Source: a virus. Taken from it: a stretch of 64,000 nucleotides of DNA. The translations under genes and the position numbers were made by a program. Below are positions 1 to 64,000 of the stretch, piece by piece; position 1 is the stretch's first letter, and the number at the start of each line of letters is the position of its first letter. The notes under the pieces are model-generated. The model searched no databases. It was not told where the DNA came from and worked only from the letters and a program-made list of their open reading frames with translations. The DNA lies in IMG/VR virus record IMGVR_UViG_3300033074_002003; one strand, written 5' to 3'.

Positions 1-2
1 AC

Positions 3-527
3 ATGGTTCGCTACATGCAAGAACATCCTGACGTGGCTGCGATGAAAGCGACACAACTCGCTAGTGGTATGACACCTGAAGTGTACCAGCGGATTGCTGC
101 CTCGGTCCACAAATTCTGGTCTACGTCTCCACTTGCGCCCGAGCTCCGCAAGCGGGCGTCTGATCGCGCGGTAAAGTTACTCGGCGAGAATAAAATTGGC
201 CCGCAAGCCCCGTACAAGCAAGAGAACAAGTTCAACCCATTTACACAACAAGAGGAGCGTATGCATTCGTCGTGGGAGAGTGTGTTCCTTGATACGTGCA
301 TCGAAGACAAGTACCCAGTGACGAAAGATCACAAGATAACGATCCCATACGTTGATGAGAGCGGTATCGAGCGGCAATACATTCCTGACTTCTATGCGTT
401 TGAAGATCGTACTCTGTATGAGATCAAAGGCTTCGCAACAGAACGAGATTTGCTCAAGTGGGAAGCAGCGCGACAGTGGTGTGAACAGCACGGAATACAG
501 TTTGCCGTGCTGGAAGAGATGACATAA
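3..527 (+). CDS. Homing-endonuclease-like protein, possibly 5'-truncated at the window edge. Its C-terminal PD-(D/E)XK-type nuclease motif (PDF...EIKG) resembles the C-terminus of the 13681..14664 paralog.
   Basis: ORF track. The motif YIPDFYAFEDRTLYEIKGF matches the PD-(D/E)XK pattern and resembles FYVPDFIVH...IVEVKP in the 13681..14664 protein. Confidence 0.4.
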   Translation: MVRYMQEHPDVAAMKATQLASGMTPEVYQRIAASVHKFWSTSPLAPELRKRASDRAVKLLGENKIGPQAPYKQENKFNPFTQQEERMHSSWESVFLDTCIEDKYPVTKDHKITIPYVDESGIERQYIPDFYAFEDRTLYEIKGFATERDLLKWEAARQWCEQHGIQFAVLEEMT

Positions 528-549
528 GTCACCGCTTAGACAGCACTGA

Positions 550-569
550 GGGACCAAAAGGTCCCTTTT
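550..569 (+). terminator. Rho-independent terminator: GGGACC-aaaa-GGTCCC followed by TTTT.
   Basis: A perfect 6-bp stem with a 4-nt loop and T-run sits directly after the stop codon of ORF 3..527. Confidence 0.5.
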
Positions 570-643
570 CGCATTTCTGGGAACTTAACTGCCGCGCGCA
601 CAGGTTGTACAATCGCGTGGCAGCTAGTGTCGCGGCGACGCCA

Positions 644-650
644 CTACTTA
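644..650 (+). promoter_or_regulatory. Instance of the recurring ATACTTA-like motif (CTACTTAGACAC), about 30 nt upstream of the 680 start. Candidate late-promoter element.
   Basis: The sequence tacttagacac is also found at 20881 upstream of sheath gene 2. Confidence 0.3.
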
Positions 651-679
651 GACACTGACAGTACTCCCGGAGAAGATAG

Positions 680-2341
680 ATGGCGCTGATTACGGATCCT
701 GACTCGCTGAATGATGGCTCGGTAGACAACGGATCGACAGAGGTATACATCAATACCTCAAACAGGACGATCAAGCTGAACACGACAGGAAACCTGTCGA
801 CAGACGGTGTGACGATGAAAGCGCTGTACTCCTTCCTCAAAGAGGAGTGGAGAAGCGATCCCAACACAAAGAATCTCGCCGCGTTCCCATTCCCGATGGT
901 TCCGATCACCGACGAGTCGTTCGAGGTCGTCGACGGATGGGACTTCTACAACGATGCCGCGCGTTACCTCATCCGAACGAGCGGGTGGACTGTCAAGAAT
1001 ACATCTGCTGCTACGACGCAGAAGTGGTCAGGCATCATCGGTCTAGGATCGATCGAATCAAACGACCAGCTGTACATGGACCAGCTCTCCGGTTCGTTCG
1101 ACGCGCAGCTACAGGGACAGATCAACCAGGCTGTCCTCATCCTCAGCGACTCGAACGGCGACGGCAACTACGACTTCAGCAAGAGGACGAGCTTCAAGAT
1201 CTTCGTCCGCGAGCAGGCACAGACGTACGACGACGCTAACTTGGCTGACATCGGTGTTACGACGCTCGACTCGATCGCTTACCGCTTCCCGATTTCTACC
1301 GCAACTGACCTAAAGGTCACCAACGCAGATTCGGTGATCACCGGAACGAGCCCCTACACAGAGATCAGCGTCAAGTACTTCACGGGTTCTTTTAAACGCG
1401 ATGTTGACACGACAAACCTAGCTCGTCACTTCGGTGTGGTGATCGATGTCGGAACGCACTCGGGTGTCGACGGCGCGTTCACGTCCGGGCAGAGCGTTCT
1501 TACCTCGTCCGCGGGCGGTATCTCGGGTTCTAACTTCACGGGCGGTACGCTCGTAATTCACTCTGGTTCTGCGAAGGGAACGTACAATCTCAGCGCTCCC
1601 GTGGGCGGCGACGGGAATAAGTTCTCGATCACAACGACGTTCCCAGCGACGCAGACGAGCGCGTCCTTCACACTGTACAAGTCGTCGTCACTCGGAGCAA
1701 CAGCGGAAGAGATCTACGAAAAAGTCCAGTATCTTCTGAGACAGAACAGCAACATCAATGCAATTCCGACGGGTTCGTACAACGTTACGGGAAAGACAGC
1801 AGACCTCCTGCTCCGTTTCGTCGGTGATACGCTCGAGGCCGGAACGCTCAGCCCCACAAACCCAGCGTCCGGTTCGACGCGTACGGGTGTTATCATCGAA
1901 GGCTTCGCATCCAGCGATACGAACAGGTTGACCTTCCGCGACAACAACGGAACTGACAGGACATATCCGTACGTTGCCGTGCTGTCGTTGCTCTTTGGTT
2001 CAAACCTCACGGCAGACGCATCTGCCAAGTACTGGGTCTATTTCACGACACTGCCCGGTGCATCAGACGACTTCGGGCAGTCAGGTGCGACGATCGTAAA
2101 CGACAACAGCAGTTTGCCGATGTCAGGAAGCATTTCTGGACAGGCCACGATCGAAAAGTCTTTCAACTACGACGGCAACGTTCAGGGTGGCCGCACGCCG
2201 GCGACTGACGCCGATGTAACGGTCGTCGCGATCGGGTTGAGCACGGGACAGTACGTGCGTGCGGCAGGAACGATCGCACGGTCAACTTCCAACTCGATCA
2301 CACTCGTCGCGCCTCTCGAGAGAAATTACGAGAACCCATAA
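680..2341 (+). CDS. Hypothetical virion structural protein, S/T/G/N-rich and fibre- or decoration-like.
   Basis: A 553-aa ORF with low-complexity, beta-rich Ser/Thr/Gly composition typical of fibre or adhesin proteins. It sits in the structural block and is preceded by the ATACTTA-like motif. Confidence 0.6.
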   Translation: MALITDPDSLNDGSVDNGSTEVYINTSNRTIKLNTTGNLSTDGVTMKALYSFLKEEWRSDPNTKNLAAFPFPMVPITDESFEVVDGWDFYNDAARYLIRTSGWTVKNTSAATTQKWSGIIGLGSIESNDQLYMDQLSGSFDAQLQGQINQAVLILSDSNGDGNYDFSKRTSFKIFVREQAQTYDDANLADIGVTTLDSIAYRFPISTATDLKVTNADSVITGTSPYTEISVKYFTGSFKRDVDTTNLARHFGVVIDVGTHSGVDGAFTSGQSVLTSSAGGISGSNFTGGTLVIHSGSAKGTYNLSAPVGGDGNKFSITTTFPATQTSASFTLYKSSSLGATAEEIYEKVQYLLRQNSNINAIPTGSYNVTGKTADLLLRFVGDTLEAGTLSPTNPASGSTRTGVIIEGFASSDTNRLTFRDNNGTDRTYPYVAVLSLLFGSNLTADASAKYWVYFTTLPGASDDFGQSGATIVNDNSSLPMSGSISGQATIEKSFNYDGNVQGGRTPATDADVTVVAIGLSTGQYVRAAGTIARSTSNSITLVAPLERNYENP

Positions 2342-2406
2342 GGTTCACAGTATAAATCCCACGGCGATTTTTCTCGCCGTGCTGCGTGAAGTGATGAGCG
2401 GAAGAT

Positions 2407-5400
2407 ATGGCGACATTTACAATCACATCATCGATCAATATCGACGCCCTACCGGCGAAGACAGGATCAGACACATACAACATCAACGGTGGATACCTGA
2501 CTGTCGATCAGGACAGTCGCTACGGGTACAACCAACACTTCAGCGGCGTCCTCGGAAACATCACGCTATCACCGACGTTGGGCGGGACGATTGAGTTCAA
2601 CGCAACGATGGTGCGGATCGTCCCATTCATCAACGGCACGGGCAACGTCCCACCCTACAACACGATCATCGTGAGCGGCAGCGCGGCATCTGGAACTCTA
2701 ATCGGCGTCTACCCGAACTTGGGCGTCGCGCCGCTCAACGTCGGCCAGCCGATGTCGGGATCGGGATACATCAAGATCAAGCAGTGGAATAGCCAGAGTT
2801 TCGGCTACGGATCTCTCACGGGAATTTCTGCGTGGTCGTCCGGTACAGACGCGCCGGGCTGGATAGAAGTTGTTGGCCTCAACGCACTGACGTGTACTGT
2901 CAACCGCCTCAACACGTTCAAGGTCAGGGGCGAGTGGTTCGAAATCTCTAGCGGGACGTCGGGAATCAACACAACGACGTACCAGATTCCCAGCAACGGA
3001 AACATCGTTCACAAGCCTGGTGTCTGGGTCGAGACAGACATATCTGGTACGTACGAGTTCTATCCTTGTGCGGGAACTCTAGCTGCACTCACTGCGTCTA
3101 TGGCCACAGACGAAGTTCGTGGGAAGGTGTGCTGGATTTCGACGGCGGGTCTCCTGCGATTCAAGCACGACGGCACGAACTCAACGGGAGGTTACCTTCC
3201 ACCCGCAGGTAGAAGAGTCAGAATTCCGAACGTGTTCTTCAGTACTTGCGCGGGTGGATGGGCGATAAATCAGCAGCCGAACGCTGTCCTTGCTACGAGG
3301 TACGATTTCACGACGACAGGCGGAGGGGTTATCGACATAGACAAAGCGTCTATGAATTGGTATCCGATCTTTCAGCAGCCATTTTCTGTCACTCTTACGA
3401 ATACTGGCATCATGACGCAGCTGCTCGTGTCAGAGATCGCGTCGCCACTCGTGTGGAGCAACGTTGGTGTGGGGCAAGAGGCGGCTAACTCGCAGATCGG
3501 TCTATCGATGGCGACTTGCTTCGCTGGTGGCACGATCACCGATAGCACTTTCACGTGTGCCTCACAGGGCTCTGGCATCTATGGTGCTTCGTTGACTGAC
3601 TTGAGCGGATTTACTTTTACTCGCGTGAAGATGCGCTCGATGATCAAGGCTTCGAACGCCGCGGCTGGGTCTTATACACTTACTCGAGTAGCCAACAGTT
3701 CGTGGGTCGATTGTACGTTCGGTGCCGGCAGAGCACTTATTACAACCTGTAACGATCTGAACTTTAGCGGGACGATCTACTTCGATAACCCAAACGGTTC
3801 TACACTCAGCGCGATCCCAATGTACGTCTGGGACATCGCCTCCAACTGTGCTCGACTGACGTTCAACGGGTTGTCTTTCGGTGGGTTGAACCTCGCACAC
3901 CCATACAGCGGAATCCTCAACGTTGGCGCAGCGGGTTGTACTGACATCAAGCTCAGAAATCTCGGCACGCCCTCTGCGTCTCTTGATATGGGTGCCGCGC
4001 GTGTAGATGATGCTCCCTGGACGCGCGTCACGACGACAGCGACAGTTACTTCGTCAAATCACGGTTTGAAAGCAAACGATATCATCTATGCTGTCGTAAC
4101 AAGTGACCCGGGCACAATTTCTGTCGCGGCAAAAACTGTCGTGTCGGCACTCGATGCAAATAGGTTCACGTTCGCGTGCACAGCTGCATCTTCGTTGACG
4201 GGCAGCATCTGTTACTACCCGACGATGGCGGCAAACCTGTTTGTCTTGGCCGCTGGTGCGGCGGCGAACGACGTAGAGGTGAAGAGGTGCTACACGCCAC
4301 ACCTCCGAACTAACCTATACACCGCTGACAACTCGACGAAGAACGTTCTGATCGAAAATGTCGTGGGTGATTATATCAACGCACCCGTCGTGACGCAGCT
4401 CAACGGGTATCACAAGGGCGTGTTCGCTACGTTGCCAATGACGGCCGGAACGTCTGTCTACGGATCACACTGGTTCGACATTTTCACAGGTGACATACCG
4501 GTGTCGCAGTCTTCTGTGTCGTGGTCCAGGCTCGGTGCTGTGGCGTACATCACGTCATCGGCTCACGCGCTGCGCACGAACGTGCAGATCAACGTAATCA
4601 CTTCTAGCCAGACAGGTACGCTTACGCTCGGCCAGAAGACGATTACAGCGATTAGCTCGTCTGTTTTCACGTTCGCGTGCGTTGCTGGTGGACCGACTGT
4701 CGGAACGCTGTCATTCAATGACTGTAGCGGCAGGATCGGTCTACTGATGAACGAGGCGACGAGCGAGACGTCTTCTTCATACACGCTTGACGCGGGCACG
4801 CCACAGTTCACGTCTGCGGGCCGCCTCTACATGCCGACGATCGGGCAGCAGATCACGTTCGAAACACCGAACTACATCATCGGTCACACGTCTTTCCCGG
4901 TGACAGAGTCGGTGATGGCTGGTGCTGCACAGACGAACTTCACACTGACGTACGCGCTTGACAAGAATGACGGTGCGGGCTACGGCTCTTTCAGAAATCT
5001 GTCTTTCATCACTACGGGTGCGGGTGGTTCTTCTGGCTCTCAGAACGTCACAATGGCTGATACAACGGGTGTTGAGGTTGGCGATTACATCTTCGGAACG
5101 AACATCGCTCCGAACTCGTTCGTCACGAGCATTGTGAACGGAACGACTGTGTCAACGTCGCTCGCAAATACAGGAGTGCCCTCAGGTCTCCTAAGATTCT
5201 GTCACCTGCCGGGAGAGACTGATATCAACTCGTATCTCGGTTTCAAGATGAAGATACGCATCTTGACCCGCGCGACGAACACCACAGCCATCACGTCACT
5301 CTATGTGCTGACGCGCAGCACGCCGAGCAGTAGAGCGTACCAGTATCCACTAGACCTCGTCCCACTCACGATCACAAACCTACGAAATCCGTCTGAGGTC

Positions 5401-5619
5401 CGTGTCTTTCCGGCTGGCGAAACTACTTCCATCGCCGGACAAGAAGATGTGACAAATGGTACTTTCACAACGACGATCGATGCGGGGGCATACCCATACC
5501 TTGATATCGCAGTACTATCACTGGGTTACCAGAACTTGAGATACACGTCACAGGCTCTCGGGTCTGGTCTCACACTTCAGGCTGCGCAGGTGATCGATCG
5601 ACAGTATGACAACTCATGA
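2407..5619 (+). CDS. Large virion structural protein, putative tail fibre or adhesin.
   Basis: A 1070-aa ORF rich in S/T/G/N with an internal duplicated segment (NRFTFACTAASSLTGS and SVFTFACVAGGPTVGT). Its stop overlaps the start of the next gene (ATGA). Confidence 0.65.
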   Translation: MATFTITSSINIDALPAKTGSDTYNINGGYLTVDQDSRYGYNQHFSGVLGNITLSPTLGGTIEFNATMVRIVPFINGTGNVPPYNTIIVSGSAASGTLIGVYPNLGVAPLNVGQPMSGSGYIKIKQWNSQSFGYGSLTGISAWSSGTDAPGWIEVVGLNALTCTVNRLNTFKVRGEWFEISSGTSGINTTTYQIPSNGNIVHKPGVWVETDISGTYEFYPCAGTLAALTASMATDEVRGKVCWISTAGLLRFKHDGTNSTGGYLPPAGRRVRIPNVFFSTCAGGWAINQQPNAVLATRYDFTTTGGGVIDIDKASMNWYPIFQQPFSVTLTNTGIMTQLLVSEIASPLVWSNVGVGQEAANSQIGLSMATCFAGGTITDSTFTCASQGSGIYGASLTDLSGFTFTRVKMRSMIKASNAAAGSYTLTRVANSSWVDCTFGAGRALITTCNDLNFSGTIYFDNPNGSTLSAIPMYVWDIASNCARLTFNGLSFGGLNLAHPYSGILNVGAAGCTDIKLRNLGTPSASLDMGAARVDDAPWTRVTTTATVTSSNHGLKANDIIYAVVTSDPGTISVAAKTVVSALDANRFTFACTAASSLTGSICYYPTMAANLFVLAAGAAANDVEVKRCYTPHLRTNLYTADNSTKNVLIENVVGDYINAPVVTQLNGYHKGVFATLPMTAGTSVYGSHWFDIFTGDIPVSQSSVSWSRLGAVAYITSSAHALRTNVQINVITSSQTGTLTLGQKTITAISSSVFTFACVAGGPTVGTLSFNDCSGRIGLLMNEATSETSSSYTLDAGTPQFTSAGRLYMPTIGQQITFETPNYIIGHTSFPVTESVMAGAAQTNFTLTYALDKNDGAGYGSFRNLSFITTGAGGSSGSQNVTMADTTGVEVGDYIFGTNIAPNSFVTSIVNGTTVSTSLANTGVPSGLLRFCHLPGETDINSYLGFKMKIRILTRATNTTAITSLYVLTRSTPSSRAYQYPLDLVPLTITNLRNPSEVRVFPAGETTSIAGQEDVTNGTFTTTIDAGAYPYLDIAVLSLGYQNLRYTSQALGSGLTLQAAQVIDRQYDNS

Positions 5620-6260
5620 GCTATACCTTTGACGGCGCGAATAAGAGGATCATCATTACAGGGACTGATACGTTCTCTGCGACAGATCTCTATTCGCGCT
5701 GGAAGGATTGGGTTCAGACATCTGACAATTCGAAGTATGATGAGGCATTTCGCGCCGTTGGCGGCGACCCGATCGGTCCTGGACAGACGATTGCGCCGTA
5801 CTTCTTTCTCAACACGACAGACGGTTGGAGGATAAGACCCGACGAATCAGATCACGAGCTGCGCATTACGGGTAACCTGTACTCTGAAGACTCGACACTC
5901 TCGATGTTTGTTCCGACTGTGGGTGGGTATACCGTGACTGTCGTCATCGAGAGGTCTTCTGCGGCTATTGCTGTGACAGTTGGTGGTGTAGACCAAGCGA
6001 CTGTACAGGCGGCGCTCACGGCACAGGGATACACTACGTCTAGGTCTGCAAAGATTGACAACCTTGATGCAACTGTGTCGTCTGTCGCGCTAACCCCCAC
6101 ACAACAGACAATGCTGCTAGAGATGTACAGGCTCCTCGGTCTCGATCCTACGAAGCCCCTCGTGCTAACTGACACATCTCGTTCGGTGGGTGGCGGCGCT
6201 GGGATCGAACAGACGATCACAGAGGGCCCAGCAAATACGTTCACAGTTCAGAGGGTGTGA
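5616..6260 (+). CDS. Hypothetical structural protein.
   Basis: A 214-aa ORF translationally coupled to the upstream fibre-like gene. Confidence 0.55.
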   Translation: MSYTFDGANKRIIITGTDTFSATDLYSRWKDWVQTSDNSKYDEAFRAVGGDPIGPGQTIAPYFFLNTTDGWRIRPDESDHELRITGNLYSEDSTLSMFVPTVGGYTVTVVIERSSAAIAVTVGGVDQATVQAALTAQGYTTSRSAKIDNLDATVSSVALTPTQQTMLLEMYRLLGLDPTKPLVLTDTSRSVGGGAGIEQTITEGPANTFTVQRV

Positions 6261-6640
6261 TGCTTAACGTTCGCTCTGTGGCGGTCGAGGGCATTGGGTT
6301 CGGCCCGCTCGCACTCGCGAAGATGGGATTCATCGACCTACTCGAAGAGGCACCCGCGGACGCCGAGACACAACAGGTACAAGGTCCCTGGCGTCGGTGG
6401 GGATCTTCTGCGAGGTCTCGAAGTGAGAGAGACGAAAATCGCGAAATCTATGTCGTCGTTCGTCTCAATACGAAACTCATAGAGGGCGAAGAACCACTCG
6501 TGGGACGACAGAGAATGAAGATCGACGCGAAACCGATCAAGATATCGACTTCGGGCGTGTCTGTTGAGAGGTCTGAGATCAGCGTCGTCGCAGAGGGACC
6601 GACAGTCACTAGAAAATCGCACGCGAGGAAATTTGTGTGA
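6257..6640 (+). CDS. Hypothetical protein.
   Basis: A 127-aa ORF whose start overlaps the upstream stop (GTGATG). Confidence 0.4.
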   Translation: MMLNVRSVAVEGIGFGPLALAKMGFIDLLEEAPADAETQQVQGPWRRWGSSARSRSERDENREIYVVVRLNTKLIEGEEPLVGRQRMKIDAKPIKISTSGVSVERSEISVVAEGPTVTRKSHARKFV

Positions 6641-6646
6641 TACTTA
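6639..6646 (+). promoter_or_regulatory. ATACTTA motif instance (GATACTTA), 22 nt upstream of the 6668 start.
   Basis: Recurring motif; see findings. Confidence 0.3.
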
Positions 6647-6667
6647 TGCGAAGCGAGAGGGCACAAA

Positions 6668-7204
6668 ATGGAGAGAGTCGAGCTGAAGCTTGATGAAGCT
6701 AGCGACCTGACGTTCAAGGTCATGATCGAGGGGACGAAAGAGTCCGCTTCAGAAATTCGCCTCATCTGCATCGGAGACGACGTTTCGTACGTCTTCAAGG
6801 GTACAATGACAGAAGAGGTGAACGAGGTCCGCGTTGCCGTCCCCTCAATGAAGGACAAGATCAAAGAGGGTCTCTACGAGACGAAGCTGGAAGTCATCAT
6901 CGAGGGGCGGTGCATCTCACCACTCCAGTTCCTCACGAATTTCAAAGAGGGCGTGAAGGTCGTCGCAGAATCCGTGAAGATCGCTGAGAAGCCACACTCG
7001 TCCGGTCCACAGGTCACGGCTTCTGTCGTCGGGAAACCGATCGTTGTCACGAAGAGGGTCGCGCCCGTCGAAGAGCGACCAAAAGAGACTGTCACAAAAG
7101 AAGCGCAAGTAGAGGCAGTTCGACCCGCAGCGGTTGTCACCGAAGAGGCTTCACCACCTGTCACGTTGCGTCAGCTGTATTCGACCAAGAAATCGAAGAA
7201 GTAA
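6668..7204 (+). CDS. Hypothetical protein with a K/E/V-rich C-terminal tail.
   Basis: A 178-aa ORF with an aagg-type RBS upstream. Confidence 0.55.
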   Translation: MERVELKLDEASDLTFKVMIEGTKESASEIRLICIGDDVSYVFKGTMTEEVNEVRVAVPSMKDKIKEGLYETKLEVIIEGRCISPLQFLTNFKEGVKVVAESVKIAEKPHSSGPQVTASVVGKPIVVTKRVAPVEERPKETVTKEAQVEAVRPAAVVTEEASPPVTLRQLYSTKKSKK

Positions 7205-7226
7205 CGCAGGGGTCACCAGATAATTC

Positions 7227-7260
7227 TGCCCGTGTCATACGTAACCATATGACACGGGCA
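7227..7260 (+). promoter_or_regulatory. A 13-bp perfect inverted repeat (TGCCCGTGTCATA - 8 nt - TATGACACGGGCA) whose right arm contains the ATG of the patatin-like gene. Candidate translational attenuator and/or terminator for the upstream gene.
   Basis: Read directly from the sequence. The right arm spans 7248..7260 and the ATG is at 7249..7251. Confidence 0.5.
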
Positions 7261-8118
7261 TTGGTACTTTCTGGGGGTGCTTGCAAGGGAAGCTATCAGG
7301 TCGGCGTGCTCCGCAAGTGGATGCTTGAGGAGCGCCGAGAGTACGACATCTTCTGTGGAGTCTCTGTCGGCGCGCTCAATGTTTCGCTCCTCGCGCACTA
7401 CAGGGACTCGCGCGAGGCACAGTTCGCTCTCGAAAATGTGTGGAGGCATCACGTAAGCAATGACGCGATCTATCGGAGGTGGTTCCCATTTGGGAGGGTC
7501 TCTGGCCTCTGGAAACACTCGCTATTCGACTCGTCTCCCCTCAGAGAGCTCGTCATGTCTCGCATTGATGTGCAGAAGATCAGGGAGTCAGGAAAGAGAC
7601 TGTCTGTCGGAGCTGTCTGTCTTGAGACCGGAGAGAAGGTGTTCGGCACTGAGGAGGACGATAACCTCGCCGAATGGGTCCTTGCGTCAGCGAGCTATCC
7701 GGTTTTTTTCACACCCGTGAACATCGGTGGCAGGTTCTGGTTCGACGGTGCGGTGAAAAACATGACGCCGCTCGGCAGAGCGATCGAGCTCGGCGCGACC
7801 GAAATAGACATGATCGTGTGTAGCAATCCTGATGTGCAGCGTCCGGTTCCGCAGCAACAGAAGTCTTTTCCGCTGTACAGGCAGATTTCGCGCGTCGTTG
7901 ACGTGATGTCGGACCAGGTGCTGCGGACAGACATGCAAATCACGTCACTGAAGAACCAGCTCTCACGAGCCCGCGGCGACCTCAGACCAGTGACAGTCAG
8001 GTACGTCCAACCCGCAGAGCGACTCACAGAAAATTCGTTCGACTTCGATCCTAAGACGATATCCAAGATGATCGAAAAGGGCTATAGAGATGCCTCTGAT
8101 GGAACTCTGATCCTCTGA
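7249..8118 (+). CDS. Patatin-like phospholipase.
   Basis: An oxyanion GGxxKG-like motif (LSGGACKGSYQVGVL), a GxSxG nucleophile (GVSVGA) and a DGA catalytic Asp (FDGAV) appear in canonical patatin order. Confidence 0.8.
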   Translation: MTRALVLSGGACKGSYQVGVLRKWMLEERREYDIFCGVSVGALNVSLLAHYRDSREAQFALENVWRHHVSNDAIYRRWFPFGRVSGLWKHSLFDSSPLRELVMSRIDVQKIRESGKRLSVGAVCLETGEKVFGTEEDDNLAEWVLASASYPVFFTPVNIGGRFWFDGAVKNMTPLGRAIELGATEIDMIVCSNPDVQRPVPQQQKSFPLYRQISRVVDVMSDQVLRTDMQITSLKNQLSRARGDLRPVTVRYVQPAERLTENSFDFDPKTISKMIEKGYRDASDGTLIL

Positions 8119-8154
8119 TGAACATCTTCTGCACATTGTTCTACATTTGCTACA

Positions 8155-8598
8155 ATGATGCGCAAGACACAGGTCACTAGGGCGATCAAGAGGGTCGATC
8201 GCTGGCTGCGACTATCAGGTTGGGATGTTGTGCGGTCTGCAAATGTCGTTGACATGGCAGATTTTGACTCTTGCATCCTCTACAACAAGAAGACACGCAG
8301 TGACGAGTGCATGTTGTATTCTCTGCTTCACGAGTGTGGTCACGTAATCGACGGTGAAGATGCTGTGAGTAGGATTTCTTTCACGGAGCCGAAGAAGAAG
8401 AAGACGAGGAAGTGGCGAGTCGCGGTCGTTGTCGGTGAGATGCGAGCATGGGACTCTGGAGCTCGCCTAGCTTCAACACTTCGAATCAAGATCGACAGGG
8501 AGAAGTTTGACACATACAGGGCGCGCTACCTCGGAAAGTACTTCTACTGGGGCGCTCTCGGAGAAAAAAGCCTATTGAAGAGCGGATATTGTGACTGA
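8155..8598 (+). CDS. Putative HEXXH zinc metallopeptidase-like protein (ImmA/IrrE or SprT-like).
   Basis: The motif LLHECGHVIDG contains HEXXH. The ORF is 147 aa. Confidence 0.4.
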   Translation: MMRKTQVTRAIKRVDRWLRLSGWDVVRSANVVDMADFDSCILYNKKTRSDECMLYSLLHECGHVIDGEDAVSRISFTEPKKKKTRKWRVAVVVGEMRAWDSGARLASTLRIKIDREKFDTYRARYLGKYFYWGALGEKSLLKSGYCD

Positions 8599-8615
8599 GG
8601 AGAATATTTCTAATT

Positions 8616-8689
8616 GGACACGTAGTCTAACTGGCAGCGATGGCCGACTCAAAATCAGCAGTGTGTGGGTTCGAATCCCACCGTGTCCA
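8616..8689 (+). tRNA. tRNA with anticodon CAA. It has type I (short variable arm) geometry, a mismatch in the D-stem and a C-A mismatch in the anticodon stem, so it is non-canonical for tRNA-Leu.
   Basis: Hand-folded. The acceptor pairs GGACACG with CGTGTCC, the T-arm is GTGGG-TTCGAAT-CCCAC, the anticodon loop is CTCAAAA (U33, A37) and the discriminator is A. Confidence 0.5.
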
Positions 8690-8697
8690 CGACAAAT

Positions 8698-8769
8698 AGG
8701 CCCGTGATGTAGCTGGAAGCATTGACGATTCCAAATCGTTACGCGCAGGTTCGAATCCTGCCGGGTCTG
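8698..8769 (+). tRNA. tRNA-Trp (anticodon CCA).
   Basis: Hand-folded. The acceptor pairs AGGCCCG with CGGGTCT (one G-U), the D-arm is ATGT-AGCTGGAA-GCAT, the anticodon arm is GACGA-TTCCAAA-TCGTT and the T-arm is GCAGG-TTCGAAT-CCTGC. Total length is 72 nt. Confidence 0.8.
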
Positions 8770-8776
8770 CGAAAAT

Positions 8777-8848
8777 GTCCCTGTAGCTCAGGAGAAGAGC
8801 GGGCGCCTTCTAAGCGCAAGGTCGGGGGTGCGAATCCTCCCAGGGATG
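8777..8848 (+). tRNA. tRNA-Arg (anticodon TCT). CCA is encoded immediately 3' at 8849..8851.
   Basis: Hand-folded. The acceptor pairs GTCCCTG with CAGGGAT, the D-arm is GCTC-AGGAGAA-GAGC, the anticodon loop is CTTCTAA and the T-arm is GGGGG-TGCGAAT-CCTCC. Confidence 0.75.
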
Positions 8849-8862
8849 CCAAGGAAAGAAAG

Positions 8863-9039
8863 ATGCTAATTTCCCCCACGAAGAAGAAGATCGAAGAGCT
8901 GACACAGAGAATTCGCGAGATCAAGAGCGCGAAGGTCCCAGCAGAAGATGTAGCCGAACTCGAGACAGAGCTCAATCAGCTGAAAGAGCAAGTCGAGCAA
9001 GAGTCACAGTCGCAGGGTTCCGCTCTTCTCAAGGGCTGA
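8863..9039 (+). CDS. Small coiled-coil protein. The track ORF 8722..9039 would overlap the tRNAs, so the likely true start is the internal Met at 8863.
   Basis: An aaggaaag RBS precedes the ATG at 8863. The sequence has a K/E-rich heptad-like pattern. Confidence 0.4.
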   Translation: MLISPTKKKIEELTQRIREIKSAKVPAEDVAELETELNQLKEQVEQESQSQGSALLKG

Positions 9040-9069
9040 TTTTACCTCGTTTACGCTACGGAGTCTAAG

Positions 9070-10071
9070 ATGTCTGAATGGCTGCCCGAGGTTGTCAGGA
9101 TCGGTGAGGTATTTCCTCACCCAAATCGAGATCACGCCGATCCGAAGTTGAAATGTGATACGCTTTCGCTGACGATGGTTCACGGTGGCTATCCCGTGCT
9201 CTTTCGTACGGGCGAGTTCAAAGAGGGAGACCTCGCTGCCTACGTGCCGATCGATTCGGTCGTCCCAGAGAACCACCCGCTCTTTTCTTTCCTGGGTGAC
9301 AGCCGCAGGATCAAGGCGAAGAGGATGCGTGGCGTATTCTCGATGGGAATGCTCGTGAGAGCACCGGACGGTCTCGCGGAGGGTTCTTCTGTCGTCGAGG
9401 CACTGAACCTCACGAAGTACGAGCCCAAAGAAGAGACGCTGAAGATGTCGAGGGGTGTGAGCATCCCGGGACCCTCGGGATGGGAATTTCCGAAGTACAC
9501 AGACATAGAAGGAATTAGGCGCTACAAGCACGTCCTCCTCGAGGGTGAGGAAGTCGTCATCACTGAGAAGATCCACGGGCAGAACGCGCGGTTCTGTTGG
9601 GATCCCGACGACAAGAAGCTGTGGGTCGGATCTCGAACGACGATCAAGAAGCGCGACGCGACCGTGAACTGGTGGCACATCGCAAACAAGCTTGATCTGG
9701 AGGAGAAGCTCGCGAAGTTCCCACTCACGATCTTCTTCGGCGAGGTCTATGGCAAGTCGATTCAGGACCTCGCGTACGGACTCGAGCACAAGGATCTTCT
9801 CATCTTTGACACATTCGACGTGAAGACTGGCACGTACAACGACTGGGACGCGACAGTCGCTCTTGTCAAGGAAGCCGGGCTCAATCTCGTTCCGACGTTG
9901 TATCGCGGCCCGTGGCTCGGGTTTGAGGCACACAAACCCCTCTCGGAAGGAAAGTCTACGATCTGTGATCACATACGCGAAGGGTATGTGGTGAAACCCG
10001 TACACGAGCGCCGGGAACACATGGGACGGGTGATCCTGAAATGCGTGGGTGAAGATTACATGACGAGGTGA
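9070..10071 (+). CDS. RNA ligase 2 (Rnl2)-family ATP-dependent polynucleotide ligase.
   Basis: Motif I is EKIHGQN (KxHG), motif III is FFGEVYG, motif IV is LIFDTFDV and motif V is EGYVVKP. A ggag RBS lies upstream. Confidence 0.8.
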   Translation: MSEWLPEVVRIGEVFPHPNRDHADPKLKCDTLSLTMVHGGYPVLFRTGEFKEGDLAAYVPIDSVVPENHPLFSFLGDSRRIKAKRMRGVFSMGMLVRAPDGLAEGSSVVEALNLTKYEPKEETLKMSRGVSIPGPSGWEFPKYTDIEGIRRYKHVLLEGEEVVITEKIHGQNARFCWDPDDKKLWVGSRTTIKKRDATVNWWHIANKLDLEEKLAKFPLTIFFGEVYGKSIQDLAYGLEHKDLLIFDTFDVKTGTYNDWDATVALVKEAGLNLVPTLYRGPWLGFEAHKPLSEGKSTICDHIREGYVVKPVHERREHMGRVILKCVGEDYMTR

Positions 10072-10086
10072 CCGATACATATAAGA

Positions 10087-10953
10087 ATGACATACGAACG
10101 AAATTGTCCTCAATGTGCTAAGCAGATTACGTATAAAAACAAGCGTGTCTGTGAACGTGCCGAAGAATCAGGAAAACTCTGTGGATCGTGCGCTCGCAAA
10201 GAAGTATGGAATAGAGCTGATAGCTCATTTCGTTCTGATGTCACATGTGCAAAACGCAGCAAAGGGATGAAAGAAGCCTGGAAACGTCCTGATCATGGTA
10301 GAAAAAGCGAAGCATCAAAACGCTCATTCTCCGAGAAACGCAGAGCAATGCGTGAAGATCCCACTGCAGTTTACAACACAAAGAGTTTTCGTGACAAAGT
10401 ATCACAAGGTGTACGTACTGCACTTTCGAGTTCATTGACGAGGATGCTCGCGTCTGATGTTATTGCACGACGAAATGCATCAATAAAAAAGATGTGGACA
10501 GTTGAACGTCGAGATCAACATCGTGAACTGATGACTCGTTTGTGGAGTGTGACAAAAACTCCTTGGGAACACGAAAAAGGTTGTTGTGTTTCACAGTTTG
10601 AATTGAAATTTAAAGACGCTCTGCGAGAAAATGGTTTCTATCACTCTTCCGAACGTTCTGGATCGCTACGATGCATCGATCGATATATTCCTGACTACGT
10701 CGATCATGTGACAAAGCGTGTCGTTGAATTCAATGGCGACTATTGGCACTGTAATCCTAAGCATGAAGTGTTCGGAGATCCGACGTGGTACAACAAGAGT
10801 ATCAAAATGACTTCTCAAGAGAGATGGGAACATGACAAACGCCGCGAAGCAGTGATCTGCGAACATGGGTTTCACGTGATCGTAATTTGGGAAAGTGAAG
10901 CTAGTGATGAAACAAGCGTACTTTTGCGTGTCCAATCATCTGGTTCAATTTGA
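10087..10953 (+). CDS. Free-standing homing-endonuclease-like protein: N-terminal Cys cluster, NUMOD3-like repeats and a C-terminal Vsr-like nuclease domain.
   Basis: The N-terminus carries CPQC...CGSC. Repeats of the S.E.KR..S..G type follow. The C-terminus reads EFNGDYWHCNP...W..K...RWEHDKRREAVICEHGFHVIVIWESE, a Vsr/PD-(D/E)XK signature. GC content is visibly lower than in the flanks. Confidence 0.7.
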   Translation: MTYERNCPQCAKQITYKNKRVCERAEESGKLCGSCARKEVWNRADSSFRSDVTCAKRSKGMKEAWKRPDHGRKSEASKRSFSEKRRAMREDPTAVYNTKSFRDKVSQGVRTALSSSLTRMLASDVIARRNASIKKMWTVERRDQHRELMTRLWSVTKTPWEHEKGCCVSQFELKFKDALRENGFYHSSERSGSLRCIDRYIPDYVDHVTKRVVEFNGDYWHCNPKHEVFGDPTWYNKSIKMTSQERWEHDKRREAVICEHGFHVIVIWESEASDETSVLLRVQSSGSI

Positions 10954-11079
10954 GACAAGTGAAGCTCAACTAAAGACGTCCCAGAAAGTCAAATTGATAG
11001 TAGGTGAACATCTATACTGACCTTGTGTAAGTTCTGAGTGTGGTGAGCTTCAATAGCCACACAAGGAAAGGTACAGAGA

Positions 11080-11340
11080 ATGTCAGTAGAGAAGTATACG
11101 CGCCGCCGCGTCACGAACAAGGACGCGAGGATCGTCACAGAGTACAACAGCGGTGCACGCATCACCCGTACCGCTTTCAGGAGCGAGGGCACGTTGAAGG
11201 TGAGCGTGAAGACGCAGGACAACTTCACCTCGCTCAGGGTTCGCTTCCCCGATGGGTTTCACGAGTACTTCAATGGTCGCGAGGCCCGCACCATCTACCG
11301 CGCTCTGAAGGCGCACTACAGCCAGTTCGGCACCGAGTAG
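11080..11340 (+). CDS. Hypothetical small protein.
   Basis: An 86-aa ORF with an aaggaaagg RBS, followed by a terminator. Confidence 0.5.
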   Translation: MSVEKYTRRRVTNKDARIVTEYNSGARITRTAFRSEGTLKVSVKTQDNFTSLRVRFPDGFHEYFNGREARTIYRALKAHYSQFGTE

Positions 11341-11360
11341 TAGCCGTCAGAAGAAGTAGA

Positions 11361-11387
11361 GAAGGGCCCTTCTGGGCCCTTCTTGTT
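11361..11387. terminator. Bidirectional rho-independent terminator (GAAGGGCCC-ttct-GGGCCCTTC, then TTGTT) between convergent genes.
   Basis: A 9-bp GC-rich perfect stem has A-rich sequence upstream and T-rich sequence downstream. It sits between the + gene 11080..11340 and the - gene 11389..11766. Confidence 0.6.
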
Positions 11388-11388
11388 A

Positions 11389-11766
11389 TCACGTGACTTC
11401 TATCTTTCGTTTCTGCGAACCTTCTTTTTTCGGTATTTTGAGATGTAGCACGCCTGCATCGTATTTTGCTGTCATAGAGCCCACGTCATAGCTTTCGTTC
11501 ACAACGAACGTCTGCGAAATAGACTTGCTTGTCCCGACGCTTTTCTTTGCAGCGACAGAGACATTACGGCCCGTGCACTCTACGGTGATGTCCTCTTTGA
11601 GACACCCGGGAACGTCAAAGAAAATCGTGAGCCCATTTTCGTCAGTGCTCTTTTCGAACTTGTGATATCGATCGTCGTCAGCAAAGAGTTCAGAACGAAA
11701 CAGGCGAGCGAGCTGAAGTTCAGGGTACATGTTTTTCCTCCGTGCTCGCAACGATAAAACACACAC
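11389..11766 (-). CDS. Small heat-shock protein of the Hsp20/alpha-crystallin family. The start may be the internal Met, which would give 11389..11730.
   Basis: The alpha-crystallin domain is recognisable: FDVPGCLKEDITVE...VSV...SQTF..E...D...AKYDAGVLHLKIPK. Confidence 0.8.
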   Translation of the reverse strand: MCVLSLRARRKNMYPELQLARLFRSELFADDDRYHKFEKSTDENGLTIFFDVPGCLKEDITVECTGRNVSVAAKKSVGTSKSISQTFVVNESYDVGSMTAKYDAGVLHLKIPKKEGSQKRKIEVT

Positions 11767-12548
11767 AACGAAGCGTACATACCATGATCACAGAATTTGA
11801 TCGAAAAATGAAGTCTCTCGAGAAGTTTTCTTCACAGAGCGTTCCCAGTGGGACGTCTTTTGTTGTGAGGCTCGACGGTAGGTCATTTTCAAAGATGACA
11901 GAGAAGCACTTCAGGAAGCCATTTGACCCGCTGTTCAGCGCGATCATGGATAGAGTGACTGATAGCCTCGTGCGTGAGTTTGATTGCGTCGCGGCATTCA
12001 CACAGAGCGATGAGATTTCGCTGCTGTTTGCACCCGAGAACAAGCTATTTGCCGGCCGGCTCGAGAAAATTGTGAGCGTCACGGCATCGCACGCGTCCGC
12101 TGTGTTCACGAGGGCGTTCACTGACATCGTTACGTTTGACAGTCGAGTGATCGTTCCCGACAGCATCGGCGACCTGTCTTCTTACTTCACGTGGAGATTT
12201 GTGGACGGGTGCAGAAATGCGCTTAACACTGCGTGCTACTGGAACATGCGACAGTCGGGTGAGTCACGCCGTGCGGTGTCGAGGCGACTCGAGAGTGTCT
12301 CCCAGAACGAGAAGCTAGAACTTCTTGGGCAGAGGTGGGAGGACATCGATGAGAGGTTTCGGTTCGGACGTGTAACCGTGTGGGAACAATTCGAAGTAGT
12401 GGGATACAATCCCGTATTGAAAGAAGAGAGGAAGGCTACGCGCAGAGAGCTCGTGAGCTTTACCGATCCGAAGAAATTCACAGAGCTGCGTCACAAATGG
12501 TTCGCAGCAGAGAAAGAGAAAGAAGATGCGAGCAGCCTGGCTATCTGA
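11742..12548 (+). CDS. Thg1-like protein (tRNA-His guanylyltransferase family, 3'-5' nucleotidyltransferase).
   Basis: VVRLDGRSFSK...KPFD aligns with Thg1 VVRIDGKKFHEF...KPND. TQSDEISLLF aligns with GESDEYSFIL. FDSRVIVP aligns with FDSRCVAYP. WRFVDG aligns with WRYVDT. Confidence 0.9.
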   Translation: MLATIKHTQRSVHTMITEFDRKMKSLEKFSSQSVPSGTSFVVRLDGRSFSKMTEKHFRKPFDPLFSAIMDRVTDSLVREFDCVAAFTQSDEISLLFAPENKLFAGRLEKIVSVTASHASAVFTRAFTDIVTFDSRVIVPDSIGDLSSYFTWRFVDGCRNALNTACYWNMRQSGESRRAVSRRLESVSQNEKLELLGQRWEDIDERFRFGRVTVWEQFEVVGYNPVLKEERKATRRELVSFTDPKKFTELRHKWFAAEKEKEDASSLAI

Positions 12549-13323
12549 CATTCACCTCACTGACATTGCGGAGGACAGGGCTCTCGCCTTCTGTGAGAAG
12601 GTACGTGAGCACGAGTGTGATTCTGTCTTTCTCACCGGAGACATCTCAGAGTCGCCCGTCCTCCTCCAACACCTGAAGCTTCTCGACGCGAACATTCAGA
12701 AGCCGATCTACTTCGTGCTCGGAAATCACGATTTCTGGTATTCTTCTGTCCCACACATCTACAACACACTCCCACAGGCGATCTCTGGCCTGAACTTTGT
12801 GCGCTGGATGACAAATCTCGGGCCGCTGCGTCTAGATGACGGAGTCTGCGTCGTAGGTCACGACGGGTGGTATGACTGTAGGGCGGGAGACGTCCGCAAC
12901 TCTCGTTTCATCATGCCAGAGTGGAGCAAGCAGCAGGACTACCAGGGTTCTCGTACGATCGACGACATCATTGAGAAGTCCCAGGCGATGTCAAATCTCT
13001 CGATTACACATTTCAAGAAAGTATTGCCAGATGCTATCGCAAGGTTTGACAAGATCTATATCCTCACACACGTCCCACCATTTGAGGAAACGCACTATCA
13101 CGGTGGCGTGCAAGGAACACCACATTACCAGCCCTACTTTGTCAACAAGATCCTCGGTGAACTCCTCAGAACCGCCGCAAGCCTGCATCCGCGTAAGCAG
13201 TTCGTCGTCCTCGCTGGTCACAGTCACGGACGCGTGAGCAAGACAATCCTTCCGAATCTGACCGTGCACGTTGCGGGAGCACAGCATGGCGCGCCCGAAA
13301 TTCAGCCATTTGTATTCACGTGA
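12526..13323 (+). CDS. Calcineurin-like metallophosphoesterase.
   Basis: The motifs VFLTGDISE, LGNHDFW and GHSHG match metallophosphoesterase motifs I to V. The start overlaps the end of the Thg1-like gene. Confidence 0.8.
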   Translation: MRAAWLSDIHLTDIAEDRALAFCEKVREHECDSVFLTGDISESPVLLQHLKLLDANIQKPIYFVLGNHDFWYSSVPHIYNTLPQAISGLNFVRWMTNLGPLRLDDGVCVVGHDGWYDCRAGDVRNSRFIMPEWSKQQDYQGSRTIDDIIEKSQAMSNLSITHFKKVLPDAIARFDKIYILTHVPPFEETHYHGGVQGTPHYQPYFVNKILGELLRTAASLHPRKQFVVLAGHSHGRVSKTILPNLTVHVAGAQHGAPEIQPFVFT

Positions 13324-13325
13324 GT

Positions 13326-13333
13326 GATACTTA
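13326..13333 (+). promoter_or_regulatory. ATACTTA motif instance (GATACTTA), only 7 nt upstream of the 13340 ATG.
   Basis: Recurring motif; see findings. Confidence 0.25.
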
Positions 13334-13339
13334 CAGTGC

Positions 13340-13696
13340 ATGATTAGGGACCTCGTTCGAGCGATCATTGTCGAAGAGCTCGAGTCGATGAAGAACGACT
13401 ACGTCGTATCTCAGGACCTCGCACAGAAGAAAATTCGTCCCGTGACGTCTGAAGACGTCAAGATTCGATTCCCTGAGTTTCATACGCGTGTTGCAGAGGC
13501 GCTTTTTGAAGAAGAACGTATTGCTGACCTTCGCGGGATGAAGTGGGCATTCTACGCTAGCTCGTATTCACGGGTGACGCCATTTGCGTATGATCCCGTT
13601 ACGGGGGCCGTGTGTTACTGGCACGCTCCCTCACAGCGCGTCAAGCAGTCCGAAAATTCAGAGATCGACAACGCGATAATTCAGATGTCTCGGTGA
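13340..13696 (+). CDS. Hypothetical protein.
   Basis: A 118-aa ORF. Confidence 0.45.
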   Translation: MIRDLVRAIIVEELESMKNDYVVSQDLAQKKIRPVTSEDVKIRFPEFHTRVAEALFEEERIADLRGMKWAFYASSYSRVTPFAYDPVTGAVCYWHAPSQRVKQSENSEIDNAIIQMSR

Positions 13697-14664
13697 ATTT
13701 CATCGTCTGACATCTTGAAAAGTTCACATATTTGACCATCATCAGGTTCCCAGACAACAAATGACATGTTGTTTTGCTTGCAGTATAGAGCAGCAGCTTC
13801 AAATTTTGGGATATTTTTGTCACGAAGTTTGGCGGGTTTGACTTCTACAATGAACGTCTTCCCTGCGTTCGTGTGTACGATAAAATCGGGAACGTAGAAA
13901 TGCTCCGTGCCGTCAACACCAGTGTATTGAATGCGTAGCGATTCATATTCCCACGCGATAACCGACTCAGTTTCATCGAGCTCAATCATCGCTTTTAGTT
14001 CATATGATGACTTGTAGCGACACAAGTTTTTCACGGATTTGTGAGGCGCGTATTCTCCACGTTGCCAAATTCGTTCATTGTTGATTAGCTTTTTTGACAT
14101 CACTTCTGAGAGATGCTGTCGAGTTTTTTCATACGTTCCACACAACGCTCTAGTGTTGTATGTTTTCTTGCAAGAAGCGTCACGGCGAATCCTAATTTCG
14201 GGATTTTTGGCCCAAAACTCTTTCCAGTTTTCGCTCATTTTTTGTCTGAACTCAACAGACGTTGTTGCTTTACGTACAGCTTCACTACGTCGTCTGAGTA
14301 CATTGTCTGTCAAAAAATCGCGCATACGTTGTGCACGGAGCTTGCCCTCTTCAGCGTGCTCAGCGTAGTAACGTTTCATGTTTTTTGAATTTTTCACACC
14401 AACCAGTCGCTTGGTTTCTTCTGACATGGACACTTCATTGTGACCCCGAACATAGAAGTTGAAAGTACATGTGACATCATGAAATTTGACAGCAATACCA
14501 CATCCACATTTACACACTGGCCGTTTTCCGCCATGTTGTGTTTGGATTGCATACAGTTCCCAATCGAGATCGTGTTCAGATTTAACATGTTTGCGTAATT
14601 TTACGTTTGAATTGCTTTCAAACGCACAGATTGCACATTTTCGAATTTGCCAAGTCACAGTCAT
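13681..14664 (-). CDS. Homing-endonuclease-like protein with a C2H2-like zinc finger, a CKCGCG motif, NUMOD3-like repeats and a PD-(D/E)XK nuclease domain.
   Basis: The N-terminus carries CAICAF...HVKSEH and CKCGCGIAVKF. The C-terminus reads YVPDFIVH...IVEVKP. The gene is on the opposite strand to its neighbours and is AT-richer than the flanks. Confidence 0.7.
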   Translation of the reverse strand: MTVTWQIRKCAICAFESNSNVKLRKHVKSEHDLDWELYAIQTQHGGKRPVCKCGCGIAVKFHDVTCTFNFYVRGHNEVSMSEETKRLVGVKNSKNMKRYYAEHAEEGKLRAQRMRDFLTDNVLRRRSEAVRKATTSVEFRQKMSENWKEFWAKNPEIRIRRDASCKKTYNTRALCGTYEKTRQHLSEVMSKKLINNERIWQRGEYAPHKSVKNLCRYKSSYELKAMIELDETESVIAWEYESLRIQYTGVDGTEHFYVPDFIVHTNAGKTFIVEVKPAKLRDKNIPKFEAAALYCKQNNMSFVVWEPDDGQICELFKMSDDEIHRDI

Positions 14665-14714
14665 AGATATGTCGATGCTTAGACTGTGATACTACATTTG
14701 TAGTAGATGTGTCA

Positions 14715-14722
14715 CATACTTA
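14715..14722 (+). promoter_or_regulatory. ATACTTA motif instance (CATACTTA), 6 nt upstream of the ATG at 14728.
   Basis: Recurring motif; see findings. Confidence 0.25.
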
Positions 14723-14727
14723 ACAGC

Positions 14728-15912
14728 ATGACGCGATTCGTAGACGTGATTAGACCCACGCCATTTTCATTGTTTGACACAGATCCCGACTTCCAGCGTG
14801 AGGCCGATGGGATGGTGACATTCGTCAAGCGAAAGCTCGGAGACGACATCCTCCCAGTTGAGCTCACGTCACGACAGATCTATGCCGCATTTGAAGAGGC
14901 GACCGTAGAGTACGGTGCCACAGTGAACATGTTTCAGATTCGCTCGCAGCTCGCGAGCCTGCTCGGATCGCCCACGGGTAGTTCTGGCAGCATGACAAAC
15001 AAGTACCCGCACAACTCGCTCGATTTTCTGATGAGGCTTGCAGAGCCCTACATCCAAGAGACGGGGTTCGGTGGGTCGCAACCCGTTGACCTGTGCTACA
15101 TAGACATCGAAAATGGCAGGCAGGATTACGATCTCTACAGGGAACTGAAGATCGGTTCTGGCTCTATGAGCGGTTCTCTGTACTTTCCGAACCTTGCGAG
15201 CGGTAGTCACTCGCGTCTGAAAGTCTGGGAGGTGTTTCACTTTGAGCCGATGGCCGCGCAGCACTTCCTGCTGAACGCCTCGAATGTGACAAACTTCTTG
15301 GCGAACGAGTTCAACTACGAATCGTACGTGAACTCGACAGTGTTCTATGTCCTGCCCATCTTTGAAGACGTTCTGCGCCGCGGCATGATGGAAGCAGCTG
15401 CTCGCGTCAGGCGATCAAACTACAGCTACCAGATCACGGGTGGCAAAATTAGAATTTTCCCTGTCCCGACAGAGACGCGCGTAGCTCACACGCTCTGGAT
15501 GCGCGTCTCACCAAGCGTGACGGACGCTCTTCGCCCGCCATTTCAGGACGATTCGGTGTACGGTGTCTCCGGATTCTCAAACGCTCCGTTCTCCAACATT
15601 CCCTACTCGACCGTGAACGACGTGGGCCGGTGGTGGATACGTGAGATGACGTTCGCCATTGCACAGGAGATCCTGGGTAGGGTGAGGTCGAAGTTCAAGA
15701 GCCTACCCATTCCAAACAACGAAGTCGTGCTCAATGGTGAAGAACTCGTCACCCAGGCCCGTGAGAAGCAGGACAAACTGCGAGACACCCTGCGAGAGGA
15801 CCTCGACAAGCTCACTCTTCCCTCTCTGATAAATCAAGAGGCAGACAAGGCTGAAGCCATGTTGAGGATGCTCAGGGTAATTCCTATGCGGTCGCCGATC
15901 ATTATCGGATGA
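14728..15912 (+). CDS. Virion structural protein in the gp13/14/15-like position before the sheath. The track ORF begins at 14707; the start was chosen at MTRFVDV.
   Basis: An ORF of about 394 aa in the structural block. No recognisable catalytic motifs. Confidence 0.55.
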   Translation: MTRFVDVIRPTPFSLFDTDPDFQREADGMVTFVKRKLGDDILPVELTSRQIYAAFEEATVEYGATVNMFQIRSQLASLLGSPTGSSGSMTNKYPHNSLDFLMRLAEPYIQETGFGGSQPVDLCYIDIENGRQDYDLYRELKIGSGSMSGSLYFPNLASGSHSRLKVWEVFHFEPMAAQHFLLNASNVTNFLANEFNYESYVNSTVFYVLPIFEDVLRRGMMEAAARVRRSNYSYQITGGKIRIFPVPTETRVAHTLWMRVSPSVTDALRPPFQDDSVYGVSGFSNAPFSNIPYSTVNDVGRWWIREMTFAIAQEILGRVRSKFKSLPIPNNEVVLNGEELVTQAREKQDKLRDTLREDLDKLTLPSLINQEADKAEAMLRMLRVIPMRSPIIIG

Positions 15913-15923
15913 AAGGGTGACTC

Positions 15924-16580
15924 ATGCCGAGACTATTCGCTTCTGAAAAAGACCTCGCTTTCGTAGCTGATATCACGAAAGAACTGATCAAAGACGTCAT
16001 CGGACAGACAATAAGGTACTTTCACATCTCTGTCACAAATACACCCGCGAATAATCTGTACGGCGAAGCCCGCGACAAGGTGTTCGATGAGCCAGTCGTG
16101 CTTGAAGTTCTGGCGGACAATCCCAAGAACGAGACACACACGGATAGGTTTGGTACGGAAGACGACTACACGATGGAGCTCTACATTCAGTGGAGAGACC
16201 TAGTAGACAAGGGCGTCACGGTCGATGTGGGCGACTTCTACCAGTACGGTGAAAACTTCTACGAGATTCACCAGGTGAACATCATCAAGACGATGTTTGG
16301 TCAGGTGGAGCACAGGGACGGCGTTCGCGTCTGGGCAAAGAAGGCCCGCGACGGGCAGTTCAGAGAAGATCTCGTTGGACCGACAGATATCAGTGACGAA
16401 AACGGAACACAGAAAGAGTTTGTGCAGCAGAGGGGTCTGCCACAGAATCGCCTCGGCGAAACCGGAGACAAGCGCGAACTTCAGGAGCGTGGGTTGCTGG
16501 AACCGCCCCTGTCTGGCGCGAAAGAGGTCGGTCCCCGAGGGAATACGGGCACGGGCCCATCGTTCTACTCTGACGATTGA
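15924..16580 (+). CDS. Virion structural protein, candidate neck or tail-completion protein.
   Basis: A 218-aa ORF tightly packed between structural genes. Confidence 0.5.
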   Translation: MPRLFASEKDLAFVADITKELIKDVIGQTIRYFHISVTNTPANNLYGEARDKVFDEPVVLEVLADNPKNETHTDRFGTEDDYTMELYIQWRDLVDKGVTVDVGDFYQYGENFYEIHQVNIIKTMFGQVEHRDGVRVWAKKARDGQFREDLVGPTDISDENGTQKEFVQQRGLPQNRLGETGDKRELQERGLLEPPLSGAKEVGPRGNTGTGPSFYSDD

Positions 16581-16592
16581 TAGTTATCGAGC

Positions 16593-17777
16593 ATGACTGT
16601 TAGGTGGGGCGCGGGCGACGAGCGTGGCATTCCGTCCGGATATGCCGGCGTAGATGTGCCCGGCGACATCTCGATCCCATCGTGCGGCATTGAAGACGTA
16701 GATCGCGCTCTCTTTCAGACATTTGACAGCGAGATAGGATTTCAGGTCAGTCGGACGACTGACGGTGTCAGGTCGCTCGCAAAGATACCGGTGTTCCTCG
16801 GCGTCGGCGAAAAGTGGGCGCTGAATAAGAAGAGGAAGGGTATCCGCGACAAGTCCGGGACATTGATCCTTCCCCTGATCTCTATTGTCCGTACCTCTAT
16901 CGATCAGAAGGTCGAACAGGACCAGCTGGGCAGGGGCATCAACCAAGCCGTCGGAGACCTCGTTGTGAAGAGGAGAATTTCTTCTGTCGATCGAGAGTAC
17001 CAGAACTTGGTGAACAAGAATTTGATCCCGAACCAAGACAACCTTCCCACGGGTTCTCTGGGATCGCCCGTTTCTTCTGGCAGAGAGGTGGGACTGGATC
17101 GCTGGAATTCGGACGTCCTGAAGGGAAACTTGCTGGCGAACGATCCCAATCGAGCTGTGTGGGAAATCATCACGATTCCGACGCCGCAGTTCTACACGTC
17201 AAACTACGAAGTCACGTTCTGGGCACAGTACACAGAGCAGATGAACGAGATGATCGAGAGGTTGATGGCATCGATGCTACCTCAGCTTCCCGCGCTGAAG
17301 CTGACGACGCCGAAAGGTTACTGGTTTGTGGCGTACCTCAACGGAGACTTCAAATCAACGGCGAACATCGACGACCTGAACGAAAATGAGCGCGTCATGA
17401 AGTACGTGTTCACGCTCAGTGTCAGAGCGTACACAGTCGCGCCGTCACTTCCTGGGATGCCTTCTCCCGTCAGGCGATACGTCTCTTCTCCTGAGGTTTC
17501 ATTTGACGTATCTGGAGAGGTGCAGGGTGCGGGCGGCAGCGAGGTGCAGTCTCCCACGATCGATGGCGCAGACGATCCAACACTCGGATACACACTAGAC
17601 GGTGAGGTCACTCCGCGGCCCACGGCGCAGAGAGGTTCATACTCTGTGCGCGTGACAAAGAACCCTTTCACAAAGGGAAGCAGGGCCGAATACGTAAAAG
17701 TGGTGTCGGTCAATGCCAAGTCAGGGGAGTCGATAGTAAGATCGATCAACCCAGGAATCGAAATTGAACTTGACTGA
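16593..17777 (+). CDS. Virion structural protein, candidate sheath-terminator or neck protein.
   Basis: A 394-aa ORF immediately upstream of the sheath genes. Confidence 0.5.
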   Translation: MTVRWGAGDERGIPSGYAGVDVPGDISIPSCGIEDVDRALFQTFDSEIGFQVSRTTDGVRSLAKIPVFLGVGEKWALNKKRKGIRDKSGTLILPLISIVRTSIDQKVEQDQLGRGINQAVGDLVVKRRISSVDREYQNLVNKNLIPNQDNLPTGSLGSPVSSGREVGLDRWNSDVLKGNLLANDPNRAVWEIITIPTPQFYTSNYEVTFWAQYTEQMNEMIERLMASMLPQLPALKLTTPKGYWFVAYLNGDFKSTANIDDLNENERVMKYVFTLSVRAYTVAPSLPGMPSPVRRYVSSPEVSFDVSGEVQGAGGSEVQSPTIDGADDPTLGYTLDGEVTPRPTAQRGSYSVRVTKNPFTKGSRAEYVKVVSVNAKSGESIVRSINPGIEIELD

Positions 17778-17795
17778 GAACTGTGGGTAAGTCTC

Positions 17796-17803
17796 CATAC
17801 TTA
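17796..17803 (+). promoter_or_regulatory. ATACTTA motif instance (CATACTTA), 45 nt upstream of the sheath 1 start.
   Basis: Recurring motif; see findings. Confidence 0.3.
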
Positions 17804-17847
17804 TGGATACCCGTTTCTGACCCAACACACTGAAGGAGAGAGCACCG

Positions 17848-20800
17848 ATGGCAGAACAGACATTTCGTTCGCCAGGATTTTACGAGTCTGAGATTGATGC
17901 CGGCAACAGTGCAGCTACCCCAACAGGTACTCCAGCTGGTGTCGTTGGCACATCAGACAAGGGTCCTGCGTTCGTTCCGATTACTGTCGGTTCGTTTTCC
18001 GACTTCAAGGCGAAGTTCGGCGGTCTCAATCCCAAGAAGTACGGTCCTTACGCTGTCAAGTCATTTCTCGATAGCAAGAATGCCTGTACGTTCGTCCGCG
18101 TCCTCGGCGCCGGTGCTAACAACCTGGAGTCTGAGATTACGACGACAGAGCTCACCGGAAAGGTAAAGAACGCCGGATTCGTCATTGCTGGCACCGCGGC
18201 AAATGCGGGTGTCGGTGGAACTGACGGTCGTTACAAGGGTGCGGTTCAGCTTCTTACCGCGCGTCACACGCTTCAGACAAATGAGGCGTTCGGCATCCCG
18301 ATGTTCAGTGACTCTGACGCATACCTCGGTGCTTCGTCAGTTCACCTCGTCCGCGCGATGGTCCTTCTCGCTTCTGGCACGAGGATGATGGTTGTCAACG
18401 GTGATGAGCCCGTGACAGGAGTGTTCGGTTCTCTGGTACCCGATGACTACGCGACGGTTGCCTCTGGCAAGTTCAAGCTCATCCTCTCTTCGACGGACGG
18501 AACTGCATTCGGTGTTGCTGATGGCCTCTCTGGCCTCAAAGTTTACACCGCGTCGCTCGATCCCTCGAGCACCGATTACATCGGCAAGCTGCTCAACTCT
18601 GATCCCGATCGCTTTGCTACCGATCAACACCTTCTCTACGCAGATTTTGCCGTCGACAATGAGGTCGCGACAGCTACTGCAGTCGGCGTTGCATCAGGCT
18701 CTTCGAACACATCACAGACGTCCGGAGACACTTCGCTAGCATTCCGCGAGGCTTTCGGTCGCTTCGACACACGCTACACGACTCCGCGTACGACGATGTT
18801 CATCTCGCAGCCGTTCGGAAAGGTCGAGTATGACCTCTTCTACTTCGAGACACTGGACGACGGTGAGTACGCAAATACCCTCTACAAGGTTTCGATCTCT
18901 AACGTAAGAGCGTCTTCCGATCCGTCGAGCCCATGGGGCACGTTCCAAGTGCTCATTCGTTCGTTCGATGATACGGACGCAAATCCGAAGGTCCTCGAGC
19001 GCTTCCCAAACCTGACGCTCGACCCGAACTCTGATCGCTACATTGCGAAGGTGATCGGTGACCGTGAAGTTAGCTACAACTTCGACGCGACCGACATTGC
19101 AGAGCGCCGCCTTGTCGTCTCCGGCAAGTACAAGAACGCTTCGCGCTACTGCCGTGTTATCGTAAGTGATGCCGTTCGCGATGGGCTTGTCCCGCAGAAC
19201 GTGTTGCCTTTCGGCTTCAGGGGCATTCCGGTTCTGAAGACAAATGACAACCTTACCGATGTCGGTTCTTCGAACCCGCGTCGCCTTGGCATGTCTTTCG
19301 GTCTGAACGTGACATCGTCACTCTCTGGTAGCATCGTGCCGCCCGTTCCCTTCCGACTGAAGGTCACAAAGGGAGACGTTGGCACCTCGGGCTTCACAGG
19401 AAATCCCGGTGCAACGGAGATTGTCAACGCTTCATACTACTGGGGCGTGAAATTCGAGAGGAACACGACCCCTCTCAACCCGAACCCTGCGACAGAGAAG
19501 AACACTCTCATCGGATCGTTTGCGAAGTTCCTTGGAATTTCGAAGCTCGATACGCTTCTCACCGGTTCTGGTGCGGATACACAGAACAACAACAAGTTCA
19601 CGCTTGCAAACGTCGCGTTCTTGCAGCAGGCCGTGTCTGAGCTCACGGGTTCTCCTGTTCAGCACATGCGTGATGTTGCGTACATCAGGAACGCGCGCCC
19701 AGATCCGACATCCTACACCGTGAACGACGGTGTGATCACAAGAAGGATCACGTTCGCGACTCTTGCTGCACAGACGTCGTCCGTCGAGTTCAACAGGTTC
19801 ACGGCGTACGCGAAGTTCACGAACTTCTTCTACGGTGGGTTCGATGGTGTGAACATCCTCGACAGGAACGCTCGTCGAATGAACGACAAGGCGAGTTCCT
19901 TCTCGTCGTATGGTGGAGCAGAGTCTTCGTACGTGTCGCCGGGCCTCAGCAGCAACGTAGGTGGAGCGGGCGTGTCAAACAACGTCGTCTACTCCTACAA
20001 GATTGCCGCAACGATCATGACAGATCCGATGACGGTGAACACAAACATCCTCGCTCTTCCTGGCATCAGGGAGTCGTACATCACGGATTACGTCGCCGAG
20101 AGGGCAAAAGAGTACGGTCTTGCACTGTATGTCCTCGATATCCCGTCCTACGACGAGGACAACAACCGCCTGTACGATGATTCTGTCGCGCGTCCGAGCG
20201 TCGACAAGACGGCGAAGAACTTCGAGTCGAGGGCCATCGACAACAGCTACCTCACGACATACTGGCCGGATGTCTCGCTCGATGACACCGACAATAAGCG
20301 TAGGGTCACGACTCCCGCTTCTGTCGCTGCTCTTGCGGCTCTCGGTTTCAATGACAAGGTCGGCTACCCGTGGTTCGCACCCGCTGGCTTCAATCGCGCG
20401 GCACTTGACTTCGTGAAGAATGTTGGCGTGAGACTGTCAAACTCTGACAGGGATCGCCTGCAGGACGCGCGCATCAACCCGATCGCATCGTTCCCGAAAG
20501 AGGGATTCGTCATCTACGGTCAGAAGACGCTTCAGCAGATGCGAAGCGCCCTCGACAGGGTAAACGTGAGGCGCCTCGTCCTCGAGGTGAAGAGGCTCGT
20601 TGTCGAGCGTGCTCGCAAGCTCGTCTTCGAGAACGGTCTCCCAGAAGAGCGCGACAATTTCGTGAAGGACGTTACGACACAACTCGGCCTCATTCAGACA
20701 CAGGCCGGTCTCGAGTCGTTCAGCGTCACAATGGACGACACGAACAACACACAGGCTGACTTGGACGATCACAGGGTGAACGGCTCAATCGTTCTCGTTC

Positions 20801-20868
20801 CGACGAAGACGATCGAGTTCATCAGCATTGACTTTGTGATCGCCAACGGGCAGGTCACGTTCGTCTGA
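17848..20868 (+). CDS. Tail sheath protein, gp18-like, paralog 1.
   Basis: The N-terminus TGTPAGVVGTSDKGPAFVPITVGSFSDFKAKFG matches T4 gp18 STGTAALAGKFQWGPAF...FG. The conserved C-terminal domain is present (NPIASFP...GQKTL...LDRVNVRRL...VPTKTIEFISIDF). Confidence 0.85.
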   Translation: MAEQTFRSPGFYESEIDAGNSAATPTGTPAGVVGTSDKGPAFVPITVGSFSDFKAKFGGLNPKKYGPYAVKSFLDSKNACTFVRVLGAGANNLESEITTTELTGKVKNAGFVIAGTAANAGVGGTDGRYKGAVQLLTARHTLQTNEAFGIPMFSDSDAYLGASSVHLVRAMVLLASGTRMMVVNGDEPVTGVFGSLVPDDYATVASGKFKLILSSTDGTAFGVADGLSGLKVYTASLDPSSTDYIGKLLNSDPDRFATDQHLLYADFAVDNEVATATAVGVASGSSNTSQTSGDTSLAFREAFGRFDTRYTTPRTTMFISQPFGKVEYDLFYFETLDDGEYANTLYKVSISNVRASSDPSSPWGTFQVLIRSFDDTDANPKVLERFPNLTLDPNSDRYIAKVIGDREVSYNFDATDIAERRLVVSGKYKNASRYCRVIVSDAVRDGLVPQNVLPFGFRGIPVLKTNDNLTDVGSSNPRRLGMSFGLNVTSSLSGSIVPPVPFRLKVTKGDVGTSGFTGNPGATEIVNASYYWGVKFERNTTPLNPNPATEKNTLIGSFAKFLGISKLDTLLTGSGADTQNNNKFTLANVAFLQQAVSELTGSPVQHMRDVAYIRNARPDPTSYTVNDGVITRRITFATLAAQTSSVEFNRFTAYAKFTNFFYGGFDGVNILDRNARRMNDKASSFSSYGGAESSYVSPGLSSNVGGAGVSNNVVYSYKIAATIMTDPMTVNTNILALPGIRESYITDYVAERAKEYGLALYVLDIPSYDEDNNRLYDDSVARPSVDKTAKNFESRAIDNSYLTTYWPDVSLDDTDNKRRVTTPASVAALAALGFNDKVGYPWFAPAGFNRAALDFVKNVGVRLSNSDRDRLQDARINPIASFPKEGFVIYGQKTLQQMRSALDRVNVRRLVLEVKRLVVERARKLVFENGLPEERDNFVKDVTTQLGLIQTQAGLESFSVTMDDTNNTQADLDDHRVNGSIVLVPTKTIEFISIDFVIANGQVTFV

Positions 20869-20880
20869 TTACGCAAAGGC

Positions 20881-20888
20881 CGATACTT
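20881..20888 (+). promoter_or_regulatory. ATACTTA motif instance (GATACTTAGACAC), 25 nt upstream of the sheath 2 start.
   Basis: Recurring motif; see findings. Confidence 0.3.
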
Positions 20889-20912
20889 AGACACGATTAG
20901 GGAGTGACATAA

Positions 20913-23900
20913 ATGGCAGGGTCAAAATTCAGCAGTGCCGGTGTTTCCACGACGGAGATCGATCGGTCCGGTCCTCGGACAGTCGAACCGACAGGTACGC
21001 CAGCAGGCGTCATCGGTACCTCTCTGAAGGGCCCAGCCTTCGTTCCTGTGACTGTCGCTGTGGACGATGACTTCTACTCTGTCTTCGGAAAGACTGATGG
21101 AAAGAAGTTCGGACCTCTCGCGATGGTTGAGTGGCTACGTAACTCTCGCGCAGGTACATACCTTCGCGTCCTCGGTGCTGGTAAAGCACAGCGCAGGCTC
21201 ACGAACGGAGCGAACGTTGGCAGCGTCGAAGGTGCGGGGTTCGTTGTGGGAGCTCAGCTTCCAGACTCCAGCACGGGTGCTCTGACAAACAACCCGTACG
21301 CAAACCTCAACGGTCCCCCAGGAAGGATGTACTTCTTGGGCGCGCTCATGTCGGAGTCGCTGAACTCTACGGTGTTCTCGGACGCGGGACTTCAGGGTCC
21401 TGGTGGTAAGGCACTTCACACAACGGCATCAATCCCGATCGTTCGCGGTGTTGTCATGGCCGCTTCTGGCGTTCTCCTGAGGATGTCTTCGTCTCGCGAT
21501 GGCACAAACTCTGCGCCTGCTTCTACACTTGCTGGTACAGACGCCGGTTCGAACGGTCAGATCATTGGCGCGGTGAAGCTCCTCGAGTCGGGTGTTTCGA
21601 AGCAGGAGTTCGTCATTCTCTTGAACGGACACAAGGGAACTGATGCATCATACCCGAACGCCATCACGGCGTCCTTCGATGTGACAGCACCAAACTACTT
21701 CGGTAACGTCCTCAACAAAGATCCCTACAAGATTGCGCAGGCCGGTCACTACCTCTACGCACAGTACGACATTCACGGCGCGCAGGCGGTCGTGACGGGT
21801 ACTGGAATCGTTTCGACTGCTCTCTCCGCTGGCGGTGGTATCGCTACTGGCTTCGAGGAAGCGGCGTTCATCACGTCGGGTTCTGCCGCCCGCAATACGG
21901 GTGCGGCGAACATCCCCAACTACGAAAACTGGGAGGATCGCTACGACACGGGTAAGACGCCGTGGGTGATCTCGCAGAGGTTCGGTGGTTCACCGGCAAA
22001 CCTCTTCAGATTCTGGATGTTTGACGACGGTGCTGACGTCGCAAACAAGATCAAGATCTCGATCGAGAGCATCACGCCCTCGACAGATCCTACGAACAAG
22101 TACGGCACATTCGATGTCGTGATTCGTAGGTGGGAAGACCGCGACACAGACGCGAAGATCCTCGAGTCGTACAGGGGCGTCAACCTCGATCCTTCGTCTG
22201 ACAAGTACATCGCGAAGGCGATCGGTGATCAGAACATCTACTACGACTGGGAACACGTTGACGACGCGCAGAAGCTCGTTGTCCTCGGCAACTTCCCACG
22301 CGTTTCGAACTACGTTCGCGTAGAGGTAGACTCGCAGGTCGACTCCACGGAGATGGACGCGACAGCTCTTCCGATGGGCTTCCGCGGCGCTCCGCACCTC
22401 ATCACTTCTGGTTCTATGCCGCTCACGAAGGGGTCAGATACGGCCTTCGTCTCGACAGCAACGGGATACGTCGGAAGGGCGGTCCAACCACCGGTTCCCA
22501 TGAGGACAAACATCACAGCGGGATCTGGTGCCTCGCGTGTCGTGAACTCGTCGTACTACTGGGGTGTTCAGTTCGAGCAGGTATCGAACCTCGACCTCCC
22601 GAACGCGTCGTCTGTCCAGAACAAGACGGTCACTAACCTCACGAAGTACTTCCCAAACTTCCAGACGGTAAACGCAAATGTTCTCGCCGAGGACAACTCG
22701 GGCGTCGCAGAGTCGACGACCATGGGTGTGCTCGATGTCGATAGGTTCAACAATAACCTGTTCTCTCTCGAGAACCTCCAGGTTGTCACGAACTCCGCGG
22801 GCTACGCAGATGCGTCCCAGTGGGCATCTGCGGCATACGTCAGGAACGGCGCGATCGCGGCGTCCGATTCGGCGAAGACCCGTGCGTTCAGGCTCACAGA
22901 CCTCACACAGCAGTCGAACAGGAAGTTCGCAAAGTTCTCGCTCTTCGTACAGGGTGGGTTTAACGGCGTGAACATCTTTGACAGGGACGCAGCTGAGCTC
23001 ACGAACAACGCAATTGCGTACGAGATGGCGAACTCCTCACGCGGACTCACCGATGGTCCAACGGTGAAGACGTACCGCAAGGCGATCGATATCATGAAGA
23101 GCACGACAGATGTCGATGTGAAGCTCCTCGTGGCTCCTGGCATCAGGAACCCGATTGTCACCGACTACATGATCAGCGCCGTCGAGGATCGCTTCGACGC
23201 CCTCTACATCATGGACATCGAGGAGAACGACACACACAACCTCCTCGTGACATCCTCGGGACAGACACCGAACGTTCAGTACACCGCGGCTCGCCTCGCG
23301 GACCGCGCACTGAACACGTCCTTCGCGGCAGCTTACTACCCCGACGTCATCATGACAGACCCGAACACACTGACGAACGTCGTTGTGCCACCCTCTGTCG
23401 CGGTGCTCGGAGCGTTCGCTGTGAACGACTCGCTCGCACACCCGTGGTTCGCGCCCGCTGGCTTCGCTCGTGGAGCGCTTGCATCGACGCTCGAGGCGAC
23501 GATCAAGCTCAGCAAGGACAACATGGATACGCTGTCCGACGTCGACATCAACCCGATCGTCGCGTTCCCGGGTTCTTCGCCCACGGGTGCGGATCCAAAG
23601 CCGGGCGGCGTCGTGGTGTGGGGACAGAAGACGCTGTACTCGGTCGCCTCGTCGCTTGACAGGGTGAACGTGCGTCGACTCCTCATCGAGATCCGCAGGA
23701 TGGTCAGGGAGATCTCCAACCTGATCGTGTTCGAGCCCAACCGCGAGGCGACGCTGTCCCGCTTCTCAAACCTCGTGAACCCTCGCCTCGCGAAGGTTCA
23801 GGTGCAGGGCGGTGTCACGAAGTTCCTCGTGAAGATCGATACATCGACCACGACACAGAACGACATCGACAACAACACAATTCGCGGTCAGATCTTCGTC

Positions 23901-23963
23901 ATTCCGACGAAGACGATCGAGACGGTCTCCATCGACTTCATCGTGTCAAATCCTGGCACCTGA
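20913..23963 (+). CDS. Tail sheath protein, gp18-like, paralog 2.
   Basis: The same N-terminal motifs (TGTPAGVIGTSLKGPAFVPVTV) and C-terminal motifs (NPIVAFP...WGQKTL...LDRVNVRRL...IPTKTIETVSIDF) as paralog 1. Confidence 0.85.
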   Translation: MAGSKFSSAGVSTTEIDRSGPRTVEPTGTPAGVIGTSLKGPAFVPVTVAVDDDFYSVFGKTDGKKFGPLAMVEWLRNSRAGTYLRVLGAGKAQRRLTNGANVGSVEGAGFVVGAQLPDSSTGALTNNPYANLNGPPGRMYFLGALMSESLNSTVFSDAGLQGPGGKALHTTASIPIVRGVVMAASGVLLRMSSSRDGTNSAPASTLAGTDAGSNGQIIGAVKLLESGVSKQEFVILLNGHKGTDASYPNAITASFDVTAPNYFGNVLNKDPYKIAQAGHYLYAQYDIHGAQAVVTGTGIVSTALSAGGGIATGFEEAAFITSGSAARNTGAANIPNYENWEDRYDTGKTPWVISQRFGGSPANLFRFWMFDDGADVANKIKISIESITPSTDPTNKYGTFDVVIRRWEDRDTDAKILESYRGVNLDPSSDKYIAKAIGDQNIYYDWEHVDDAQKLVVLGNFPRVSNYVRVEVDSQVDSTEMDATALPMGFRGAPHLITSGSMPLTKGSDTAFVSTATGYVGRAVQPPVPMRTNITAGSGASRVVNSSYYWGVQFEQVSNLDLPNASSVQNKTVTNLTKYFPNFQTVNANVLAEDNSGVAESTTMGVLDVDRFNNNLFSLENLQVVTNSAGYADASQWASAAYVRNGAIAASDSAKTRAFRLTDLTQQSNRKFAKFSLFVQGGFNGVNIFDRDAAELTNNAIAYEMANSSRGLTDGPTVKTYRKAIDIMKSTTDVDVKLLVAPGIRNPIVTDYMISAVEDRFDALYIMDIEENDTHNLLVTSSGQTPNVQYTAARLADRALNTSFAAAYYPDVIMTDPNTLTNVVVPPSVAVLGAFAVNDSLAHPWFAPAGFARGALASTLEATIKLSKDNMDTLSDVDINPIVAFPGSSPTGADPKPGGVVVWGQKTLYSVASSLDRVNVRRLLIEIRRMVREISNLIVFEPNREATLSRFSNLVNPRLAKVQVQGGVTKFLVKIDTSTTTQNDIDNNTIRGQIFVIPTKTIETVSIDFIVSNPGT

Positions 23964-24096
23964 TCTTGGGGCGATGTAGATGAGAGGCTGCGAATTCCCT
24001 AGTAATGACGAGCTCCTCTTCGATGATGAAGATCTCGAGGAGGTTGCTCCGTCACACCGGGTCGGGAAGACGAAAAAGAAACACGAGGGAGCGACA

Positions 24097-24531
24097 ATGA
24101 AGATCAAGTGGAATAGTTTGCGACGGCTCATTAGGGAAGAGATCAAGCGTAGTGGGCTCCTCACAGAGGTTGCCTGCCCGGTGTGCGGCACCGAGGGCGC
24201 GTACGTGGGACTCAACAACGTAGAGTGCACAAACAAAAAGTGCAAGCACTACGTACCGTCAGAGGCTGCTCCCGAGGCATCCGCAAAGAGCATCAAATTT
24301 CACCCTTCAAACGATCCATACGTAGTGAATCACTTGATGCCTTACTTTGAGGCGGGAGAAATCACACCATGTCCTGGTGCTGATTATTACGCAACGGGTT
24401 ACGGTTCTCTTGGTGCCTACAACAGTGAGGGCACGTGTGTCGGACAATGGCAGTGTGATACCGAAATACCCGATTGTGAAGCCAACGTCCAGCGGAGTCC
24501 CGATTACAGCGGACAGTGGGGACCCCCGTGA
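24097..24531 (+). CDS. Leader-family small protein 1 with a zinc-ribbon (CPVCGTEGAYVGLNNVEC...KCKHY). The start was chosen at the internal Met.
   Basis: The N-terminus is MKIKWNSLRRLIREEIKRSG. A gaggga RBS lies upstream. Confidence 0.55.
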   Translation: MKIKWNSLRRLIREEIKRSGLLTEVACPVCGTEGAYVGLNNVECTNKKCKHYVPSEAAPEASAKSIKFHPSNDPYVVNHLMPYFEAGEITPCPGADYYATGYGSLGAYNSEGTCVGQWQCDTEIPDCEANVQRSPDYSGQWGPP

Positions 24532-24917
24532 GAATCAGACTCTCAGCTCTGCGACGGCTCATCAAAGAGGAACTGTCACTCTTGACAGAGTCCCGGTGTC
24601 CCGTCTGTGGAACTGAGGGTGCGTACGTAGGACTGAATGACGTAGAGTGTGTCAATCCACGCTGTACGCACTACAAGCGTCCAGAGAATGTCATTGGCAC
24701 TGCTGGTTTCAAACCGGGCGACATCGTTAGATACGATGGGTCATACGACGGTGATGTGCCAGAATTTGGCATGGTTGACGAGGTCGAGGGAAACCTTCTC
24801 ATTGTCACGTCGCTTGACAATCCTGGAGAAGAGCGGGAATGGGACGCCGAGACGTGTCAACTTGTCCCGGAAGACGCGTATCCCGGAAAAAAACCAAGAA
24901 AGAAAAATCGGCCATGA
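24516..24917 (+). CDS. Leader-family small protein 2, a zinc-ribbon paralog of protein 1.
   Basis: The N-terminus is (V)RIRLSALRRLIKEELSLLT with a GTG start. The zinc-ribbon reads CPVCGTEGAYVGLNDVECVNPRCTHY. The gene overlaps the end of the previous gene. Confidence 0.55.
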   Translation: MGTPVRIRLSALRRLIKEELSLLTESRCPVCGTEGAYVGLNDVECVNPRCTHYKRPENVIGTAGFKPGDIVRYDGSYDGDVPEFGMVDEVEGNLLIVTSLDNPGEEREWDAETCQLVPEDAYPGKKPRKKNRP

Positions 24918-25297
24918 GAATCAGACTTAGCCAACTGCGTCAGATTATCAGAGAAGAACTGTCTGCCGTTGTTCCGCCGGGTGACGACTGGGAAGAGATC
25001 ATGGCGAGAGTCAAGAAATACCCAGGTCGCGGCGGTGAGCGGTACGAGGCGGGAACGGGCGGAGATCCGAGCCTGGGCCGCGGACAGCTAGAGCGTGACA
25101 ATCCCGAGGCCTTCGCCGCTCTTGAAGACATGTTCGGTGACACATCTAGCATTAAGGTTTGGGAAGAGATGGGCGCGCTGCACGCAACGGCTCCGGGCGG
25201 GCGGGGTGCGGGTTCTCTTCTCCTCTGGGGTGCGGACGGTCAGTGGCACAGGGCGTACGATCGCAGGAAGCGCGTCCGCGCGTCGGTTGATGGCTAA
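24914..25297 (+). CDS. Leader-family small protein 3.
   Basis: The N-terminus is MRIRLSQLRQIIREELSAVV. The ATGA overlap with the upstream stop suggests translational coupling. Confidence 0.5.
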   Translation: MRIRLSQLRQIIREELSAVVPPGDDWEEIMARVKKYPGRGGERYEAGTGGDPSLGRGQLERDNPEAFAALEDMFGDTSSIKVWEEMGALHATAPGGRGAGSLLLWGADGQWHRAYDRRKRVRASVDG

Positions 25298-25317
25298 ACT
25301 AAGAAAAGTGTAGGACA

Positions 25318-25605
25318 ATGAAAATCAAACTCAGCAAACTGCGTCAAATCATCAGGGAGGAGCTGTCGCCGCCCGAGGGGACGACCCTCGATTCGCGCTC
25401 GCTCGCCGAAGCCACGCTAGAAGACGCGGACGTGCAGGAGTCGATTCGCGATCTAGCGATGAGCGTTACAAGTGCGCTGGGTGAGCTCATGGGACGCAGG
25501 GACATGGGTGAGCTTCACATACACTTTGCCAACGAGTTCTCTGATGCTGTCATCGAGATGATCAATGACGATCTCTTGCAGTTCTACGCAGAGAACCCGG
25601 AGTGA
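25318..25605 (+). CDS. Leader-family small protein 4.
   Basis: The N-terminus is MKIKLSKLRQIIREELSPPE. Confidence 0.55.
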   Translation: MKIKLSKLRQIIREELSPPEGTTLDSRSLAEATLEDADVQESIRDLAMSVTSALGELMGRRDMGELHIHFANEFSDAVIEMINDDLLQFYAENPE

Positions 25606-25607
25606 CG

Positions 25608-26771
25608 TCAGTGCGGACGTGACTTTCGTAGGTTCATCCAATCTGATTCCCACATGGTAACGACGACATAGCCTGCTTCTCGCAGGATACTTTCGCGGTC
25701 TAGCGTATATTGCAAGTGTTGTGACATTGGTGCGCACGACATGTGATTGATTTTGTCGGGTGCCTGTGTCTTCGGATTGCCGTGCCAATAGTCGCCGTAG
25801 TACTCGTAGATCGTGCTGTTGATGAGCCCGTCAACGTTGAAGCGTCGACCTTCTACATGAACCCACCGATTTCGACATTCGGGTGGAATGCTGAGAGAGT
25901 CGAGCCATTCTGTTTCGCCCTTTGAGATAAGAGGCGAACAGATGTCACATCGATCGTTCAACAAACCGACGTAGTCTCGAAGCTTTTCGTTTCCGCAACT
26001 GTTACATCTCATCAGCAATGTCGCGTAGCACGCAGCCACATAGTCGGTTTCACTTCCAACAAATGTCAAGTTTTTGAGCTTTGAAAACGATTCAGAGATC
26101 TGTGACCAGGGGATCCTAATGAGATTGCGATGTCTCTCCATATCGCGACTGTTTGCCCACGTTATCAAGCGAGGCTCTGTCTCTTTCGTTTTTCCCTTTG
26201 ACCAAGCTTGACGCTTCCCAGACGCAAAATCGTCTCGTTGCTGTTGTGCCCACTTAGCAACGCGTTCGTCTGTCTCTTCTGTAAGTCCTTTGTGCCACGC
26301 ATTCCGTTCGCCACTAGCGTACTGCTCTTTGAACATTTCACTCATTGCGGCAACACGTTCGTCTGTCTCCTTTGTTTTGCCTTTTGACCAGATCGTGATT
26401 TCACCAGCGTCCATAAGCGTTTTCCGCGTCTTGCTCACTTTTTTTCCCATTGCCGCGAGGCGTGGATCAGTGTCTTTCGTTTTGCCCTTCCATGGAACTC
26501 CGTGACCATTCACGTACTCACGCTCAAATCCGCGCGCCCACCCATACCATCGCACGTACTTTCCACACCCACACTTGCAAATGGGCCTAGCACCGCCGCA
26601 TTTCGTATCGACGTAGACTTCGATCGGATCAGTAATCCCGTGAGTCGTGCCGTAATGTTCGGTAATTTTTTCGTTCATCCCGGCGCGAGCTGTCACAAAA
26701 TCGCACTTGGCACACTTGATTGGGTTTCTTGCCGACGTCTTCATTTTGTGATGATACAACGCTCTTTTCAC
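25608..26771 (-). CDS. Homing-endonuclease-like protein with a C2H2-like zinc finger, a CKCGCG motif, four NUMOD3-like repeats (GKTKETD/E...) and a Vsr-like nuclease.
   Basis: The N-terminus carries CAKCDF...EHYGTTH and CKCGCGKYV. Repeats read WKGKTKDTDPRLAAM and SKGKTKETDERVAAM. The C-terminus reads EYYGDYWHGNP...VVVTMWESDW. Confidence 0.75.
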   Translation of the reverse strand: MKRALYHHKMKTSARNPIKCAKCDFVTARAGMNEKITEHYGTTHGITDPIEVYVDTKCGGARPICKCGCGKYVRWYGWARGFEREYVNGHGVPWKGKTKDTDPRLAAMGKKVSKTRKTLMDAGEITIWSKGKTKETDERVAAMSEMFKEQYASGERNAWHKGLTEETDERVAKWAQQQRDDFASGKRQAWSKGKTKETEPRLITWANSRDMERHRNLIRIPWSQISESFSKLKNLTFVGSETDYVAACYATLLMRCNSCGNEKLRDYVGLLNDRCDICSPLISKGETEWLDSLSIPPECRNRWVHVEGRRFNVDGLINSTIYEYYGDYWHGNPKTQAPDKINHMSCAPMSQHLQYTLDRESILREAGYVVVTMWESDWMNLRKSRPH

Positions 26772-26856
26772 TTTGTTTATTTAATTTGTCGAAATTGTAA
26801 ACGAGCGCATATCTAGTCCTGTGTGACACTGAGTTGTTTGGTGTCCCAAAAGAAAG

Positions 26857-27357
26857 TTGGATGCGAAAATCGCTGAAGTTCTTGACGTTACAACTCTCCT
26901 TCCAAATAAGTACGAGCCAAAGCGAAAAGGGCGATGGTTGCTTGCGATAGAGGGTATTGACGCCTTCCTCTGCAAGACAGCCCAGAGGCCGCAGATCCAG
27001 ACAGAGCGCCTCGAGATCCCGTTCATGAACTCGCGTCGGTACATCGCGGGCAAGACGACTTTTCAGGAGATGTCAGTGACGCTCATGGACCCAGTCGCTC
27101 CCTCGGGCGCCCAGCAGGTCATGGAGTGGCTGCGCCTGCACTTCGAGTCTGTCTCGGGACGTGCGGGTTACGCAGACTTCTACAAGCGCGACGTGCAGCT
27201 CAAGTTGACAGACCCCACGGGAACGGTCGTCGAACTATGGGACGTGAAAGGCGCTTTCATAACCAACGTCAACTTCGGAGAGCTTACGTACGAAGACCAA
27301 AATGCCATCGAGATTCAGCTGACGTTGTCTTACGACAACGCTGTACTTCAGTTCTGA
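26857..27357 (+). CDS. Tail tube protein, T4 gp19-like.
   Basis: CKTAQRP...EIPFMNSRRYIAGKTTFQEMSVTLMD aligns with T4 gp19 CKATALP...KIPVGFMNRKINVAGDRTFDDWTVTVMND. The C-terminus GAFITNVNFGELTYEDQNAIEIQLTLSYD aligns with GLWPTNVGELQLDWDSNNEIQTFEVTLALDY. Confidence 0.8.
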   Translation: MDAKIAEVLDVTTLLPNKYEPKRKGRWLLAIEGIDAFLCKTAQRPQIQTERLEIPFMNSRRYIAGKTTFQEMSVTLMDPVAPSGAQQVMEWLRLHFESVSGRAGYADFYKRDVQLKLTDPTGTVVELWDVKGAFITNVNFGELTYEDQNAIEIQLTLSYDNAVLQF

Positions 27358-27383
27358 TCTCGACTCTGGATCGTTGCACCGCT

Positions 27384-27420
27384 CGAAAGGCCCTACGATG
27401 GGCCTTTCGACGTTTAATTT
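27384..27420 (+). terminator. Rho-independent terminator (CGAAAGGCCC-tacgat-GGGCCTTTCG, then ACGTTTAATTTT) after the tube gene.
   Basis: A 10-bp perfect stem and a T-rich tail lie immediately downstream of the tube gene stop. Confidence 0.55.
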
Positions 27421-27436
27421 TGTTCTTGTTGGAACG

Positions 27437-29095
27437 ATGAGATACAACTTGATCATGTTCAAATGTCCTCGTTGCGATCGCGAATTCTGTTGGGCTGCCA
27501 AGCTCGAAAAACACATTGTAGCAGAGCATGGACTCGATCCCGAAGCGTTGTACATCGAGACACAGTGTGCTGGGGGAGTACCACAATGCGGGTGCGGGTG
27601 CCTCAGCAAAATCCCGTGGAACGGGTGGAAGCTGGGATTTTCCTCCAAGTTCCTCCGCGGGCACAACGCGTCATCCCAAGGAAATTTCTCCAATCCAGAG
27701 ATTCACGCTGCAGCACAGGCAACCCGTGTGAGCAACATTCGTTCCGGGAAGACGAAAATCTGGAACGCTGGAAAGACGAAAGAGACGGACGAAAGCCTGG
27801 CTCGAGCTTCTATCAAGAAGAGCGCGACAATGCGCGAAGGGTACGCTTCTGGTAGGATCAAAGCGCACTGGCTTGGTAAGACAAAAGAGACGTGCGATGC
27901 GCTCGCGCGCGGGTCTGCTACCAAGAAGCGTAACTTTCTAGAGGGCGTCTCTAAGGTCTGGAATGAGGGTCTTACACGCGAGACGTCAGAAAAGTTAGCT
28001 GGGATTGGCGACAGAATCTCTCACACGCGGGTGACGAATTATGATTCGGCGACGCGATACACGAGAGAAGATGTCACAAAAATAGCGGAAGAAGCGGGAT
28101 TTGAACTGCTATCAAATCCCGATGATTACAGAAACAAGTACCAACTACTTCACGTGAGGTGTCTAGAGAAGGGACACGACTCGCAACGAAATGTGATGAT
28201 GTTGCAAAATACACCGAAATGTCTTATTTGCCACCCGAAAGAATCGTGCGCTCAGCTAGAACTCTCTGCATTTGTCAGGTCGCTCGGCGTCGAGGTGTAC
28301 GAGTCGACGAGACGGGTTATCCCTCCCCGCGAGATCGATGTCTACTGTCCCGCGCACAAGTTTGGAATCGAGTTCAACGGACTGTTCTTCCACACAGACG
28401 CGACGAAGCACCCGCTCTATCACGAAGAGAAGACAGATGCAGCAACCTCTGTGGGTGTCAGACTGTTTCACGTCTTTGAGGACGAGTGGCGCGACAAGCG
28501 ACGGATCGTAGAGTCGATGGTGCGAGCTCGCCTGGGCATCGCGCCGCGGAGAGTCTTCGCTCGCAAGTGTGTCGTGAAGGAAATCACCCCAGAGGTCAGG
28601 CGAGAGTTCTTCGAGAGGACACACATTGATGGTGACGCTAGAGCGACGATCGCGTGGGGATTGTTCTCGGGCGATGAGCTCCTCTCTGTGATCTCACTCA
28701 GAAAACCGATTCGCAAATCTTTGGGTGTCACTGTATTTGAGCTCGCGAGATATTCTAGTGAACTCAACACATCTGTCGTGGGCGGTCTGGGCAAGCTTCT
28801 TGCACAGTGCAAACTCTGGCTCAGGGGTCGCGGCGTCAGAGTGCTGATGACCTACGTTGACAAGCGACACGGTGATGGCCACGGGTACGAGAGGCTCGGA
28901 TTTGCGTGTGTCGGAATCACGGGTTCTCCACGATTCTGGTGGACGGGTGGAGAGGTGGGACCGAACCGCGTCGATAGGCTGACATACAGAGCAGATTCGG
29001 AACGTGGACTCACCGAGAAGCAGGTGGCGGAGGACGCGGGGGTCAATCGGATCTACGGGTGCACGAACAAGGTGTATGAGCTCTCGATCGACTGA
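27437..29095 (+). CDS. Homing-endonuclease-like protein (C2H2 zinc finger, CGCGC motif, NUMOD3-like repeats, Vsr-like nuclease) fused to an extra ~250-aa C-terminal domain of unknown function. The start was chosen at MRYNL, downstream of the terminator.
   Basis: The N-terminus carries CPRCDREF...HIVAEHG and CGCGCLSKIP. Repeats read GKTKIWNAGKTKETDESLA. The nuclease region reads IEFNGLFFHTDATKHP...FHVFEDEW. A C-terminal tail continues to residue 573. Confidence 0.7.
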   Translation: MRYNLIMFKCPRCDREFCWAAKLEKHIVAEHGLDPEALYIETQCAGGVPQCGCGCLSKIPWNGWKLGFSSKFLRGHNASSQGNFSNPEIHAAAQATRVSNIRSGKTKIWNAGKTKETDESLARASIKKSATMREGYASGRIKAHWLGKTKETCDALARGSATKKRNFLEGVSKVWNEGLTRETSEKLAGIGDRISHTRVTNYDSATRYTREDVTKIAEEAGFELLSNPDDYRNKYQLLHVRCLEKGHDSQRNVMMLQNTPKCLICHPKESCAQLELSAFVRSLGVEVYESTRRVIPPREIDVYCPAHKFGIEFNGLFFHTDATKHPLYHEEKTDAATSVGVRLFHVFEDEWRDKRRIVESMVRARLGIAPRRVFARKCVVKEITPEVRREFFERTHIDGDARATIAWGLFSGDELLSVISLRKPIRKSLGVTVFELARYSSELNTSVVGGLGKLLAQCKLWLRGRGVRVLMTYVDKRHGDGHGYERLGFACVGITGSPRFWWTGGEVGPNRVDRLTYRADSERGLTEKQVAEDAGVNRIYGCTNKVYELSID

Positions 29096-29130
29096 GCCGT
29101 TGCTTGTACGCGAGTATCATAATTACTCGC

Positions 29131-29526
29131 ATGAGAATCTCGCTAGATGACCTGCGCCGTGTGATCTCAGAGGAGCTCCATCGCCTCGCCGAAGCGCCCC
29201 AGACGGATCCTGAGGAGCTCGCGGCCTCGCCCGAGTACGCCTCGCTCGAAGACTTTGTCCAGTTCAAGATGGACGAGGACGAATTCGAGTTTAGCTTCAT
29301 AGACCTGCAAGCGTTGAACATGTCGCTGCAGCGTCCCATGTCTTCGATCAGGGCTGAGCTCGAGGGTTACGGCATGAAGCTTTCTGCCCGCGCTCCAGAG
29401 AAGAGGACGCGCGGGTTTACCACGTCTTCGAACGATCGTTGGTTTGGCCCTGGCAGCCTCAAGACTCACGGTGGCGCGGGTATTGACAGCCATACAGGAA
29501 GAGCGACCACGAAGGGTGGGATCTGA
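29131..29526 (+). CDS. Leader-family small protein 5. The start was chosen at the internal Met.
   Basis: The N-terminus is MRISLDDLRRVISEELHRLAE. Confidence 0.5.
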   Translation: MRISLDDLRRVISEELHRLAEAPQTDPEELAASPEYASLEDFVQFKMDEDEFEFSFIDLQALNMSLQRPMSSIRAELEGYGMKLSARAPEKRTRGFTTSSNDRWFGPGSLKTHGGAGIDSHTGRATTKGGI

Positions 29527-30062
29527 TGGGCGCCGGTGACCTCCGGACGCTCGTTCGTGAGGCTGTGATCGATATCACTGGTCGCCTGCAGAAGAAGAAG
29601 TCGGACGCGTTCGCTGACAAGGTGAAAGACCTCGCGAGCTCAATCACGGGTGCGTTTGACCAGCAGCGCGAGCAGGAAGCAGCTGTCAGTGACGCGTTTG
29701 ATGAACTACCCGTGGGTGTGGACAAGATCGTGGGACAGAAGAGGTTTCGACTCGCCTGTCCGCTCGCATTTTCGGGCGACGAGGGGTGGCCACCGGACAC
29801 GTCCGTCTATACGATTGTCTCGCTCTTGCACCCGAGAGATTACTCGTACGAGCAGGTCGCTCGCTATATCGCCGCAAATGCCGATGTTTTTGCCGACTCT
29901 GTGCGGTGGCTCGACGATACCATCACCGGGTTAGAGAAGACGTTCGACGCGATGGACTGGCCCGCACCCTGGCGTCGCTACACGTCGTGGGGCAGTATCA
30001 CGCGTGATGTGCAGCGATACACGGATATCGTTGAGGACATCACGGGACAGGAGATCGTCTGA
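29526..30062 (+). CDS. Leader-family-like protein 6, a divergent member.
   Basis: The N-terminus is MGAGDLRTLVREAVIDI. ATGA overlaps occur at both ends. Confidence 0.45.
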   Translation: MGAGDLRTLVREAVIDITGRLQKKKSDAFADKVKDLASSITGAFDQQREQEAAVSDAFDELPVGVDKIVGQKRFRLACPLAFSGDEGWPPDTSVYTIVSLLHPRDYSYEQVARYIAANADVFADSVRWLDDTITGLEKTFDAMDWPAPWRRYTSWGSITRDVQRYTDIVEDITGQEIV

Positions 30063-30283
30063 TGGATCCGAAGCACACGAGCCTTCGCAGGATAATCCGC
30101 GCGACAATTGTTGGGGCCACAAAGGGTGAAATTGACGAATATCGCAGTGCGGCGGGCGGCGGAGCGAGGTACCCGCGGAGGTTCGACGTTTATCCAGAGG
30201 ACGGTTATGCTCCTGACGAACCAGCGATCGACGATCCCGAAGAATCGGACGGCGAAGGTGATTGCGGGTGCGATAGAACGTGA
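30062..30283 (+). CDS. Leader-family-like small protein 7, a divergent member.
   Basis: The N-terminus is MDPKHTSLRRIIRATIVG. Confidence 0.4.
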   Translation: MDPKHTSLRRIIRATIVGATKGEIDEYRSAAGGGARYPRRFDVYPEDGYAPDEPAIDDPEESDGEGDCGCDRT

Positions 30284-30288
30284 TACTT
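30281..30288 (+). promoter_or_regulatory. ATACTTA motif instance (GATACTTAG), 20 nt upstream of the 30308 start.
   Basis: Recurring motif; see findings. Confidence 0.3.
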
Positions 30289-30307
30289 AGCTGGGAGCTA
30301 GCACCCA

Positions 30308-30691
30308 ATGGCATTTGATAACCCAAGAGCAGGATTTAACGCGACAGCAGAGTTCCAGGTCTCCGCCCTTCCGTGGATGACCTCCTCTGTCGTCACCGGT
30401 GGGACGGTGAAGCGGTACGACTTCACACACTTCACGAAGTTCGTTATCGTGAAGAATACGACCGCAGGAACTGTCGCGCAAGTCGCTGTGAACCTCAACG
30501 GCTTCTCGCGATCGAATTACTTCGAGCTTGTCGGCGGCGAGTCTGTGTCACTTGACTGGCGAATCAGGCAGCTGTTCGTGTCTGGCTCTACTGGATCGCC
30601 TTCTATCTCGGTTGTCGCGGGTCTCACTGGCATCGAGGCGAAGCAGTGGCCCATCATCACGGGCTCTATGGGATTTGAGGGGGTGGGCTGA
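30308..30691 (+). CDS. Hypothetical structural protein.
   Basis: A 127-aa ORF. Confidence 0.5.
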   Translation: MAFDNPRAGFNATAEFQVSALPWMTSSVVTGGTVKRYDFTHFTKFVIVKNTTAGTVAQVAVNLNGFSRSNYFELVGGESVSLDWRIRQLFVSGSTGSPSISVVAGLTGIEAKQWPIITGSMGFEGVG

Positions 30692-31443
30692 TGCCGGGTT
30701 TTGCATACTCTGCTGTATCTGGTTCTGTATCTGCGGGTTCAGGCTCTGACGGTTCAACGGGTACGTCTTCGTCGACGACAGATGCGCGCAACCAAGTGTT
30801 CAACGGAACGGGCTGGGATCGTCTGCGGGGCGGGTTCCCGGTATCTGGTTCTAACGTCACGAGTTCGAATGGCGCGATCACGAACTGGCAGGGTGTCGGA
30901 CACGTGGCACCCTTCGCGAGGTACCACCTCACGAGGAGCGTCATCCCGGAGCTCGGCGGTTCTGTATTCAACTCGAACCAGAGGGGCGACATCACAGTCG
31001 CAGAACAGTTCATCCCGTCGTACGAGGACAATTCAAATGGTCTCGCTCACGTCCAAGAGCGAGCAATGGGCGACTCGTTGGGCGCTTGGACGCTGTACTC
31101 GTCTGGCGCCACGCGAGTGGGCACAGCGGGTGTCTCAATAAAGACAACTGCCGGTCGCCTCCGCAAGATTGGTGCCGTGAGCGTTAACGGTACAACGAAC
31201 TTCTGGATCGTTGTTGTGAACAAAGCTTCGGCACCCGTGAACGGAGACGCGGCTGTCTGGGCATTCCCACTTACACACACTGGTTCTGTATCGATGTCAT
31301 TCGGCGGTTCGCCGGGAATGTCGGTCGACTTCCCTGGGGGCATGTACCTCGGAACGGGAATTGCGTACGCGGTCAGCACTGTCCCTGAGAAAGTCTCACT
31401 TGCCGCCGTGTCAGACTGCACGGTATTCGCGCAGTACGTTTGA
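30691..31443 (+). CDS. Hypothetical structural protein (S/G/T-rich).
   Basis: A 250-aa ORF coupled to the upstream gene (ATGA). Confidence 0.5.
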   Translation: MPGFAYSAVSGSVSAGSGSDGSTGTSSSTTDARNQVFNGTGWDRLRGGFPVSGSNVTSSNGAITNWQGVGHVAPFARYHLTRSVIPELGGSVFNSNQRGDITVAEQFIPSYEDNSNGLAHVQERAMGDSLGAWTLYSSGATRVGTAGVSIKTTAGRLRKIGAVSVNGTTNFWIVVVNKASAPVNGDAAVWAFPLTHTGSVSMSFGGSPGMSVDFPGGMYLGTGIAYAVSTVPEKVSLAAVSDCTVFAQYV

Positions 31444-31452
31444 GGTAAGCAC

Positions 31453-31803
31453 ATGAGATATGAAGTAATTTGGGAGAAATTTGACGAGGACGGTCGCTTC
31501 ACGGGACGCGTTGAGGTCTTCAGCGATGATATGTCGTGGAGGTCTGGCCCGTCTGACGTCATTCTCGAGGCGACGACAAAGAATGGTATCGAGCGAGCGC
31601 TGCGAGACTACGCAGATGCACACGACTATCTCGTCCCGAGCGGGACACCGAAGAAGGTGAAGCCACCGAAGGTGACGCTCACGAAGGGCATCATTGACTC
31701 GAAAACGGGTACAGTTGCGCTTCCACCGAAGGTGCGCGACAAAGAGGGCAAAGAAGTCGTTGAGGGTGTTGGCGGAGCGGTGGCCGAAGCACCGGTGGGG
31801 TGA
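31453..31803 (+). CDS. Hypothetical protein.
   Basis: A 116-aa ORF. Confidence 0.45.
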   Translation: MRYEVIWEKFDEDGRFTGRVEVFSDDMSWRSGPSDVILEATTKNGIERALRDYADAHDYLVPSGTPKKVKPPKVTLTKGIIDSKTGTVALPPKVRDKEGKEVVEGVGGAVAEAPVG

Positions 31804-31809
31804 TCGGCA

Positions 31810-34755
31810 ATGCAGAACCTCGTTCAATGGTCTGAAAATCCTTCGCGGTCATCGTGGACAAGTACAGCGATTACTGTAGCTGCCGTACCGAGCGTCGCGT
31901 CGCCTGACGGTAAGTTTACTGTCTACAGTTTGACAGCGACTGGTGGCGCGGGAAATCACTTTACAGAGAACATAAATTCGGCGATGCCGATTTTTAGTCC
32001 CGTCGCGACGGTCGCCAACCTCAACCGCAACAAGTCTTCTTCGGTGTGGGTGAAGGCAGGGACGACAAACAAAGTTGTCGTAGGCAACGGCCGACACACG
32101 AACTGGTACCGTGCCCTCTTTGACCTCGGAAACGGCGTCGTAAACTTCGAAGAGAACTGTCGCGGGTACATTGAAGTCTACCCAGACGGGTGGTTCCGTT
32201 GTACAGTCGCGTACATAACGCCCTTTGGTGAGGCAAATGCCACACAGGATTCGGTTGTCGTTGCTCCTGTTCCGTCTTCACAGTCAGGAACAGCTGTATT
32301 GTCTTTCACATCTGCAAACGAATCCGTATATGTGTGGGGCGCTCAGCTAGCGTGTGCGTACGGTCCCGTCGCGTACATGAAGACAGAGGGCACGATAATC
32401 GAGTATCCGGCTCCGCGCAGCGCAGCATACCAAAACCTTGTCCCGTCTTCAAACAACATTGCCAACTGGGTGTACTTCCCGTCTTCAAATGCTACACTGA
32501 CGCAGGAAGTCGGTGTCACTTCGCCATCAGGTAACCCAGTGATGCGTCTTACTGAAGACGCGACTGCTGGCGTAGCACACCTCGCGTACCCAAACTGCAA
32601 CTCACTTACACCAGGTCGCGTACACACATTTTCAGTTCTCGTGAAGAAGGGTGCTACCACACGAGACTGGTTTGTCTTGGCACACAGTGGTGGTGGCACG
32701 ACCCGAGCGTACTTCAACCTCACGACGGGCCAAGTCGGAACGCCAGACGCGCCGGTTCTTGCGTGCGACATCATCCCGATGGGAGATGGGTGGTTCCTCT
32801 GTTGGAGTTCTGTTGTCCAGACAAATACGTTCGCTCCGATCTTGTATCCTAGCACAGCAGACGGTACAATAGCCTACAACGGTGACGGAACTAGCTATCT
32901 TTTGCTCGCCGATGCTCAGCTTGTAGAAGGGTTCGGTTATTCTCCCCTCACGAAAACGACCACAATCGGTACTACGGGTGTGAAGGGTAGGGGCCCTCGC
33001 GGGTACGCAGGCAGACAGAACTACATCGTTCAGTCGGAATCAATGGGCGTATCGCCTTGGGTGAACCCAGGATCTTCGGTGACACACAACGCCGTCTCTG
33101 CACCGGCGGGTCTCATGGGAGACGCGATCATAGAGGACGCTTCGACGGGATTTCACGGTGTCTATCAAGTCGGTATCGCTCCCTACGCCCACTTTACCGT
33201 TCACGCGATTGTCAAGGCGGGAACGCGCACTTGGTGCACACTTGCTTCGCTCGCGGCAAACAACGGAAGTTACTTCAACCTAAATGGTGAAGGAGCGTTG
33301 GGCACAGCATTTGGCACTGTGGGCCATCGTGAGATTACTGCCCTTGGTGACGGTTGGTTCCTTATTTCGTTCACAAATATCGGTGGTACACCGACGAGCG
33401 GCAACAGAATATTCGAGTTGTACGCTGCTACCGGAGACATCGGAGGATCGTACACTGGCACAAACGGTAATACAGCGATGTATGTCGCCACGTCGTGGGT
33501 GACTCTTACTTCAGGAAGAGCTCCCTACTTCAGGACGGGTTCTGCCGCGATCAAGGGTAGGACACCCCGCACAGAACATCCCAAACAGAACCTCTTCTTG
33601 CGCTCACAAGAGATGCTGAATACGACTGTGTGGCCTCCCTCCGGAACTGTGACACGCACAGCGTCGTCAAAGATGGCTCCCGACGGAACGATGACAGCTG
33701 TTCAGATCAGCGATCAGAGTGCGGCTGAATTTCGTGGTGTACAACAGTCGATCAGCGTATCACGTGATACGAGGTCTGCTGTCGTTTCTATCTTTGTCGC
33801 GAAGTCTGTTGGGACGACGAACCCGTGTGGGTTCAACGCTACGTTTGTTGGTGGTACATCGGTCGGAATTTCGTTTCGAATCGACACGACTACGGGCGTG
33901 TATTCTACTGGCGGCGCGCAAGGTGGCCTAGAAGACTACGGAGACTGGTGGAGGATCTGGGGTAGGGTCACAAACAACGGAACGAATACGTCGCTAACAT
34001 TCGGCATGTATGCAGCGACTAGCACGACTTTCTTGGCCGGCGACAGCGTTGCTGGTACAGGTGTCGCTGACATCTGGGGAGCACAGATGAATTGGGGCAA
34101 CGGTCCCGCCGAGTATGTGAAGACGGGTGCTGTAGCTGTGAATACCGGCACACCTCGCAGGATCGCTCCCAAGCAGAATATGGCGTACAACTCCGGTATA
34201 GACGGGACGTACTGGTCCCAGAGCAACCTGACGCGTTCAGCCGGTCCAATCTGTCCTTCCGGGCGTGCGTCTGTTCTTCTCACTGAAAACGGACTCAACG
34301 CTGTCCACTTCACTTCTCAGACAATAACTCAACTTCGCCCGGGAAGCATCGCGACGATGTGTTTCTTTGCGAAGCGTCCCAACTCGTCCTCTCGCGGCTG
34401 GATTGCGTGCGCGGGAAACTCTGGCAACGCGGCGCGCTGGTTTGATCTCATCAACGGAGAGAGAAGCACGGCGGGTGGCGGTACGTGCAGCTACACAATC
34501 ACGCCCGCCGGTGACGGATGGTGGTACATCACTATTTCGTGGATCGTAGACGCCGCGACACTGGGCGTAAACATCTACCTGTCAGACGCTTCGAGCAGCG
34601 TCACGTATACGGGTGACGGGGTGTCGGGTCTCTACGTCGCCGATGTAATCATCGCCGAAACGAATGGCATTCCCGAGATGAGACCGACCGTGTCTATCCC
34701 GACGGGAGGACAGTCGTGGGAGTATGATCGCGGTTCGCGCGGCCTCATGGGGTGA
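31810..34755 (+). CDS. Large structural protein built from about five tandem ~180-aa repeats, each with a GDGW(F/W) motif. Putative receptor-binding or fibre protein.
   Basis: The repeats are visible in translation: KGR(G/T)PR...PKQN...GDGWF.......WGAQL. GDGW-type motifs occur at YPDGWFRC, MGDGWFLCW, LGDGWFLISF, YGDWWRIWG and AGDGWWYITI. Confidence 0.65.
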   Translation: MQNLVQWSENPSRSSWTSTAITVAAVPSVASPDGKFTVYSLTATGGAGNHFTENINSAMPIFSPVATVANLNRNKSSSVWVKAGTTNKVVVGNGRHTNWYRALFDLGNGVVNFEENCRGYIEVYPDGWFRCTVAYITPFGEANATQDSVVVAPVPSSQSGTAVLSFTSANESVYVWGAQLACAYGPVAYMKTEGTIIEYPAPRSAAYQNLVPSSNNIANWVYFPSSNATLTQEVGVTSPSGNPVMRLTEDATAGVAHLAYPNCNSLTPGRVHTFSVLVKKGATTRDWFVLAHSGGGTTRAYFNLTTGQVGTPDAPVLACDIIPMGDGWFLCWSSVVQTNTFAPILYPSTADGTIAYNGDGTSYLLLADAQLVEGFGYSPLTKTTTIGTTGVKGRGPRGYAGRQNYIVQSESMGVSPWVNPGSSVTHNAVSAPAGLMGDAIIEDASTGFHGVYQVGIAPYAHFTVHAIVKAGTRTWCTLASLAANNGSYFNLNGEGALGTAFGTVGHREITALGDGWFLISFTNIGGTPTSGNRIFELYAATGDIGGSYTGTNGNTAMYVATSWVTLTSGRAPYFRTGSAAIKGRTPRTEHPKQNLFLRSQEMLNTTVWPPSGTVTRTASSKMAPDGTMTAVQISDQSAAEFRGVQQSISVSRDTRSAVVSIFVAKSVGTTNPCGFNATFVGGTSVGISFRIDTTTGVYSTGGAQGGLEDYGDWWRIWGRVTNNGTNTSLTFGMYAATSTTFLAGDSVAGTGVADIWGAQMNWGNGPAEYVKTGAVAVNTGTPRRIAPKQNMAYNSGIDGTYWSQSNLTRSAGPICPSGRASVLLTENGLNAVHFTSQTITQLRPGSIATMCFFAKRPNSSSRGWIACAGNSGNAARWFDLINGERSTAGGGTCSYTITPAGDGWWYITISWIVDAATLGVNIYLSDASSSVTYTGDGVSGLYVADVIIAETNGIPEMRPTVSIPTGGQSWEYDRGSRGLMG

Positions 34756-34757
34756 TC

Positions 34758-35084
34758 CTACCTCTTCTTTGATCTCTCGGCGACCTCGTGCGCGCTGTGA
34801 GCGATCTTCAGAGACAGCGCGCCACTCACCTCGTAGAGGTCAACTTCAGAGCCATATGTCTTGCGACGCGGATCGCTCGGGAAGAGCTTCTTCAGCACGG
34901 GTGCCTCACCAAAGAGACCGAAACACATCTCGTTGAGAACCTCTTCTGTGAGGTCTAGACTCTCTTTTATCTCGCGAGCGACCTCACCGATGAGCACTGG
35001 CCTCGCGTATTTGTGAACGACCTGGGTGATTTTGTCACGGAGGATCGACTTTTGCTGCATATCAAGCTCATCGAATTTTGCCAT
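34758..35084 (-). CDS. Hypothetical small protein, the only minus-strand gene inside the tail module.
   Basis: A 108-aa ORF. A divergent AT-richer intergenic region lies at 35085..35158. Confidence 0.45.
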   Translation of the reverse strand: MAKFDELDMQQKSILRDKITQVVHKYARPVLIGEVAREIKESLDLTEEVLNEMCFGLFGEAPVLKKLFPSDPRRKTYGSEVDLYEVSGALSLKIAHSAHEVAERSKKR

Positions 35085-35158
35085 GGCTTATAGCTAGTGT
35101 ACGGCGCGCTTTACGATCTGTTCAGCACGTGTAGTATTTCGTACGTATAGGGAGTCAA

Positions 35159-36016
35159 ATGGAAGAGCGAGCGGAGAAGAACCAAGTTTTCGGAATGTCC
35201 GATGTTGTGAGGCAACTCCAAACGGATCAGATCAGAGCACAGATGGGAGCGAACCTACCTGTCAGCACGATCCCGCTGCCGTCCCGAGGGCTCGTTTACC
35301 CGGCTGAGTCTGCGCTACACGGTCTTGAGACCGTCGAGCTGAAAGCGATGACTGTGCAAGAGGAAAACATTCTTACCTCGAAGGCGCTCATCAAGAAGGG
35401 CACTGTCATCACAGAGCTCATCAAGTCGTGTATCGTGAACAAGGCGATCGACGTCGGACAGATGCTGTCGGGCGACAGGAATACGCTCATGGTCGCGATC
35501 CGTTCCGAGGGATACGGTCACCTCTATGACGTCGAGGTGCGCTGCGCAGCGTGCGGAGAGTCTGCCGAGCAACAGTTCAATCTCAACGAATTCGAGCTGA
35601 AGCCTCTGGAGCTCGTGCCGCTCGAGGTGGGCAAGAACGAATTCCCGTTTAAGCTCCCGAAGTGTGGGAAGAATGTGACGTTCAGATTCCTGACGGGACG
35701 CGACGAGGAAGATATCGTTGCGACGCAGGAGAACCGCAAGAAGGGTCTGAAGGGCGGGTCGACGGTGCTCGATGACTCGCTGATCCTGCAGCTCCAGTAC
35801 GCGCTCGTTTCTGTAGAGGGTAACTACAGCAAGAATGACATCTCGAACTTCGTTCGCACGATGTTTGCTCGCGACTCGCAGGAGCTTCGCAAGTATATCC
35901 AGAAGCACCAGCCCGGCATCAACATGGTCCAGAACATCACCTGCCCGCACTGTGAGCACACGGAGAATGGAGTAGCGATGCCAATCGGCATCAACTTCTT
36001 TTGGCCTAACCAGTGA
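35159..36016 (+). CDS. Hypothetical tail-associated protein with a Cys4 cluster (CAACG...CGK...CPHC).
   Basis: A 285-aa ORF upstream of the chaperone/tape-measure region. Confidence 0.55.
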   Translation: MEERAEKNQVFGMSDVVRQLQTDQIRAQMGANLPVSTIPLPSRGLVYPAESALHGLETVELKAMTVQEENILTSKALIKKGTVITELIKSCIVNKAIDVGQMLSGDRNTLMVAIRSEGYGHLYDVEVRCAACGESAEQQFNLNEFELKPLELVPLEVGKNEFPFKLPKCGKNVTFRFLTGRDEEDIVATQENRKKGLKGGSTVLDDSLILQLQYALVSVEGNYSKNDISNFVRTMFARDSQELRKYIQKHQPGINMVQNITCPHCEHTENGVAMPIGINFFWPNQ

Positions 36017-36050
36017 TCCTGAGACGATCGCAAACTACCTCGTAAACTCT

Positions 36051-36290
36051 GTGCTGGAACCCACGTTCCTCCTGCAGTACTACATGGGTTTCTCGTTCAC
36101 AGAAGCGATGAACCTCCCACTCGGCATTCGAAGGTGGTTCATCGAACGCATCCAGCGCGAGCTGTCCAAGACAGGACCGAACGGCGAGAACCCGCCTAAC
36201 CGGACGCTCGAGGGAAATACGGCAGAAGCGCGCACGATGCAGGGAATGCACAATCCAGTAGCTCCGGCGCGCCTGCGTAGATTTACGTAA
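36051..36290 (+). CDS. Small protein, possible tail assembly chaperone (GTG start).
   Basis: The position immediately upstream of the tape measure is the only evidence. Confidence 0.3.
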   Translation: MLEPTFLLQYYMGFSFTEAMNLPLGIRRWFIERIQRELSKTGPNGENPPNRTLEGNTAEARTMQGMHNPVAPARLRRFT

Positions 36291-36309
36291 TCGCATAGTT
36301 AGATGTGAA

Positions 36310-36576
36310 ATGGAAAGATCACCCGAGAGTGTCAGCGGAAAGAGGCTCGTTCGTGCCGCTCTGGCGGCGTGGGCTCGCGGCAGGAAGCCAGCGCTCAGTG
36401 TCCGACTCACGGCAGAACAGGTCGAAGCGCTGTCGGAGGTGCTCGGCGCGACAAAGAGATTTGAGGCGGCACTCGCAGAAGCTCGCAGCGTCGATTCTCT
36501 CATGACACTTCTAGAGGCGAAGCGTCACTCTGCAAGCAATTTTTACCGGGTCACTGGGATCGCCTGGCCCCTCTGA
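36310..36576 (+). CDS. Small Ala/Arg-rich protein, possible second chaperone ORF.
   Basis: Position only. A competing overlapping frame is present. Confidence 0.25.
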   Translation: MERSPESVSGKRLVRAALAAWARGRKPALSVRLTAEQVEALSEVLGATKRFEAALAEARSVDSLMTLLEAKRHSASNFYRVTGIAWPL

Positions 36577-36592
36577 GGAAGAGAGGCCGTAA

Positions 36593-39500
36593 GTGGCAGA
36601 CGACAAGTCACAGCTAAAAGTAGCAGAACAGCTAGCGAAGGTCCTGGAACAGCAGGCTGCTAGGCTTGAGGGCATTACTCGCGAGATCAACGCGCAGTAC
36701 GAGATCACCAAGAAGATCATCGAGACTGTGAAGTCTGCTGGTGATCTAGAGGATCCGCTACAGAAGGCAAAGGACGTAAAGGGCGCGATCAAGGAGATCT
36801 CCGAGGAGACAAGCAAGGGTAAGGACCTAGCGACACAGCATGGCGAAGCGCTGAAGGACGCCATGACCAAGTCAGAGAATTCTTCTCTGTCATTCCTCAA
36901 GGCACTACAGAAAGTCGGCGGACAATTTCCTGTGATGAAGACCGCTGCCATTGCAGCGACGCACGGCATTGTTGAGGGATTCCGAGCGGCGGGTGCTATC
37001 ACGAGCTCTTTTTTGAAGACGACAGCGTCAATCGTCACGGGTATCGGAAAGATCGGTATCGCGATCCTCTCGATCCCGTTCAAGATCTTCCAGGCGTTGA
37101 TCGACAAGGCTGAGTCGGGTGGCGGTGGAAATGAGCTCGCAGCGGCATACGAGAAGGTCAGGAAACAGTTCGGTGACTTCCGACAGGATGCCGCACACAA
37201 CGTCATCAAGACTGCCCACGACATAGACAAGCAGTTCAAGGAGACGGGCCTTAACACGTTCATGGTCTTCGGCAACCTCGCGCAGAGACTCGAAGAGGTG
37301 AACAAGATCGCGACAGCGATGGGCGCGACATGGGACGTTCTTGGCAAAGAGTTCGCAGAGAACTCTGGTCACCTCCTCGCGTACCAGAAGGGTCTTGGTG
37401 TCGCTGAAGAGAACATGAAGGATTTCGCGCAGGCTGCGATTTCCTCTGGGAAGCCAATGCAGGAGGTGATGCGCGAAACGGCATCGCTGTCTCTTTCAAT
37501 GCAGAAGCAGTTTGGCGGTTCTGCGAAGCTCTACTCCCGCGACATGAGCAAGATGATCAACGATGTGAAGCACTTCGGCGGCGTCTCGCAGAAGATCATG
37601 GTTGAGGTCGCCGTCTACACACGAAAGCTGGGCCTCGAGACAGAGAAGCTTCTTGGGATGCTTGACAAGTTCGATACGTTCGATGAGGCGGCTCAGAGCG
37701 CCGCGAAGCTCGCGCAGACATACGGCGCGCAGGTCGACGCATTCAAGCTCATGACGGCTGAATCTCCCGTCGAGCAGCTCGACATGATCCGAAAGGCGAT
37801 GTTCGAGGCGGGCAAGACAGCAGAGACGATGGACAGGAAGGACTTCAAGTACATCGCTTCGCTTACAGCGATGGATGAGGCTTCCGTCAGAGCGGCTCTG
37901 TCCTCAAAGAACATGGGTGTGTCCCTCGACAAGGTGAAAGAGGGATCTGCGAAAGCAGAGAAGCAGCAACTGTCACAGGCAGAGGCGATGGCAAAGCTCG
38001 CGGGTGCCATCGAGCGCATGACGTTCAGCGGACAGGAGAAGTTCGGCGGGTTCATCAAAGCGCTCATCAAGGGATTCAACGACGGCATCGAGTGGTCGCA
38101 AGACTTCATGAAGGTGATGTTCAGCATCCGGCAGGACATGCGCATCATGTACTGGGCGGGCAGAGAGCTCGGTAAGGTGTTCGTTGACTCTTTCCCGGGA
38201 GTAAAAGACATCCTGCAGGGCATCGGGGAGATATTCGATCCAAAAAAGTTCCAGAAGCTTGCGAACGGAATTGTGGAGGTTTTCAAGAAGTTCTTCACAG
38301 ACATGTCTGACAGCCCAAAAACGGCGCTGCCGGAGCTTATGAAGAACCTCAAAGCAAAATTCTTTGACTTCTTCAACTCTGAATCCGCTGCGGGATCGAA
38401 GGTCATTTCTGGTTTTCGCAAGTTCCTCATGGCTCTTGGGCAGATCGCGGGCGGTGTAACGAAGTTCATGCTAGAGAGCCTGCGAGACGGGTTCAAACTC
38501 ATCACAGATCTCATGTCTGGGAAGGGTGCCGCTCAGATCGGGGCTGGAGCGTCGGGCGCGAAGAAGTTCATGATCGAGCTCTTCACACCTATCTTTGAGG
38601 CGATTAGGGACGTCTGGCCCTCTCTAAAAGACGCATTTGTCACGATGATTGAGACAGCCTGGGACAAGATCAAGAAATCTGGTGTCATTGAGAGGGCCTG
38701 GGAAGGTCTCAAGAAGTACATGCTTGTTGTCGGCATGGGTGCGATGGGTGCAGGAGCCGCGAAAGGAATTGGGGCGCTGATCCTCGGTGGGCTCGCGAAG
38801 GGTGTCGGTGGTGCTGTCGCGACGGGTATGGCTGGACTGATCGGAAATGCAGTCAAGAATGCTGGCACAAAAGCCGCAACCGCGGGCGGAACGAACGTTC
38901 TTGGGTCTGCGGCAAAGACACTCGGCGATAAACCCGCTGAAAATGCTTCAAGCCTCACTGGCGCGGCGAAAAAACTAGATGAGGGCGGGAAGTCTGGGAT
39001 CAACTGGAAGGGTATTGGCGGGTTCTTGCTCGGCCTTGCAGGTGTTATTGCTGTCGGTCTCGCGTCTCTGTGGGGTGCGATTAAGATCTTTGGCGATGTA
39101 CCCGTAGACAAGATTCTCAAGGGTCTACTCGTGATCGGAGGCGTGGCGACAGCGCTGCTGCCCGCAGCCGGCGCAGTTGCCCTCATTGGAATCGCGGGAA
39201 GGACGATAGACCCAAAGAGCGCTGCAGTTGGCGTCGGAGCGATTGCCCTAGCTGTGGGCGCGATGTCTCTCGCTATCGGTGCGATTTATGGTGCATTCTC
39301 TCTTCTGAAAGTCGATTTTGGTAGGCTCAAAGATTTCACGTCGACAATCCTCGAGATGTCGAAGGTGTTCATTCTTACAGGTGGCGTCGTTGCTGAGGCG
39401 ATGATAATTGGTGCTGTTATCACAGCAACGGGTGGTGTCGGCGGTGTTGCGGCTCTTGCTGGATTTACTGCGATTGGACTTGGTGTTGCTGCGATGGCAA

Positions 39501-40858
39501 CGTCAGTTACTGGCATCATTAAAGCACTCGCGACGGTTCCTTTCGCGGCCGACATGAAAGACAAGGTCGATGCCTTTGTCAAAGTATTGAGTGCGACAAC
39601 AGAGTTCGCTAAAGTGTACAGCGACATTCTCACTGCTTCACGACCGACATTCATGCAGCTCGTGACGGGAAATTCAAAGTCTGCCAAAGACGATCTTGAC
39701 GCAGTGACGAAATTCGTCAGTACGATGATCGGGCCCCCGGGTGGAATGATCGGTCTCGTCACGACGCTCATGGACGCAATCACGAAGTTGAGTGGAGAAG
39801 ACCAGACTGCACGTAAGGCCGCCGAAACGATGGCCGGTCTCCTTTCCGCGCTCGCGACGATGGCAGGTGCTATCGCACCCCCGAAAGAACTGTTTAGCAA
39901 CGGTTTCAAACTCATCGAGACTGGTGACGCAACACGCAACGCCTTGCAGGGTTCGCAAGACTATGTCTCTACAATGACGTCATCGATTCAATCGTTGATG
40001 GACAAGGTCAAGACATTCATAACGTTCATGAAAACAGGAGGAATCTCCGAAAAGGACCTACAAACAGCTGCTCTGATAGGCCCGCTGTTCCAAGCAATAG
40101 CACAGATCACTGTTGCTTTGAAGCCTACACCCGAACTGATTAATGCTGCGAAAGACGCAAAGGGCGACGTTCAAGGGAACGTAATGGTCCAAATTGGCGA
40201 CCTCATCAGAGCGCAGGGTAACCAGGTGAAAAGCGTCGTAGAATCGATGGCCAATAGCATCATGCCCGCTGCTAAGTCGCTCGGTGGGCTCGACAAAGGG
40301 CAGATCGAAAGTTTGAAAGTCGTCGCGCCGCTGATCGACAGCCTCTTCAAAGCTGTTTCAAATATCACAGGTGCATTCACGACAATCTTGTTGTCAAAGA
40401 ACCTGAACACAGGCATCGACACGAAGAACAACCTCATCAAGGTCATGATGAGCAGCGTCGGGACAATGATCCAGAGCGTGGCCACTGAACTGCCGAGCAT
40501 CTTTACGTCTCTTTCGGCGATGCCGAAGATCGCCGAGAAGGGTGCCATCGAACAGACGAAGACGTCGCTGAAGGTTGTGGGTGACATGATCGCGTCGCTC
40601 AACTCGCTCACTTCGATGCTCTCTGACGGAAACCTCACGAAGCTAGACGTCGCGCCGAAGCTCGAGGCAATGGCGAAGAAGGTCGGCCTCGGTGGCAGCG
40701 GAACCTATACCATCACACACAAACCCATTACGATAACGCTGAACCTCGATATCCACATGGACGCGAAGCAGATCGAGTACGGCATCATCAACCGCAACGG
40801 CCTCGGACAGAAAGTCGTCGTTGTCTACGACGAAGAGAAGCGCAAGAACAACGTATGA
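36593..40858 (+). CDS. Tail tape measure protein.
   Basis: A 1421-aa, alpha-helical, A/G/K-rich protein with periodic motifs and C-terminal hydrophobic G/A-rich segments. It sits in the canonical position after the sheath, tube and chaperone genes. Confidence 0.8.
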   Translation: MADDKSQLKVAEQLAKVLEQQAARLEGITREINAQYEITKKIIETVKSAGDLEDPLQKAKDVKGAIKEISEETSKGKDLATQHGEALKDAMTKSENSSLSFLKALQKVGGQFPVMKTAAIAATHGIVEGFRAAGAITSSFLKTTASIVTGIGKIGIAILSIPFKIFQALIDKAESGGGGNELAAAYEKVRKQFGDFRQDAAHNVIKTAHDIDKQFKETGLNTFMVFGNLAQRLEEVNKIATAMGATWDVLGKEFAENSGHLLAYQKGLGVAEENMKDFAQAAISSGKPMQEVMRETASLSLSMQKQFGGSAKLYSRDMSKMINDVKHFGGVSQKIMVEVAVYTRKLGLETEKLLGMLDKFDTFDEAAQSAAKLAQTYGAQVDAFKLMTAESPVEQLDMIRKAMFEAGKTAETMDRKDFKYIASLTAMDEASVRAALSSKNMGVSLDKVKEGSAKAEKQQLSQAEAMAKLAGAIERMTFSGQEKFGGFIKALIKGFNDGIEWSQDFMKVMFSIRQDMRIMYWAGRELGKVFVDSFPGVKDILQGIGEIFDPKKFQKLANGIVEVFKKFFTDMSDSPKTALPELMKNLKAKFFDFFNSESAAGSKVISGFRKFLMALGQIAGGVTKFMLESLRDGFKLITDLMSGKGAAQIGAGASGAKKFMIELFTPIFEAIRDVWPSLKDAFVTMIETAWDKIKKSGVIERAWEGLKKYMLVVGMGAMGAGAAKGIGALILGGLAKGVGGAVATGMAGLIGNAVKNAGTKAATAGGTNVLGSAAKTLGDKPAENASSLTGAAKKLDEGGKSGINWKGIGGFLLGLAGVIAVGLASLWGAIKIFGDVPVDKILKGLLVIGGVATALLPAAGAVALIGIAGRTIDPKSAAVGVGAIALAVGAMSLAIGAIYGAFSLLKVDFGRLKDFTSTILEMSKVFILTGGVVAEAMIIGAVITATGGVGGVAALAGFTAIGLGVAAMATSVTGIIKALATVPFAADMKDKVDAFVKVLSATTEFAKVYSDILTASRPTFMQLVTGNSKSAKDDLDAVTKFVSTMIGPPGGMIGLVTTLMDAITKLSGEDQTARKAAETMAGLLSALATMAGAIAPPKELFSNGFKLIETGDATRNALQGSQDYVSTMTSSIQSLMDKVKTFITFMKTGGISEKDLQTAALIGPLFQAIAQITVALKPTPELINAAKDAKGDVQGNVMVQIGDLIRAQGNQVKSVVESMANSIMPAAKSLGGLDKGQIESLKVVAPLIDSLFKAVSNITGAFTTILLSKNLNTGIDTKNNLIKVMMSSVGTMIQSVATELPSIFTSLSAMPKIAEKGAIEQTKTSLKVVGDMIASLNSLTSMLSDGNLTKLDVAPKLEAMAKKVGLGGSGTYTITHKPITITLNLDIHMDAKQIEYGIINRNGLGQKVVVVYDEEKRKNNV

Positions 40859-41061
40859 GAGACGACGTGCTAGAACGCCTGAGGGCCCACCCTCTCTACA
40901 AGAAGTCCATTGAGGGACTCTCGGAAGCAGAACGACTGAAGATCGAGGAGACGGTCGAGTCTTTTGTCGATCAGCTATCGTCCGCGTTTGTGTCAGTCGC
41001 CTCGCGAGCAAAAGCGGAGGCAGCGAAGCCAGCGGGAATTTCCGGGTCACTTGGTACTTAG
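40855..41061 (+). CDS. Small hypothetical protein.
   Basis: A 68-aa ORF overlapping the tape measure stop (ATGA). Confidence 0.4.
   Translation: MRDDVLERLRAHPLYKKSIEGLSEAERLKIEETVESFVDQLSSAFVSVASRAKAEAAKPAGISGSLGT
41053..41060 (+). promoter_or_regulatory. ATACTTA-like motif instance (GGTACTTAG) within a short inverted repeat (GGTACT...AGTACC), 18 nt upstream of the 41078 start.
   Basis: Recurring motif; see findings. Confidence 0.25.
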
Positions 41062-41077
41062 CTGACGAGTACCAGAC

Positions 41078-44000
41078 ATGCCAGCGCCTCCGAAGAAGCC
41101 CGTTCAGAAGAACGTTGACGAAATCGATGTAGCGTCAGATCTTTTCTCACCTGAGGGAGACGAGACGAGGACAATCGGAGGTGAGGCCGTTCCGAACTTC
41201 ATTCGCGAGGGGAATGACATTCCACTCAAGAAGAAGAAGACACTCGCGCAATACCTTGCCGCAAAGACGTCGGTGAACGAGTTCCCAGTGACGCCTGACC
41301 TCTACGTCGAGTCGAGCGCGACGGGACCCGATGGACTCCCGACTCCGCTGACAACAAAGTTGCCTGATTTCCAGACGTCCTTCACCAACCCGAACAAGGG
41401 TACCAATCCCTTCACTGGCAATTCGGACCCACAGAACGACCTTGACACTTACTCTAATTCGGGCGCCGGAACGTCTGATGCTGATGCTGTGTCGTGGGTG
41501 CAAGAGAACGTCATGAAGGGCAGGGGCGTCGGGAAGCCCTACAATGGACACACGCTCCTGCGGTACGTACAGGGGCAGGAACAGCAGACAGACGGCAAGT
41601 TTTCTGATCCAAAGTCACAGGACAACGTAGCAAACCACTACACGTCGAAGGTGCTGAGTCACAATAGGTTCACACCCATCGAGCCATTTTCTACACAGCG
41701 AGACTCTGCGGGAAAAATCTCGCTCATGAGGCAGACGAAGTTCGGTGTCTACGATCACAACGCCCCGAAGATTACGCCCGAGGCAGCAGACAAGATCGGT
41801 TCTGTGCTCGCGCTCCGCGCAGCCGGTGAGCTCGGCGCAGAGGACGCTGGCTTCAATCCGCCGAACAAGATGAACCTGCGCACAATCCTTCCCGGGAAGA
41901 CGCAGCTTGGTATTTCGCGCGTCGAGACCGCAGTGTTAGAGGCAGAGAGCGTGCTACGAGACATTGCTGGTGGCGTTCCGACAAAGGTGGGACTTGAGTC
42001 GTCGCTTGTCACCGATGCTCTCTCTGTCGGGCAGATCAACACGTACGCGGATCCTTTCTCTGGACTTCTACCAGCGGGAATGTCAGCTCTCGCAGTAGCG
42101 CTGCTTCTTGCGGCGCAGATCGCTATCGATGTGTTCTCTCTGTTGATGAACACGGTCTCCACCGCGTCCTCTACGTCATCGAAAACAAAGGACCGTCTCG
42201 GGCGCTACATGCCGGGCAAGTCCTACTACAATGATGGTGCAGAGACATCTCGAATCGGATTTCCGCTACCAGCTCGCCTCTTTGGAATCGAGAAGACGCA
42301 GAACGTCTACGGAGAGGCGGTATCGAAGGGCATTGAGGTGTTCTTTTCAGTTGGTTTGGGCAGGACGATTGTAGAGCCCGGCTTCTTCGTTGTCTTCCTC
42401 AGAAGTATCTTGGCTTCGGCACCTACACTCGTGAGGAAGGTCGCGGAGATATTCGGGAGCGGTAACCCGTTCGACATCATCAGTTCTATCACGACGTTCA
42501 TCGAAGCGATCAGATCCTCAAAGCTCCTCGCCGCAATGAACGTCTTTGCACACATTGGTGACCTCGCGCTCTTGGCAGAAGATGCTGGGTACGTCGATAA
42601 TACTCGTATGTCTGACATCGACGCTCTCCCTTCGTACCTCCCGGGTTCTGCGATCGCGAAGAGCAGGGACCAGGACTCGCTGCGCCTCGCGTGGAGAGCT
42701 TCTGCCTCGCCGATGTCAGTCCTGCTTCCTGCCACCCTGCGAGCGGCGGGTTCGGCAAAGGGGCTGTCGAGGAAATTGTCTGGCATCAACAGGGCGTACG
42801 CTGGCATCAATACGATGCACTCACCAGTGGGAACGTCAGAGAACAGGATCCCTCTCGACAAACTGCACGCGCTTGAGGCTCGCCTAGAAGCCGAGTACGT
42901 TCCGTTCTACTTCCACGACACCCGCACGAACGAGATCATTGCGTTCCATGCTTTTCTCACGACGCTCACTGACAACTACACGACAAACCACGACACTGTG
43001 GACGCGTACGGTCGCGTCGATCCGATCAAGATCTACAAGAATACGACCCGCGCGATCAACGTTTCGTTTCATGTCGTCTCTACGAATGAGGACGATTTTG
43101 ATTTCATGTGGGCCAAGATCAACAAGCTCATCACACTCGTCTACCCACAGTGGTCAGAGGGCCTCGTGAAGCGCGACAAGGGAGGCAACTCGTTTACGCA
43201 GCCGTTCTCGCAGGTCCCAGCGGCTTCACCGCTGTTCAGGCTGCGTGTGGGTGATGTGATCAAGTCGAACTACTCTAGGTTCGCGTTGAAGCGTCTCTTC
43301 GGATACGGGTCTAGCAACTTCTCGTACAAGGACGAGAGCACCGGTGAGACCGTCAACGAGCAGTCGCTGCGTGCCGAGGACAAGAAGAGCGCAGACAATT
43401 TTGCCGCGTCCAGAAGAGCACAAGACAATCTAGCGGGTGTGTCGAAGCAGCGTTCCGAGATAGACAGTGTGCGAGTCGGCGACAATTACCTACTTCGCCC
43501 CGCGCCTCTTGGGGGCTACCCTTCTCGTGGGTTGAAGACACTTTCGAAAAATCTGAAGAATCGCATCAACACCCTCGTGAAGGTCAGCGCGATAACGCTC
43601 GACAACGAAGTGTATGTCTCAGACGATTCAGGTGGCACGTTCACAGTTTCTGCATCTGACCTCATTGAGCTGCGAGACGGCGATTCCGCAGAGGTACGCG
43701 GGCAAAATGCCGCGTCAAACAAAGGCAGAACGGACGGGCTCGACAAATCGTTCTTCAGCCCTGGTTCTAACCTGGGCTCTGGTGCAGATCCCAAGGCAAA
43801 TACGATCGTCAGGTCGTTCGAGACAGCGATGTCGCGGGGTCTACCGTGTGTTATCAACTCGATCAACTTCAACTGGCTCGAGGGCACGACTTGGGAGACA
43901 GAGATCTTCGGTTCGCGTGCACCGAAAGTCGTGAAAGTCGACCTCTCGATCACACCATTCCACGACATCACGCCAGGTCTCGATGCGTACGGCGCGAACA

Positions 44001-44110
44001 GAGCGCCGATTTACGGCGTCGGTCAGTTGTCAAACGCTTATGCTGATGATGACATCGATGGGGAGAAGCAGTTCGATCGCCTTCGCACATCGATGCGGAA
44101 GAGGAAGTGA
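41078..44110 (+). CDS. Large tail/baseplate protein, hub-like or baseplate-associated.
   Basis: A 1010-aa ORF immediately after the tape measure. Confidence 0.55.
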   Translation: MPAPPKKPVQKNVDEIDVASDLFSPEGDETRTIGGEAVPNFIREGNDIPLKKKKTLAQYLAAKTSVNEFPVTPDLYVESSATGPDGLPTPLTTKLPDFQTSFTNPNKGTNPFTGNSDPQNDLDTYSNSGAGTSDADAVSWVQENVMKGRGVGKPYNGHTLLRYVQGQEQQTDGKFSDPKSQDNVANHYTSKVLSHNRFTPIEPFSTQRDSAGKISLMRQTKFGVYDHNAPKITPEAADKIGSVLALRAAGELGAEDAGFNPPNKMNLRTILPGKTQLGISRVETAVLEAESVLRDIAGGVPTKVGLESSLVTDALSVGQINTYADPFSGLLPAGMSALAVALLLAAQIAIDVFSLLMNTVSTASSTSSKTKDRLGRYMPGKSYYNDGAETSRIGFPLPARLFGIEKTQNVYGEAVSKGIEVFFSVGLGRTIVEPGFFVVFLRSILASAPTLVRKVAEIFGSGNPFDIISSITTFIEAIRSSKLLAAMNVFAHIGDLALLAEDAGYVDNTRMSDIDALPSYLPGSAIAKSRDQDSLRLAWRASASPMSVLLPATLRAAGSAKGLSRKLSGINRAYAGINTMHSPVGTSENRIPLDKLHALEARLEAEYVPFYFHDTRTNEIIAFHAFLTTLTDNYTTNHDTVDAYGRVDPIKIYKNTTRAINVSFHVVSTNEDDFDFMWAKINKLITLVYPQWSEGLVKRDKGGNSFTQPFSQVPAASPLFRLRVGDVIKSNYSRFALKRLFGYGSSNFSYKDESTGETVNEQSLRAEDKKSADNFAASRRAQDNLAGVSKQRSEIDSVRVGDNYLLRPAPLGGYPSRGLKTLSKNLKNRINTLVKVSAITLDNEVYVSDDSGGTFTVSASDLIELRDGDSAEVRGQNAASNKGRTDGLDKSFFSPGSNLGSGADPKANTIVRSFETAMSRGLPCVINSINFNWLEGTTWETEIFGSRAPKVVKVDLSITPFHDITPGLDAYGANRAPIYGVGQLSNAYADDDIDGEKQFDRLRTSMRKRK

Positions 44111-44113
44111 TAG

Positions 44114-44407
44114 ATGGCATTTGATCGCTACACCGGCGTCGATACGATCGGGTTCGGAGATCGAATCGGAACGTCACGCGCTCACATTTCGATTCGCAAT
44201 GCAGTGAAGAACGGGACCGTTGACTACGAGACGATCACACTGCGCGGCTTCGAGAGGCTGGACACAATTGCCGGCAGGTACTACGGCGATGGGCAGTACT
44301 GGTGGATCATTGCGTCTGCGTCCGAGATTGGGTGGGCACCGCAAGTCCCGCCTGGCACCGTACTATTCATCCCGAACCTTTCGCAGGTAGCTAAGCTGGT
44401 GACCTGA
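44114..44407 (+). CDS. LysM-like small tail/baseplate protein (P2 gpX / T4 gp53-like).
   Basis: The motif DTIAGRYYGDGQYWWIIASAS...PPGTVLFIPNL fits the LysM-like pattern (D.L..IA..YYG....IA..N...L..G..L.IP). Confidence 0.55.
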   Translation: MAFDRYTGVDTIGFGDRIGTSRAHISIRNAVKNGTVDYETITLRGFERLDTIAGRYYGDGQYWWIIASASEIGWAPQVPPGTVLFIPNLSQVAKLVT

Positions 44408-47388
44408 TGGCCGGAACGAAATTCAGTGCAGAGGCGGAGTTCGCCGTACAGAAGCTGCAGACATACTACAGCTTCCTCACGCCGACACAGCTTGTTGAGA
44501 AGTACGCTACGACGAGCGTGAAGAATTCGTCTAACTCCGTTGAGAATGGGCGCGTGACAAAGGTCATCATGGACGCTCTCTTCAATACGTCATTCAAGGG
44601 ACTGTACACGCTACAGGACCTCGCCACAGTGTTCGAAAACAACATCAGACCGAACTCGGGCGGAGCGTCCGGATTTGAACAGCCCACGTCGGAGCTCGTC
44701 GAAGAATTTCACAGGCTCATTACGCTGAGAGCAGACGGTCTGAAACTTTCTAGCGATACAGCAAAACCGGCGCCGCTGTCGAAGCTCATGGCGGTGTCGT
44801 CCAAGAAGACTGACATATACAATCCCGACTTCAAGATCGGCTATATCGCCTGCAACTCACCTCGCATCTCGCTCGCCTCGCGCGACATCACGTCTGTGGC
44901 GGCATTTCTCAACACGATACCCACGATGGAGTTTTCCAGGGCGATCCCATATCTCTCGATAAACTTCAAGACAGGAAGGAACACCGTCACAAATGGGGGC
45001 GGATACATGAACGCGCCCACAATCCTGAGGTTTTTGAGGGGAGCTGACGCCGCTGCACCCGGTACAGTCGACAGGTTGATGCTCGACGCCACGTCAAATT
45101 CTGACGTGGGATCTGCTGGGTTCGATCACATGGGAATGGAGATCTTTACGTCTCCGATCTCAATGACTCCTCTGGCGTCTAAAGCTGATGGTTCTCTGCG
45201 CGCAACAACTATCAACGATCCGAACAGACCTATCATGTCTATCGAATCGCTCACGATAGAGGTCATTCCCACGATCGGCGTCTACCAGTACAAGACAGCG
45301 GCACTGAACATCATACTTCACGACAAGTCGCGGCTTGGTGAAGTAAGCGATCTCGTGAGGCCGGAGGCGTTCGGCGGCGGGAGCAACAAAGCCGGAATCG
45401 AAATAACGTACGGGTGGAGCCACCCAGACGACATTACGACCGGCAACGTCTACGGTGTCCTGCTCAATCGAATGCGCGTCACCGAAGTCTTCTCGATCAT
45501 CAACGCGAAGTTCACGTTCACGAACGAGGGACAGGTGAAGATCAACCTATCTCTCGCGACAAAGGGAGCGTACGATCTTCACCGCGCAAAGATCCTCGAC
45601 AGTGACATCGACAGCGAAGCGCAGCAGCTCGTGAAGCTTACGTCTCGAGTAAAAGAACTTCGAGAGCAACTGGGTCTCAGAGCGACGTCAGACACCATGA
45701 AAGAAGTGAGGGTGTTTCAGGTGCTCGACGCCGCTGAGGCAGCAGAGAGACCCGACCTCAAGGAGTTTTCAAAGAAGCTCGACGAGGCGTTGAAGTCACT
45801 GAAGGCGATCGGAGACAAGTCTGGCAAGGGCTCTGCCGCGAACGCGAAGAAAATTGCGTCTGAGCTCTCTGACACGCTTCTCGAGCTCTACACAAAGAAA
45901 GATTCTGCTGGCGCGGGTGGTGGTCTCCTCGGAAAGATAGACCGCAGTGTTTCGAGCGCGATCGCTGGGAGATTCGATTACCTCTCGAGAGTCGAGGATC
46001 CGTTTCTTACGCCGCTAGAGAAGAGGAAAAATGGGCAGAAACTTCCATGGGACGAGGACCTGAAAAACTTCAACACTGACGCCCCGTCATCACCTTCCGT
46101 GAAGAAGAAGAATTTTCTAGTGAGCCTCGGCGCCCTTCTCATGACATTCGTCGGCCTTCCGATGATGGCCAATGAAGGTGTGCAGGAAGTGCAGTTTGTC
46201 TTTCACACGTTCAACGATTTCGCCGGCCGCGCCGGGGGGCAGAACCTGTCTCTATTCCCGATCGATCTTGAGTATTTCAAGGATATCTTTCAGAAGCTCG
46301 CTCGACAGAGAAGGGACCCGAATTTCACGCTCGAGGAGTTCACGCGGATCATATCAGATCACATCATCAACAATCCCCGCTCTGTGGGATATGGAATGCG
46401 CTCTCTGTACAGCGTCTCTAACGACAAAGAAGACGCCGACGCGTTGCCAAAGATCGAGCTCGCAAAGAACGTTAGCGGCGAGGCAGTCGCGAACCAGATG
46501 ACGAGGATTCTCGATGGGAAGGGCGGGACGTTCAAATTTCCGATCCTCGAGTCGTTCGTCGAGACGCTCCCACGCAGGAAACTAAAGTCAGATGACGAGC
46601 TCCCTGAGATTGATTCGAGCTACAGCATCATGAGGATTCACTTCTACGACAAACAGTGCACTCCTTACGAGCCAGTGTTTGACCTACTTGCCGCCTCGCG
46701 CGGAGAACAGACACAGCAGAAAATCGACGAGACGAAGCAGAAGGGCGACAAAGGAACAGCTGGCACGCTTAGTACTGACGTAATTGTCAGAGCTTTCGCC
46801 GCGTACTGCGCAGAAGTGAAGAAAGCTCCCAACGCCGAAGCAAAGGCGAAAGTCCCAGTCCCGCCCGAACTCACCTCCGCTGGTGCTAAATCGGCATTCA
46901 AGTCGGGTGGAAATATCATTGTGCCCGCAGCTGCGGATCTGGTGAGGAATTTCATCCGCGAGACAGTTCCCACGATAACACACGGATCGAACCTCTCTGC
47001 CGTGAAGTCAGCAGACGTCAGCACGCTGCAGGATGCACAGCAACAGGCAATTTTCATGAAGGGCGCCGCGAGGGGAAATCCCACGCAGCCGAACGGCTCT
47101 GACGTGGGTGGGTTGCCCGTCACCGTCCTCCCGACGACCGTGAACCTCACGACGCTCGGCTGCCCGCTGCTCGCGCTCATGCAGCAGTTTTTCGTTGATT
47201 TTGGCACCGGAACGTCTGTTGACAACGTCTACTACGTTACCGGCCTCTCTCACGATATCCAAGCTGGAAAATTCGAGACAAAGATCAAGATGACGCCCGG
47301 CGAGGCGTACGGCAAGTTCAAGCCGATCAAGGATGCGCTGAAGCAGATGTCAGAGAAACTGAAGATCGACGAGGGCGGAAACACCTAA
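44407..47388 (+). CDS. Large baseplate/tail structural protein.
   Basis: A 993-aa ORF coupled to the upstream LysM-like gene. Confidence 0.55.
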   Translation: MAGTKFSAEAEFAVQKLQTYYSFLTPTQLVEKYATTSVKNSSNSVENGRVTKVIMDALFNTSFKGLYTLQDLATVFENNIRPNSGGASGFEQPTSELVEEFHRLITLRADGLKLSSDTAKPAPLSKLMAVSSKKTDIYNPDFKIGYIACNSPRISLASRDITSVAAFLNTIPTMEFSRAIPYLSINFKTGRNTVTNGGGYMNAPTILRFLRGADAAAPGTVDRLMLDATSNSDVGSAGFDHMGMEIFTSPISMTPLASKADGSLRATTINDPNRPIMSIESLTIEVIPTIGVYQYKTAALNIILHDKSRLGEVSDLVRPEAFGGGSNKAGIEITYGWSHPDDITTGNVYGVLLNRMRVTEVFSIINAKFTFTNEGQVKINLSLATKGAYDLHRAKILDSDIDSEAQQLVKLTSRVKELREQLGLRATSDTMKEVRVFQVLDAAEAAERPDLKEFSKKLDEALKSLKAIGDKSGKGSAANAKKIASELSDTLLELYTKKDSAGAGGGLLGKIDRSVSSAIAGRFDYLSRVEDPFLTPLEKRKNGQKLPWDEDLKNFNTDAPSSPSVKKKNFLVSLGALLMTFVGLPMMANEGVQEVQFVFHTFNDFAGRAGGQNLSLFPIDLEYFKDIFQKLARQRRDPNFTLEEFTRIISDHIINNPRSVGYGMRSLYSVSNDKEDADALPKIELAKNVSGEAVANQMTRILDGKGGTFKFPILESFVETLPRRKLKSDDELPEIDSSYSIMRIHFYDKQCTPYEPVFDLLAASRGEQTQQKIDETKQKGDKGTAGTLSTDVIVRAFAAYCAEVKKAPNAEAKAKVPVPPELTSAGAKSAFKSGGNIIVPAAADLVRNFIRETVPTITHGSNLSAVKSADVSTLQDAQQQAIFMKGAARGNPTQPNGSDVGGLPVTVLPTTVNLTTLGCPLLALMQQFFVDFGTGTSVDNVYYVTGLSHDIQAGKFETKIKMTPGEAYGKFKPIKDALKQMSEKLKIDEGGNT

Positions 47389-47426
47389 TTCTGAACACAG
47401 TGGCACTGAGACAGAACTATTAGGAT

Positions 47427-48674
47427 GTGCGCTTCCTGATTGATTCGCGGTCGCTCGGAACCGCGAAGACGCTGTTGTGTGACGGCGGCAAGCTATCGTG
47501 GGTGGGTTCTGACGAGCCCTCTGACGGCCTGCTTCGCTGGAGGTCGACGGCCGATACTTCTACACGTGATGACCTGAGAACAGCGATGTTACTCTCGGGC
47601 CACGATGTTCCCTGGCAGTTTGACAAGAAGTACATCAACGCGCTGCGCATCACGCTGCCAGACTACGAGTCGCACGACATTCCGTGGCACCTCATCGCCC
47701 CCGCACACGTGATGTCTGCGACGATAAAGTCCATCGTGTCGGGCGTGAAGTCCTGTTGGACTGACATCGATACGACGTTCTACAACAACGTGTTCTCGAC
47801 TCAGACGTCCATGTTCGAGTCGCTTGTGGGACCGACAATCTCGCGCAAGCGCATCGAGAAGTACCTCAAAGAGGACAAGAACCGCTCTACATTCCTTTCT
47901 GGATTCCTGCCCGACGAGGGCGATACGCTTCCGAAGATCACATATCACCGCGTGAAGACCGATAGTCACGGCGGCACAGTGACCGGTCGACTCACTACAG
48001 CGACCGGACCTGACTTCCTGACACTAAACAGGGAATACAGGAATATTCTGAAGTCACGATGGGATAGAGGTACTGTCTGGTACCTCGATTATTCTTCGCT
48101 AGAACCGCGCACGTTCCAAGCTCACATCGGGAGGAAGCTTCCCGAGAACTTTTACTCTGACCTCGCGGAGAATACTCTCGGCGATCGCGGTAGGGTCGCG
48201 GACGCGAAGGCGATGTTTCTCAGAAGATTTTACGGGTCTGGCATCGATTCTCTCCTCGAGCTCGGCGTATCGAGCAGGGAACAGGTCACGAAGTTCGTGA
48301 AGCACGTAGACGAAGACTTTGGCGTCCGTGAGATGTCAAACAGGCTCGTGCGCGAGTTCTCTGAGACTGGGAAAATCAGGAACAGGTACGGACGCGCGGT
48401 GCTGGTCGAGAGGGGCGCGCCACCGCACCTACTGTTCAACAACTGGGTGCAGTCATCGGCGGTTGACGCGGCACTGCTAGGATTCTCGGCGATCACATCA
48501 GCTGTCAAAAGGTCAAACCTCGAGATCGAGCCGCTGTGCGTCATTCACGACGCAATTGTGATAGATGTACACCCCAGATGTCAGAAGTACGTTGAAGTTC
48601 TGAAAAGTGTTGGTGCGCGCATCCCGGGGTTCGAGAACTTTGAATTTGAGATGCACGCGGAAAGAATAACATGA
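47427..48674 (+). CDS. Family A DNA polymerase, polymerase (palm/fingers) domain only. No 3'-5' exonuclease domain is present in this ORF.
   Basis: Motif A is LDYSSLEPR (compare DYSQIELR). A motif B-like element is ADAKAMFLRRFYG (compare RRxAKxxNFGxxYG). Motif C is CVIHDAIVIDV (compare VHDE). Confidence 0.7.
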   Translation: MRFLIDSRSLGTAKTLLCDGGKLSWVGSDEPSDGLLRWRSTADTSTRDDLRTAMLLSGHDVPWQFDKKYINALRITLPDYESHDIPWHLIAPAHVMSATIKSIVSGVKSCWTDIDTTFYNNVFSTQTSMFESLVGPTISRKRIEKYLKEDKNRSTFLSGFLPDEGDTLPKITYHRVKTDSHGGTVTGRLTTATGPDFLTLNREYRNILKSRWDRGTVWYLDYSSLEPRTFQAHIGRKLPENFYSDLAENTLGDRGRVADAKAMFLRRFYGSGIDSLLELGVSSREQVTKFVKHVDEDFGVREMSNRLVREFSETGKIRNRYGRAVLVERGAPPHLLFNNWVQSSAVDAALLGFSAITSAVKRSNLEIEPLCVIHDAIVIDVHPRCQKYVEVLKSVGARIPGFENFEFEMHAERIT

Positions 48675-49285
48675 CAGAAGAGAACGACGATCTCACGAAG
48701 ATCGTGAAGAATTACGAGAAGTTTGTGGCATTTTGTTCGAAGCTCGGCGATCGAACCGCGAGCGTACAGGCTCTCATCGATCACCTCGGCGATCGGCTCG
48801 TTACGTGTCCCGCGTCTTCTCGTGTTGCATTTCACAATGCGTGGCCCGGTGGTCTCGTCGATCACTCGCTGCGTGTCTTGACGCTCGCTGTGAAGCTTAC
48901 GAAGACGTACGAGATGAGCTTCCCGCTGGAGTCGATCATCATCTCTGCACTGTTCCACGACATCGGAAAGGTGGGAGGTCTCACAGAAGATCACTACATC
49001 CCTGCTGATGACTGGCAACAGAAGCGCGGGCAGAAGTACACGTACAACCCAAAGTTGCAGTTCATGTCATCGGCACACCGGGGACTGTACCTGCTCCAAC
49101 ACTTCGGAGTTTCACTTAGTGAGGAAGAGTTCCTCGCGATCTTGCTGAACGATGGCCCTGAGGCGAGCGAAAACGCGCTCTACAGTATGAAAGAGCCAAC
49201 CCTTGCAGTGATCATCCACCAGGCAGACAGGATGGCCTGTGAGCTCGAAAAGAAGATGCAAGAAAGTGGAAAAAGTCAGGGCTAG
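48671..49285 (+). CDS. HD-domain phosphohydrolase.
   Basis: FHNAWPGGLVDHSLRV...SALFHDIGK gives the H...HD metal-binding motifs. Confidence 0.65.
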   Translation: MTEENDDLTKIVKNYEKFVAFCSKLGDRTASVQALIDHLGDRLVTCPASSRVAFHNAWPGGLVDHSLRVLTLAVKLTKTYEMSFPLESIIISALFHDIGKVGGLTEDHYIPADDWQQKRGQKYTYNPKLQFMSSAHRGLYLLQHFGVSLSEEEFLAILLNDGPEASENALYSMKEPTLAVIIHQADRMACELEKKMQESGKSQG

Positions 49286-49546
49286 TCTTGGCGTGAACCA
49301 TATTTATTCATCGTGGAGTCATTGCTCCGTGAATATGTACGAAGCGTAGTTTCTGAGCTAGAATCTAGCGAGGAGCACGAAACAGATGATGTCGATGAGA
49401 TGTCGTCTGCTGGTGCAGCTATCGGTACAATGGCACCACCTACAAGAACAACCAAGAAGCACGTCAAGAAGTAACAACACAAGTTCTGTACACTCGTCAC
49501 ATCAACGTAGAATCATTCAACAACAAGCAACACGGAGACATCTAAC

Positions 49547-50530
49547 ATGGTAGACATCGAAGCAATCAAGCGTAAGTTGGCACAGCTGAACGGTGAGAAG
49601 GGTACGAGCGAGTTCGGAAAGACGTGGTGGAGGCCCAAGGGAATTGGGACGCACAACATCCGGATCGTGCCCTGGCAGGACAACAAGGGCCAGCCGTTCA
49701 AGGAGATGTGGTACTACAAGAACATCGGCGTGAAGGACGCGCGTGGCTACGGCCCGTTCCCTACGCCCACCCGCGAGCAGTTCAAGCTCAAGGACCCGAT
49801 TCAGGAGCTGATCAATCACCTGCGTGCGGATGAGGACGGCGCGACGGCAAACAAGGCGTTGCTGAAGAAGCTCTACCCGAAGATGTCGGCTATCGTTCCC
49901 ATCATTGTCAGGGGCGAGGAGGAGCTCGGCGTGAGGCTCTGGGCGATTCAGGACCTCAAGGGAGTGTATCAGAACCTCCTTTCGTACTTCGTCAAGGATT
50001 CAGTCCTCGAGGAGACGCACGATTACACTGACGTGAAGAAGGGCTTCGATATCGAGGTTACGATCTTCAAGTCTGATCGAGTGTGGAACGGTAAGCCCGT
50101 AAACGAAATGAAGGTCGAGCTCGGTAGGAAGCTCTGCCCGCTCTCGAAGGATGAGAAGCAGATCGAGAAGTGGATCTCGTCGATCCCCGATCTTTCGAGC
50201 ATCGAACCAGTGCTCGAGTACGATCAGTTGAAGAAGCGCCTCGATGACTGGATGAACTCTAGTGACGACGACGCGAAGGCATCTGCTGATTCGACCGAGG
50301 AGCGCGGGAGCACTTCGGGTGCAGATGACCTCGATGCTCTCACTGAGTCTCTTGGCGCGACGGACGATTCTTCAGCTGAGAAGAAGTCGAAGAAGCCCGT
50401 AGAGAAGGCGGCGGCAGCCGAAGAGGAGAAGCCGGCTCCGAAGCCCGCAAAGCCTGCCGCGAAAAAGAAGTCTGATGAGGTCGAGAAGGGCCTCGATCAG
50501 ATGTTTGAAGACCTCGAGAACGGCAACTGA
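49547..50530 (+). CDS. T4 gp32-like single-stranded DNA-binding protein.
   Basis: AQLNGEKGTSE...HNIRIVPWQDNKGQPF aligns with T4 gp32 AKLNGNKGFSS...AVIRFLPSKNDEQAPF. The C-terminal tail is acidic. Confidence 0.75.
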   Translation: MVDIEAIKRKLAQLNGEKGTSEFGKTWWRPKGIGTHNIRIVPWQDNKGQPFKEMWYYKNIGVKDARGYGPFPTPTREQFKLKDPIQELINHLRADEDGATANKALLKKLYPKMSAIVPIIVRGEEELGVRLWAIQDLKGVYQNLLSYFVKDSVLEETHDYTDVKKGFDIEVTIFKSDRVWNGKPVNEMKVELGRKLCPLSKDEKQIEKWISSIPDLSSIEPVLEYDQLKKRLDDWMNSSDDDAKASADSTEERGSTSGADDLDALTESLGATDDSSAEKKSKKPVEKAAAAEEEKPAPKPAKPAAKKKSDEVEKGLDQMFEDLENGN

Positions 50531-50550
50531 AACCAACACCGGAGAAATGA

Positions 50551-51744
50551 ATGGCTGCTCGAAAGAAAAACGAGGGGTCATCGCCTGTCGCCACCGCAAC
50601 CGCGGTGGCGACCGCGTATGACGACTTTGCTGACGAACTCATCGTGTCTCTCAACAAAGAGCACGGTTCTCGAATCGCGTACAATCTAGGTACAGACACC
50701 TCTCCTACACACGTGAAGAGGTGGATCTCGACGGGTTCAGTCTTCCTAGACTACATCATCTCTAACAGGAAGGGTGGAGGCATTCCCGAGGGACGAATCA
50801 TCGAGATTTACGGCCCGCCCTCGACTGGAAAGTCGCACATCGCGACACAGATCGCTCGCTCGACGCAACAGCTCGGTGGCATCGTTGTGTACATCGACAC
50901 AGAGACAGCGACATCACCCGAGAACCTCGGGATGCTCGGCGTCGACGTCTCCAAGAGGTTCATCTACGTTGACGAACACTGCACAGAAGAGGTGTTCAAG
51001 GTCATCGAGTCGACGATCCTGAAGGCGAAGGCGCGCATGAAGGATGTGCCCATCACTATCATCTGGGACTCGGTCGCGGCGACGTCACCGAAAGCCGAGC
51101 TGGACGGAGAGTACGACAAGGACACCATCGGTCTCCAGGCACGCGTCATCTCAAAGGGCATGAGAAAAATCACGGGAATCATATCAGAGAATGATGTGAC
51201 GCTCGTGTGTCTCAATCAGACGCGCACGAAGGTCGGCGTGATGTATGGCGATCCCATGACAACACCAGGTGGCATGGCGATTCCATATCACGCGTCGGTA
51301 CGTCTCAAGATTACGGGCGGACAACACGTGAAGAAGAACGACGGGTCGGTCATCGGGATTGACATCAACGTTACAGCAGTGAAGAACAAGGTCGCACCTC
51401 CATTCAGGCAGGCTTCATTTGCGATTCACTTCGGACGCGGAATTGTCGAGCACGAGGCGCTCTTTGACACGCTTCGAGAGTCGTGTGACAAGGAGAAATT
51501 TGTCATCGACGGGAAGCAGATTTCTATCGAAGGCATGGGATCGTGGAAGGCACTTGTGGTAACAGACGTTGCAACCTCCAAAGAGGTCGTCAACAGGAAG
51601 TTCTACAAGGCCGATTTCATTGAGGTCATCAACGAGCCAGAGACAAAGAAGTACGTCGAAGATCTCATCGAAGCAGTCCTCACCAAGAAGCTCGGCGCGA
51701 AAGTAGAGGATGCCAGCGCCAAAGAAGAGGCGGTGACGTCGTGA
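50551..51744 (+). CDS. UvsX/RecA-family recombinase.
   Basis: GGIPEGRIIEIYGPPSTGKSH matches RecA [21 protein letters not shown] (Walker A). The length is about 397 aa. Confidence 0.9.
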   Translation: MAARKKNEGSSPVATATAVATAYDDFADELIVSLNKEHGSRIAYNLGTDTSPTHVKRWISTGSVFLDYIISNRKGGGIPEGRIIEIYGPPSTGKSHIATQIARSTQQLGGIVVYIDTETATSPENLGMLGVDVSKRFIYVDEHCTEEVFKVIESTILKAKARMKDVPITIIWDSVAATSPKAELDGEYDKDTIGLQARVISKGMRKITGIISENDVTLVCLNQTRTKVGVMYGDPMTTPGGMAIPYHASVRLKITGGQHVKKNDGSVIGIDINVTAVKNKVAPPFRQASFAIHFGRGIVEHEALFDTLRESCDKEKFVIDGKQISIEGMGSWKALVVTDVATSKEVVNRKFYKADFIEVINEPETKKYVEDLIEAVLTKKLGAKVEDASAKEEAVTS

Positions 51745-52178
51745 CATTCTATCTCAAGAAGACGCACGAGGCCGCGATCGAACCCACGACGCGCATAGGA
51801 TCCGACGTGGGTCACGATCTCTACACGGTAGAGAGTGTGAAGCTCTACCAGGGCGTCGTCACGAAGGTCAGGACCGGTCTCACACAGGTGAATGCGGAGG
51901 GACACTCACCTTCATTCTTGAAGATAGAAGGCAGGTCTAGCCTCGCAGCCCGCGGGATTTTTCCAGTCGGTGGGATCATAGATCCGAGTTATCGCGGTGA
52001 AATCATCGCGCTGTTCATGAACATGTCCGGCGAGACGGTCGAATTCCCGAAGGGAGTAAAATTCGCGCAGCTCATTCCATATCGCGTCCACGCAGTCGGA
52101 GACGGGATCAAAATTGTGTCTGACGCTCCGACTCCGACTGTTCGCGGCGCGGGAGGATTTGGGTCCACCAATGAGTGA
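51741..52178 (+). CDS. dut: dUTP pyrophosphatase.
   Basis: Motif 2 is GRSSLAARGI, motif 3 is GIIDPSYRGEI and motif 5 is RGAGGFGSTNE. Confidence 0.9.
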   Translation: MTFYLKKTHEAAIEPTTRIGSDVGHDLYTVESVKLYQGVVTKVRTGLTQVNAEGHSPSFLKIEGRSSLAARGIFPVGGIIDPSYRGEIIALFMNMSGETVEFPKGVKFAQLIPYRVHAVGDGIKIVSDAPTPTVRGAGGFGSTNE

Positions 52179-52500
52179 AGAGAAGCAAACAGACGAACTC
52201 TTCACGTCCGGTATCGGAGATCCCACTCGTGGGTGGGGTGCGACGCGCGTCGAAGATCTCGTACCACACGAGCACACCGAGCCCGTGACATTTTCAGCTA
52301 GTGCAAAGGAATGCAACACGGCACTCGACTGGTACTCTAGACACTGCGTAGAGAAACACAAGATCGAATTTCCTTACGCTGGTGCTTGTGGCGGAGCTCT
52401 TTCGTGGATCTTTACTTCGACGTCTATCGGACAGTGCGTCGGTGTTGTGTGCGGATTTTGCCAAGAGAAGTTTAACGCGACCGACTATGACGAGTGGTGA
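52171..52500 (+). CDS. Cys-rich hypothetical protein. The start was chosen at the internal Met overlapping the dut stop.
   Basis: An ORF from MSEEKQ... to 52500 containing several Cys pairs. Confidence 0.35.
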   Translation: MSEEKQTDELFTSGIGDPTRGWGATRVEDLVPHEHTEPVTFSASAKECNTALDWYSRHCVEKHKIEFPYAGACGGALSWIFTSTSIGQCVGVVCGFCQEKFNATDYDEW

Positions 52501-52829
52501 TCTACATGGCGTCTTCGAAAAAGCTAGTGCGAGCCGCATTCAGACAGTCTGTTTTCGACCGCGATCGACACAAGTGTAAGATGTGTGGTGCTGTCCCAGA
52601 AGACGGCGACGCCGGCCTCGATGCACATCACATTACAGATCGCAATGAGATGCCGAACGGAGGCTACGTCGCCGCGAACGGTATATCGCTGTGCAGACAG
52701 TGTCACAAAGCCGCAGAGGAGTTTCACTCAACGGGCACCGCCGCCCCGGGCTTCTCTCCGGAAGATCTGTACGCAGCTATCGGTTCCTCACACACAGAGG
52801 CAGTAAGCGAGTCACAGAGACTGCGATAG
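52494..52829 (+). CDS. HNH endonuclease.
   Basis: CKMCGAV...LDAHHI.......NG...N...LCRQCH is a canonical HNH motif. Confidence 0.75.
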   Translation: MVIYMASSKKLVRAAFRQSVFDRDRHKCKMCGAVPEDGDAGLDAHHITDRNEMPNGGYVAANGISLCRQCHKAAEEFHSTGTAAPGFSPEDLYAAIGSSHTEAVSESQRLR

Positions 52830-53034
52830 TTATAGAACCCACATGCAAGGCTCCCGTAGGTTTCGCAAGAAAGTGGCGTCTGCGCGGGGAGCATGTGGTC
52901 CCGATTGTAAGGTATGTAATCCAGACATCGACTGGGAGCGTGTCAAGCACAGTGACGCTAAACGTCTACTTTCTGCCCGCGAACAGCTCTGTGAATGTGT
53001 CAGGCACACAGAACCTGAGTAAGATCGCTGTACT

Positions 53035-54045
53035 ATGAAGCAACCGATTCTCATCGTTGATGCGTATAACACATTTACGAGATCGTTTTGTGCATTTCCC
53101 GCGATGGACCCACGTACGGGCGAACACGTTGGAGGTATCGCAGGATTCATAAAGACACTGTCGCGAATCGTCGATGAGATACAACCTTCGCGCGTATTTG
53201 TCATCTGGGAGGGCGGTGGATCTTCGCGTCGCAGATCTCTTTACTCTTCTTACAAAGCCAACAGAAAACCCGGAAAACTGAATAGATTCTACGAAGACGA
53301 CCTCCCAGACACGGACGAGAACAAGCTCACGCAGGTGAAGCACCTCGTTCACACGCTCAAGATTTTGCCCGTGTGTCAGCTGTACGTGAGCGACGTTGAA
53401 GCAGATGATGTCATCGCGTACCTCGTGGGTCGCCATTTCAGGGACTACGACAAGGTGATCCTGTCAACAGACAAGGACATGTACCAACTTCTCGACGAGA
53501 AGACGCGCGTCTATGATCTCAACAAGAAAGCGTACGTGACGCACGAGACGGTTCTGAAGGCGTACAACATCCATCCCAGAAATTTTGCCCTTGCGAAGAC
53601 TCTTTGCGGAGACGGTTCAGACAACATCCCGGGAGTCAAAGGATGCGGTTTCAAGACTGTAGCAAAGAGATTTCCGTTCTTGCTTCAGGACAAGGATGTT
53701 CTCCTGCAAGACGTCATAGACTTCGCTTCCACACGTGTCGATGAAGCGGCAGTATATCGCAACACAGCAAGTTCTGCGGCTGACTTGAAAACTTACTGGA
53801 GACTGATTTACCTTGACGGTTCAATGATACCAGCTCAGAGCATTGAGCGCCTCGAAGTTATCATAAATTCGTATGTGCCCGAGCTTGACAAGCTGGAACT
53901 CTTGAAGAGATCTGTGAAGTTTGGAATCGTGAATCACATTGATATCACGGCAGTGACGAATAGCATGAAGTTTCTCTTCTTCGCCCACGAGGCAGAAGAA
54001 GAAGGAACAGACACCGACGAAAAGGAAGAAGAGCCAAATGAGTGA
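53035..54045 (+). CDS. Flap endonuclease / 5'-3' exonuclease (T4 RNase H or T5 D15-like).
   Basis: The N-terminal nuclease motif is ILIVDAYN. The H3TH motif is LCGDGSDNIPGVKG. ILSTDKDMYQL is also present. Confidence 0.9.
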   Translation: MKQPILIVDAYNTFTRSFCAFPAMDPRTGEHVGGIAGFIKTLSRIVDEIQPSRVFVIWEGGGSSRRRSLYSSYKANRKPGKLNRFYEDDLPDTDENKLTQVKHLVHTLKILPVCQLYVSDVEADDVIAYLVGRHFRDYDKVILSTDKDMYQLLDEKTRVYDLNKKAYVTHETVLKAYNIHPRNFALAKTLCGDGSDNIPGVKGCGFKTVAKRFPFLLQDKDVLLQDVIDFASTRVDEAAVYRNTASSAADLKTYWRLIYLDGSMIPAQSIERLEVIINSYVPELDKLELLKRSVKFGIVNHIDITAVTNSMKFLFFAHEAEEEGTDTDEKEEEPNE

Positions 54046-55441
54046 TGAGTCGACGCCAAGCCTAGCGAAGTTCGGTACATCGTTTCAGGAGAAGACAATG
54101 CAGGCTCTTCTCACCGATCGGAGGTGGGCCGAGCAGATGATGGAAGTGTTCGATCCCGAGTACTTCGATCAGAAATACCTTCAGTACCTCTCTGACAAGG
54201 TTTTTGCGTACGCTCGAAAGTATAAGGACTTTCCGACCCTTCAACTGCTCGTCACGATCATCTCCGACGACCTGAGACAGGCGGGCACAGACGCGGCCCT
54301 TCGCGCGCAGATCGTCGATTACCTGAAGAGGATCAGGGCGAAACCCGAACAGAACGACCTCCCGTTCGTAAAAGAGAAGTCGCTCGAGTTCTGCAAGCGC
54401 CAGGCTTTGAAGGCAGCTCTCGAAAAGTCCGTCGATCTCATCAACACCGAGAGGTACGACTCTGTCGTTGAGGTGATCAAGAAAGCCGTGCTTGCGGGTG
54501 CTAGCACGTCAATTGGCCACGATTTTGACGACGATCGTGAAGCGAGATTCATTCGTACTGCTCGCAACCCGCTCTCAACCGGCCTCCCACACCTCGACGC
54601 GAAAGACGTGATGAACGGCGGTCTCGGCGCCGGCGAGCTCGGCGTTGTGATGGCACCGACAGGCATCGGCAAGTCACACTTCCTCACATTCCTCGGCGCA
54701 AACGCGATGAGAGCGAAGAAGTGCGTGCTTCACTACACGTTCGAGCTCTCCGAGACGAATGTCGGTATCAGGTACGACTCGAACCTGTGTGATATCGTGT
54801 CAAACGAGATCATTGACAGCAAAGACGCCGTAGTGAAGCACTACGCCGAAAACAAGTATGGGAAGCTCATCATCAAAGAGTTCCCGATGCACTACGCGAC
54901 CGTGCAGACGCTTAGGGCACACTACGAGAAGGTGCTGATCACGAAGGGCGTCACGCCTGACCTCATCATCATAGACTACGCTGACATCATGAGGTCCTCG
55001 CGGAAGTACGATGACCTTCGTCACGAGCTGAAACTGATCTACGAAGAGTTGCGTTCATGGGCGTCAGAGATCAAAATCCCGATCTGGACTGCCTCACAGA
55101 CGAACAGAGCGGCGACAGAGAGTGACGTTATCGGCCTCGAATCGATCAGCGAGGCATACGGCAAGGCGATGACATCCGATGTAATCATCTCTCTCTCAAG
55201 GAAGAGAATAGAGAAGGCTGGTGGTTGGGGGCGACTCTTTGTGGCGAAGAACAGAGCAGGTCGCGACGGTCTCCTTTATTCGATCAAGATCGATACCGCG
55301 AAGTCAAACTTCTCGATCGCTGCTGAGGAATCGCAGGAAAGAGTGACAGTCGAGGAGGAGAACGAAATTAAGCGCGCCATCCGTGACAAGATGAAGGAGC
55401 TCGAGGCAAAAGGCGAGCTCAAGGGCCCAGACGACGCGTGA
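54038..55441 (+). CDS. DnaB-like (SF4) replicative DNA helicase.
   Basis: Walker A is GELGVVMAPTGIGKSH. A Walker B / H2-like element is DLIIIDYADIM. A C-terminal RecA-like fold is present. Confidence 0.85.
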   Translation: MSDESTPSLAKFGTSFQEKTMQALLTDRRWAEQMMEVFDPEYFDQKYLQYLSDKVFAYARKYKDFPTLQLLVTIISDDLRQAGTDAALRAQIVDYLKRIRAKPEQNDLPFVKEKSLEFCKRQALKAALEKSVDLINTERYDSVVEVIKKAVLAGASTSIGHDFDDDREARFIRTARNPLSTGLPHLDAKDVMNGGLGAGELGVVMAPTGIGKSHFLTFLGANAMRAKKCVLHYTFELSETNVGIRYDSNLCDIVSNEIIDSKDAVVKHYAENKYGKLIIKEFPMHYATVQTLRAHYEKVLITKGVTPDLIIIDYADIMRSSRKYDDLRHELKLIYEELRSWASEIKIPIWTASQTNRAATESDVIGLESISEAYGKAMTSDVIISLSRKRIEKAGGWGRLFVAKNRAGRDGLLYSIKIDTAKSNFSIAAEESQERVTVEEENEIKRAIRDKMKELEAKGELKGPDDA

Positions 55442-55490
55442 GAAAATAGCTCGTCGTGTGCTGTACAGATAGTTAGAATCCCGCAAAATC

Positions 55491-58400
55491 ATGACACAAG
55501 CACAGCAATCACAGGCAAAGAGTTTCAGCAGTGACGAAGTTGTAGAGAGAACGGCAGAGTATTTCGGCGGCGATAAGATGGCAGGAGCTGTATTCTTGAA
55601 GTACGCTCTGCCTGCAGATGACGGCGGTTTCTTGGAACTGTCGCCGCCTGACATGCACGCTAGACTCGCTAGAGAATTGGCTCGGATAGAGAACAGATAC
55701 TCTAACCCAATGTCCGAGGAAGAAATTCTAGGGTTGCTCAGCAGGCCCTCGCACAGGAAGCTGGGCATGGGTCCCATCATCCCGCAGGGCTCGCCGATGG
55801 CGGGCATCGGAAATACGAAGCAGTTCCAGAGCATCTCAAATTGCTTCGTGATCGACTCTCCTTACGACTCTTTCGGGGGAATCTTCCATACTGACGAGGA
55901 AGAGGCCGAGATCATGAAGAGGCGCGGGGGTGTCGGATTTGACGTCTCGACGCTTCGCCCGAAAGATGTGAAGACCTCGAACGCTGCTGGCACGACAGAC
56001 GGCATCGGTGTGTTCCTCGAGCGCTACAGCGCGACATGTCGCGGCACCGCACAGAACGGACGCCGCGGCGCGCTCATGCTCACGATCTCAATCAGACACC
56101 CCGAGATCGAGACGTTCATCAACATCAAGCGTGACCTGAAGAAGGTGACAGGCGCAAACATCTCAATCCGTGTCACAGACGACTTCATGGTTGCCGTCGA
56201 GAACGATGAATACTTCACGCTGCAGTGGCCGGTAGACGTGCCGCTCTCAGAGGCGAAGATCACTCGAGAAGTCAGAGCTCGTGACATCTGGGACCAGATC
56301 ATCGATGCGGCCTGGAACAGCGCCGAGCCCGGTGTTCTCTTCTGGGATACCGTGAAGAGAAATTCTCCGGCTGACGCATACGCCTCGGTTGGATTTAGTT
56401 CAGTCTCGACAAATCCATGTGTTGTAGGAGACACGTTGATCGCTGTTGCTGACGGTAGAAATGCTGTGTCAATTAGACAATTGGCAGAAGAGGGTCGCGA
56501 CGTACCTGTGTATTCTACTGATATTGCTACAGGAAAGGTTGAGATCAAGTGGGGAAGATCTCCTAGACTGACAAAAGTTCAAGCAGAGGTTTGGAAACTG
56601 ACACTTGATGATGGCACGTGTGTCATTGCGACACCTGATCACAAGATTTTGCTTAGAAATTTGACGTATGTGAATTTGCAGGATCTCAAGTCAGGTGACT
56701 CAATTTTCCCATTTTCGACGTTCGACTCTAATGGATATCGTCAGGTATGCAATACTGGCGTACCCATGACGGGTGGTGCAAGGCGGAACAGACGTCAATA
56801 TCGACTGATTCACGAATTTTTTAACGGGAGCACTGATTCAAAGTTGTTTGCGATTCATCATTGTGATTTTGATTCTAGAAATGACAGAATCGAAAACTTG
56901 AAAGTGATGACGCACGATGAACATCGAGAACTACATTCGCGCCTAATGATTGGTGATAATAATCCGTATCACAGGATGTCATCTGAATGGAAGCTAAAGT
57001 TTGCAAAACATTCTGGCGAATCTAATGGTAGATTTTCGGGCCACACTAACGAGCAGCTTCTAGAAGCTGGGCGTCGTGTATTCGAAGAAAATGGAAAGAT
57101 AACACGAGCTCTTTGGAAAGAATATGCCAAGAAGCACGCGTTCCCGCAATTTCTTGCAAATCAATTTAGATTTGGAAGTTGGCAAAATTTTGCCAACCAA
57201 GTCTCGAGCAATCACAAAGTTGTTTCTGTTGAAAAAATCGGTACAGAAGACGTTTACAACATCACCGTAGATGACAATCACAACTACCACGTCATCACTT
57301 CTTTGGACGAAAATGGTGTTGTCTCTTCTGGTATTTGTGTCAAAAATTGTGGGGAAATTCCTCTTTCGAGTGGGGACTCGTGCCGGCTACTCGTAATCGA
57401 TCTCACACATTTCGTCGTTTCGCCATTTACCCCCGAGGCTCACTTTGATTTCACTGAGTTTGAAAGGGTCGTCGGAAAGGCCCAGCGACTCATGGACGAT
57501 ATCGTTGACCTCGAGGTCGAAGCAGTCGACAGGATCATCGAGAAGATCGAGTCAGATCCAGAACCCGAGTACATCAAGGCACGCGAGCTCTCACTCTGGC
57601 GTCGAATCAGGGACACTGGGTTGAGAGGACGCAGGACCGGATTCGGTGTCACCGCGCTGGGCGACGCCCTCGCTCTTCTTGACCTGAAGTACGGACAGTT
57701 CGATGCGATCTCGATGACCGATCGAATCTATCGTAGCTTGGCACTGGGCGCCTACAGGTCGAGCGTCGACCTCGCGGAAGAGCGGGGCGCGTTCCCGGCA
57801 TACGATCCGAAGCTCGAGGCCGGTCACCCGTTCTTGAGTCGCATCCGCGCCGAAGATCCAGCTCTCGCAGAGAAGATGGATCGCGTCGGGCGTCGAAACA
57901 TCGCGCTCACGACAACTGCGCCGGTCGGTTCTACCTCGATGCTCACGCAGACTACAAGCGGTATCGAGCCGCTGTTCAAGCCGTTCTACGTCCGGAAAAA
58001 GAAGGTCAGCGGCGCGACGGAACCGAACGCAGAGCTGATCGTCGACGAGATGGGCGATAGGTGGCAGAAGTTCAACGTCTACCATCACTACCTCAAAGAG
58101 TGGATGGACATCACTGGGAACTCTAACATTGACGAGTCTCCGTATGCAGGTGCCTCGGCAAACGAAATCGACTGGCTTGGGTCTGTCGCGATGCAGGCCG
58201 CTGCACAGAAGTGGGTGTGTCACAGCATCTCAAAGACGTGCAACCTGCCGAAAGACGTGAGCCATGATGTTGTGTCTGACGTCTACATGAATGCGTGGAA
58301 GACGGGTTGCAAGGGCTTCACGATCTACAGGGACGAATCTAGAGACGGCGTGCTCGTGTCTGAGGACGCTGTGATGTTCGACGTGAAGAAGCGCACAGAT

Positions 58401-59141
58401 GGCGTTCCCACACGTGAGCTCGAGCGACAGGTCGAGATCGGCGAGCGCTTCGCGAAGTACATGCCGTCCGGGTATGTCTCATTCCTGCAACAGGTGAGAG
58501 ACGCGATCGCCGCGCGCAAAAACCCATCGCTCGGGGCCGTCGTAGATCGCGTAGTCGAGACGAAGCTGCACTCAGAGAAGAGGCCCAAGGAACTTCCTTG
58601 CGAAATTCACCGTGTCAACGTGAGGGCGAAAGACGACAGCGGCGACATCACGACACAGACGTACATCGTGCTTCTTGGCTTGTTGAACGGGAAGCCCTAT
58701 GAGATCTTCTGCGGCCTCTCGGAACACGTCGACGTTCCGAAGAAGTGCAAGAATGGCGTGCTCGTGAAGAATGGCAAGAAGGCCGGCGTCGCGACGTACA
58801 ACCTCAGGATCCCGATCGGAGACGATGACGACGCGATCGTGCTGAAGGACGTCGTGAATCTCTTTGAGAACGCCACATACGGTGCTTTCACGAGGATCCT
58901 GTCCCTCGCGCTGCGCCACGAGATTCCGCTGCAATTTGTTGTGGAACAGCTGCAGAAGGACAAGTACTCAGACATGCAGAGTTTTTCTCGTGTCATTGCG
59001 AGGGTCCTGAAGCACCACATTCTAGACGGTACGCCCGTCTCGGGTGAGAAGAAGTGTGATAGCTGCGGGGCCGAGGGGACGCTTGTCTACGAGGAGAAGT
59101 GTACCAAGTGCACCGCGTGCGGGAACGGGAAGTGCGGATAG
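55491..59141 (+). CDS. nrdJ: Class II (adenosylcobalamin-type, NrdJ-like) ribonucleotide reductase interrupted by an intein immediately before the catalytic NPCGE cysteine.
   Basis: ISNCFV, GGVGFDVSTLRP and a C-terminal zinc ribbon (CDSCGAEG...CTKCTACGNGKCG) are present. The extein junction reads STNP|C...N|CGEIPL. Confidence 0.85.
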   Translation: MTQAQQSQAKSFSSDEVVERTAEYFGGDKMAGAVFLKYALPADDGGFLELSPPDMHARLARELARIENRYSNPMSEEEILGLLSRPSHRKLGMGPIIPQGSPMAGIGNTKQFQSISNCFVIDSPYDSFGGIFHTDEEEAEIMKRRGGVGFDVSTLRPKDVKTSNAAGTTDGIGVFLERYSATCRGTAQNGRRGALMLTISIRHPEIETFINIKRDLKKVTGANISIRVTDDFMVAVENDEYFTLQWPVDVPLSEAKITREVRARDIWDQIIDAAWNSAEPGVLFWDTVKRNSPADAYASVGFSSVSTNPCVVGDTLIAVADGRNAVSIRQLAEEGRDVPVYSTDIATGKVEIKWGRSPRLTKVQAEVWKLTLDDGTCVIATPDHKILLRNLTYVNLQDLKSGDSIFPFSTFDSNGYRQVCNTGVPMTGGARRNRRQYRLIHEFFNGSTDSKLFAIHHCDFDSRNDRIENLKVMTHDEHRELHSRLMIGDNNPYHRMSSEWKLKFAKHSGESNGRFSGHTNEQLLEAGRRVFEENGKITRALWKEYAKKHAFPQFLANQFRFGSWQNFANQVSSNHKVVSVEKIGTEDVYNITVDDNHNYHVITSLDENGVVSSGICVKNCGEIPLSSGDSCRLLVIDLTHFVVSPFTPEAHFDFTEFERVVGKAQRLMDDIVDLEVEAVDRIIEKIESDPEPEYIKARELSLWRRIRDTGLRGRRTGFGVTALGDALALLDLKYGQFDAISMTDRIYRSLALGAYRSSVDLAEERGAFPAYDPKLEAGHPFLSRIRAEDPALAEKMDRVGRRNIALTTTAPVGSTSMLTQTTSGIEPLFKPFYVRKKKVSGATEPNAELIVDEMGDRWQKFNVYHHYLKEWMDITGNSNIDESPYAGASANEIDWLGSVAMQAAAQKWVCHSISKTCNLPKDVSHDVVSDVYMNAWKTGCKGFTIYRDESRDGVLVSEDAVMFDVKKRTDGVPTRELERQVEIGERFAKYMPSGYVSFLQQVRDAIAARKNPSLGAVVDRVVETKLHSEKRPKELPCEIHRVNVRAKDDSGDITTQTYIVLLGLLNGKPYEIFCGLSEHVDVPKKCKNGVLVKNGKKAGVATYNLRIPIGDDDDAIVLKDVVNLFENATYGAFTRILSLALRHEIPLQFVVEQLQKDKYSDMQSFSRVIARVLKHHILDGTPVSGEKKCDSCGAEGTLVYEEKCTKCTACGNGKCG
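56418..57347 (+). mobile_element. Intein of 310 aa with an embedded HNH homing-endonuclease domain inside nrdJ.
   Basis: It starts with CVVGDTLIAV (block A) and ends VYNITVDDNHNYHV...NGVVSSGICVKN followed by C (blocks F/G). HNH reads HHCDFDSRNDRIENL...HDEH. The intein is about 42% GC versus about 58% in the flanking extein. Confidence 0.8.
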
Positions 59142-59200
59142 TTCTCTGTAAAAGAGAGCAAAATCTCGGTATAGTCTCACGAAAGAAAGGCACGCTAGAC

Positions 59201-60187
59201 ATGGGACACAGCGCTCGAGTCATCGCTGACTCTCGGACTCAGTGGGGTGAAAGACTAATCTCGCTTGAGGTAAAACTGCCCCGCGTAGTTTTGGCCGAAT
59301 TCAATACTCATCGTGTGTTCTCACGCAACTCTGCGTCATCTCGTGCCATCCCAGTCGAGAAGATGTTGAGGATGGTCAAGGAAGATCCCTACATCCCGAC
59401 ACACTGGGGGCAGAACCAGAAGGGCATGCAGGCAGACGTAGAGCTCGATGAGGCGTACCGGGCGTGGGCCATTTGCGAGTGGATGCGCAATCGAGATGAA
59501 GCGATACGCGGCGCAAACGAGCTGCTCAACCTCGGCGTTCACAAGCAGATCACGAATCGCCTCCTAGAACCGTTCATGTGGCACACTGTCGTCGTGACTG
59601 CCACGGAATGGAGCAACTGGACGCATCTCCGCGACAACAAGATGGCGCACCCAGAGATCCAAGCGCTCGCGGTGTGCATCTCGGACGCGATTCGCGCCTC
59701 GTCTCCGAGATCGCTTCGAGACGGTGAATGGCACCTACCGTTTGTGTCGGAGGACGAGGTCAGCGAGAGAAATGACGTCAACTTCTGGAAGAAGGTTTCG
59801 TCAGGACGGTGTGCGAGGGTGAGTTACCTGACACACGACGGCGTGCGTGACCCGCAGGCAGACGTAGACCTCCACGACAGGTTGCTGACTGCGGGTCACA
59901 TGAGCCCATTTGAGCACGTCGCTAGACCCATGGGACCGATTGAGCGCGAGTGTACGAAGAGGTTCAACGTCTTCTTCGAAGACGGTACGGTGCTAAATCA
60001 GGTCACGCTTCCCACGCGCGAGTTCTGTGACAGTTACGGTCTTGCAACCCCGCGCACGTGGGAGGACTGGACCGGGGTGAAGATCAAGCGCGTGCAGGAG
60101 ACACACTTCTGCGGCAACTTTGACGGGTTCATTCAGTACAGAAAAGAGATCCCTTTCGAGTGGGACATCATGGGAGAGAAATCGTGA
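59201..60187 (+). CDS. ThyX-like (flavin-dependent thymidylate synthase family) protein with a non-canonical signature (THR instead of RHR). The start was chosen at the internal Met after the nrdJ stop.
   Basis: EFNTHRVFSRNSASSRA aligns with the ThyX motif EFxRHRxxSxNxxSxR except that the first Arg is replaced by Thr. Confidence 0.55.
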   Translation: MGHSARVIADSRTQWGERLISLEVKLPRVVLAEFNTHRVFSRNSASSRAIPVEKMLRMVKEDPYIPTHWGQNQKGMQADVELDEAYRAWAICEWMRNRDEAIRGANELLNLGVHKQITNRLLEPFMWHTVVVTATEWSNWTHLRDNKMAHPEIQALAVCISDAIRASSPRSLRDGEWHLPFVSEDEVSERNDVNFWKKVSSGRCARVSYLTHDGVRDPQADVDLHDRLLTAGHMSPFEHVARPMGPIERECTKRFNVFFEDGTVLNQVTLPTREFCDSYGLATPRTWEDWTGVKIKRVQETHFCGNFDGFIQYRKEIPFEWDIMGEKS

Positions 60188-60768
60188 AAGCGCTGATCTC
60201 AATTGAGGGAGGAGATTCAACAGGGAAGGCGACGCAGGCTATGTTTCTCGAGGCGCGCCTGCAGTCAATGGGCGTCTCGGCGATTCGCTTCGAGATCCCT
60301 GCGCACGGACCGATCACGCGCCCGCTCATCTACTTCATGCTCTACGTGAACCTAGCCGGGAGGTTTCCGCGCGTCTTCCACACGTTGCAGTTCATCAACA
60401 AATTCCTGTTCCAGTTCTTCGTTCTGAGGTTGGTCTCGCTCTTCTACGACTGTGTCATCCTCGATCGCTGGCACGGTTCTTACTGGGTGTATGGCATCGA
60501 ATCCGGTCTCGATCGGACGAGCACGCTCATGAAGATGAGCTCGTTGCTAAAAGAGCCGGATCTGATCTTTTGCCTCTCGGGACCCCGTCACGTCGTTGAG
60601 AGGCGAGACGAGTACGAGCGCAACGATGACATGCAGTCTCGCGTCGCTCGTTCGTATGTCGAATGGGCTCGTTCGAAGAACAACTGTCACATCGTGAACT
60701 CAGATCGCGACAAGTTGTCTGTACATCAAGATATTTGGAACGTAGTTTCAGAGAAGACAAACCTTTGA
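60160..60768 (+). CDS. tmk: Thymidylate (dNMP) kinase. The true start is probably the GTG at 60184, which overlaps the ThyX-like stop.
   Basis: The P-loop is ISIEGGDSTGKAT. A DRW motif reads ILDRWHGSYWVYG. The length is about 195 aa. Confidence 0.65.
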   Translation: MGHHGREIVKALISIEGGDSTGKATQAMFLEARLQSMGVSAIRFEIPAHGPITRPLIYFMLYVNLAGRFPRVFHTLQFINKFLFQFFVLRLVSLFYDCVILDRWHGSYWVYGIESGLDRTSTLMKMSSLLKEPDLIFCLSGPRHVVERRDEYERNDDMQSRVARSYVEWARSKNNCHIVNSDRDKLSVHQDIWNVVSEKTNL

Positions 60769-60777
60769 GAGGGTGAA

Positions 60778-61014
60778 ATGGCAAGCGAAGAACTTCAGGT
60801 GAGTGATAGCGTGTGGCAGCGAGTCGTGCAGATCGTTCAGGAGGGCATGCTCACGATGACGGATGTGTCTGACGCGCTGAGGCTCGTCAGGTTGCAGGAA
60901 GTCGATGGGAAGCTCGAGCTCTCAGATTCGTACAAGGGATACGTCGCGACCCTTCACGACAAGCTCGTCGAAGAGGGAAAGAGACTGAGCGCATCGAGGA
61001 CGTCTGATGACTGA
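60778..61014 (+). CDS. Small hypothetical protein.
   Basis: A 78-aa ORF with a gagggtgaa RBS. Confidence 0.4.
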   Translation: MASEELQVSDSVWQRVVQIVQEGMLTMTDVSDALRLVRLQEVDGKLELSDSYKGYVATLHDKLVEEGKRLSASRTSDD

Positions 61015-61459
61015 CAGTGAGTTCAAGGGCGTGCTACGAAAGTGGTCAGACTTTGATCCGAATGATGGTCTGGAAGACGTGCGCACGAGGAGGGGTGATT
61101 TCCTTCTAACGATGTTTGAACAGCAGTCACAGTTCATGCAGCTCCTCGAAGAGAAGCGCTCGTTTCCGAAGTGGCCCGTTGACCTCACGTCGAAGGTGGG
61201 ACAGCAAGCGTGTCGCGATGCATCACTGGGTGGCATCGAAGAGTGGTTCGAGGCGCTGAAACACCTCAAAAATTGGAAATCGCACCGAGCGACAGAGGTG
61301 AAAGACGTCGATCGAGCAGAGTTCCTCGAGGAGATGTCTGACGCGTTGCACTACTTCGTAGAGGTAATCCTGCTCGCAGACATCTCACCGGAAGAGCTCT
61401 ACGACGCATATATGAAGAAAGGTGCCACAAACGTGGCCCGAATCAACGGAGGATACTGA
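61007..61459 (+). CDS. MazG-like all-alpha NTP pyrophosphohydrolase (dCTPase-like).
   Basis: The EExxE/EExxD helical motifs are GIEEWFEALKHLK and EFLEEMSDALHYFVEV. Confidence 0.45.
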   Translation: MTDSEFKGVLRKWSDFDPNDGLEDVRTRRGDFLLTMFEQQSQFMQLLEEKRSFPKWPVDLTSKVGQQACRDASLGGIEEWFEALKHLKNWKSHRATEVKDVDRAEFLEEMSDALHYFVEVILLADISPEELYDAYMKKGATNVARINGGY

Positions 61460-61647
61460 TGTCGTTTCTGAAGGCAATCGGGTGGGTAGTTCTGGGTCTG
61501 TTCGCAATCGAGGTCGCGGGCTGTGCGTGGGTGTTCTCGCAGCACGAAGCCTGTCCGGATGGTTACGATCCCCAGGTACAGGGTTGTAAGGGAATGCCGA
61601 AGGCGGGCGCGTCTTCGTCGGCAACTGACGCAGGGAGTGACGGATGA
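61459..61647 (+). CDS. Small membrane protein with a single predicted transmembrane helix.
   Basis: AIGWVVLGLFAIEVAGCAWVF is a hydrophobic segment. Confidence 0.4.
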   Translation: MSFLKAIGWVVLGLFAIEVAGCAWVFSQHEACPDGYDPQVQGCKGMPKAGASSSATDAGSDG

Positions 61648-62183
61648 TCAACGTTTCATCCACGGCACCCATGTGGACGGGCGGGAATACATTTCCGCTC
61701 GCTAACGGGACAGGTGTTAGACCGCTTACAGTCGATCAGACTGCAAAACCCCTTCGATTCGGAGACGAATCCACGCCAGTGCTTCCGGACATGTGGCCAA
61801 TGCCGTATGAGGTCATACCTACCAAGAAAATCGTGCCAAATCCACCGGCGAGTGAGGAGATCTTGCGGCGGTGGATTTCTATGCAAGGTGAGCACAACAA
61901 TCTCGTTTCTAGCTTTAGGACGGAAACTGTAGGTGAACGTCTCATTGCTGCGATTGACATCCCGGGTGTCAAGAAGGGAACAGTTGATGTATCACTCGAT
62001 GGTGCTGTGATTTCTGTTGTGTGCACGCGAGCTGATATAGGCACGCTTGTCAGCGCGAAATATACAGTCCCGCGCGAGTATTCTGTGTCACCTGACGATA
62101 TCGAGGCGTGGCACGATGACGGTGTTCTCTCGATCGCGTTTATGCGAATTTCGCAGGGACGCGTCAAAATCGGTGTGAAGTAA
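61644..62183 (+). CDS. Hypothetical protein.
   Basis: A 179-aa ORF. Confidence 0.45.
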   Translation: MINVSSTAPMWTGGNTFPLANGTGVRPLTVDQTAKPLRFGDESTPVLPDMWPMPYEVIPTKKIVPNPPASEEILRRWISMQGEHNNLVSSFRTETVGERLIAAIDIPGVKKGTVDVSLDGAVISVVCTRADIGTLVSAKYTVPREYSVSPDDIEAWHDDGVLSIAFMRISQGRVKIGVK

Positions 62184-62199
62184 TTCCTTTCTGAACACA

Positions 62200-62232
62200 C
62201 TGCATGCACTCTGTAATATGAGTGCATGCAGT
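62200..62232 (+). promoter_or_regulatory. A 12-bp inverted repeat (CTGCATGCACTC - 8 nt - GAGTGCATGCAG) whose right arm contains the ATG of the nucleotidyltransferase gene.
   Basis: Read directly from the sequence. This is the same arrangement as the hairpin at 7227..7260. Confidence 0.45.
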
Positions 62233-63308
62233 TTGACGTTTCAGAGCGGACGATTTACCTCGCAGTTCACGGCAGTACCGCGTACGGCACGAATACACCC
62301 GAGTCAGATCTTGATATCAAGGGTGTGTGTGTTCCACCCGCGTGTTACTACACGGGTTTTTCGTATGTCTTCGAGCAGGAAGAGCGTATGGTGTCGAAAG
62401 GTCACTCAGAGGACAGGGTCACCTATTCCGTGGAGAAGTTCTTCTCGCTCGCAGCGGATTGCAATCCCAACATCATCGAGGTGCTGTTCGTTGACGATTC
62501 AGACGTCCTGAAGTGCAATGACCTCGGGAAGCTGATGAGGGAAAATCGCGATCTCTTCCTCTCGAAGAGAGCGAAGCACACATTCAGTGGGTACGCACAC
62601 GCGCAGCTTCACAGGATCCAGACGCATCGCAGGTGGTTGCTCGACGCCTCGAAGTACGAGTCAACGCTTCCAAAGCGCAGCGATTTCGACCTGCCCGAAT
62701 TCGAGTCCAAGAAGGACGCGAACCAGATTCTCACCGCCCTCGCTCTTGTCCAGAAGAGGCTCGACGAGTGGAACGTTGACTTCAGAGAATTTGACAACGC
62801 CGAGAGGATTCGCCTACAGAACAAGCTCGCCCAATTTTTCGTGGAGGCTGGCGTCCTCGGCGATGACCTCTGGTCTCGAGCGGCCCAGGCTGTTTTCGGC
62901 GTGGACGAGAACCTGATCCATCGCCTACAACGCGAACGCGCGTACGCGAATCAGTGCTCTGACTGGGAGAAGTACGCTAACTGGAAGCGTTCGCGCAATC
63001 CGAAGCGCGCTGCTCTCGAGGCGAAGTTTGGGTACGACACGAAGCACGGCGGCCATTTGATCCGTCTCATGAGGATGTGCAAGGAAATCCTCTCAGGACA
63101 GGGCGTCATCGTGAAGCGACCCGATGCCAAGGAGATCCTCGCGATCAGGAACGGCTTGTGGTCGTATGAGAAGCTCATCGAGGAGTCTGAGAAGCTCGAG
63201 GCAGAGTGCAACGCGCTCTACGATACGTCAGCGCTTCCGCACAAGCCGAACGTTGCGCGACTTAATGAGTTGTGTTCGCAGATCGTGACACTTGGGATAG
63301 TGAGGTAG
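62226..63308 (+). CDS. Pol-beta-superfamily nucleotidyltransferase of unknown specificity.
   Basis: VHGSTAYGTNTPESDLDIKGV is a GS-x9-DxD NTase motif. The remaining ~300 aa form a helical C-terminal domain. Confidence 0.65.
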   Translation: MQFDVSERTIYLAVHGSTAYGTNTPESDLDIKGVCVPPACYYTGFSYVFEQEERMVSKGHSEDRVTYSVEKFFSLAADCNPNIIEVLFVDDSDVLKCNDLGKLMRENRDLFLSKRAKHTFSGYAHAQLHRIQTHRRWLLDASKYESTLPKRSDFDLPEFESKKDANQILTALALVQKRLDEWNVDFREFDNAERIRLQNKLAQFFVEAGVLGDDLWSRAAQAVFGVDENLIHRLQRERAYANQCSDWEKYANWKRSRNPKRAALEAKFGYDTKHGGHLIRLMRMCKEILSGQGVIVKRPDAKEILAIRNGLWSYEKLIEESEKLEAECNALYDTSALPHKPNVARLNELCSQIVTLGIVR

Positions 63309-63309
63309 C

Positions 63310-64000
63310 ATGTCACACTTTTCTTGGCCCGAAATTGACGGATTTCACTCGGTGAGGCGAACTCTCGTTCACTACCCGCACCTTTTGGGCGGAAGAAATA
63401 CAGTCACGTACCGTGGGAAGGTGAAGCTTCACGGCACAAACGCGGGGATTTACTTCCGTGCGGGCAGATTCACGGCGCAGAGCAGGACGGCTGTCATTAC
63501 GCCGACGTCTGACAACATGGGATTCGCGAAGTGGGTCGACGAGAGGACAGACGCGCTCGCGGAAGCATACAAGCGCATGGACAGTGACACGGTCATCTTC
63601 GGTGAGTGGTGCGGGCCGAGCGTCCAGCGCGGCGTTGCGCTCTCACAGCTCAAGGAACGCATCTTTGCAGCCTTTGCTGCCTACAAGATCTCCGCTCGCG
63701 GCGAACCGACAGATGCTCTCGTTACTTCTCCCGAAGAACTCGCCAGACTGGTAGGTGGTATCCCGGGAGCGTATGTCCTGCCCTGGCACGGTGACACGTT
63801 CGACGTCCCGTGGCTCGATCCAGCAGAGGAGCTCGAGCCGATCGTTGCGCGCATCAATGACGTTGTCGCTGATGTGGAAACTGTCGACCCGTGGGTGCGC
63901 GATACATTCGGTGTCGAGGGAACGGGAGAGGGACTCGTCTACTACCCTATCTCACACGGCGGGCGCGAGAACTTCACGAACATGTCCTTCAAGGCGAAGG
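63310..64000 (+). CDS. Second Rnl2-family RNA ligase-like protein, 3'-truncated by the window end.
   Basis: Motif I is GKVKLHGTNAGIYF (compare T4 Rnl2 KIHGTN). Motif III is VIFGEWCG. The frame stays open to the last base. Confidence 0.65.
   Translation, partial: MSHFSWPEIDGFHSVRRTLVHYPHLLGGRNTVTYRGKVKLHGTNAGIYFRAGRFTAQSRTAVITPTSDNMGFAKWVDERTDALAEAYKRMDSDTVIFGEWCGPSVQRGVALSQLKERIFAAFAAYKISARGEPTDALVTSPEELARLVGGIPGAYVLPWHGDTFDVPWLDPAEELEPIVARINDVVADVETVDPWVRDTFGVEGTGEGLVYYPISHGGRENFTNMSFKAK

Follow-up and report, generated by a model that had tools for sequence, protein, structure and literature searches.

The stretch of viral DNA analysed here, a 64-kb window from a phage genome of ∼306 kb, carries genes for the sheath, tube, and baseplate hub proteins together with UvsX, a gp32-type SSB, and an RNase H-like exonuclease. 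Just upstream of the window are encoded a T4-type portal, prohead protease, and gp23 capsid protein (matches to Portal_T4, Peptidase_S77, and Gp23), on the strength of which we assign the phage, by sequence, to the T4 superfamily. Its clade is widespread and uncultured: a megablast search with 10 kb of the window returned no match among deposited phages, while the portal protein has 2,779 relatives at E ≤ 1e-100, on contigs of up to ∼370 kb. A scan with one protein encoded downstream found no relatives.

We were particularly interested in a short word that recurs in the intergenic spacers of this window. The hexamer TACTTA is present in eight copies on the plus strand (starting at positions 645, 6641, 13328, 14717, 17798, 20884, 30284, and 41055), each of them 5 to 44 nt upstream of a plus-strand start codon; the lone minus-strand copy (26907) falls within the tail tube gene. 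The initial annotation had listed eight such sites 5′ of genes, and all of them exist, on the plus strand; the short distances to the start codons are real as well, although they had been given as 6 to 45 nt. In addition, the variant TAGTTA provides four more sites (16581, 36296, 52827, and 55470) and TATTTA another two (26778 and 49301), all of which are intergenic and 5′ of genes. Thus, 12 of the 12 plus-strand copies of TA[CG]TTA precede plus-strand genes, in a window whose noncoding share is ∼3%, and the 10-kb flanks on either side hold five more sites in total, again all before genes.

As for the form of the motif, (G/C)ATACTTA(G) had been proposed as its consensus. TACTTA is indeed shared by all eight copies but the flanks vary: ATACTTA is carried by six of the eight, with site 645 reading cTACTTA and site 41055 gTACTTA, and the core is TA[C/G]TTA with (G)A in front. 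A logo built from 17 sites reads G-A-T-A-[C/G]-T-T-A-[T/G], its information being confined to ∼9 bp (box positions −2 to +6). Variants of the box with one mismatch are not enriched in the spacers, isolated candidates being TACGTA at 7238 and 35142 and TACATA at 10076. The extension TACTTAGACAC, shared by sites 645 and 20884, was discarded as a signal, since at one mismatch it is not above chance. A literature search by motif string retrieved nothing relevant.

An unbiased scan of all hexamers in the window for noncoding enrichment placed TACTTA first (7/8 copies, p = 1.4e-10) and TAGTTA third (4/4). Might this be a chance or compositional effect of the AT-richer spacers? These have 46% GC as compared to 54%, and avoidance of TA-rich words is a general trait of the genes. 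However, TA[CG]TTA is found 11 times inside noncoding segments where dinucleotide shuffles of the spacers give 1.26, with none of 2000 shuffles reaching 11, while its reverse complement has no copy in the noncoding segments of the window. The word is also independently enriched in relatives. Together with the alignment of relatives described below, the shuffles refute such an effect, to which we assign next to no probability, and the excess over shuffled sequence on which the initial annotation had staked its proposal is there. The longer form ATASTTA likewise has 10 matches, all on the plus strand, as opposed to 3.0 expected (none of 100 shuffles reaches 10).

Several boxes lie at some distance from their start codon. 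The first (cTACTTAgacac, 645 to 650; all sites discussed are on the plus strand) is found 29 nt before ATG 680 of a gene for a 553-aa protein; its spacer also contains, upstream of the box, a terminator-like hairpin and a sigma-70-like match. At 6641 to 6646, the box abuts the TGA stop codon of the preceding gene (gTGATACTTA), 21 nt before ATG 6668, and the one at 30284 to 30289 similarly abuts a TGA stop, 18 nt before ATG 30308 of a gene for a 127-aa protein. Both sheath genes are preceded by a box, as had been stated: the first paralogue by the one at 17798 to 17803, 44 nt before ATG 17848, which is kept in 11 of 11 aligned relatives; the second by that at 20884 to 20889, 23 nt before ATG 20913, with an identical or variant box at the equivalent place in relatives. 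The box at 41055 to 41060 overlaps the 3′ end of the open reading frame (ORF) at 40855 to 41061 and lies 17 nt before ATG 41078, the start of a gene for a 1010-aa protein. Among the variants, TAGTTA at 36296 to 36301 is 8 nt from ATG 36310 (88-aa protein), at 52827 to 52832 it is 10 nt from ATG 52843 of a Cys-rich ORF whose 59 aa fall below our ORF cut-off of 60 aa, and at 55470 to 55475 it is 15 nt from ATG 55491 of the ribonucleotide reductase large subunit gene, which contains an intein. Membership in the class is uncertain for TATTTA at 26778 to 26783, 73 nt before TTG 26857 of the tail tube gene. The spacer there is divergent and adjoins a minus-strand HNH endonuclease gene. The downstream genes had been described as mostly structural, which holds for the sheath genes and the gp13-like adaptor; three to four sites, however, precede non-structural genes, namely ribonucleotide reductase and small ORFs of the replication block, so that neither late nor structural describes the class without exception.

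A second group of boxes sits remarkably close to the start codon. Two such cases had been pointed out; they are real, and we count five sites at 5 to 6 nt. Among these, TACTTA at 13328 to 13333 lies 6 nt before ATG 13340 of a gene that lacks a Shine-Dalgarno sequence and whose product has an IREEL-type N-terminal leader. TACTTA at 14717 to 14722, behind a minus-strand gene, is 5 nt from ATG 14728 of the gp13-like head-tail adaptor gene. ATG 14728, rather than the in-frame upstream ATG 14707, is the true start, and the N-termini of the relatives' homologues agree with it. TAGTTA at 16581 to 16586 is 6 nt from ATG 16593 (394-aa protein), and TATTTA at 49301 to 49306 is 6 nt from GTG 49313 of a 62-aa ORF with an IREEL-like N-terminus. 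Overall, box-to-start distances cluster at 5 to 6 nt and spread over 13 to 36 nt, with GGAG found only in the long-spacing class. These two classes, and the restriction of GGAG to one of them, would fit a transcription start ∼6 nt past the box. At the five short-spacing sites, including those at 13328, 14717, and 16581, the start codon would then coincide with the transcription start or lie 1 nt from it (the A of ATG 14728 falls on the predicted +1), for which reason we predict leaderless mRNAs here. Spacings of 5 to 8 nt recur in relatives.

To what extent is the motif conserved? When the regions upstream of the first sheath gene were aligned for 11 phages of 38 to 63% GC, only TA.TTA(T), GGAG, and the ATG proved to be kept. 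In the full set of sheath loci, TA[CGT]TTA is a top strand-specific intergenic word, 89 of its 176 copies falling into the 4.5% of noncoding DNA, and it is among the top words in the set of portal loci as well. Dozens of relatives, spanning 29 to 63% GC, have TA[C/G/T]TTA as a leading strand-specific intergenic word, the central base of the box being C, G, or T across the clade, and some carry TATAGTTA, which is identical to the T4 late promoter consensus TATAAATA at six of eight positions. That the box is kept over so wide a span of GC contents speaks for a specificity factor supplied by the phage itself. The natural C/G/T variation at the box centre could be matched to sigma variants as soon as the protein that reads the box has been found.

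The same GC range bears on another promoter interpretation, in which the phage uses ordinary promoters of the host's sigma-70/sigma-A and the box is their −10 element. Such promoters combine a TTGACA-like −35 with a TATAAT-like −10 element in which the A at position 2 and the T at position 6 are invariant. The box is A/T-rich, starts with TA, and is spaced from start codons much as bacterial promoters typically are. However, its hexamer ends in A, where a conserved T would be required; there is no TG extension and no −35 element, nothing being conserved 20 to 35 nt upstream of the box in the 17-site logo; and sigma-70-type matches in the window are not enriched overall, being at or below shuffle expectation in two of three 20-kb blocks. 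The same word also recurs in relatives that presumably infect very different hosts. We regard recognition by the host factor as very improbable.

Slightly less improbable, although still quite unlikely, is a signal at the RNA level, with the box marking where an endoribonuclease, of the phage or of its host, would cut polycistronic transcripts before selected genes. An RNA signal, too, would be strictly sense-strand and 5′ of genes. T4 possesses RegB, an endoribonuclease with sequence specificity, and initiation and processing look alike in primer extension (PMC2988020). The box is depleted within genes relative to synonymous-codon shuffles on both the sense (1 versus 4.6) and the antisense strand (2 versus 10.3), but a control found most TAnnTA and all TTAA-containing words to be equally depleted, which makes the test for antisense DNA-level selection unspecific; we therefore dropped this avoidance as proof of a DNA-level signal. 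On the other hand, RNA folding revealed no common secondary structure around the sites, and a strictly invariant word of 6 to 8 nt would be unusual among RNase targets. A new start is moreover needed at 14717, behind the minus-strand gene, and at 645, past the terminator-like hairpin. Finally, length, composition, and placement of the box match T4 late promoters, in a phage that is itself T4-like.

We therefore turn to initiation. T4 late promoters consist of TATAAATA at −13 to −6, read by the sigma factor gp55 with gp33 as co-activator and gp45 as sliding clamp. By analogy, the box is probably a late, phage-specific promoter of a T4-superfamily jumbo phage, a single −10-type element read by a gp55-type sigma. 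The promoter would comprise one 8- to 9-bp box, G-A-T-A-[C/G]-T-T-A-[T/G], without a −35 partner, to which the host RNA polymerase core would bind at about −13 to −6 with the help of a small phage-encoded gp55-type sigma. Transcription would begin ∼6 nt past the last A, giving most sites 5′ leaders of ∼10 to 40 nt that contain the GGAG ribosome-binding site, and five sites a leaderless mRNA. Promoter function, start-site position, late timing, and the nature of the recognising protein are what we infer in this model from the position, strand, and conservation of the box. That the approach can detect such elements is suggested by a positive control, the same enrichment scan on the T4 late region returning TAAATA and TATAAA as top words.

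The gp55-like sigma that the initial annotation had suggested looking for did not turn up. An HMM made from a diverse set of six gp55 proteins (T4, KVP40-like, cyanophage, pelagiphage, Cr30, and Moby) had no match in the window, in its own 10-kb flanks (20 kb in total), or in the loci of 143 relatives (∼2 Mb), whose coverage begins ∼30 kb before the window and ends ∼9 kb after it. PHROGs and Pfam scans of all window and flank ORFs gave no gp55, and when all window ORFs were scanned with PHROGs, neither a sigma nor an RNA polymerase was matched. A gp55 profile scan of IMG/VR returned only pelagiphage-like contigs, and a further step upstream in relatives met only large structural-type proteins. 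A 185-aa neighbour protein was considered as gp55 and rejected after a negative hhalign comparison. Neither gp33 nor gp45 came up in the accessible sequence in these general scans. In T4-like phages, gp55 is the usual neighbour of gp47; in the relatives, a gp47/46-like fusion adjoins the terminase gene without a gp55 neighbour.

These results lend some weight to another phage-encoded system reading the promoter, be it a non-gp55 sigma of the sigma-70 family or ECF type or a phage RNA polymerase encoded elsewhere in the 306-kb genome. No gp55 was found in the reachable genome parts of the clade, the gp55–gp47 synteny of T4-like phages is absent, and the box centre differs from TATAAATA. A single short −10-type box without a −35 is, however, the hallmark of gp55-type recognition, as ECF and sigma-70-type factors normally require two elements, and ∼190 kb of the 306-kb genome lie outside the gp55 search. 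As precedents, other sigma factors are known in jumbo and distant T4-like phages, having been annotated in jumbo phage PaBG (PMC7412058) and in the distant T4-like phage PhiM9 (PMC4621102), but every T4-related genome reviewed has a gp55 homologue (PMC2988020). On balance, we think a different system unlikely, if conceivable, and the best reading remains a T4-type late promoter with a changed consensus, from TATAAATA to nATAsTTA. It is a tentative, rather doubtful extension of this reading that the clade has re-specified late transcription, with a strongly diverged gp55 or a non-gp55 factor reading nATAsTTA, and routinely makes leaderless late mRNAs by placing the box directly against the start codon; if true, both would apply clade-wide and neither has been described for T4-like phages. 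In practical terms, the motif can serve as a promoter model across this large clade of uncultured, 300-kb-class T4-like phages, with the help of which operons can be predicted and start codons corrected. In this window, it shifted one start, that of the gp13-like gene, and revealed two small ORFs that the 60-aa cut-off had missed.

How does the box compare with known systems? Its leaderless candidates resemble established leaderless mRNAs, such as lambda cI and those of many actinobacterial genes, in having a −10-type box 5 to 6 nt before ATG or GTG, too close for a Shine-Dalgarno sequence to fit in between. In the 49-kb T4 late region, by contrast, no box-to-ATG spacing is below 14 nt. A literature search found no description of leaderless late mRNAs in T4-like phages. 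If confirmed, those predicted here would represent an unusual mode of translation initiation for a T4-type phage. A very short motif near the start site of a giant phage also recalls the phiKZ/AR9-type jumbo phages, which are not T4-like and use split multisubunit non-virion RNA polymerases with short start-site-proximal promoters; profile scans of the window and flank ORFs revealed no multisubunit RNA polymerase genes of this type.

The closest likeness is to T4 itself. The resemblance to T4 late promoters noted initially stands insofar as the box is compact (∼8 bp), single, strand-specific, and gene-proximal, located in short spacers or over the preceding stop codon. In this T4-superfamily phage, as in T4, it stands just ahead of virion genes, among them those for both sheath proteins, the gp13-like adaptor, and further members of the structural block. 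It shares the skeleton nATAnnTA with TATAAATA, five of eight positions being identical to GATA[C/G]TTA. The resemblance does not extend to the consensus, the box matching neither TATAAATA nor NATAAATA: its centre is CT, GT, or TT as opposed to AA in T4, and to our knowledge positions 5 and 6 differ from every described T4-type consensus. In the 64-kb window, exact TATAAATA is absent, and its one-mismatch matches (5 versus 6.5 expected) are not systematically before genes. T4 late promoters are likewise a single short box with no −35 (PMC2988020), and those of T4-like cyanophages read NATAAATA/NATATAATA (quoted in PMC3184105). A canonical query misses late promoters in several distant T4-like groups: the late motif of ViI-like phages was not identified (PMC3184105), and T4-consensus searches found no late promoters in pelagimyophages (PMC7029224). 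The cyanophage variants keep an AAATA core, unlike the clade described here, which uses sTTA; like them and the distant T4-like groups, it is consistent with a T4 box that has drifted separately in each lineage of the superfamily.

The window (54% GC, ∼97% coding, transcribed nearly entirely from the plus strand) encodes two tail sheath paralogues of ∼1000 aa (sheath-1, 17848-20868; sheath-2, 20913-23963), a gp13-like head-tail adaptor (14728-15912), a tail tube protein (26857-27357) and baseplate proteins. A block of genes for replication and nucleotide metabolism begins at ∼47 kb and contains those for a DNA polymerase fragment, gp32-type SSB, UvsX, dUTPase, an RNase H-like exonuclease, a DnaB-type helicase, an intein-containing ribonucleotide reductase and ThyX. 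Contigs of this phage in public data, up to 305,889 bp long, place a T4-type portal, a Peptidase_S77 prohead protease and a Gp23-family major capsid protein in the 10 kb upstream. Given these T4-type head, tail and replication genes and the lack of any DNA-level match to 10 kb of the window among deposited phages, we place this uncultured jumbo phage in the T4 superfamily. The nearest GenBank phage protein to its sheath is ∼32% identical. The clade is large: at E ≤ 1e-100 the portal has 2,779 relatives, the longest contigs reaching ∼370 kb.

Several other gene groups stand out. Three consecutive tRNA genes (Leu-CAA, Trp-CCA, Arg-TCT; 8616-8851) underlie a mechanically called ORF (8722-9039) that we rejected as spurious. 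An RNA/tRNA repair set (9070-10071, 11742-12548, 62226-63308, 63310-end, and 11085-13592 of flanking locus L032) includes two or three RNA ligases, a Thg1-like tRNA-His guanylyltransferase, an RlaP nucleotidyltransferase and a PNKP-like kinase/phosphatase. Homing-endonuclease-type genes are unusually numerous (3-527, 10087-10953, 13681-14664 on the minus strand, 25608-26771 on the minus strand, 27374-29095, 52494-52829), several lying between virion genes such as sheath and tube, and the ribonucleotide reductase (55491-59141) contains an intein with HNH. The structural region also harbors auxiliary genes for a patatin-like phospholipase (7249-8118) and, on the minus strand, an Hsp20 (11389-11766), and the head module includes one for a peptide deformylase (L029:3139-3630, outside the window).

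The initial annotation had listed eight sites of a word, (G/C)ATACTTA(G), upstream of mostly structural genes. All eight are present, although the invariant part is TACTTA rather than the longer form. This hexamer occurs eight times on the plus strand, always within a short spacer and 5-44 nt ahead of a plus-strand start codon, and once on the minus strand, within the tube gene. Variants in the central base, TAGTTA (16581, 36296, 52827, 55470) and TATTTA (26778, 49301), are without exception intergenic and gene-proximal, two of them revealing small ORFs (52843-53022, 49313-49501) below the 60-aa cut-off used for ORF calling. An unbiased ranking of every hexamer by noncoding enrichment put TACTTA first (7/8, p = 1.4e-10) and TAGTTA third. 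Spacers contain 11 copies of TA[C/G]TTA versus 1.26 expected from dinucleotide shuffles (0/2000 reach 11) and none of its reverse complement; as this test was confined to the spacers themselves, composition is ruled out as an explanation. ATASTTA matches 10 times, always on the plus strand, versus 3.0 expected. Five more sites, all preceding genes, lie in the flanking sequence of this genome. An apparent avoidance of the box inside genes on both strands failed its control as a DNA-level signal, because TA-rich words are generally depleted in genes. Virion genes do carry the box, but so do the ribonucleotide reductase gene and small ORFs of the replication block; a "late" or "structural" class is therefore not established.

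Seventeen sites of this genome yield the logo G-A-T-A-[C/G]-T-T-A-[T/G], with the G-A supplied at three of them by the TGA stop of the preceding gene; no position is conserved beyond the box, including at -35 distance. Lacking both a terminal T and a -35 element, in a window where sigma-70-type matches are not enriched overall, the box is very unlikely to be the -10 element of a host sigma-70 promoter. We also consider an RNA processing site improbable, given that the word is invariant, that folds of the surrounding 86 nt revealed no common RNA structure, and that the element fits T4 promoter architecture. One spacer (528-679, before gene 680) combines a terminator-like hairpin, GGGACCAAAAGGTCCCTTTT, a sigma-70-like match (TTAACT-17-TACAAT, 585-613) and the TACTTA box at 645, an arrangement which suggests dual early/late control of this gene.

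Box-to-start distances fall into two classes. At 13-36 nt, a GGAG-type ribosome-binding site is always present. At 5-6 nt there is no space for one; where two such short spacings had been noticed before, we count five (13328, 14717, 16581, 49301 and L032:13622).

For comparison, relatives were fetched via the sheath (27; 44-58% identity, one at 32%; 38-63% GC), the portal (58) and a protein upstream of terminase (58). Upstream of sheath-1, an alignment of 11 phages keeps only the blocks TA.TTA(T), GGAG and ATG; together with the spacer shuffles (11 versus 1.26), this rules out chance. Sheath-2 orthologues have TACTTA, TATTTA, (TA)TAGTTA or TACCTA at the same upstream position. TA[C/G/T]TTA is among the leading intergenic words in many individual loci; in the pooled sheath set, 89/176 plus-strand copies lie in the 4.5% of noncoding sequence (reverse complement, 31/126), and in the portal loci (573 kb) TAGTTA, TATTTA and TACTTA are strand-asymmetric, ranking right after Shine-Dalgarno words. 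The adaptor gene of relatives has the box 10-31 nt upstream, with GGAG in one 15-nt spacer and, as the two longest showing one, in spacers of 28 and 29 nt, and absent from shorter ones, as expected if the box fixes the mRNA 5′ end. In a distant relative, a 484-kb uncultured phage (LR756508.1, 186537-228390) with apparently two sheath matches in two places of the record and a sheath ∼30% identical to that of the window, another word, (A/T)nACTTAAA, lies close to genes, 10-33 nt before starts, one of a sheath gene; it may represent yet another form of this type of promoter.

Conservation of the box across phages of 29-63% GC argues for a phage-encoded reader rather than the hosts' own sigma factors. 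The gp55-like sigma that had been proposed as a search target did not appear: an HMM from six diverse gp55 proteins found no match in the window, its flanks or 143 loci of relatives, a search reaching from ∼30 kb before the window to 9 kb beyond it, with ∼190 kb of genome lying outside. Nor did any ORF of the window or flanks hit a sigma factor or RNA polymerase in PHROGs and Pfam scans. Whereas gp55 adjoins gp47 in T4-like phages, the clade's apparent gp47/46-like fusion has a primase-like gene on one side, terminase on the other and no adjacent gp55. This single 1041-aa ORF of relatives (L151:4190-7315, upstream of terminase and portal) appears to join an Mre11/SbcD-like (gp47) nuclease domain to a Rad50/SbcC-like (gp46) ATPase and lies next to primase-like and RuvC-like genes, all assigned by eye from translated sequence. 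Sigma-70 or ECF-type factors are known from other jumbo or distant T4-like phages (PMC7412058; PMC4621102), and the main alternative, doubtful in our estimate, is that a different phage-encoded sigma or polymerase reads the promoter.

Further signals were noted along the way. At least eight otherwise unrelated small proteins have a common 17-aa N-terminal leader, M[K/R]I[K/R]LSxLRxIIREEL (13340-13696, 24097-24531, 24516-24917, 24914-25297, 25318-25605, 29131-29526, 29526-30062, 30062-30283, 49313-49501; L032:18325-18798), and several of their genes possess the box. The T4 prohead protease follows an L/I-x-E cleavage rule, with which I-R-E agrees, and a Peptidase_S77 gene is found a short way upstream of the window; the leader may direct internal head proteins to the capsid or serve as their propeptide. 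A second intergenic word, TTCTGAACACA, has exact copies before the DNA polymerase fragment (47389-47399) and RlaP (62189-62199) genes, with related TTCTGTACA copies before the SSB gene (49484) and in the head module (L029:4554-4594); these could be another promoter class or operator, their counts with mismatches being not above chance. TTAA is strongly avoided in the whole window (22 copies versus 92 ± 9 in dinucleotide shuffles), and CTTAAG and CCTAGG are missing (21 and 8 expected from codon shuffles), which suggests restriction avoidance, DNA modification or target constraint.

T4 late promoters consist of a single 8-bp box, TATAAATA, at about -13 to -6 without a -35 element, read by host core RNA polymerase with the small sigma gp55, which is present in every T4-related genome reviewed (PMC2988020). 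The window contains no canonical TATAAATA. The element here nevertheless resembles it in size, architecture, placement and the skeleton nATAnnTA, TATAGTTA of some relatives agreeing at 6/8 positions, and the same hexamer scan of a 49-kb T4 late region returned TAAATA and TATAAA as top words. On these grounds, we read the box as probably the form that the T4 late promoter takes in this clade; the likeness proposed earlier is partly supported, holding for architecture, placement and skeleton but not for late/structural exclusivity, and no gp55 homologue appeared in the sequence searched. On T4 geometry, transcription would start 6 nt past the last A of the box: exactly at the A of ATG 14728 for site 14717, and one base before the start codon at 6-nt sites, so that mRNAs from the 5-6 nt class would be leaderless. 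This predicted class is the most unusual feature of the element. On this reading the kind of element, a T4-type late promoter, is known, the sequence variant is new, and the clade is new and widespread; in the T4 control region the box lies 14-35 nt from the ATG and never closer, whereas here the distance goes down to 5-6 nt.

Follow-up and report, generated by a model that had tools for sequence, protein, structure and literature searches.

Phages such as T4 are known to keep some genes silent on long transcripts by folding the RNA over the start of the gene. In phage T4, the genes e (lysozyme), soc, 49 and I-TevI have their promoter in the DNA that encodes the 5' strand of an inhibitory helix, and only the short late transcripts are translated; an inhibitory start hairpin has also been described for mobE of phage Aeh1 (PMC3014915, PMC2988022). 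The locus that we describe here, the start of a patatin-like phospholipase gene in a jumbo myovirus, resembles these cases in that a stable helix would sequester the initiation region on long read-through transcripts. As with the T4 e-type genes, the product is potentially harmful if it is expressed at the wrong time. However, the T4 genes carry a Shine-Dalgarno (SD) sequence inside the helix and have mapped late promoters (TATAAATA), whereas the patatin gene has no SD and the AUG itself lies in the stem. Its escape transcript would have to be leaderless, with a promoter that is a weak motif match in the 5' arm and loop.

Translational operators offer a further comparison. In the MS2 coat protein/replicase system, a hairpin at or beside the start codon is read by a protein. 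The operator of T4 gp43 has a loop of 8 nt, AAUAACUC. The MS2 and gp43 operators have stems of 5-7 bp and need their protein to repress, whereas a perfect 13-bp stem would repress unaided. The gp43 operators of T4 and RB69 carry -UAAC- in the loop (PMC3014915), and the two 8-nt loops described below have UAAC and UAAU at loop positions 3-6.

Phage-encoded patatins have been noticed before as well. In phage WO of Wolbachia, a patatin gene sits beside the tail module in a putative lytic cassette, and a role in lysis was proposed, not demonstrated (PMC9203015). The patatin gene studied here is likewise located by tail genes, but no holin-like neighbour was found. The enzyme has the same fold, Ser-Asp dyad and glycine-rich oxyanion loop as the CBASS phospholipase effectors CapV and CapE, PlpD, ExoU and the plant patatin Pat17, but it is only 12-23% identical to them and is minimal, with 289 aa.

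The hairpin at the patatin start codon

The window, i.e. the whole 64-kb stretch of DNA that was analysed, contains the following features at and around the patatin gene:

6640-7204, + strand: upstream transcription unit, with the promoter-like motif ATACTTAT (6640-6647) and a 178-aa gene (6668-7204)
7218-7289, + strand: 72-nt block without substitution, unchanged in all 21 strain loci, including those diverged by ~9%
7227-7239, + strand: 5' arm of the hairpin, UGCCCGUGUCAUA, with the same bases in all 21 strain loci
7238-7243, + strand: candidate weak -10-like hexamer TACGTA (hypothetical), at -11 to -6 from the A of the AUG, made up of the end of the 5' arm and part of the loop
7240-7247, + strand: 8-nt loop CGUAACCA (= CGTAACCA), with NGUAA at loop positions 1-5, as in the second hairpin
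7248-7260, + strand: 3' arm of the hairpin, UAUGACACGGGCA, which holds the patatin start codon at 7249-7251 (predicted AUG pairing probability 1.0)
7249-8118, + strand: gene for the patatin-like phospholipase, 289 aa, without SD, supported by Pfam, alignment, predicted fold and a dN/dS of 0.025
8130-8162, + strand: weaker hairpin at the next junction (z = -2.7), with the AUG (8155) of an SD-less 147-aa gene in its 3' arm

Both direct reading and a repeat finder show a perfect 13-bp inverted repeat with 100% complementary arms (TGCCCGTGTCATA, 7227-7239, and TATGACACGGGCA, 7248-7260). The ATG that opens the ORF 7249-8118 takes up positions 2-4 of the 3' arm; that it lies inside this arm had already been pointed out by a first, sequence-only reading of this DNA. 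That reading had singled out the interval 7215-7275 for folding. As RNA, this interval folds at -29.0 kcal/mol, compared with -12.6 +/- 2.5 kcal/mol for shuffled sequences (z = -6.5; 0/200 shuffles were as good). The longer segment 7205-7290 reaches -38.2 kcal/mol (z = -4.9), and the hairpin by itself -22.0 kcal/mol. Perfect hairpins of at least 12 bp with a loop of 3-12 nt occur twice in the whole window and not once in 30 mononucleotide shuffles of it; the analytic expectation is ~0.01. The hairpin at the patatin start is a real structure, beyond chance.

Flanking helices lengthen the duplex of both hairpins to about 22-25 bp. In the first hairpin, the 13 bp are followed by interrupted outer helices. 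One such outer helix (7206-7220 / 7270-7284) was rejected as unsupported: C7217G in the 91%-identical strains breaks a pair, and no compensating change is seen. An Rfam search with the hairpin returned no family, just sub-threshold miRNA-like noise. Neither half-site has a further copy in the window, where matches at up to 3 mismatches are scattered, and the exact hairpin core was found only in the twin strain L001.

We compared the start of the patatin gene with those of the other genes in the window, most of which have SD sites of the GGAG type. With a duplex energy to the anti-SD of +0.6 kcal/mol, the patatin gene ranks 42 of 44. Opening the region from -15 to +12 would cost 22.4 kcal/mol, the second highest value among the 44 genes (median ~12). 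The top value, 27.9 kcal/mol, belongs to the ATG at 62226, which lies in the twin hairpin.

No close relatives for a covariation analysis were found in IMG/VR, and strain variants were taken from cluster members (21 loci, 90-99.9% nucleotide identity). Compared with the ~91% strains, the patatin gene shows 96 synonymous and 12 non-synonymous differences (dS 0.735, dN/dS 0.025), with synonymous sites nearly half saturated; judged by these substitutions, it is clearly functional. The 31 non-coding bases 7218-7248 show zero changes, for which P would be ~2e-9 if they evolved as synonymous sites do. For the unchanged start of the ORF, P is ~1e-3, computed on the first 14 codons, one of which has a third-position change at 7290. 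By this measure, the gene and the hairpin region are under strong purifying selection. The first hairpin never varies and therefore offers no covariation. Moreover, the longest invariant runs in a 4-kb stretch are all gene junctions or tRNAs; because junctions across this stretch are unusually conserved, conservation alone singles out no helix. The junction 8101-8189 is invariant in L092, and it is uncertain whether the weaker hairpin at 8130-8162 has any link to the main element.

The patatin gene and its surroundings

The protein matches the Pfam family Patatin (PF01734) over residues 5-178 with E = 2e-33 and 116.7 bits, against a gathering cut-off of 27.7. The sequence-only reading had listed the catalytic motifs GGxxKG, GVSVG and DGA, and an alignment of 38 members bears it out. 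In the oxyanion loop GGACKG (residues 9-14), G9, G10 and G14 are invariant and K13 is conserved in at least 90% of the sequences. The nucleophile motif GVSVG has invariant G37, S39 and G41, and in the catalytic Asp motif DGA, D166 and G167 are invariant. Thus, the catalytic Ser and Asp do not prove variable, which that reading had named as an outcome that would count against it. An AlphaFold model (pLDDT 88.4) retrieves CapV, PlpD, Pat17, CapE, VipD and iPLA2-beta with a Foldseek probability of 1.00, and ExoU is also among the best PDB matches. By sequence and model, the protein is a true patatin with intact catalytic dyad and oxyanion loop, and it is predicted to have phospholipase activity.

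The homologues begin with M[RK]ALVLSGG, which shows the ATG at 7249 to be the true start. Two other starts were rejected. Some JGI calls begin at M25, the only downstream ATG, which would remove the invariant GGxxKG oxyanion loop. A start at the TTG at 7261, which sits at the foot of the stem, would lose the invariant A4. For annotation, the lesson is that the JGI calls from M25 strip the patatin of its oxyanion loop. The other outcome that the earlier reading had named against itself, a hairpin that is just a terminator and a patatin translated from a downstream start, finds little support: there is no T-tract, and the ATG at 7249 fits the N-termini of the homologues.

A search of 5.8 billion proteins yielded 769 relatives with E <= 1e-3. 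Among the matches listed, nearly all are 284-309 aa long and 43-59% identical, and many are encoded on contigs of 100-400 kb. IMG/VR contains 168 patatin loci, many on contigs of 100-500 kb. Among 50,697 deposited phage genomes, the best relative has an identity of just 28%, and no PHROG matched the protein at E <= 1e-5.

The analogy to CBASS effectors drawn by the sequence-only reading applies at the level of the fold only. The NCBIfam equivalog model for CapV (CBASS_lipase, NF041079) scores 40.9 bits against a cut-off of 200, and that for RssA 40 against 272; PADLOC models of phospholipase effectors match the catalytic half weakly (E = 6e-9). Pfam scans of the neighbours found proteins of no family, an RNA ligase, a weak sub-threshold match to DUF559 and tRNAs; they revealed no CD-NTase, cyclase or signalling-type gene adjoining the patatin gene. 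A CBASS-type effector was ruled out by the score and the gene context.

The jumbo myovirus from which the window derives encodes in it two tail-sheath paralogues, an intein-containing ribonucleotide reductase, three tRNAs, an RNA ligase and Thg1-like genes. A contig of 329 kb encodes the identical patatin. The patatin gene is preceded by the gene for a 1070-aa protein and by three small genes, and downstream follow the gene for the 147-aa protein, a soluble HExxH protein, and then the tRNA cluster. Across the family, patatin genes are positioned in the tail and late structural module. In other phages, most of the genes that recur next to the patatin gene encode structural-region proteins without annotation, one of them a neck protein like T4 gp13; HNH/GIY-YIG genes and a gene for a cold-shock-like protein are also conserved there. 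No lysis gene was recognised among the conserved neighbours. Lysis, entry and membrane remodelling are possible roles for the phospholipase. For the roles put forward by the sequence-only reading, in lysis timing, superinfection or anti-defence, the one hint from the gene context is this position in the tail and late structural module, which recalls the putative lytic cassette of phage WO.

The second hairpin

The other perfect 13-bp hairpin of the window, the only one besides that at the patatin gene, is found 55 kb away, again at a gene start:

62199-62232, + strand: second hairpin, perfect 13 bp with the loop UGUAAUAU, holding the AUG at 62226 in its 3' arm (z = -6.5)
62226-63308, + strand: SD-less gene for an RlaP-like nucleotidyltransferase (Pfam PF10127, E = 4.9e-19), with the least accessible start in the window

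Its sequence is ACTGCATGCACTC / TGTAATAT / GAGTGCATGCAGT (arm, loop, arm). Both hairpins combine a 13-bp stem with an 8-nt loop that reads GUAA at its positions 2-5; both hold an SD-less AUG in the 3' arm, begin 15-22 nt past the preceding stop codon and have flanking helices, which in the second hairpin give a near-continuous helix of ~23 bp. The stem sequences are unrelated. In the 89.5%-identical strains, one C-G pair of the second stem has become U·G and one U-A pair has become U·G, and loop position 6 has changed while GUAA is kept. Both stem changes preserve pairing in the + sense RNA only, as would be expected if the hairpin acts in the mRNA and not as a palindrome in DNA. As two events, they make for weak statistics.

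Is the hairpin a trait of the patatin family? For ~80 patatin loci, we identified the start codon and predicted the RNA fold from -45 to +25. The long stem over the patatin AUG is present only in the window and in its 99%-identical twin L001. The ~75 loci from distant jumbo phages do not have it, and many of them have an ordinary SD; their best perfect stems over the start have 7-8 bp, with a median MFE of -13.7 kcal/mol. In a relative that is 58% identical (L002), the patatin gene overlaps the upstream gene by ATGA and has the Shine-Dalgarno sequence AAGAAGG. The hairpin is equally absent from the RlaP starts of distant phages. No more hairpins of this class were detected in the 10 kb beyond the window or in ~160 other jumbo-phage loci; a look-alike in L031 (4972-4997) lies inside conserved coding sequence and was judged accidental.

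Since the twin hairpin masks the start of an unrelated nucleotidyltransferase, we regard the hairpin as a lineage-specific device of gene junctions. This, together with the distant patatins that do without it, speaks against the idea that it is a specific answer to the toxicity of a lipase. The broader suggestion of tight translational control through an occluded start has held up in part: the structure is thermodynamically able to block initiation and is conserved, but it is not tied to the patatin as such.

Possible modes of expression

The 178-aa gene upstream (6668-7204) has an SD, and its initiation region is the second most open in the window. The terminator scan flagged no T-tract terminator between this gene and the hairpin, and the unit 6640-7204 is likely the source of a read-through RNA that carries the whole hairpin. 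The explanation that we prefer, although tentatively, is start-codon occlusion on this read-through mRNA, maybe relieved by a leaderless transcript from a weak internal promoter. During read-through from the strongly expressed gene 6668-7204, a stem-loop in the + strand mRNA would lock the patatin AUG in the 13-bp helix. With no SD and a locked AUG, the read-through RNA should be essentially untranslatable for the phospholipase, a block that we infer from thermodynamics and conservation. Given the strong purifying selection on its gene, the enzyme is presumably still made, and in that case some RNA form must have the 5' arm absent or opened. Hypothetically, the TACGTA at 7238-7243 could give rise to a short transcript that begins with the AUG or right beside it, and such a leaderless mRNA would be unable to form the hairpin. 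As a result, the membrane-active enzyme would be expressed at a low level, under the control of a promoter and probably late, and it would be insulated from the structural gene next to it, which is heavily transcribed.

The patatin gene thus appears to be built in such a way that ordinary initiation should be nearly impossible, yet it is under very strong purifying selection. Taken together, these two properties imply that the phage must have a way to unmask the start. Knowledge of how this happens would reveal the way in which an uncultured giant phage controls the timing of an enzyme that is potentially self-destructive, and it would test whether large lytic phages in general make use of hairpin gating in the style of T4.

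The window itself offers some hints of leaderless transcripts. At least 12 genes on the + strand, both sheath genes among them, are preceded by the promoter-like motif [T/C]G-ATACTTAG. In 7/73 related loci, TACTTA occurs 9-30 nt upstream of the patatin gene (background 0.017 per 80 nt). The distance from motif to ATG is either 14-43 nt, usually with an SD between them, or 4-5 nt without an SD. The latter is the case for the SD-less genes at 13340, 16593 and 10087, where the motif ends 4-5 nt before the ATG, and this spacing suggests leaderless mRNAs. At the patatin gene, ATACGTAA (7237-7244) ends 4 nt before the ATG and ranks 98 of 63,978 positions with a PWM score of 4.4 bits; it has a G where all nine training sites have a T, and credible sites score 9.9-16.7 bits. 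The spacing of TACGTA is that of gene 10087 (TACATA) and one base off those of 13340 and 16593. The motif at gene 16593 doubles as the 5' arm of a 10-bp hairpin, in which the AUG begins the 3' arm. When an RNA that starts at 7249 is folded, the AUG is unpaired. The promoter candidate TACGTA was noticed after the fact.

Other promoters were searched for as well. The T4 late promoter TATAAATA is not enriched in the window, and neither a scan nor inspection by eye found a sigma-70 promoter for the patatin gene. At the twin hairpin, the motif reaches a best score of -2.5, and the loop contains only a sigma-70-like TAATAT at -12 to -7. The distance between NGUAA and the AUG is not the same in the two hairpins. 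The likeness of the loops is thus left unexplained by a promoter model, and the differing distances would rather suggest that some factor recognises the loop in the RNA.

Such a factor is at the centre of a second explanation, which we consider unlikely. Both hairpins would then be targets of a trans-acting factor, which would recognise either the NGUAA loop or the long helix. Conceivable factors are an RNA-binding protein of the phage, a helicase and, for RNase III-type processing, an endoribonuclease. Such a factor could open or cut the structure to time translation, or bind it as a repressor as in the case of MS2 coat protein/replicase or T4 gp43. Sites for RNase III span about two duplex turns (at least ~20 bp) and often include an internal loop. 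In favour of this explanation, the two hairpins have unrelated stems, yet they agree in stem length, loop length, GUAA, the SD-less AUG and the flanking helices. GUAA is retained in the 89.5%-identical strains in spite of the change at loop position 6, the loop and flanks of the first hairpin are as invariant as its stem, and the -UAAC- in the gp43 operator loops provides a parallel. However, the likeness of the loops rests on two independent examples, the class has only two members in ~74 kb and none in the ~160 other jumbo-phage loci, and no candidate binding protein was identified. In addition, C7217G breaks the outer helix of the first hairpin without compensation.

It is also conceivable, although improbable in our view, that this lineage has a dedicated post-transcriptional switch, in which stem-loops of 13 bp with an 8-nt NGUAA loop past stop codons hold the next SD-less AUG. 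A phage-specific factor would open, cut or bypass them, or they would serve both as silencer and as promoter of a leaderless mRNA. If so, the switch would determine when two proteins are translated, a membrane-attacking phospholipase and an RNA-repair nucleotidyltransferase.

A third explanation looks upstream: the hairpin could chiefly be a 3'-end element of the preceding, highly expressed gene, either a factor-independent terminator/attenuator or a barrier to 3' exonucleases. The overlap with the start codon would be due to tight gene packing, and a low output of patatin would come from read-through by breathing of the helix. The position fits, since the hairpin begins 22 nt past the stop codon of a gene that combines a promoter-like motif and an SD with a very open start region, and the second hairpin likewise begins 15 nt past a stop codon. 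The base of the stem is GC-rich, and many related phages have a terminator-type hairpin 40-200 nt upstream of the patatin gene. A GC-rich stem just past a stop codon is also typical of intrinsic terminators, but the hairpin differs from these in having an 8-nt loop, in overlapping the next start codon and in its tail UUGGUACUUUCU, which is not a T-tract; the terminator scan left it unflagged. The clear terminators of this phage (27383-27410 and 11360-11383) instead have the form A-stem-T, with loops of 4-6 nt and A/T flanks. Furthermore, an element of the upstream gene would not explain the missing SD, nor why synonymous sites are strictly conserved over the 29 nt that follow the stem. A helix of -22 kcal/mol over an SD-less AUG would permit almost no translation, which is difficult to reconcile with a dN/dS of 0.025. 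For these reasons, we doubt that the hairpin is mainly a 3'-end element.

Finally, it is very unlikely that the palindrome acts in double-stranded DNA, as a dimer operator or a cruciform, with the RNA structure as a by-product: a perfect 13-bp repeat with an 8-bp spacer is a plausible geometry for a dimer-binding site and the entire sequence is invariant, spacer included, but the two palindromes have no arm sequence in common, the window contains no further copy of either half-site, and the arm changes of the second hairpin create G·T, i.e. mismatches in a cruciform and a broken symmetry in an operator, while they are neutral in the + strand RNA.

Promoter-like motif and candidate leaderless genes

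Many genes in the window, both tail-sheath paralogues among them, are preceded by a promoter-like motif, [T/C]G-ATACTTAG. The motif is similar to an extended -10 element whose hexamer is unusual. The tail-sheath paralogues form an adjacent pair (17848-20868 and 20913-23963), and each is about 1000 aa long. Patatin is preceded by TACTTA in 7 of 73 related jumbo-phage loci.

Promoter-like motif [T/C]G-ATACTTAG in the window (+ strand, starts of the 8-mers)
644, 6640, 10075, 13327, 14675, 16580
17797, 20883, 30283, 41054, 52826, 55469

At the genes starting at 13340, 16593 and 10087, the motif ends only 4–5 nt 5' of the ATG and a Shine-Dalgarno (SD) sequence is absent, and these genes are therefore candidates for leaderless mRNAs. 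Gene 16593 also has a 10-bp hairpin (including three G·U pairs), whose 5' arm is the promoter-like motif and whose 3' arm begins with the AUG.

Start and flanking junctions of the patatin gene

The JGI gene calls (L098-L104) place the start of this patatin at M25, which yields a protein of 265 aa and removes the GGxxKG oxyanion loop. This probably reflects the response of the gene caller to the absent SD. In L013, an IMG/VR jumbo-phage contig, there are apparently two patatin paralogues, at about 4001 and 6147, some 2 kb apart.

Homologues of the 178-aa upstream gene (6668-7204) are found in 13 other patatin loci, where they typically lie 3' of patatin (median offset about +1.7 kb). Although linked, the two genes do not keep a constant order. 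In the window (7202-7252), the frame of the upstream gene stays open past its TAA, across the 5' arm and the loop of the patatin hairpin, until a TGA at 7250-7252 that overlaps the patatin ATG as ATGA. Readthrough of the TAA would allow termination-reinitiation coupling from the upstream gene to patatin; the window showed no sign of a suppressor tRNA.

Downstream of patatin, the AUG of the next gene (8155) also lacks an SD and is part of a weaker hairpin, in the 3' arm. The junction is unchanged in one strain of 91% identity.

Features downstream of patatin in the window
8101-8189, junction between patatin and the next gene, 89 nt
8155-8598, gene after patatin, 147 aa, HECGH motif

Further gene content

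The window and locus L191 together carry an extensive RNA-repair set, namely two RNA ligases, a Thg1-like protein, an RlaP-like nucleotidyltransferase and a PNKP-like kinase/phosphatase, which is accompanied by a tRNA cluster.

RNA-repair set and tRNA cluster
9070-10071, about 11742-12548 and 62226-63308, part of the RNA-repair set in the window
11085-13592, part of the RNA-repair set in locus L191
8616-8851, tRNA cluster (Leu-CAA, Trp-CCA, Arg-TCT)

The large subunit of ribonucleotide reductase (55491-59141) is split by an intein that bears an HNH endonuclease domain.

Follow-up and report, generated by a model that had tools for sequence, protein, structure and literature searches.

Cleavage of tRNA is among the commonest anti-phage strategies, being used by PrrC, RloC, PARIS, Cas13, Cas12a3, retron effectors, OLD and Schlafen, and phage counter-measures other than spare tRNAs and T4 Pnkp/Rnl1 are experimentally almost unexplored. 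Bacterial Pnkp-Hen1 RNA repair joins a kinase, a metallophosphoesterase (MPE) 2′,3′-phosphatase and a ligase in one polypeptide, and DraRnl and NgrRnl, known from the Shuman laboratory, are nick-sealing RNA ligases of the Rnl5 family. A repair role for Thg1-like proteins (TLPs) was predicted from neighbourhoods containing a PNK and a ligase (Anantharaman, Iyer, Aravind 2010, PMC2904730) and, according to the available excerpts of two papers, TLPs repair 5′-truncated tRNAs in vitro (Rao et al. 2011, PMC3061083; PMC4820378). The RNA-repair repertoire of jumbo phages (Iyer et al. 2021, PMC7824862) includes, in the excerpted text of that survey, tRNAs, Rnl1/Rnl2/RtcB, Pnk, RlaP, a CCA-adding enzyme and sporadic Thg1, listed as restoring 5′ nucleotides, as well as HAD or calcineurin-like phosphatases, the calcineurin-like domains being only occasional. 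Defence nucleases that nick tRNA stems also exist (PMC12916289).

An initial sequence-only reading of the locus described here took Thg1-like proteins to be unrecorded as a typical phage function. They belong in fact to an established family (PHROG 4717), are encoded in 142 phage records of GenBank and in 399 stretches of IMG/VR, a stretch being a matched region on a viral contig, and had a role in phage RNA repair proposed for them in 2010 and 2021; the idea is not new. Since the concept has stood in the comparative-genomics literature since 2010, the value of this locus lies in being a good test case and in new neighbourhood statistics. Compact and conserved, it bears on whether a virus uses reverse (3′–5′) polymerisation to rebuild tRNA 5′ ends, and on the role of a ligase-associated metallophosphoesterase.

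Layout of the island and its RNA ligase

We analysed a window of 64,000 nt from an uncultured jumbo phage whose parent contig is ~306 kb long. The region at 8616–13323 is best read, with a probability of roughly 0.65, as an accessory island for tRNA maintenance and repair, made up of two adjoining plus-strand transcription units, in which the ligase, TLP and MPE beside the tRNAs most likely mend damaged tRNAs. The first unit would comprise three tRNAs, a 58-aa ORF, an Rnl5-type RNA ligase and an 86-aa ORF, and the second a TLP-type Thg1 homologue predicted to be translationally coupled to the MPE, followed by a 118-aa ORF. The slot is flanked by tail-fibre genes and neck/sheath genes and also contains a patatin-like lipase.

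ARAGORN and Rfam agree on the three plus-strand tRNAs, at the positions first assigned to them: an anticodon CAA tRNA (called Leu; 8616–8690; Rfam tRNA 54.3 bits), tRNA-Trp (CCA; 8698–8770) and tRNA-Arg (TCT; 8777–8851), separated by 6–7 nt. The first, 75 nt long, has the class-I shape and its variable arm is short; the discriminator is A73 and no CCA is encoded. The acceptor stem of tRNA-Trp is paired throughout and its CCA is not encoded; that of tRNA-Arg is encoded. All three acceptor stems are paired in full. No tRNA-His was found among the three tRNAs of the window or in the tRNA clusters of its relatives. The 58-aa ORF (8863–9039, plus strand; 45–54% identical in relatives) separates the tRNAs from the ligase.

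The ligase (333 aa; 9070–10071, plus strand) is an ATP-dependent RNA ligase with DraRnl/NgrRnl (Rnl5-type) architecture, as judged from Pfam, NCBIfam and PDB matches. Pfam finds RNA_ligase (PF09414) in it at 95.8 bits and PHA02142, an OB domain, at 35.8 bits; the OB domain occupies residues 25–95 and the NTase domain residues 160–326, and there is no C-terminal domain. Its top PDB match is NgrRnl, the RNA ligase of Naegleria gruberi (5cot/6vt4). The best NCBIfam model, TIGR02306 (DRB0094), scores 127.4 bits, under its cut-off of 151.15, so we regard the protein as a divergent relative of the Rnl5 equivalog rather than as the equivalog itself. Its initial placement in the Rnl2 family therefore needs amending: the RNA ligase domain stands, with the motifs KIHGQN, FGE and EGYVVK, but the architecture is OB plus NTase, the Rnl2 model TIGR02307 reaches just 28.2 bits against a cut-off of 197.15, and the protein stops 7 residues past the NTase domain.

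The same 5 kb holds further features that the sequence-only reading had passed over: a Vsr/DUF559-like gene, the 86-aa ORF, a hairpin and an Hsp20 gene. The 86-aa ORF (11080–11340, plus strand) lies between ligase and Thg1 throughout the lineage and belongs to a family of small proteins of ~75–124 aa; its AF2 model (pLDDT 86) is a five-strand beta meander with a C-terminal helix, for which no convincing fold match was found. An 11-bp GC-rich hairpin (11359–11384), terminator-like on both strands (z = −5.2 on the plus and −3.65 on the minus strand), lies between this ORF and the convergent Hsp20/alpha-crystallin gene (11389–11730, minus strand; PF00011). In three relatives (L007, L093 and L094) the small ORF is followed, at the corresponding site, by a canonical terminator of hairpin plus U-tract. 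The conserved terminator parts the ligase unit from the Thg1–MPE unit and counts against a repair island. The genes do not form a single operon: hairpin and opposite-strand Hsp20 gene split ligase from Thg1, leaving only Thg1 and MPE coupled.

Relative to these three phages, the window phage carries three specific insertions, namely the Hsp20 gene and two homing-endonuclease-like genes. The latter, both probably homing endonucleases, are the Vsr/DUF559-like gene (10087–10953, plus strand) and a TnsA-like gene with an N-terminal zinc finger (13681–14664, minus strand); all three are missing at these places in the relatives. The order tRNAs – ligase – ~88-aa ORF – Thg1 – MPE is otherwise kept on a single strand in the three diverged relatives, at identities of 66–68% for the ligase, 46–51% for Thg1 and 52–55% for the MPE (structural genes, 58–77%); Thg1 and the MPE there either share 4 nt or stand about 2 nt apart, and the 118-aa ORF after the MPE (13340–13696, plus strand) keeps its position at 31–35% identity. 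Synteny inside one phage lineage, taken alone, is weak evidence.

The Thg1-like protein and the metallophosphoesterase

The Thg1-like protein (254 aa; 11784–12548, plus strand) is a TLP-type 3′–5′ nucleotidyltransferase by Pfam, PHROG and PDB match. Its frame is open from 11742, and homologues share the start at 11784 (MITEFD...). The original Thg1-like call is borne out by Pfam Thg1 (PF04446, 102.1 bits; threshold 29.2) and Thg1C (PF14413, 33.7 bits; threshold 26.3), both above their gathering thresholds; PHROG 4717 matches with E 2.5e-38, and in the PDB the Methanosarcina TLP (MaTLP, 5axk) matches best. Human Thg1 binds metal through three carboxylates (D29, D76 and E77). Their possible absence here had been raised at the outset; in the full alignment they are present as D31, D76 and E77 (with the Met at 11784 as residue 1) and invariant in 15 homologues. 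The segments RLDGRSF and SDE align with human 3otb and with 5axk, R29, S75 and K95 are also invariant among homologues, and the C-terminal domain of the phage clade is shortened by a small deletion, seen by eye in the alignment blocks.

Eukaryotic Thg1 enzymes recognise the tRNA-His anticodon through the motif HINNLYN. It was not found in the window protein on alignment to human THG1, CRNALNTACYW standing at the site of CHINNLYNTVFW. The missing HINNLYN therefore marks the window protein as a TLP rather than a bona fide Thg1. It also speaks against routine tRNA maturation as the function, whether by templated addition of G-1 to tRNA-His or by 5′ correction of tightly packed phage tRNAs. G-1 addition is the canonical Thg1 role, the tRNA genes lie just 6–7 nt apart and phage genome papers use such an annotation; yet there is no tRNA-His in the 64 kb or in the relatives' clusters, the fully paired acceptor stems need no 5′ editing and, in the excerpted text of PMC3061083, bacterial G-1 is genome-encoded. 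Moreover, the pairing of cellular TLPs with a gene resembling polynucleotide kinases points towards broken 5′-OH ends. We consider maturation very unlikely.

The gene of the MPE (265 aa; 12526–13323, plus strand) starts inside the end of Thg1, as had been noted from the letters, its ATG lying 23 nt ahead of the Thg1 stop. The match to Metallophos (PF00149, 43.5 bits) confirms a calcineurin-like, binuclear enzyme, and with it Pfam upholds the domain calls for all three proteins. The five motifs DxH, GD, GNH(D/E), H and GHxH are all invariant in a 46-sequence alignment (D8, H10, G38-D39, G66-N67-H68-D69, H182 and G231-H232-x-H234). PptH and GpdQ are nearest, and further close folds are the cyclic-nucleotide phosphodiesterases Lmo2642 and Rv0805, ADPRibase-Mn and LpxH. 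Database names for the homologues are Icc/CpdA, and bacterial homologues also stand alone (for example, L009). The window protein is only 14% identical to M. tuberculosis PptH (Rv2795c, a phosphopantetheinyl hydrolase; 6unc), whose genomic context is unrelated, which leaves no grounds for carrying the PptH substrate over to it. An Mre11/SbcD-type DNA nuclease, a possibility the sequence-only reading had itself named, would have an MPE core with a capping domain, an SbcC/Rad50 ATPase partner and Mre11/SbcD as its closest fold; the window MPE departs from this pattern, with PptH/GpdQ nearest. Nor does it resemble the Pnkp-type RNA 2′,3′-phosphatase branch (CthPnkp/lambda phosphatase) in sequence or fold.

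Gene neighbourhoods and a second repair cluster

We scanned 80 cellular TLP loci, 80 phage Thg1 loci and 80 viral loci of the MPE family, many of them phylogenetically related to each other. In 55 of the 80 cellular loci the TLP has a P-loop AAA_33 kinase no further than 300 nt away, and Pnkp-type kinase–MPE–ligase proteins are near the TLP in 5–8 of 80 (at L101, L121 and L144, 0.7–1.8 kb away). At L164 Thg1 is followed directly by a kinase+MPE+Rnl1 fusion, and at L149 an Rnl5-type ligase is immediately upstream of Thg1. Such a ligase also abuts Thg1 in the phages L053 and L087; around phage Thg1 genes, Rnl5-type matches number 7 within 5 kb versus 1 at 5–10 kb. Counting against a repair island, phage Thg1 has a kinase or ligase no more than 5 kb away in only 16 of its 80 loci, and tRNAs at such a distance in 11. 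No dominant partner gene of Thg1 was found across these 80 loci.

The MPE family, too, has RNA-repair neighbours. In 11 of its 80 viral loci a PF09414 ligase is found no more than 1 kb away, with none at 1–8 kb; other counts are Rnl1-type ligase 2, Pnkp-like kinase 19, RlaP 22 and Thg1 2. At least one RNA-repair marker occurs in 31/80 loci, equal to 23 of 60 clusters at 70% identity, usually in the array RlaP – Pnkp – ligase – MPE. At L245, in a phage of 38% GC, Thg1 overlaps an MPE 29% identical to that of the window. Beyond the window lineage the MPE family is near Thg1 only at L084, L245 and L251, which counts against a repair island. These statistics link both the TLP and the MPE family to RNA-repair genes, in support of the sequence-only reading, and comparative genomics thereby supports an RNA-repair role for the island.

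The same neighbourhoods bear on two alternatives. Instead of healing RNA ends, the MPE may hydrolyse a small substrate with a phosphodiester or pyrophosphate bond, for instance an immune signal that is a cyclic nucleotide or derives from ADP-ribose; its operon with Thg1 would then be shared incidentally. This would fit its closest folds (PptH, GpdQ, Lmo2642, Rv0805, ADPRibase-Mn and LpxH), the Icc/CpdA names, the solitary bacterial homologues and the prediction, in the excerpted text of PMC7824862, that jumbo-phage calcineurin-like phosphodiesterases counter nucleotide signals. We think it unlikely, since an RNA ligase is no more than 1 kb from the MPE gene in 11+2 of 80 viral loci and the family also occurs inside RlaP–Pnkp–ligase arrays, with a start that overlaps Thg1 in two unrelated lineages. 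Alternatively, the genes may be unrelated passengers in a hypervariable accessory slot, their proximity reflecting insertion tolerance rather than a common pathway. The patatin-like lipase, the Hsp20 gene and two homing-endonuclease-like genes that vary between relatives all share the slot, the terminator divides the cluster and phage Thg1 genes have heterogeneous direct neighbours. Against this, the order ligase – small ORF – Thg1 – MPE is kept where structural proteins are ~60–75% identical, and parts that are not orthologous make up the same functional combinations in unrelated phages and bacteria (L053, L087, L149, L164 and L245; RlaP–Pnkp–ligase–MPE arrays), making mere co-residence quite improbable.

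No kinase was found by HMM in the whole 64-kb window. A second RNA-repair cluster begins near its end with an RlaP (PF10127) nucleotidyltransferase (62226–63308, plus strand) and an Rnl2-like ligase (334 aa; 63310–64000, plus strand, running past the window end; best PDB match T4 Rnl2, 2hvq); beyond the ligase the parent contig encodes a 185-aa ORF and then a T4-type Pnkp (AAA_33 kinase + HAD_PNKP), just past the window end. The analogy first drawn with T4 thus survives for the ligase and end-processing genes but not as a T4-like healing-and-sealing module at 8616–13323, since no 5′ polynucleotide kinase is encoded with the ligase and the Pnkp is ~50 kb away.

A putative repair route and its known counterparts

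With domain identities, intact active sites, gene order, lineage conservation and repeated linkage to RNA-repair genes directly observed, a tRNA-repair function of the island is plausible, and we infer each biochemical step as follows. Host tRNA-targeting nucleases would break tRNAs during infection, and phage tRNAs would replace the lost species. The Pnkp kinase of the second cluster would phosphorylate 5′-OH ends, and its HAD domain and/or the MPE would take off the 3′-phosphate or cyclic phosphate. The TLP would activate the 5′-phosphate end and rebuild missing 5′ nucleotides in the 3′–5′ direction on the paired 3′ strand as template, and the ligase would seal 3′-OH/5′-P nicks in double-stranded stems. 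The MPE step could be 3′-end healing, or conversion of 5′-triphosphate or 5′-adenylylated ends left by the TLP.

A narrower and rather doubtful version is a gap-filling pathway for the double-stranded parts of tRNAs. A defence nuclease, for which a candidate is a TOPRIM effector that nicks acceptor stems in the manner of the one of retron Eco2, would cut or trim the stem; the TLP would refill the missing 5′ nucleotides on the intact strand, the MPE strip the 5′-triphosphate or adenylate left by reverse polymerisation and the Rnl5-type ligase seal the nick. If true, the PptH-like MPE family would gain a new activity, the processing of RNA 5′ ends, and a phage 3′–5′ polymerase its first demonstrated biological role.

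Like DraRnl and NgrRnl, the window ligase has an N-terminal OB domain, a C-terminal NTase domain and the KxxG, FGE and EGxxxK motifs; unlike them it falls under the TIGR02306 equivalog cut-off, at low identity to its PDB matches and with a predicted activity. The island has the same components and proposed purpose as the jumbo-phage repertoire in the excerpted text of PMC7824862. That excerpt holds no mention of the compact arrangement seen here, an Rnl5-type ligase, a small ORF and a TLP overlapping a PptH-like MPE beside tRNAs, or of tight adjacency between this MPE family and phage RNA ligases.

As with T4 Pnkp plus Rnl1/Rnl2, a phage ATP-dependent RNA ligase is combined with end-processing enzymes, presumably countering host tRNA nucleases, and the window phage genome also has a T4-type Pnkp and an Rnl2-like ligase. 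Unlike in T4, the cluster itself lacks a kinase, its ligase is of OB+NTase (Rnl5) rather than Rnl1/Rnl2 type, its phosphoesterase is a binuclear MPE instead of a HAD phosphatase, and it adds a 3′–5′ polymerase, which T4 lacks. As in Pnkp-Hen1, an MPE is combined with an RNA ligase for putative RNA repair. Finally, the Thg1 homologue resembles bacterial and archaeal TLPs in its TLP-type sequence (MaTLP, 5axk), its retained catalytic D, D and E and its association with an RNA ligase, whereas the kinase that almost always neighbours cellular TLPs (55/80) gives way in the window to an overlapping MPE.

Layout and transcription of the island

The window is part of the genome of an uncultured jumbo phage. 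The proteins encoded in it occur identically on a 305,889-bp metagenomic contig (ENA ERZ4198739 NODE_15) and on some 20 shorter ones. When the 4.8-kb region was compared by Megablast with 50,697 GenBank phages, no nucleotide match was returned; hence the phage has no cultured close relative. The island is flanked on one side by tail-fibre-like genes and on the other by the neck/sheath genes, of which the gp13-like gene lies at 14707 and the sheath gene at 20913. The sequence-only reading, which took this region as a tRNA repair module, proved largely right in kind: the feature is real, and its three tRNAs, with anticodon CAA (8616–8690), Trp-CCA (8698–8770) and Arg-TCT (8777–8851), were recovered at exactly the positions it gave. 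A 58-aa ORF separates the tRNAs from an RNA ligase (9070–10071), followed by a Vsr/DUF559-like endonuclease (10087–10953, + strand), an 86-aa ORF (11080–11340), a strong 11-bp GC hairpin (11359–11384), an Hsp20 gene on the opposite strand (11389–11730, −) and the Thg1-like gene (11784–12548). The metallophosphoesterase (MPE) gene (12526–13323) overlaps the Thg1 stop by 23 nt and is succeeded by a 118-aa ORF, for which no homologues were found outside the phage lineage, and a TnsA-like endonuclease with a zinc finger (13681–14664, − strand).

All three related phages, whose structural proteins are 58–77% identical to those of the window, carry on one strand the order tRNAs, ligase, ~88-aa ORF, Thg1, MPE, ~130-aa ORF and gp13, with Thg1 and MPE overlapping by 4 nt or lying about 2 nt apart. 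Both endonucleases and Hsp20 are missing from all three relatives and are therefore insertions in the window's phage; the endonuclease genes, which flank the repair genes, look for the same reason like homing-endonuclease insertions. Each relative has a canonical hairpin-plus-U-tract terminator between the small ORF and Thg1, and the hairpin of the window (z = −5.2) lies at the equivalent position. The ligase unit and the Thg1–MPE unit are thus adjacent and probably separate transcripts, coupling being confined to Thg1 and MPE, and the single operon implied earlier was over-stated. Consensus scans for sigma-70 promoters and terminators scored only weakly above shuffled expectation. The motif TTGTAAAT, found upstream of Thg1 in two relatives and tested as a shared promoter, was not enriched in the window.

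Several smaller features accompany these genes. The Vsr/DUF559-like gene copy is 33 nt shorter in a near-identical contig (L001). The product of the 86-aa ORF is a member of a small-protein family (~75–124 aa) with a conserved N-x-x-A-R-I ... G-R-E-A-R-T-L-Y-R-x-L-x-x-H-Y motif, which recurs 16 times within one 1825-aa protein; the fold predicted for the 86-aa protein, a beta-meander plus helix, has no solved relative. Hsp20/alpha-crystallin genes sit beside RNA-repair genes in three cases: the copy between ligase and Thg1, a weakly Hsp20-like ORF immediately 5' of RlaP (61644–62183, +), and a gene near RlaP, Pnkp and MPE in another jumbo phage (L008, 3338–3721). Within 7249–8598, a patatin-like phospholipase with weak similarity to a CBASS cGAMP-activated lipase model is followed by a 147-aa ORF with an HExxH motif (LLHECGH), both kept in the relative L093. 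The ribonucleotide reductase large subunit gene (55491–59141) contains an intein with an HNH endonuclease domain, according to Pfam labels on the parent contig.

The ligase, Thg1 homologue and phosphoesterase

The ligase has a Pfam RNA_ligase domain at residues 160–326 of 333, with a PHA02142 OB domain N-terminal to it. Among NCBIfam models DRB0094 scores highest, at 127 bits against an equivalog cut-off of 151, and the Rnl2 model reaches just 28 bits; in the PDB, its sequence relatives are confined to RNA ligase entries from Naegleria gruberi. These features place the protein with the OB+NTase ligases like DraRnl and NgrRnl (Rnl5). The motifs KIHGQN, FGE and EGYVVK that had been read as Rnl2 are real; the family is not Rnl2. 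Ligases of the DraRnl/NgrRnl type seal 3'-OH/5'-P nicks in duplex RNA.

Both Pfam domains of the Thg1 homologue score over threshold, and its best PDB match is the Methanosarcina Thg1-like protein (TLP; 5axk). In alignment with human THG1, RLDGRSF and SDE line up with the catalytic residues D29, D76 and E77, and the HINNLYN motif is absent. The catalytic carboxylates, whose loss would have undone the earlier proposal, are present, D31, D76 and E77 being invariant among 15 homologues. The protein is therefore a TLP-type enzyme, catalytically intact as judged from its sequence. Routine tRNA maturation by this protein, including G-1 addition to tRNA-His, is highly improbable: no tRNA-His lies nearby, HINNLYN is missing and the acceptor stems of all three window tRNAs are fully paired. 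This pairing also led to rejection of a role like mitochondrial 5' editing, in which the TLP would correct mismatched 5' ends on the phage tRNAs next to it. Relatives of the gene are not rare in phages: they form a PHROG of their own and occur in 142 GenBank phage records and in 399 matched regions on IMG/VR viral contigs. No experimental study of any phage TLP was found in the literature searched.

The CAA tRNA of the window (Leu codon UUG) has a length of just 75 nt, A73 and a variable region of 5 nt (class-I shape); in bacteria, tRNA-Leu is canonically of class II. The relatives L093 and L094 have normal 87–88-nt Leu(CAA) genes, and L093 has an extra 72-nt CAA tRNA (5985–6056). The unrelated phage L053, whose Thg1 adjoins an RNA ligase gene, has a CTA-anticodon, amber-reading tRNA (10945–11019; ARAGORN call Pyl) directly 3' of Thg1, a hint that this phage may reassign or suppress a stop codon.

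Since a sequence search of the PDB gave no match for MPE at E ≤ 1, its fold was examined instead by structure prediction and fold search. Membership of the Pnkp/lambda-phosphatase branch was rejected, as was the Mre11/SbcD-type nuclease that the sequence-only reading had named as the identity that would count against it. Its fold neighbours, of which PptH and GpdQ are the nearest, favour a role for this one protein in degrading small nucleotide signals, an unlikely alternative against which the adjacency of the ligase speaks.

Repair genes around Thg1 and MPE in other genomes

No dominant partner of Thg1 emerged from 80 viral Thg1 loci. Rnl5-type ligases gave seven matches within 5 kb against one at 5–10 kb, a P-loop kinase lay within 1 kb in six cases, and tRNAs lay within 5 kb at 11 of the 80 loci. 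Thg1 and an Rnl5-type ligase are immediate neighbours in L053 and L087, two unrelated phages with opposite orders of the two genes; in both, the pair sits among NAD+ salvage genes (NAPRTase/NAMPT, Nudix, NAD synthase). The pattern around cellular TLPs is sharp: 55 of 80 loci have an AAA_33 P-loop kinase no more than 300 nt away, and Pnkp (kinase–MPE–ligase) is near at 5–8 of 80. One locus (L164) has a kinase+MPE+Rnl1 fusion directly 3' of Thg1, and in a Gemmataceae genome (L149) an Rnl5-type ligase precedes Thg1.

A separate test was anchored on the MPE family in 80 viral loci. Of these, 11 have a PF09414 ligase no further than 1 kb away and none has one at 1–8 kb; an Rnl1-type ligase is found within 1 kb in 2/80, a Pnkp-like kinase is present in 19/80, RlaP in 22/80 and Thg1 in 2/80. 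The genes are typically arrayed as RlaP–Pnkp–ligase–MPE, and at least one repair marker occurs in 31/80. Markers are still carried by 23 of 60 clusters when the MPEs are grouped at 70% identity and by 10 of 30 at 50%, so the linkage of MPE with repair genes is recurrent, though the loci are not all independent. That the island genes are coincidental neighbours in an accessory slot is improbable. One of the two Thg1-bearing loci, L245 from a phage of 38% GC, has Thg1 overlapping an MPE 29% identical to that of the window. Two genes upstream of this pair, in the region 5850–8789 of L245 that holds them all, is a SpoU-family RNA 2'-O-methyltransferase, recalling Hen1, the methyltransferase partner of bacterial Pnkp repair systems.

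The phage has a second cluster (window 62226–64000; L092, the locus covering it, 10001–13592), most of which lies just past the window end. RlaP, from 62226 onward, is followed by an Rnl2-like ligase (best PDB match T4 Rnl2) running off the window, and then on the parent contig by a 185-aa ORF and a T4-type Pnkp (AAA_33 + HAD_PNKP). This cluster supplies the 5' kinase missing from the tRNA/Thg1 island and shows that the phage devotes genes to two RNA-repair sets that differ in composition.

Proposed role and known repair systems

From family knowledge and gene context, we put the probability that the island genes act in RNA repair at about 65%; any specific step for MPE is far less certain. 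The genes would form an RNA (tRNA) maintenance island, in which phage tRNAs may stand in for depleted species, the ligase would seal stem nicks, the TLP would rebuild lost 5' nucleotides on 5'-phosphorylated ends and MPE would process an RNA terminus, with Pnkp and RlaP working in trans.

A place for Thg1 in phage RNA repair is an idea already published. Anantharaman, Iyer and Aravind 2010 (PMC2904730) reported Thg1–PNK–MACRO–RNA ligase neighbourhoods and raised the possibility that phage 201phi2-1 uses its Thg1 to repair RNA in response to host defences. In a Bacillus phage, a Thg1 gene was pointed out by El-Arabi et al. 2013. The jumbo-phage RNA-repair repertoire listed by Iyer et al. 2021 (PMC7824862) comprises tRNAs, ligases, Pnk, phosphatases of HAD or calcineurin-like type, RlaP, a CCA-adding enzyme and sporadic Thg1. 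With these precedents, and a gene so widely recorded in phages, the novelty first claimed was over-stated. Relative to the literature covered, which leaves out Burroughs & Aravind 2016, two aspects may be new: the compact arrangement of Rnl5-type ligase, TLP and PptH-like MPE, with Thg1–MPE coupling in two unrelated lineages; and the close placement of this MPE family beside RNA ligases in phages. The locus is of value mainly as a clean case for experiments, now that tRNA-cleaving defence systems are coming to light in large numbers; it belongs to a known, predicted class of phage RNA-repair systems.

Follow-up and report, generated by a model that had tools for sequence, protein, structure and literature searches.

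The gene at positions 8616–8689 (+) of the analyzed DNA, a stretch of 64 kb referred to here as the window, very probably encodes a functional phage tRNA-Leu isoacceptor that would decode UUG as leucine. The window is part of a 329-kb contig with an identical RNR. As this contig encodes tail sheath, gp13-like, and UvsX-like proteins, DnaB, and an intein-containing RNR, the virus was regarded as a T4-like jumbo phage, and the same phage was present in at least 15 contigs. The GC content of the jumbo phage is 54%. Tail-sheath homology did not assign a host; the matches, approximately 26–36% identical, were spread over T4-like phages of many hosts, and no cultured relative exceeded approximately 36%.

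In the 64-kb window, ARAGORN called three tRNA genes, which follow one another directly on the + strand. The first was tRNA-Leu(CAA), called at 8616–8690 (+) with the anticodon at position 35, followed by tRNA-Trp(CCA) at 8698–8770 and tRNA-Arg(UCU), in which CCA is encoded, at 8777–8851. In Rfam, 8616–8689 matched RF00005 over its full length (model 1–71/71) with 54.3 bits and E = 6.6e-9, the gathering score of this family being 29, and the tRNA-Trp and tRNA-Arg genes scored 54.1 and 54.9 bits, respectively. The tRNA-Leu measures 74 nt from G1 to the discriminator A73 (8689), and CCA is not encoded. In the cloverleaf drawn by ARAGORN, the 5' strand of the acceptor stem, GGACACG (8616–8622), forms seven perfect pairs with CGUGUCC (8682–8688). 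The D arm (8625–8641) has a 3-bp stem (G10-U25, U11-A24, and C12-G23), two unpaired bases, U13 (8628) and C22 (8638), and the loop A14 A15 C16 U17 G18 G19 C20 A20a G21. The anticodon arm (8643–8659) consists of the stem GCCGA/UCAGC and the loop CUCAAAA with the anticodon CAA at 8650–8652; G27-C43, C28-G42, G30-C40, and A31-U39 are paired, while C29 (8645) and A41 (8657) are mismatched. The variable loop AGUGU (8660–8664) ends in U48, the Levitt partner of A15, and is followed by the T arm GUGGG-UUCGAAU-CCCAC (8665–8681). According to Rfam and ARAGORN, the conserved tRNA core (U8, A14, G18G19, U54-U55-C56, and A58) is present.

The ARAGORN cloverleaf and the full-length Rfam match agreed with what a preliminary description had read from the letters of 8616–8689, namely, a CAA anticodon, a 5-nt variable loop, and mismatches at U13/C22 and C29/A41. 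That description had also called for a check for a better alternative fold or anticodon; ARAGORN was run, and neither it nor Rfam proposed one for 8616–8689. A reading of the reverse strand (anticodon UUG, Gln) was excluded, as the T loop UUCGAAU, both predictors, and the neighboring tRNAs fit the + strand only. The unconstrained single-sequence MFE fold of the tRNA-Leu differed from the cloverleaf (z = -0.94). Thus, thermodynamics alone lends no support to the cloverleaf, which is supported instead by the covariance model, the covariation within the family, and conservation. Four independent assemblies of this phage, which derive from different samples and are 99.0–99.96% identical to the window, contain the tRNA-Leu without a single base change. 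Accordingly, C29/A41 is not an assembly error. Overall, 8616–8689 is a real gene encoding a well-formed tRNA.

The distribution of such short tRNAs was determined with a search pattern taken from the window, consisting of the anticodon loop, a 10-nt spacing equivalent to a short variable loop, and the T arm (CTCAAAA-N10-GTGGGTTCGAATCCCAC). The pattern matched at least 119 viral contigs in IMG/VR and at least 120 cellular genomes in GTDB, where one genome was used per species. Among the matches listed, the cellular ones were almost all Actinomycetota, including Mycobacterium, Nonomuraea, Actinomadura, Streptomyces, and Bifidobacterium, and all extracted matches were called by ARAGORN as tRNA-Leu(CAA) of 73–79 nt. 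The cellular gene was solitary, with no other tRNA within 8 kb in 114 of 118 loci (among the matches listed), and many of these loci lay on megabase-scale contigs. At least 107 of the 118 loci had a homologous neighbor in common approximately 850 bp away; in Mycobacterium interjectum, the ORF adjoining the short tRNA-Leu(CAA) encodes a response-regulator/ANTAR protein. In addition, 32 cellular loci had a DNA polymerase I-like ORF, recognized by visual inspection of its sequence, approximately 4 kb away. A gene that is solitary and syntenic on chromosomes points to a vertically inherited housekeeping gene rather than prophage cargo. Short-armed tRNA-Leu(CAA) is, then, a native chromosomal gene in many Actinomycetota and is common in phages.

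Like the window tRNA, the chromosomal tRNA-Leu(CAA) of Actinomycetota (Mycobacterium, Nonomuraea, Streptomyces, and Bifidobacterium; L126–L245) is short, at 73–79 nt, and has a 5-nt variable loop ending in U48. The two also have in common the loop CUCAAAA, the T arm GUGGG/UUCGAAU/CCCAC, the D loop AAY(N)GGCAG, A73, and a 3-bp D stem with 13:22 unpaired. However, the Actinomycetota copies carry C13/A22 (69 of 69 unique copies among the matches listed), whereas the window has U13/C22, and among the matches listed they showed many mismatches at 31:39 but none at 29:41, where the mismatch of the window is located. Moreover, their genes are solitary in a conserved neighborhood (response-regulator/ANTAR gene, polA), unlike the window gene, which belongs to a phage tRNA cluster. 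The best identity of any of these copies to the window tRNA was 77% (among the matches listed).

Family statistics were calculated from 146 unique sequences among the matches listed. In this set, A73 was found in 146/146, U48 in 141/146, and the 3-bp D stem with unpaired 13:22 in 139/146 members; the unpaired bases were usually C/A, compared with U13/C22 in the window (among the matches listed). Except for 31:39, the positions of the acceptor, D, and anticodon stems were paired in 96–100% of the members (146, among the matches listed) with four to six pair types, while shuffled partners, used as the control, were paired in 43–94%. The short-armed tRNA-Leu family is a structurally constrained, evolving tRNA with strong stem covariation. 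The window tRNA has the CUCAAAA loop of this family, followed by the 5-bp stem and 5-nt variable loop and then by GUGGGUUCGAAUCCCAC, and departs from its full pairing of 27:43 to 30:40 at C29/A41.

Among GenBank phages, a near-identity search with positions 7000–10500 gave no match, and the window tRNA-Leu gave none in E. coli genomes. A distant BLAST of the tRNA cluster against GenBank phages led to Acinetobacter phage Acibel004, cyanophage P-RSM6, and Pseudomonas phage Ep020. The tRNAs of Acibel004 (UAA, UAG), P-RSM6 (UAA), and Ep020 (UAG) measured 76–78 nt in ARAGORN, with CCA counted where encoded, and resemble the window tRNA in their short variable loop, GUGGG-type T arm, and similar D loop. 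Identity to the window tRNA was about 79–80% over 61 nt for Acibel004 and P-RSM6, whose genes are annotated as tRNA-Leu, and 75.6% over 84 nt for Ep020, whose gene is unannotated. They differ from the window tRNA in having other Leu anticodons and other hosts (Gammaproteobacteria, Cyanobacteria). Furthermore, the Acibel004 UAA copy was drawn by ARAGORN with four D-stem pairs, including 13:22, whereas three were drawn for the window.

The leucine identity of the tRNA was assessed by aligning it with E. coli K-12 leuX (CAA), leuZ (UAA), and leuW (UAG). The D arms of leuX (GCG-A-AAUCGGUAG-A-CGC) and the window (GUC-U-AACUGGCAG-C-GAU) are alike, each having a 3-bp stem, an unpaired 13:22, and the 9-nt loop A14 A15 Y N G18 G19 Y A20a G21, and the layout in leuZ and leuW is the same. 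The window tRNA also agrees with leuX in the anticodon CAA, in U48 before the T stem and hence A15:U48, in A73, and in A36-A37-A38. In contrast, leuX is 85 nt long and has a long variable arm and U32, whereas the window tRNA has 5 nt instead of the arm and C32. The window tRNA further contains U8:A14 and the elbow contacts G18:U55/G19:C56. For E. coli LeuRS, A73 is crucial, and in vitro selection found A15-U48, G18G19, and A20a to be essential; the anticodon and the long variable arm are both dispensable, variants of E. coli tRNA-Leu without the long arm remain active, and the arm is a typical tRNA-Leu feature but not an identity determinant (PMC9976931). Judged from its sequence, the window tRNA-Leu has the full set of elements reported for leucine identity with bacterial LeuRS, and only the long arm is absent, the class II variable arm being replaced by the 5-nt loop in the ARAGORN model.

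Arm-less tRNAs that accept leucine have been described in two other settings. Engineered E. coli tRNA-Leu and human mitochondrial tRNA-Leu(UUR) do so via A73 and core tertiary elements (PMC9976931), which are like those of the window tRNA. However, the E. coli variants are artificial and the mitochondrial tRNA is organellar with its own synthetase, whereas the window gene is a natural phage gene whose product is presumably charged by a bacterial LeuRS. In addition, base 34 of the window tRNA is a pyrimidine and bases 36–38 are A36-A37-A38; both features are determinants for TrmL, the enzyme of 2'-O-methylation of base 34, on tRNA-Leu(CAA) (PMC9976931). As the C-terminal domain of LeuRS contacts the variable arm, according to a structural paper from 2025 (PMC12360207), the charging efficiency of an arm-less tRNA-Leu may be host-dependent.

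The Leu specificity of the D arm was evaluated by tabulating 1262 ARAGORN tRNAs in 119 viral loci (among the matches listed). In this tabulation, the Leu D-arm motif occurred in 59% of long-armed phage tRNA-Leu and 68% of short CAA tRNAs among the matches listed, compared with 0% in the other isotype groups with at least 10 tRNAs, save four "Lys" (8% of Lys; among the matches listed). As the motif was Leu-specific here, U13/C22 is a hallmark of the tRNA-Leu D arm and no defect. The preliminary description had regarded both stem mismatches as non-canonical. This view has to be given up for U13/C22, which is a normal tRNA-Leu D arm as in leuX, but it stands for C29/A41, which is atypical and was found in 0/146 family members (among the matches listed). 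Its premise that bacterial tRNA-Leu is type II fared similarly: the textbook rule exists and the window departs from it, but the rule is not universal (Actinomycetota and phage short forms; PMC9976931).

Because the search pattern had fixed the T arm, which is common to tRNA-Lys, a first HMM built from the seed family was replaced by the D-arm analysis and seed-free profiles. These anticodon-masked profiles were built per isotype with the seed family left out. The window tRNA scored best with the short tRNAs carrying other Leu anticodons (41.2 bits), followed by long Leu (28.9 bits), Ala (28.5 bits, the best non-Leu profile), and Gln (26.2 bits), with the rest lower. The long-Leu profile, which was scored despite the arm deletion, exceeded Ala by only 0.4 bits. 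Since this margin is negligible, the profile test supports a Leu body only jointly with the D-arm result; alone, it would be weak evidence.

The length of the variable arm itself was also informative across isotypes. The long arm is needed by SerRS but not by LeuRS. Among the matches listed (119 viral loci), the variable arm was long in 85/85 Ser and 39/42 Tyr tRNAs, while tRNAs with Leu anticodons comprised 193 short and 60 long ones. The short set included 120 CAA tRNAs, 119 of which had served to select the loci. The other short Leu tRNAs carried UAG (27), UAA (23), GAG (12), CAG (7), and AAG (4), and the short form was found with every Leu anticodon (119 viral loci, among the matches listed). 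Long arms in Ser and Tyr with often short arms in Leu are what the known synthetase rules predict, and the distribution argues that the short body would go with leucine and not with any single codon.

Relatives of the phage were reached via protein homologs and their contigs, plus one metagenome scan; an RNA ligase search for related loci and a search with a lineage-specific D-arm pattern found none in viral contigs. L250, a metagenomic fragment, was 93.2% identical to the window over 1333 bp, with 88 mismatches. Only 1 mismatch fell in the 236-bp tRNA cluster, compared with 87 in 1097 bp of the flanks (Fisher p = 7e-7), and thus the tRNA genes are under strong purifying selection. The tRNA-Trp(CCA) and tRNA-Arg(UCU) were identical in L250, and the single difference in the cluster was the C at 8645 of the window versus T in L250, which gives a U29-A41 pair. 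In distant relatives, whose RNA ligases are 63–70% identical, a tRNA-Leu(CAA) of 81–90 nt occupies the same slot, and the gene order (patatin side, small ORFs, tRNAs, RNA ligase, Thg1-like, metallophosphoesterase, and gp13-like) is the same as in the window. Three of these tRNAs, in L251 (4551–4638), L252 (3553–3639), and L255 (2740–2829), are 87–90 nt long with a stem-loop variable arm, and that of L254 (4712–4792) is 81 nt long with an intermediate arm; consequently, arms of 5 nt, roughly 11 nt, and stem-loop form are found in the same slot. All four are like the window tRNA in the anticodon and lie, as it does, between the RNA ligase and the small ORFs on the patatin side. However, the long-armed relatives have a variable arm with a 4–5 bp stem and a GAAA loop, and their acceptor and D stems have diverged.

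The tRNA of L255 has the T arm, the adjoining GUGU, and the 5' strand of the anticodon stem, GCCGA, in common with the window and contains C29-G41. Thus, C-G in L255, C.A in the window, and U-A in L250 plausibly form a compensatory series with the window as the intermediate. C29/A41 would most simply be a private single-base change, intermediate in a switch from C-G to U-A. A mismatch in the middle of the stem could reduce function, and C29/A41 probably weakens the window tRNA slightly without disabling it. It is distinctly improbable that the impairment goes further, such that C29/A41 interferes with folding, modification, or function on the ribosome, leaving a weakened or decaying gene copy that is turning into a pseudogene. 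Such decay would agree with the pairing of 29:41 in 146/146 other family members (among the matches listed), C29/A41 being unmatched among 147, and with an unconstrained fold that is not the cloverleaf. It also has a precedent, as tRNA decay occurs in this phage group: L251 contains, at 5358–5429, a Trp-like body of 36% GC in which the anticodon is CAA and several stem positions are mismatched. The window tRNA, however, has a single unusual mismatch with all other stems and tertiary positions intact, its Rfam score equals those of its two neighbors, and its sequence does not vary among four assemblies derived from several samples. Moreover, the tRNA cluster changed at one base only across a genomic divergence of 6.8% (L250), and C.A is the expected step between C29-G41 of L255 and U29-A41 of L250.

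For a functional tRNA-Leu isoacceptor, the following course of expression is proposed. The tRNA-Leu would be part of a Leu-Trp-Arg precursor that is transcribed together with the + strand genes on either side, because no separate promoter or terminator signal stands out; a scan for these signals near the tRNA cluster gave nothing above the shuffle expectation. The precursor would be matured by host RNase P and by enzymes that process its 3' end, CCA would be added by a host enzyme, and host LeuRS would charge the tRNA with leucine. The window tRNA-Leu would then give extra UUG decoding capacity during infection, and the neighboring tRNAs would do likewise for UGG and AGA/AGG. In the window, UUG accounts for 9.5% of leucine codons (148 codons). 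Of the Arg codons in the window, 35% are AGA or AGG, so that a role in codon supply suits tRNA-Arg(UCU).

An RNA ligase, a Thg1-like protein, and a metallophosphoesterase are encoded within approximately 3.5 kb of the tRNA cluster, in an arrangement that is kept in relatives. This proximity would suit a tRNA that acts as a decoy for a host anticodon nuclease, or as a substrate that is cut and then resealed by the ligase, Thg1-like protein, and phosphoesterase, rather than one that takes part in translation. Such a role has only a slim chance of being correct: the targeted arm alone would suffice for it, but conservation extends to the entire cloverleaf, the LeuRS identity set, and A73. Furthermore, the short form is a housekeeping gene of Actinomycetota without repair genes nearby, the slot is filled in relatives by a canonical tRNA-Leu with a long arm, and the adjacency is equally explained by repair enzymes that protect useful tRNAs. 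A different proposal leaves the tRNA in translation and regards the loss of the long arm in the phage tRNA-Leu as adaptive, in that the tRNA would still be charged by LeuRS while escaping a class II-recognizing nuclease of a host defense or of the phage itself. We consider this rather doubtful. If it were true, the loss of the arm would work together with the neighboring ligase/Thg1-like/phosphoesterase module, which could heal damaged tRNAs, and the arms of 5 nt, about 11 nt, and stem-loop form found at this one position among relatives would be a record of a recent transition.

The reading of UUG was examined by aligning the RNR and the RNA ligase with 119 homologs each. In this column test, which does not separate the window tRNA from the host's own tRNA-Leu, Leu was the majority residue at 12 of 17 UUG columns of the RNR, and its pooled fraction was 0.53 for UUG versus 0.50, 0.62, 0.52, and 0.36 for CUU, CUC, CUG, and CUA, respectively; in the RNA ligase, 2/2 UUG columns were Leu-dominated (0.93). 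TGA, TAA, and TAG each terminate ORFs in the window. Accordingly, no sign of recoding was found in the UUG columns of the RNR and RNA ligase or in the stop-codon use of the window. A recoding or mischarged tRNA, for which one might cite the missing class II arm, a textbook hallmark of tRNA-Leu (PMC12360207), and the existence of chimeric CAA tRNAs (PMC8450103; L251 5358–5429), is barely credible, as the D arm, A15:U48, and A73 are of the Leu type and do not occur in other isotypes, the masked profiles give the best match with Leu bodies, UUG columns hold Leu in homologs at the rate of CUN codons, all three stop codons are used as stops while CAA is a sense anticodon, and the window tRNA has neither G3:U70 (Ala) nor a long arm or G73 (Ser). 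The chimeric CAA tRNA of PMC8450103 is like the window tRNA in its anticodon and in having no long arm, but it scores as Met and is barely expressed, whereas the window body is Leu-type and under purifying selection.

The explanations offered in the preliminary description were largely abandoned on these grounds. A suppressor tRNA does not agree with an anticodon that is not complementary to a stop codon, a recoding tRNA does not agree with UUG columns that are leucine in the RNR and RNA ligase homologs, and charging with an amino acid other than Leu is contradicted by a body that is Leu-type by the D arm and the masked profiles. Likewise, a decaying pseudo-tRNA is contradicted by the strong purifying selection evident from 1/236 versus 87/1097 mismatches to L250 (p = 7e-7). 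For a decoy, the adjacency of the repair genes was the single pointer.

With the tRNA-Leu reading, the apparent anomaly is removed, and the gene would be a plain tRNA-Leu(CAA) that belongs, with its Trp and Arg neighbors, to the tRNA supplement of an uncultured T4-like jumbo phage of 329 kb. The rule that bacterial tRNA-Leu is always type II often fails, both in the sampled viral loci, where short-armed Leu tRNAs outnumber long-armed ones among the matches listed, and in many Actinomycetota. The short-armed pattern accords with decades-old LeuRS biochemistry, and the form is already annotated as tRNA-Leu in databases. No paper in the searchable literature was found to describe such short tRNA-Leu for phages or Actinomycetota. 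According to a brief remark in one paper, database entries for Leu, Ser, and Tyr tRNAs include some with short arms (PMC2265525), and tRNA-Leu was still defined by its long arm in the structural paper of 2025 (PMC12360207). Thus, the general short-arm pattern may be under-appreciated, yet it follows from established LeuRS biochemistry. This matters for annotation pipelines and for scans that flag conflicts between anticodon and architecture as candidate recoding. The phage genes and their relatives also offer naturally occurring material on which the handling of arm-bearing and arm-less tRNA-Leu by LeuRS, EF-Tu, and the ribosome can be studied.

The length of the variable region was compared among the tRNA-Leu(CAA) genes occupying the same slot in the related phages. 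The region comprised 5 nt in the window (8660-8664) and also in L250, a metagenomic fragment with 93.2% identity, and approximately 11 nt with no clear stem in the related phage L254 (4712-4792). In three further relatives, namely, L251 (4551-4638), L252 (3553-3639), and L255 (2740-2829), it was formed by a stem of 4-5 bp closed by a GAAA loop. The variable arm of tRNA-Leu(CAA) appears to be evolutionarily labile in this phage lineage.

Arm length was also tallied by isotype in the 119 viral loci matched by the short-armed CAA pattern (L004-L122). The long arm was kept by all 85 tRNA-Ser and by 39 of the 42 tRNA-Tyr, while the tRNA-Leu were divided into 193 short and 60 long forms, proportions that are biased since the loci were chosen for the presence of a short CAA tRNA. 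The short form was found with all Leu anticodons. Among the cellular loci matched by the same pattern (L126-L245), a short-armed chromosomal tRNA-Leu(CAA) was observed in many Actinomycetota, as exemplified by the gene around 3140-3215 on the minus strand of L147. In these genomes it adjoins a response-regulator/ANTAR gene, with a polA-like gene located approximately 4 kb away. Positions 31 and 39, which flank the anticodon loop, were unpaired in 39 of 69 unique cellular copies, with the combinations C/U, A/C, and U/U.

Regarding the neighboring genes, the variable region of tRNA-Trp(CCA) (window 8698-8770) was very short as drawn by ARAGORN, and an encoded CCA was absent from this gene, as from the tRNA-Leu of the window. 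The tRNA-Arg(UCU) at 8777-8851 encodes CCA and carries a G27.A43 mismatch. The combination of Leu(CAA), Trp(CCA), Arg(UCU), and Pro(UGG) tRNAs in the cluster region differs between relatives.

In L251, a tRNA-like gene of 72 nt (5358-5429) combines a CAA anticodon with a Trp-like body; it is located downstream of the long tRNA-Leu(CAA) and adjoins tRNA-Arg(UCU), in the region that corresponds to that of tRNA-Trp in L252. It has G73, a D arm resembling that of the L252 tRNA-Trp, a GC content of 36%, and several stem mismatches. This gene probably represents a tRNA-Trp in decay, with a CCA-to-CAA mutation in its anticodon.

Residue 605 of the class I/II-type RNR large subunit (window 55491-59141) is encoded by UUG, and the aligned column in homologs holds a nearly invariant His. 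The RNR is split by an intein that carries an HNH endonuclease domain (approximately residues 318-610), and residue 605 lies near the intein C-terminal end; the discrepancy probably reflects intein variation or alignment slippage.

The tRNA cluster lies in a conserved module (window 7249-13323), also present in the relatives L251-L255, in the order patatin-like phospholipase, small ORFs, tRNA cluster, RNA ligase, small ORF, Thg1-like protein, metallophosphoesterase, and gp13-like structural genes. The RNA ligase combines PF09414 with a PHA02142 OB domain (JGI name, 'TIGR02306 family'), and its counterparts in the relatives keeping the module are 63-70% identical. The ORF between the RNA ligase and Thg1-like genes (10087-10953; 288 aa) has a weakly DUF559/endonuclease-like C-terminus. 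Its counterpart in L247, a different assembly of this phage, comprises 277 aa, and at this position no ORF of similar size was called in the more distant relatives. The 288-aa ORF may encode a mobile endonuclease. The module of this T4-like jumbo phage may serve in tRNA healing, sealing, and 5'-end repair.
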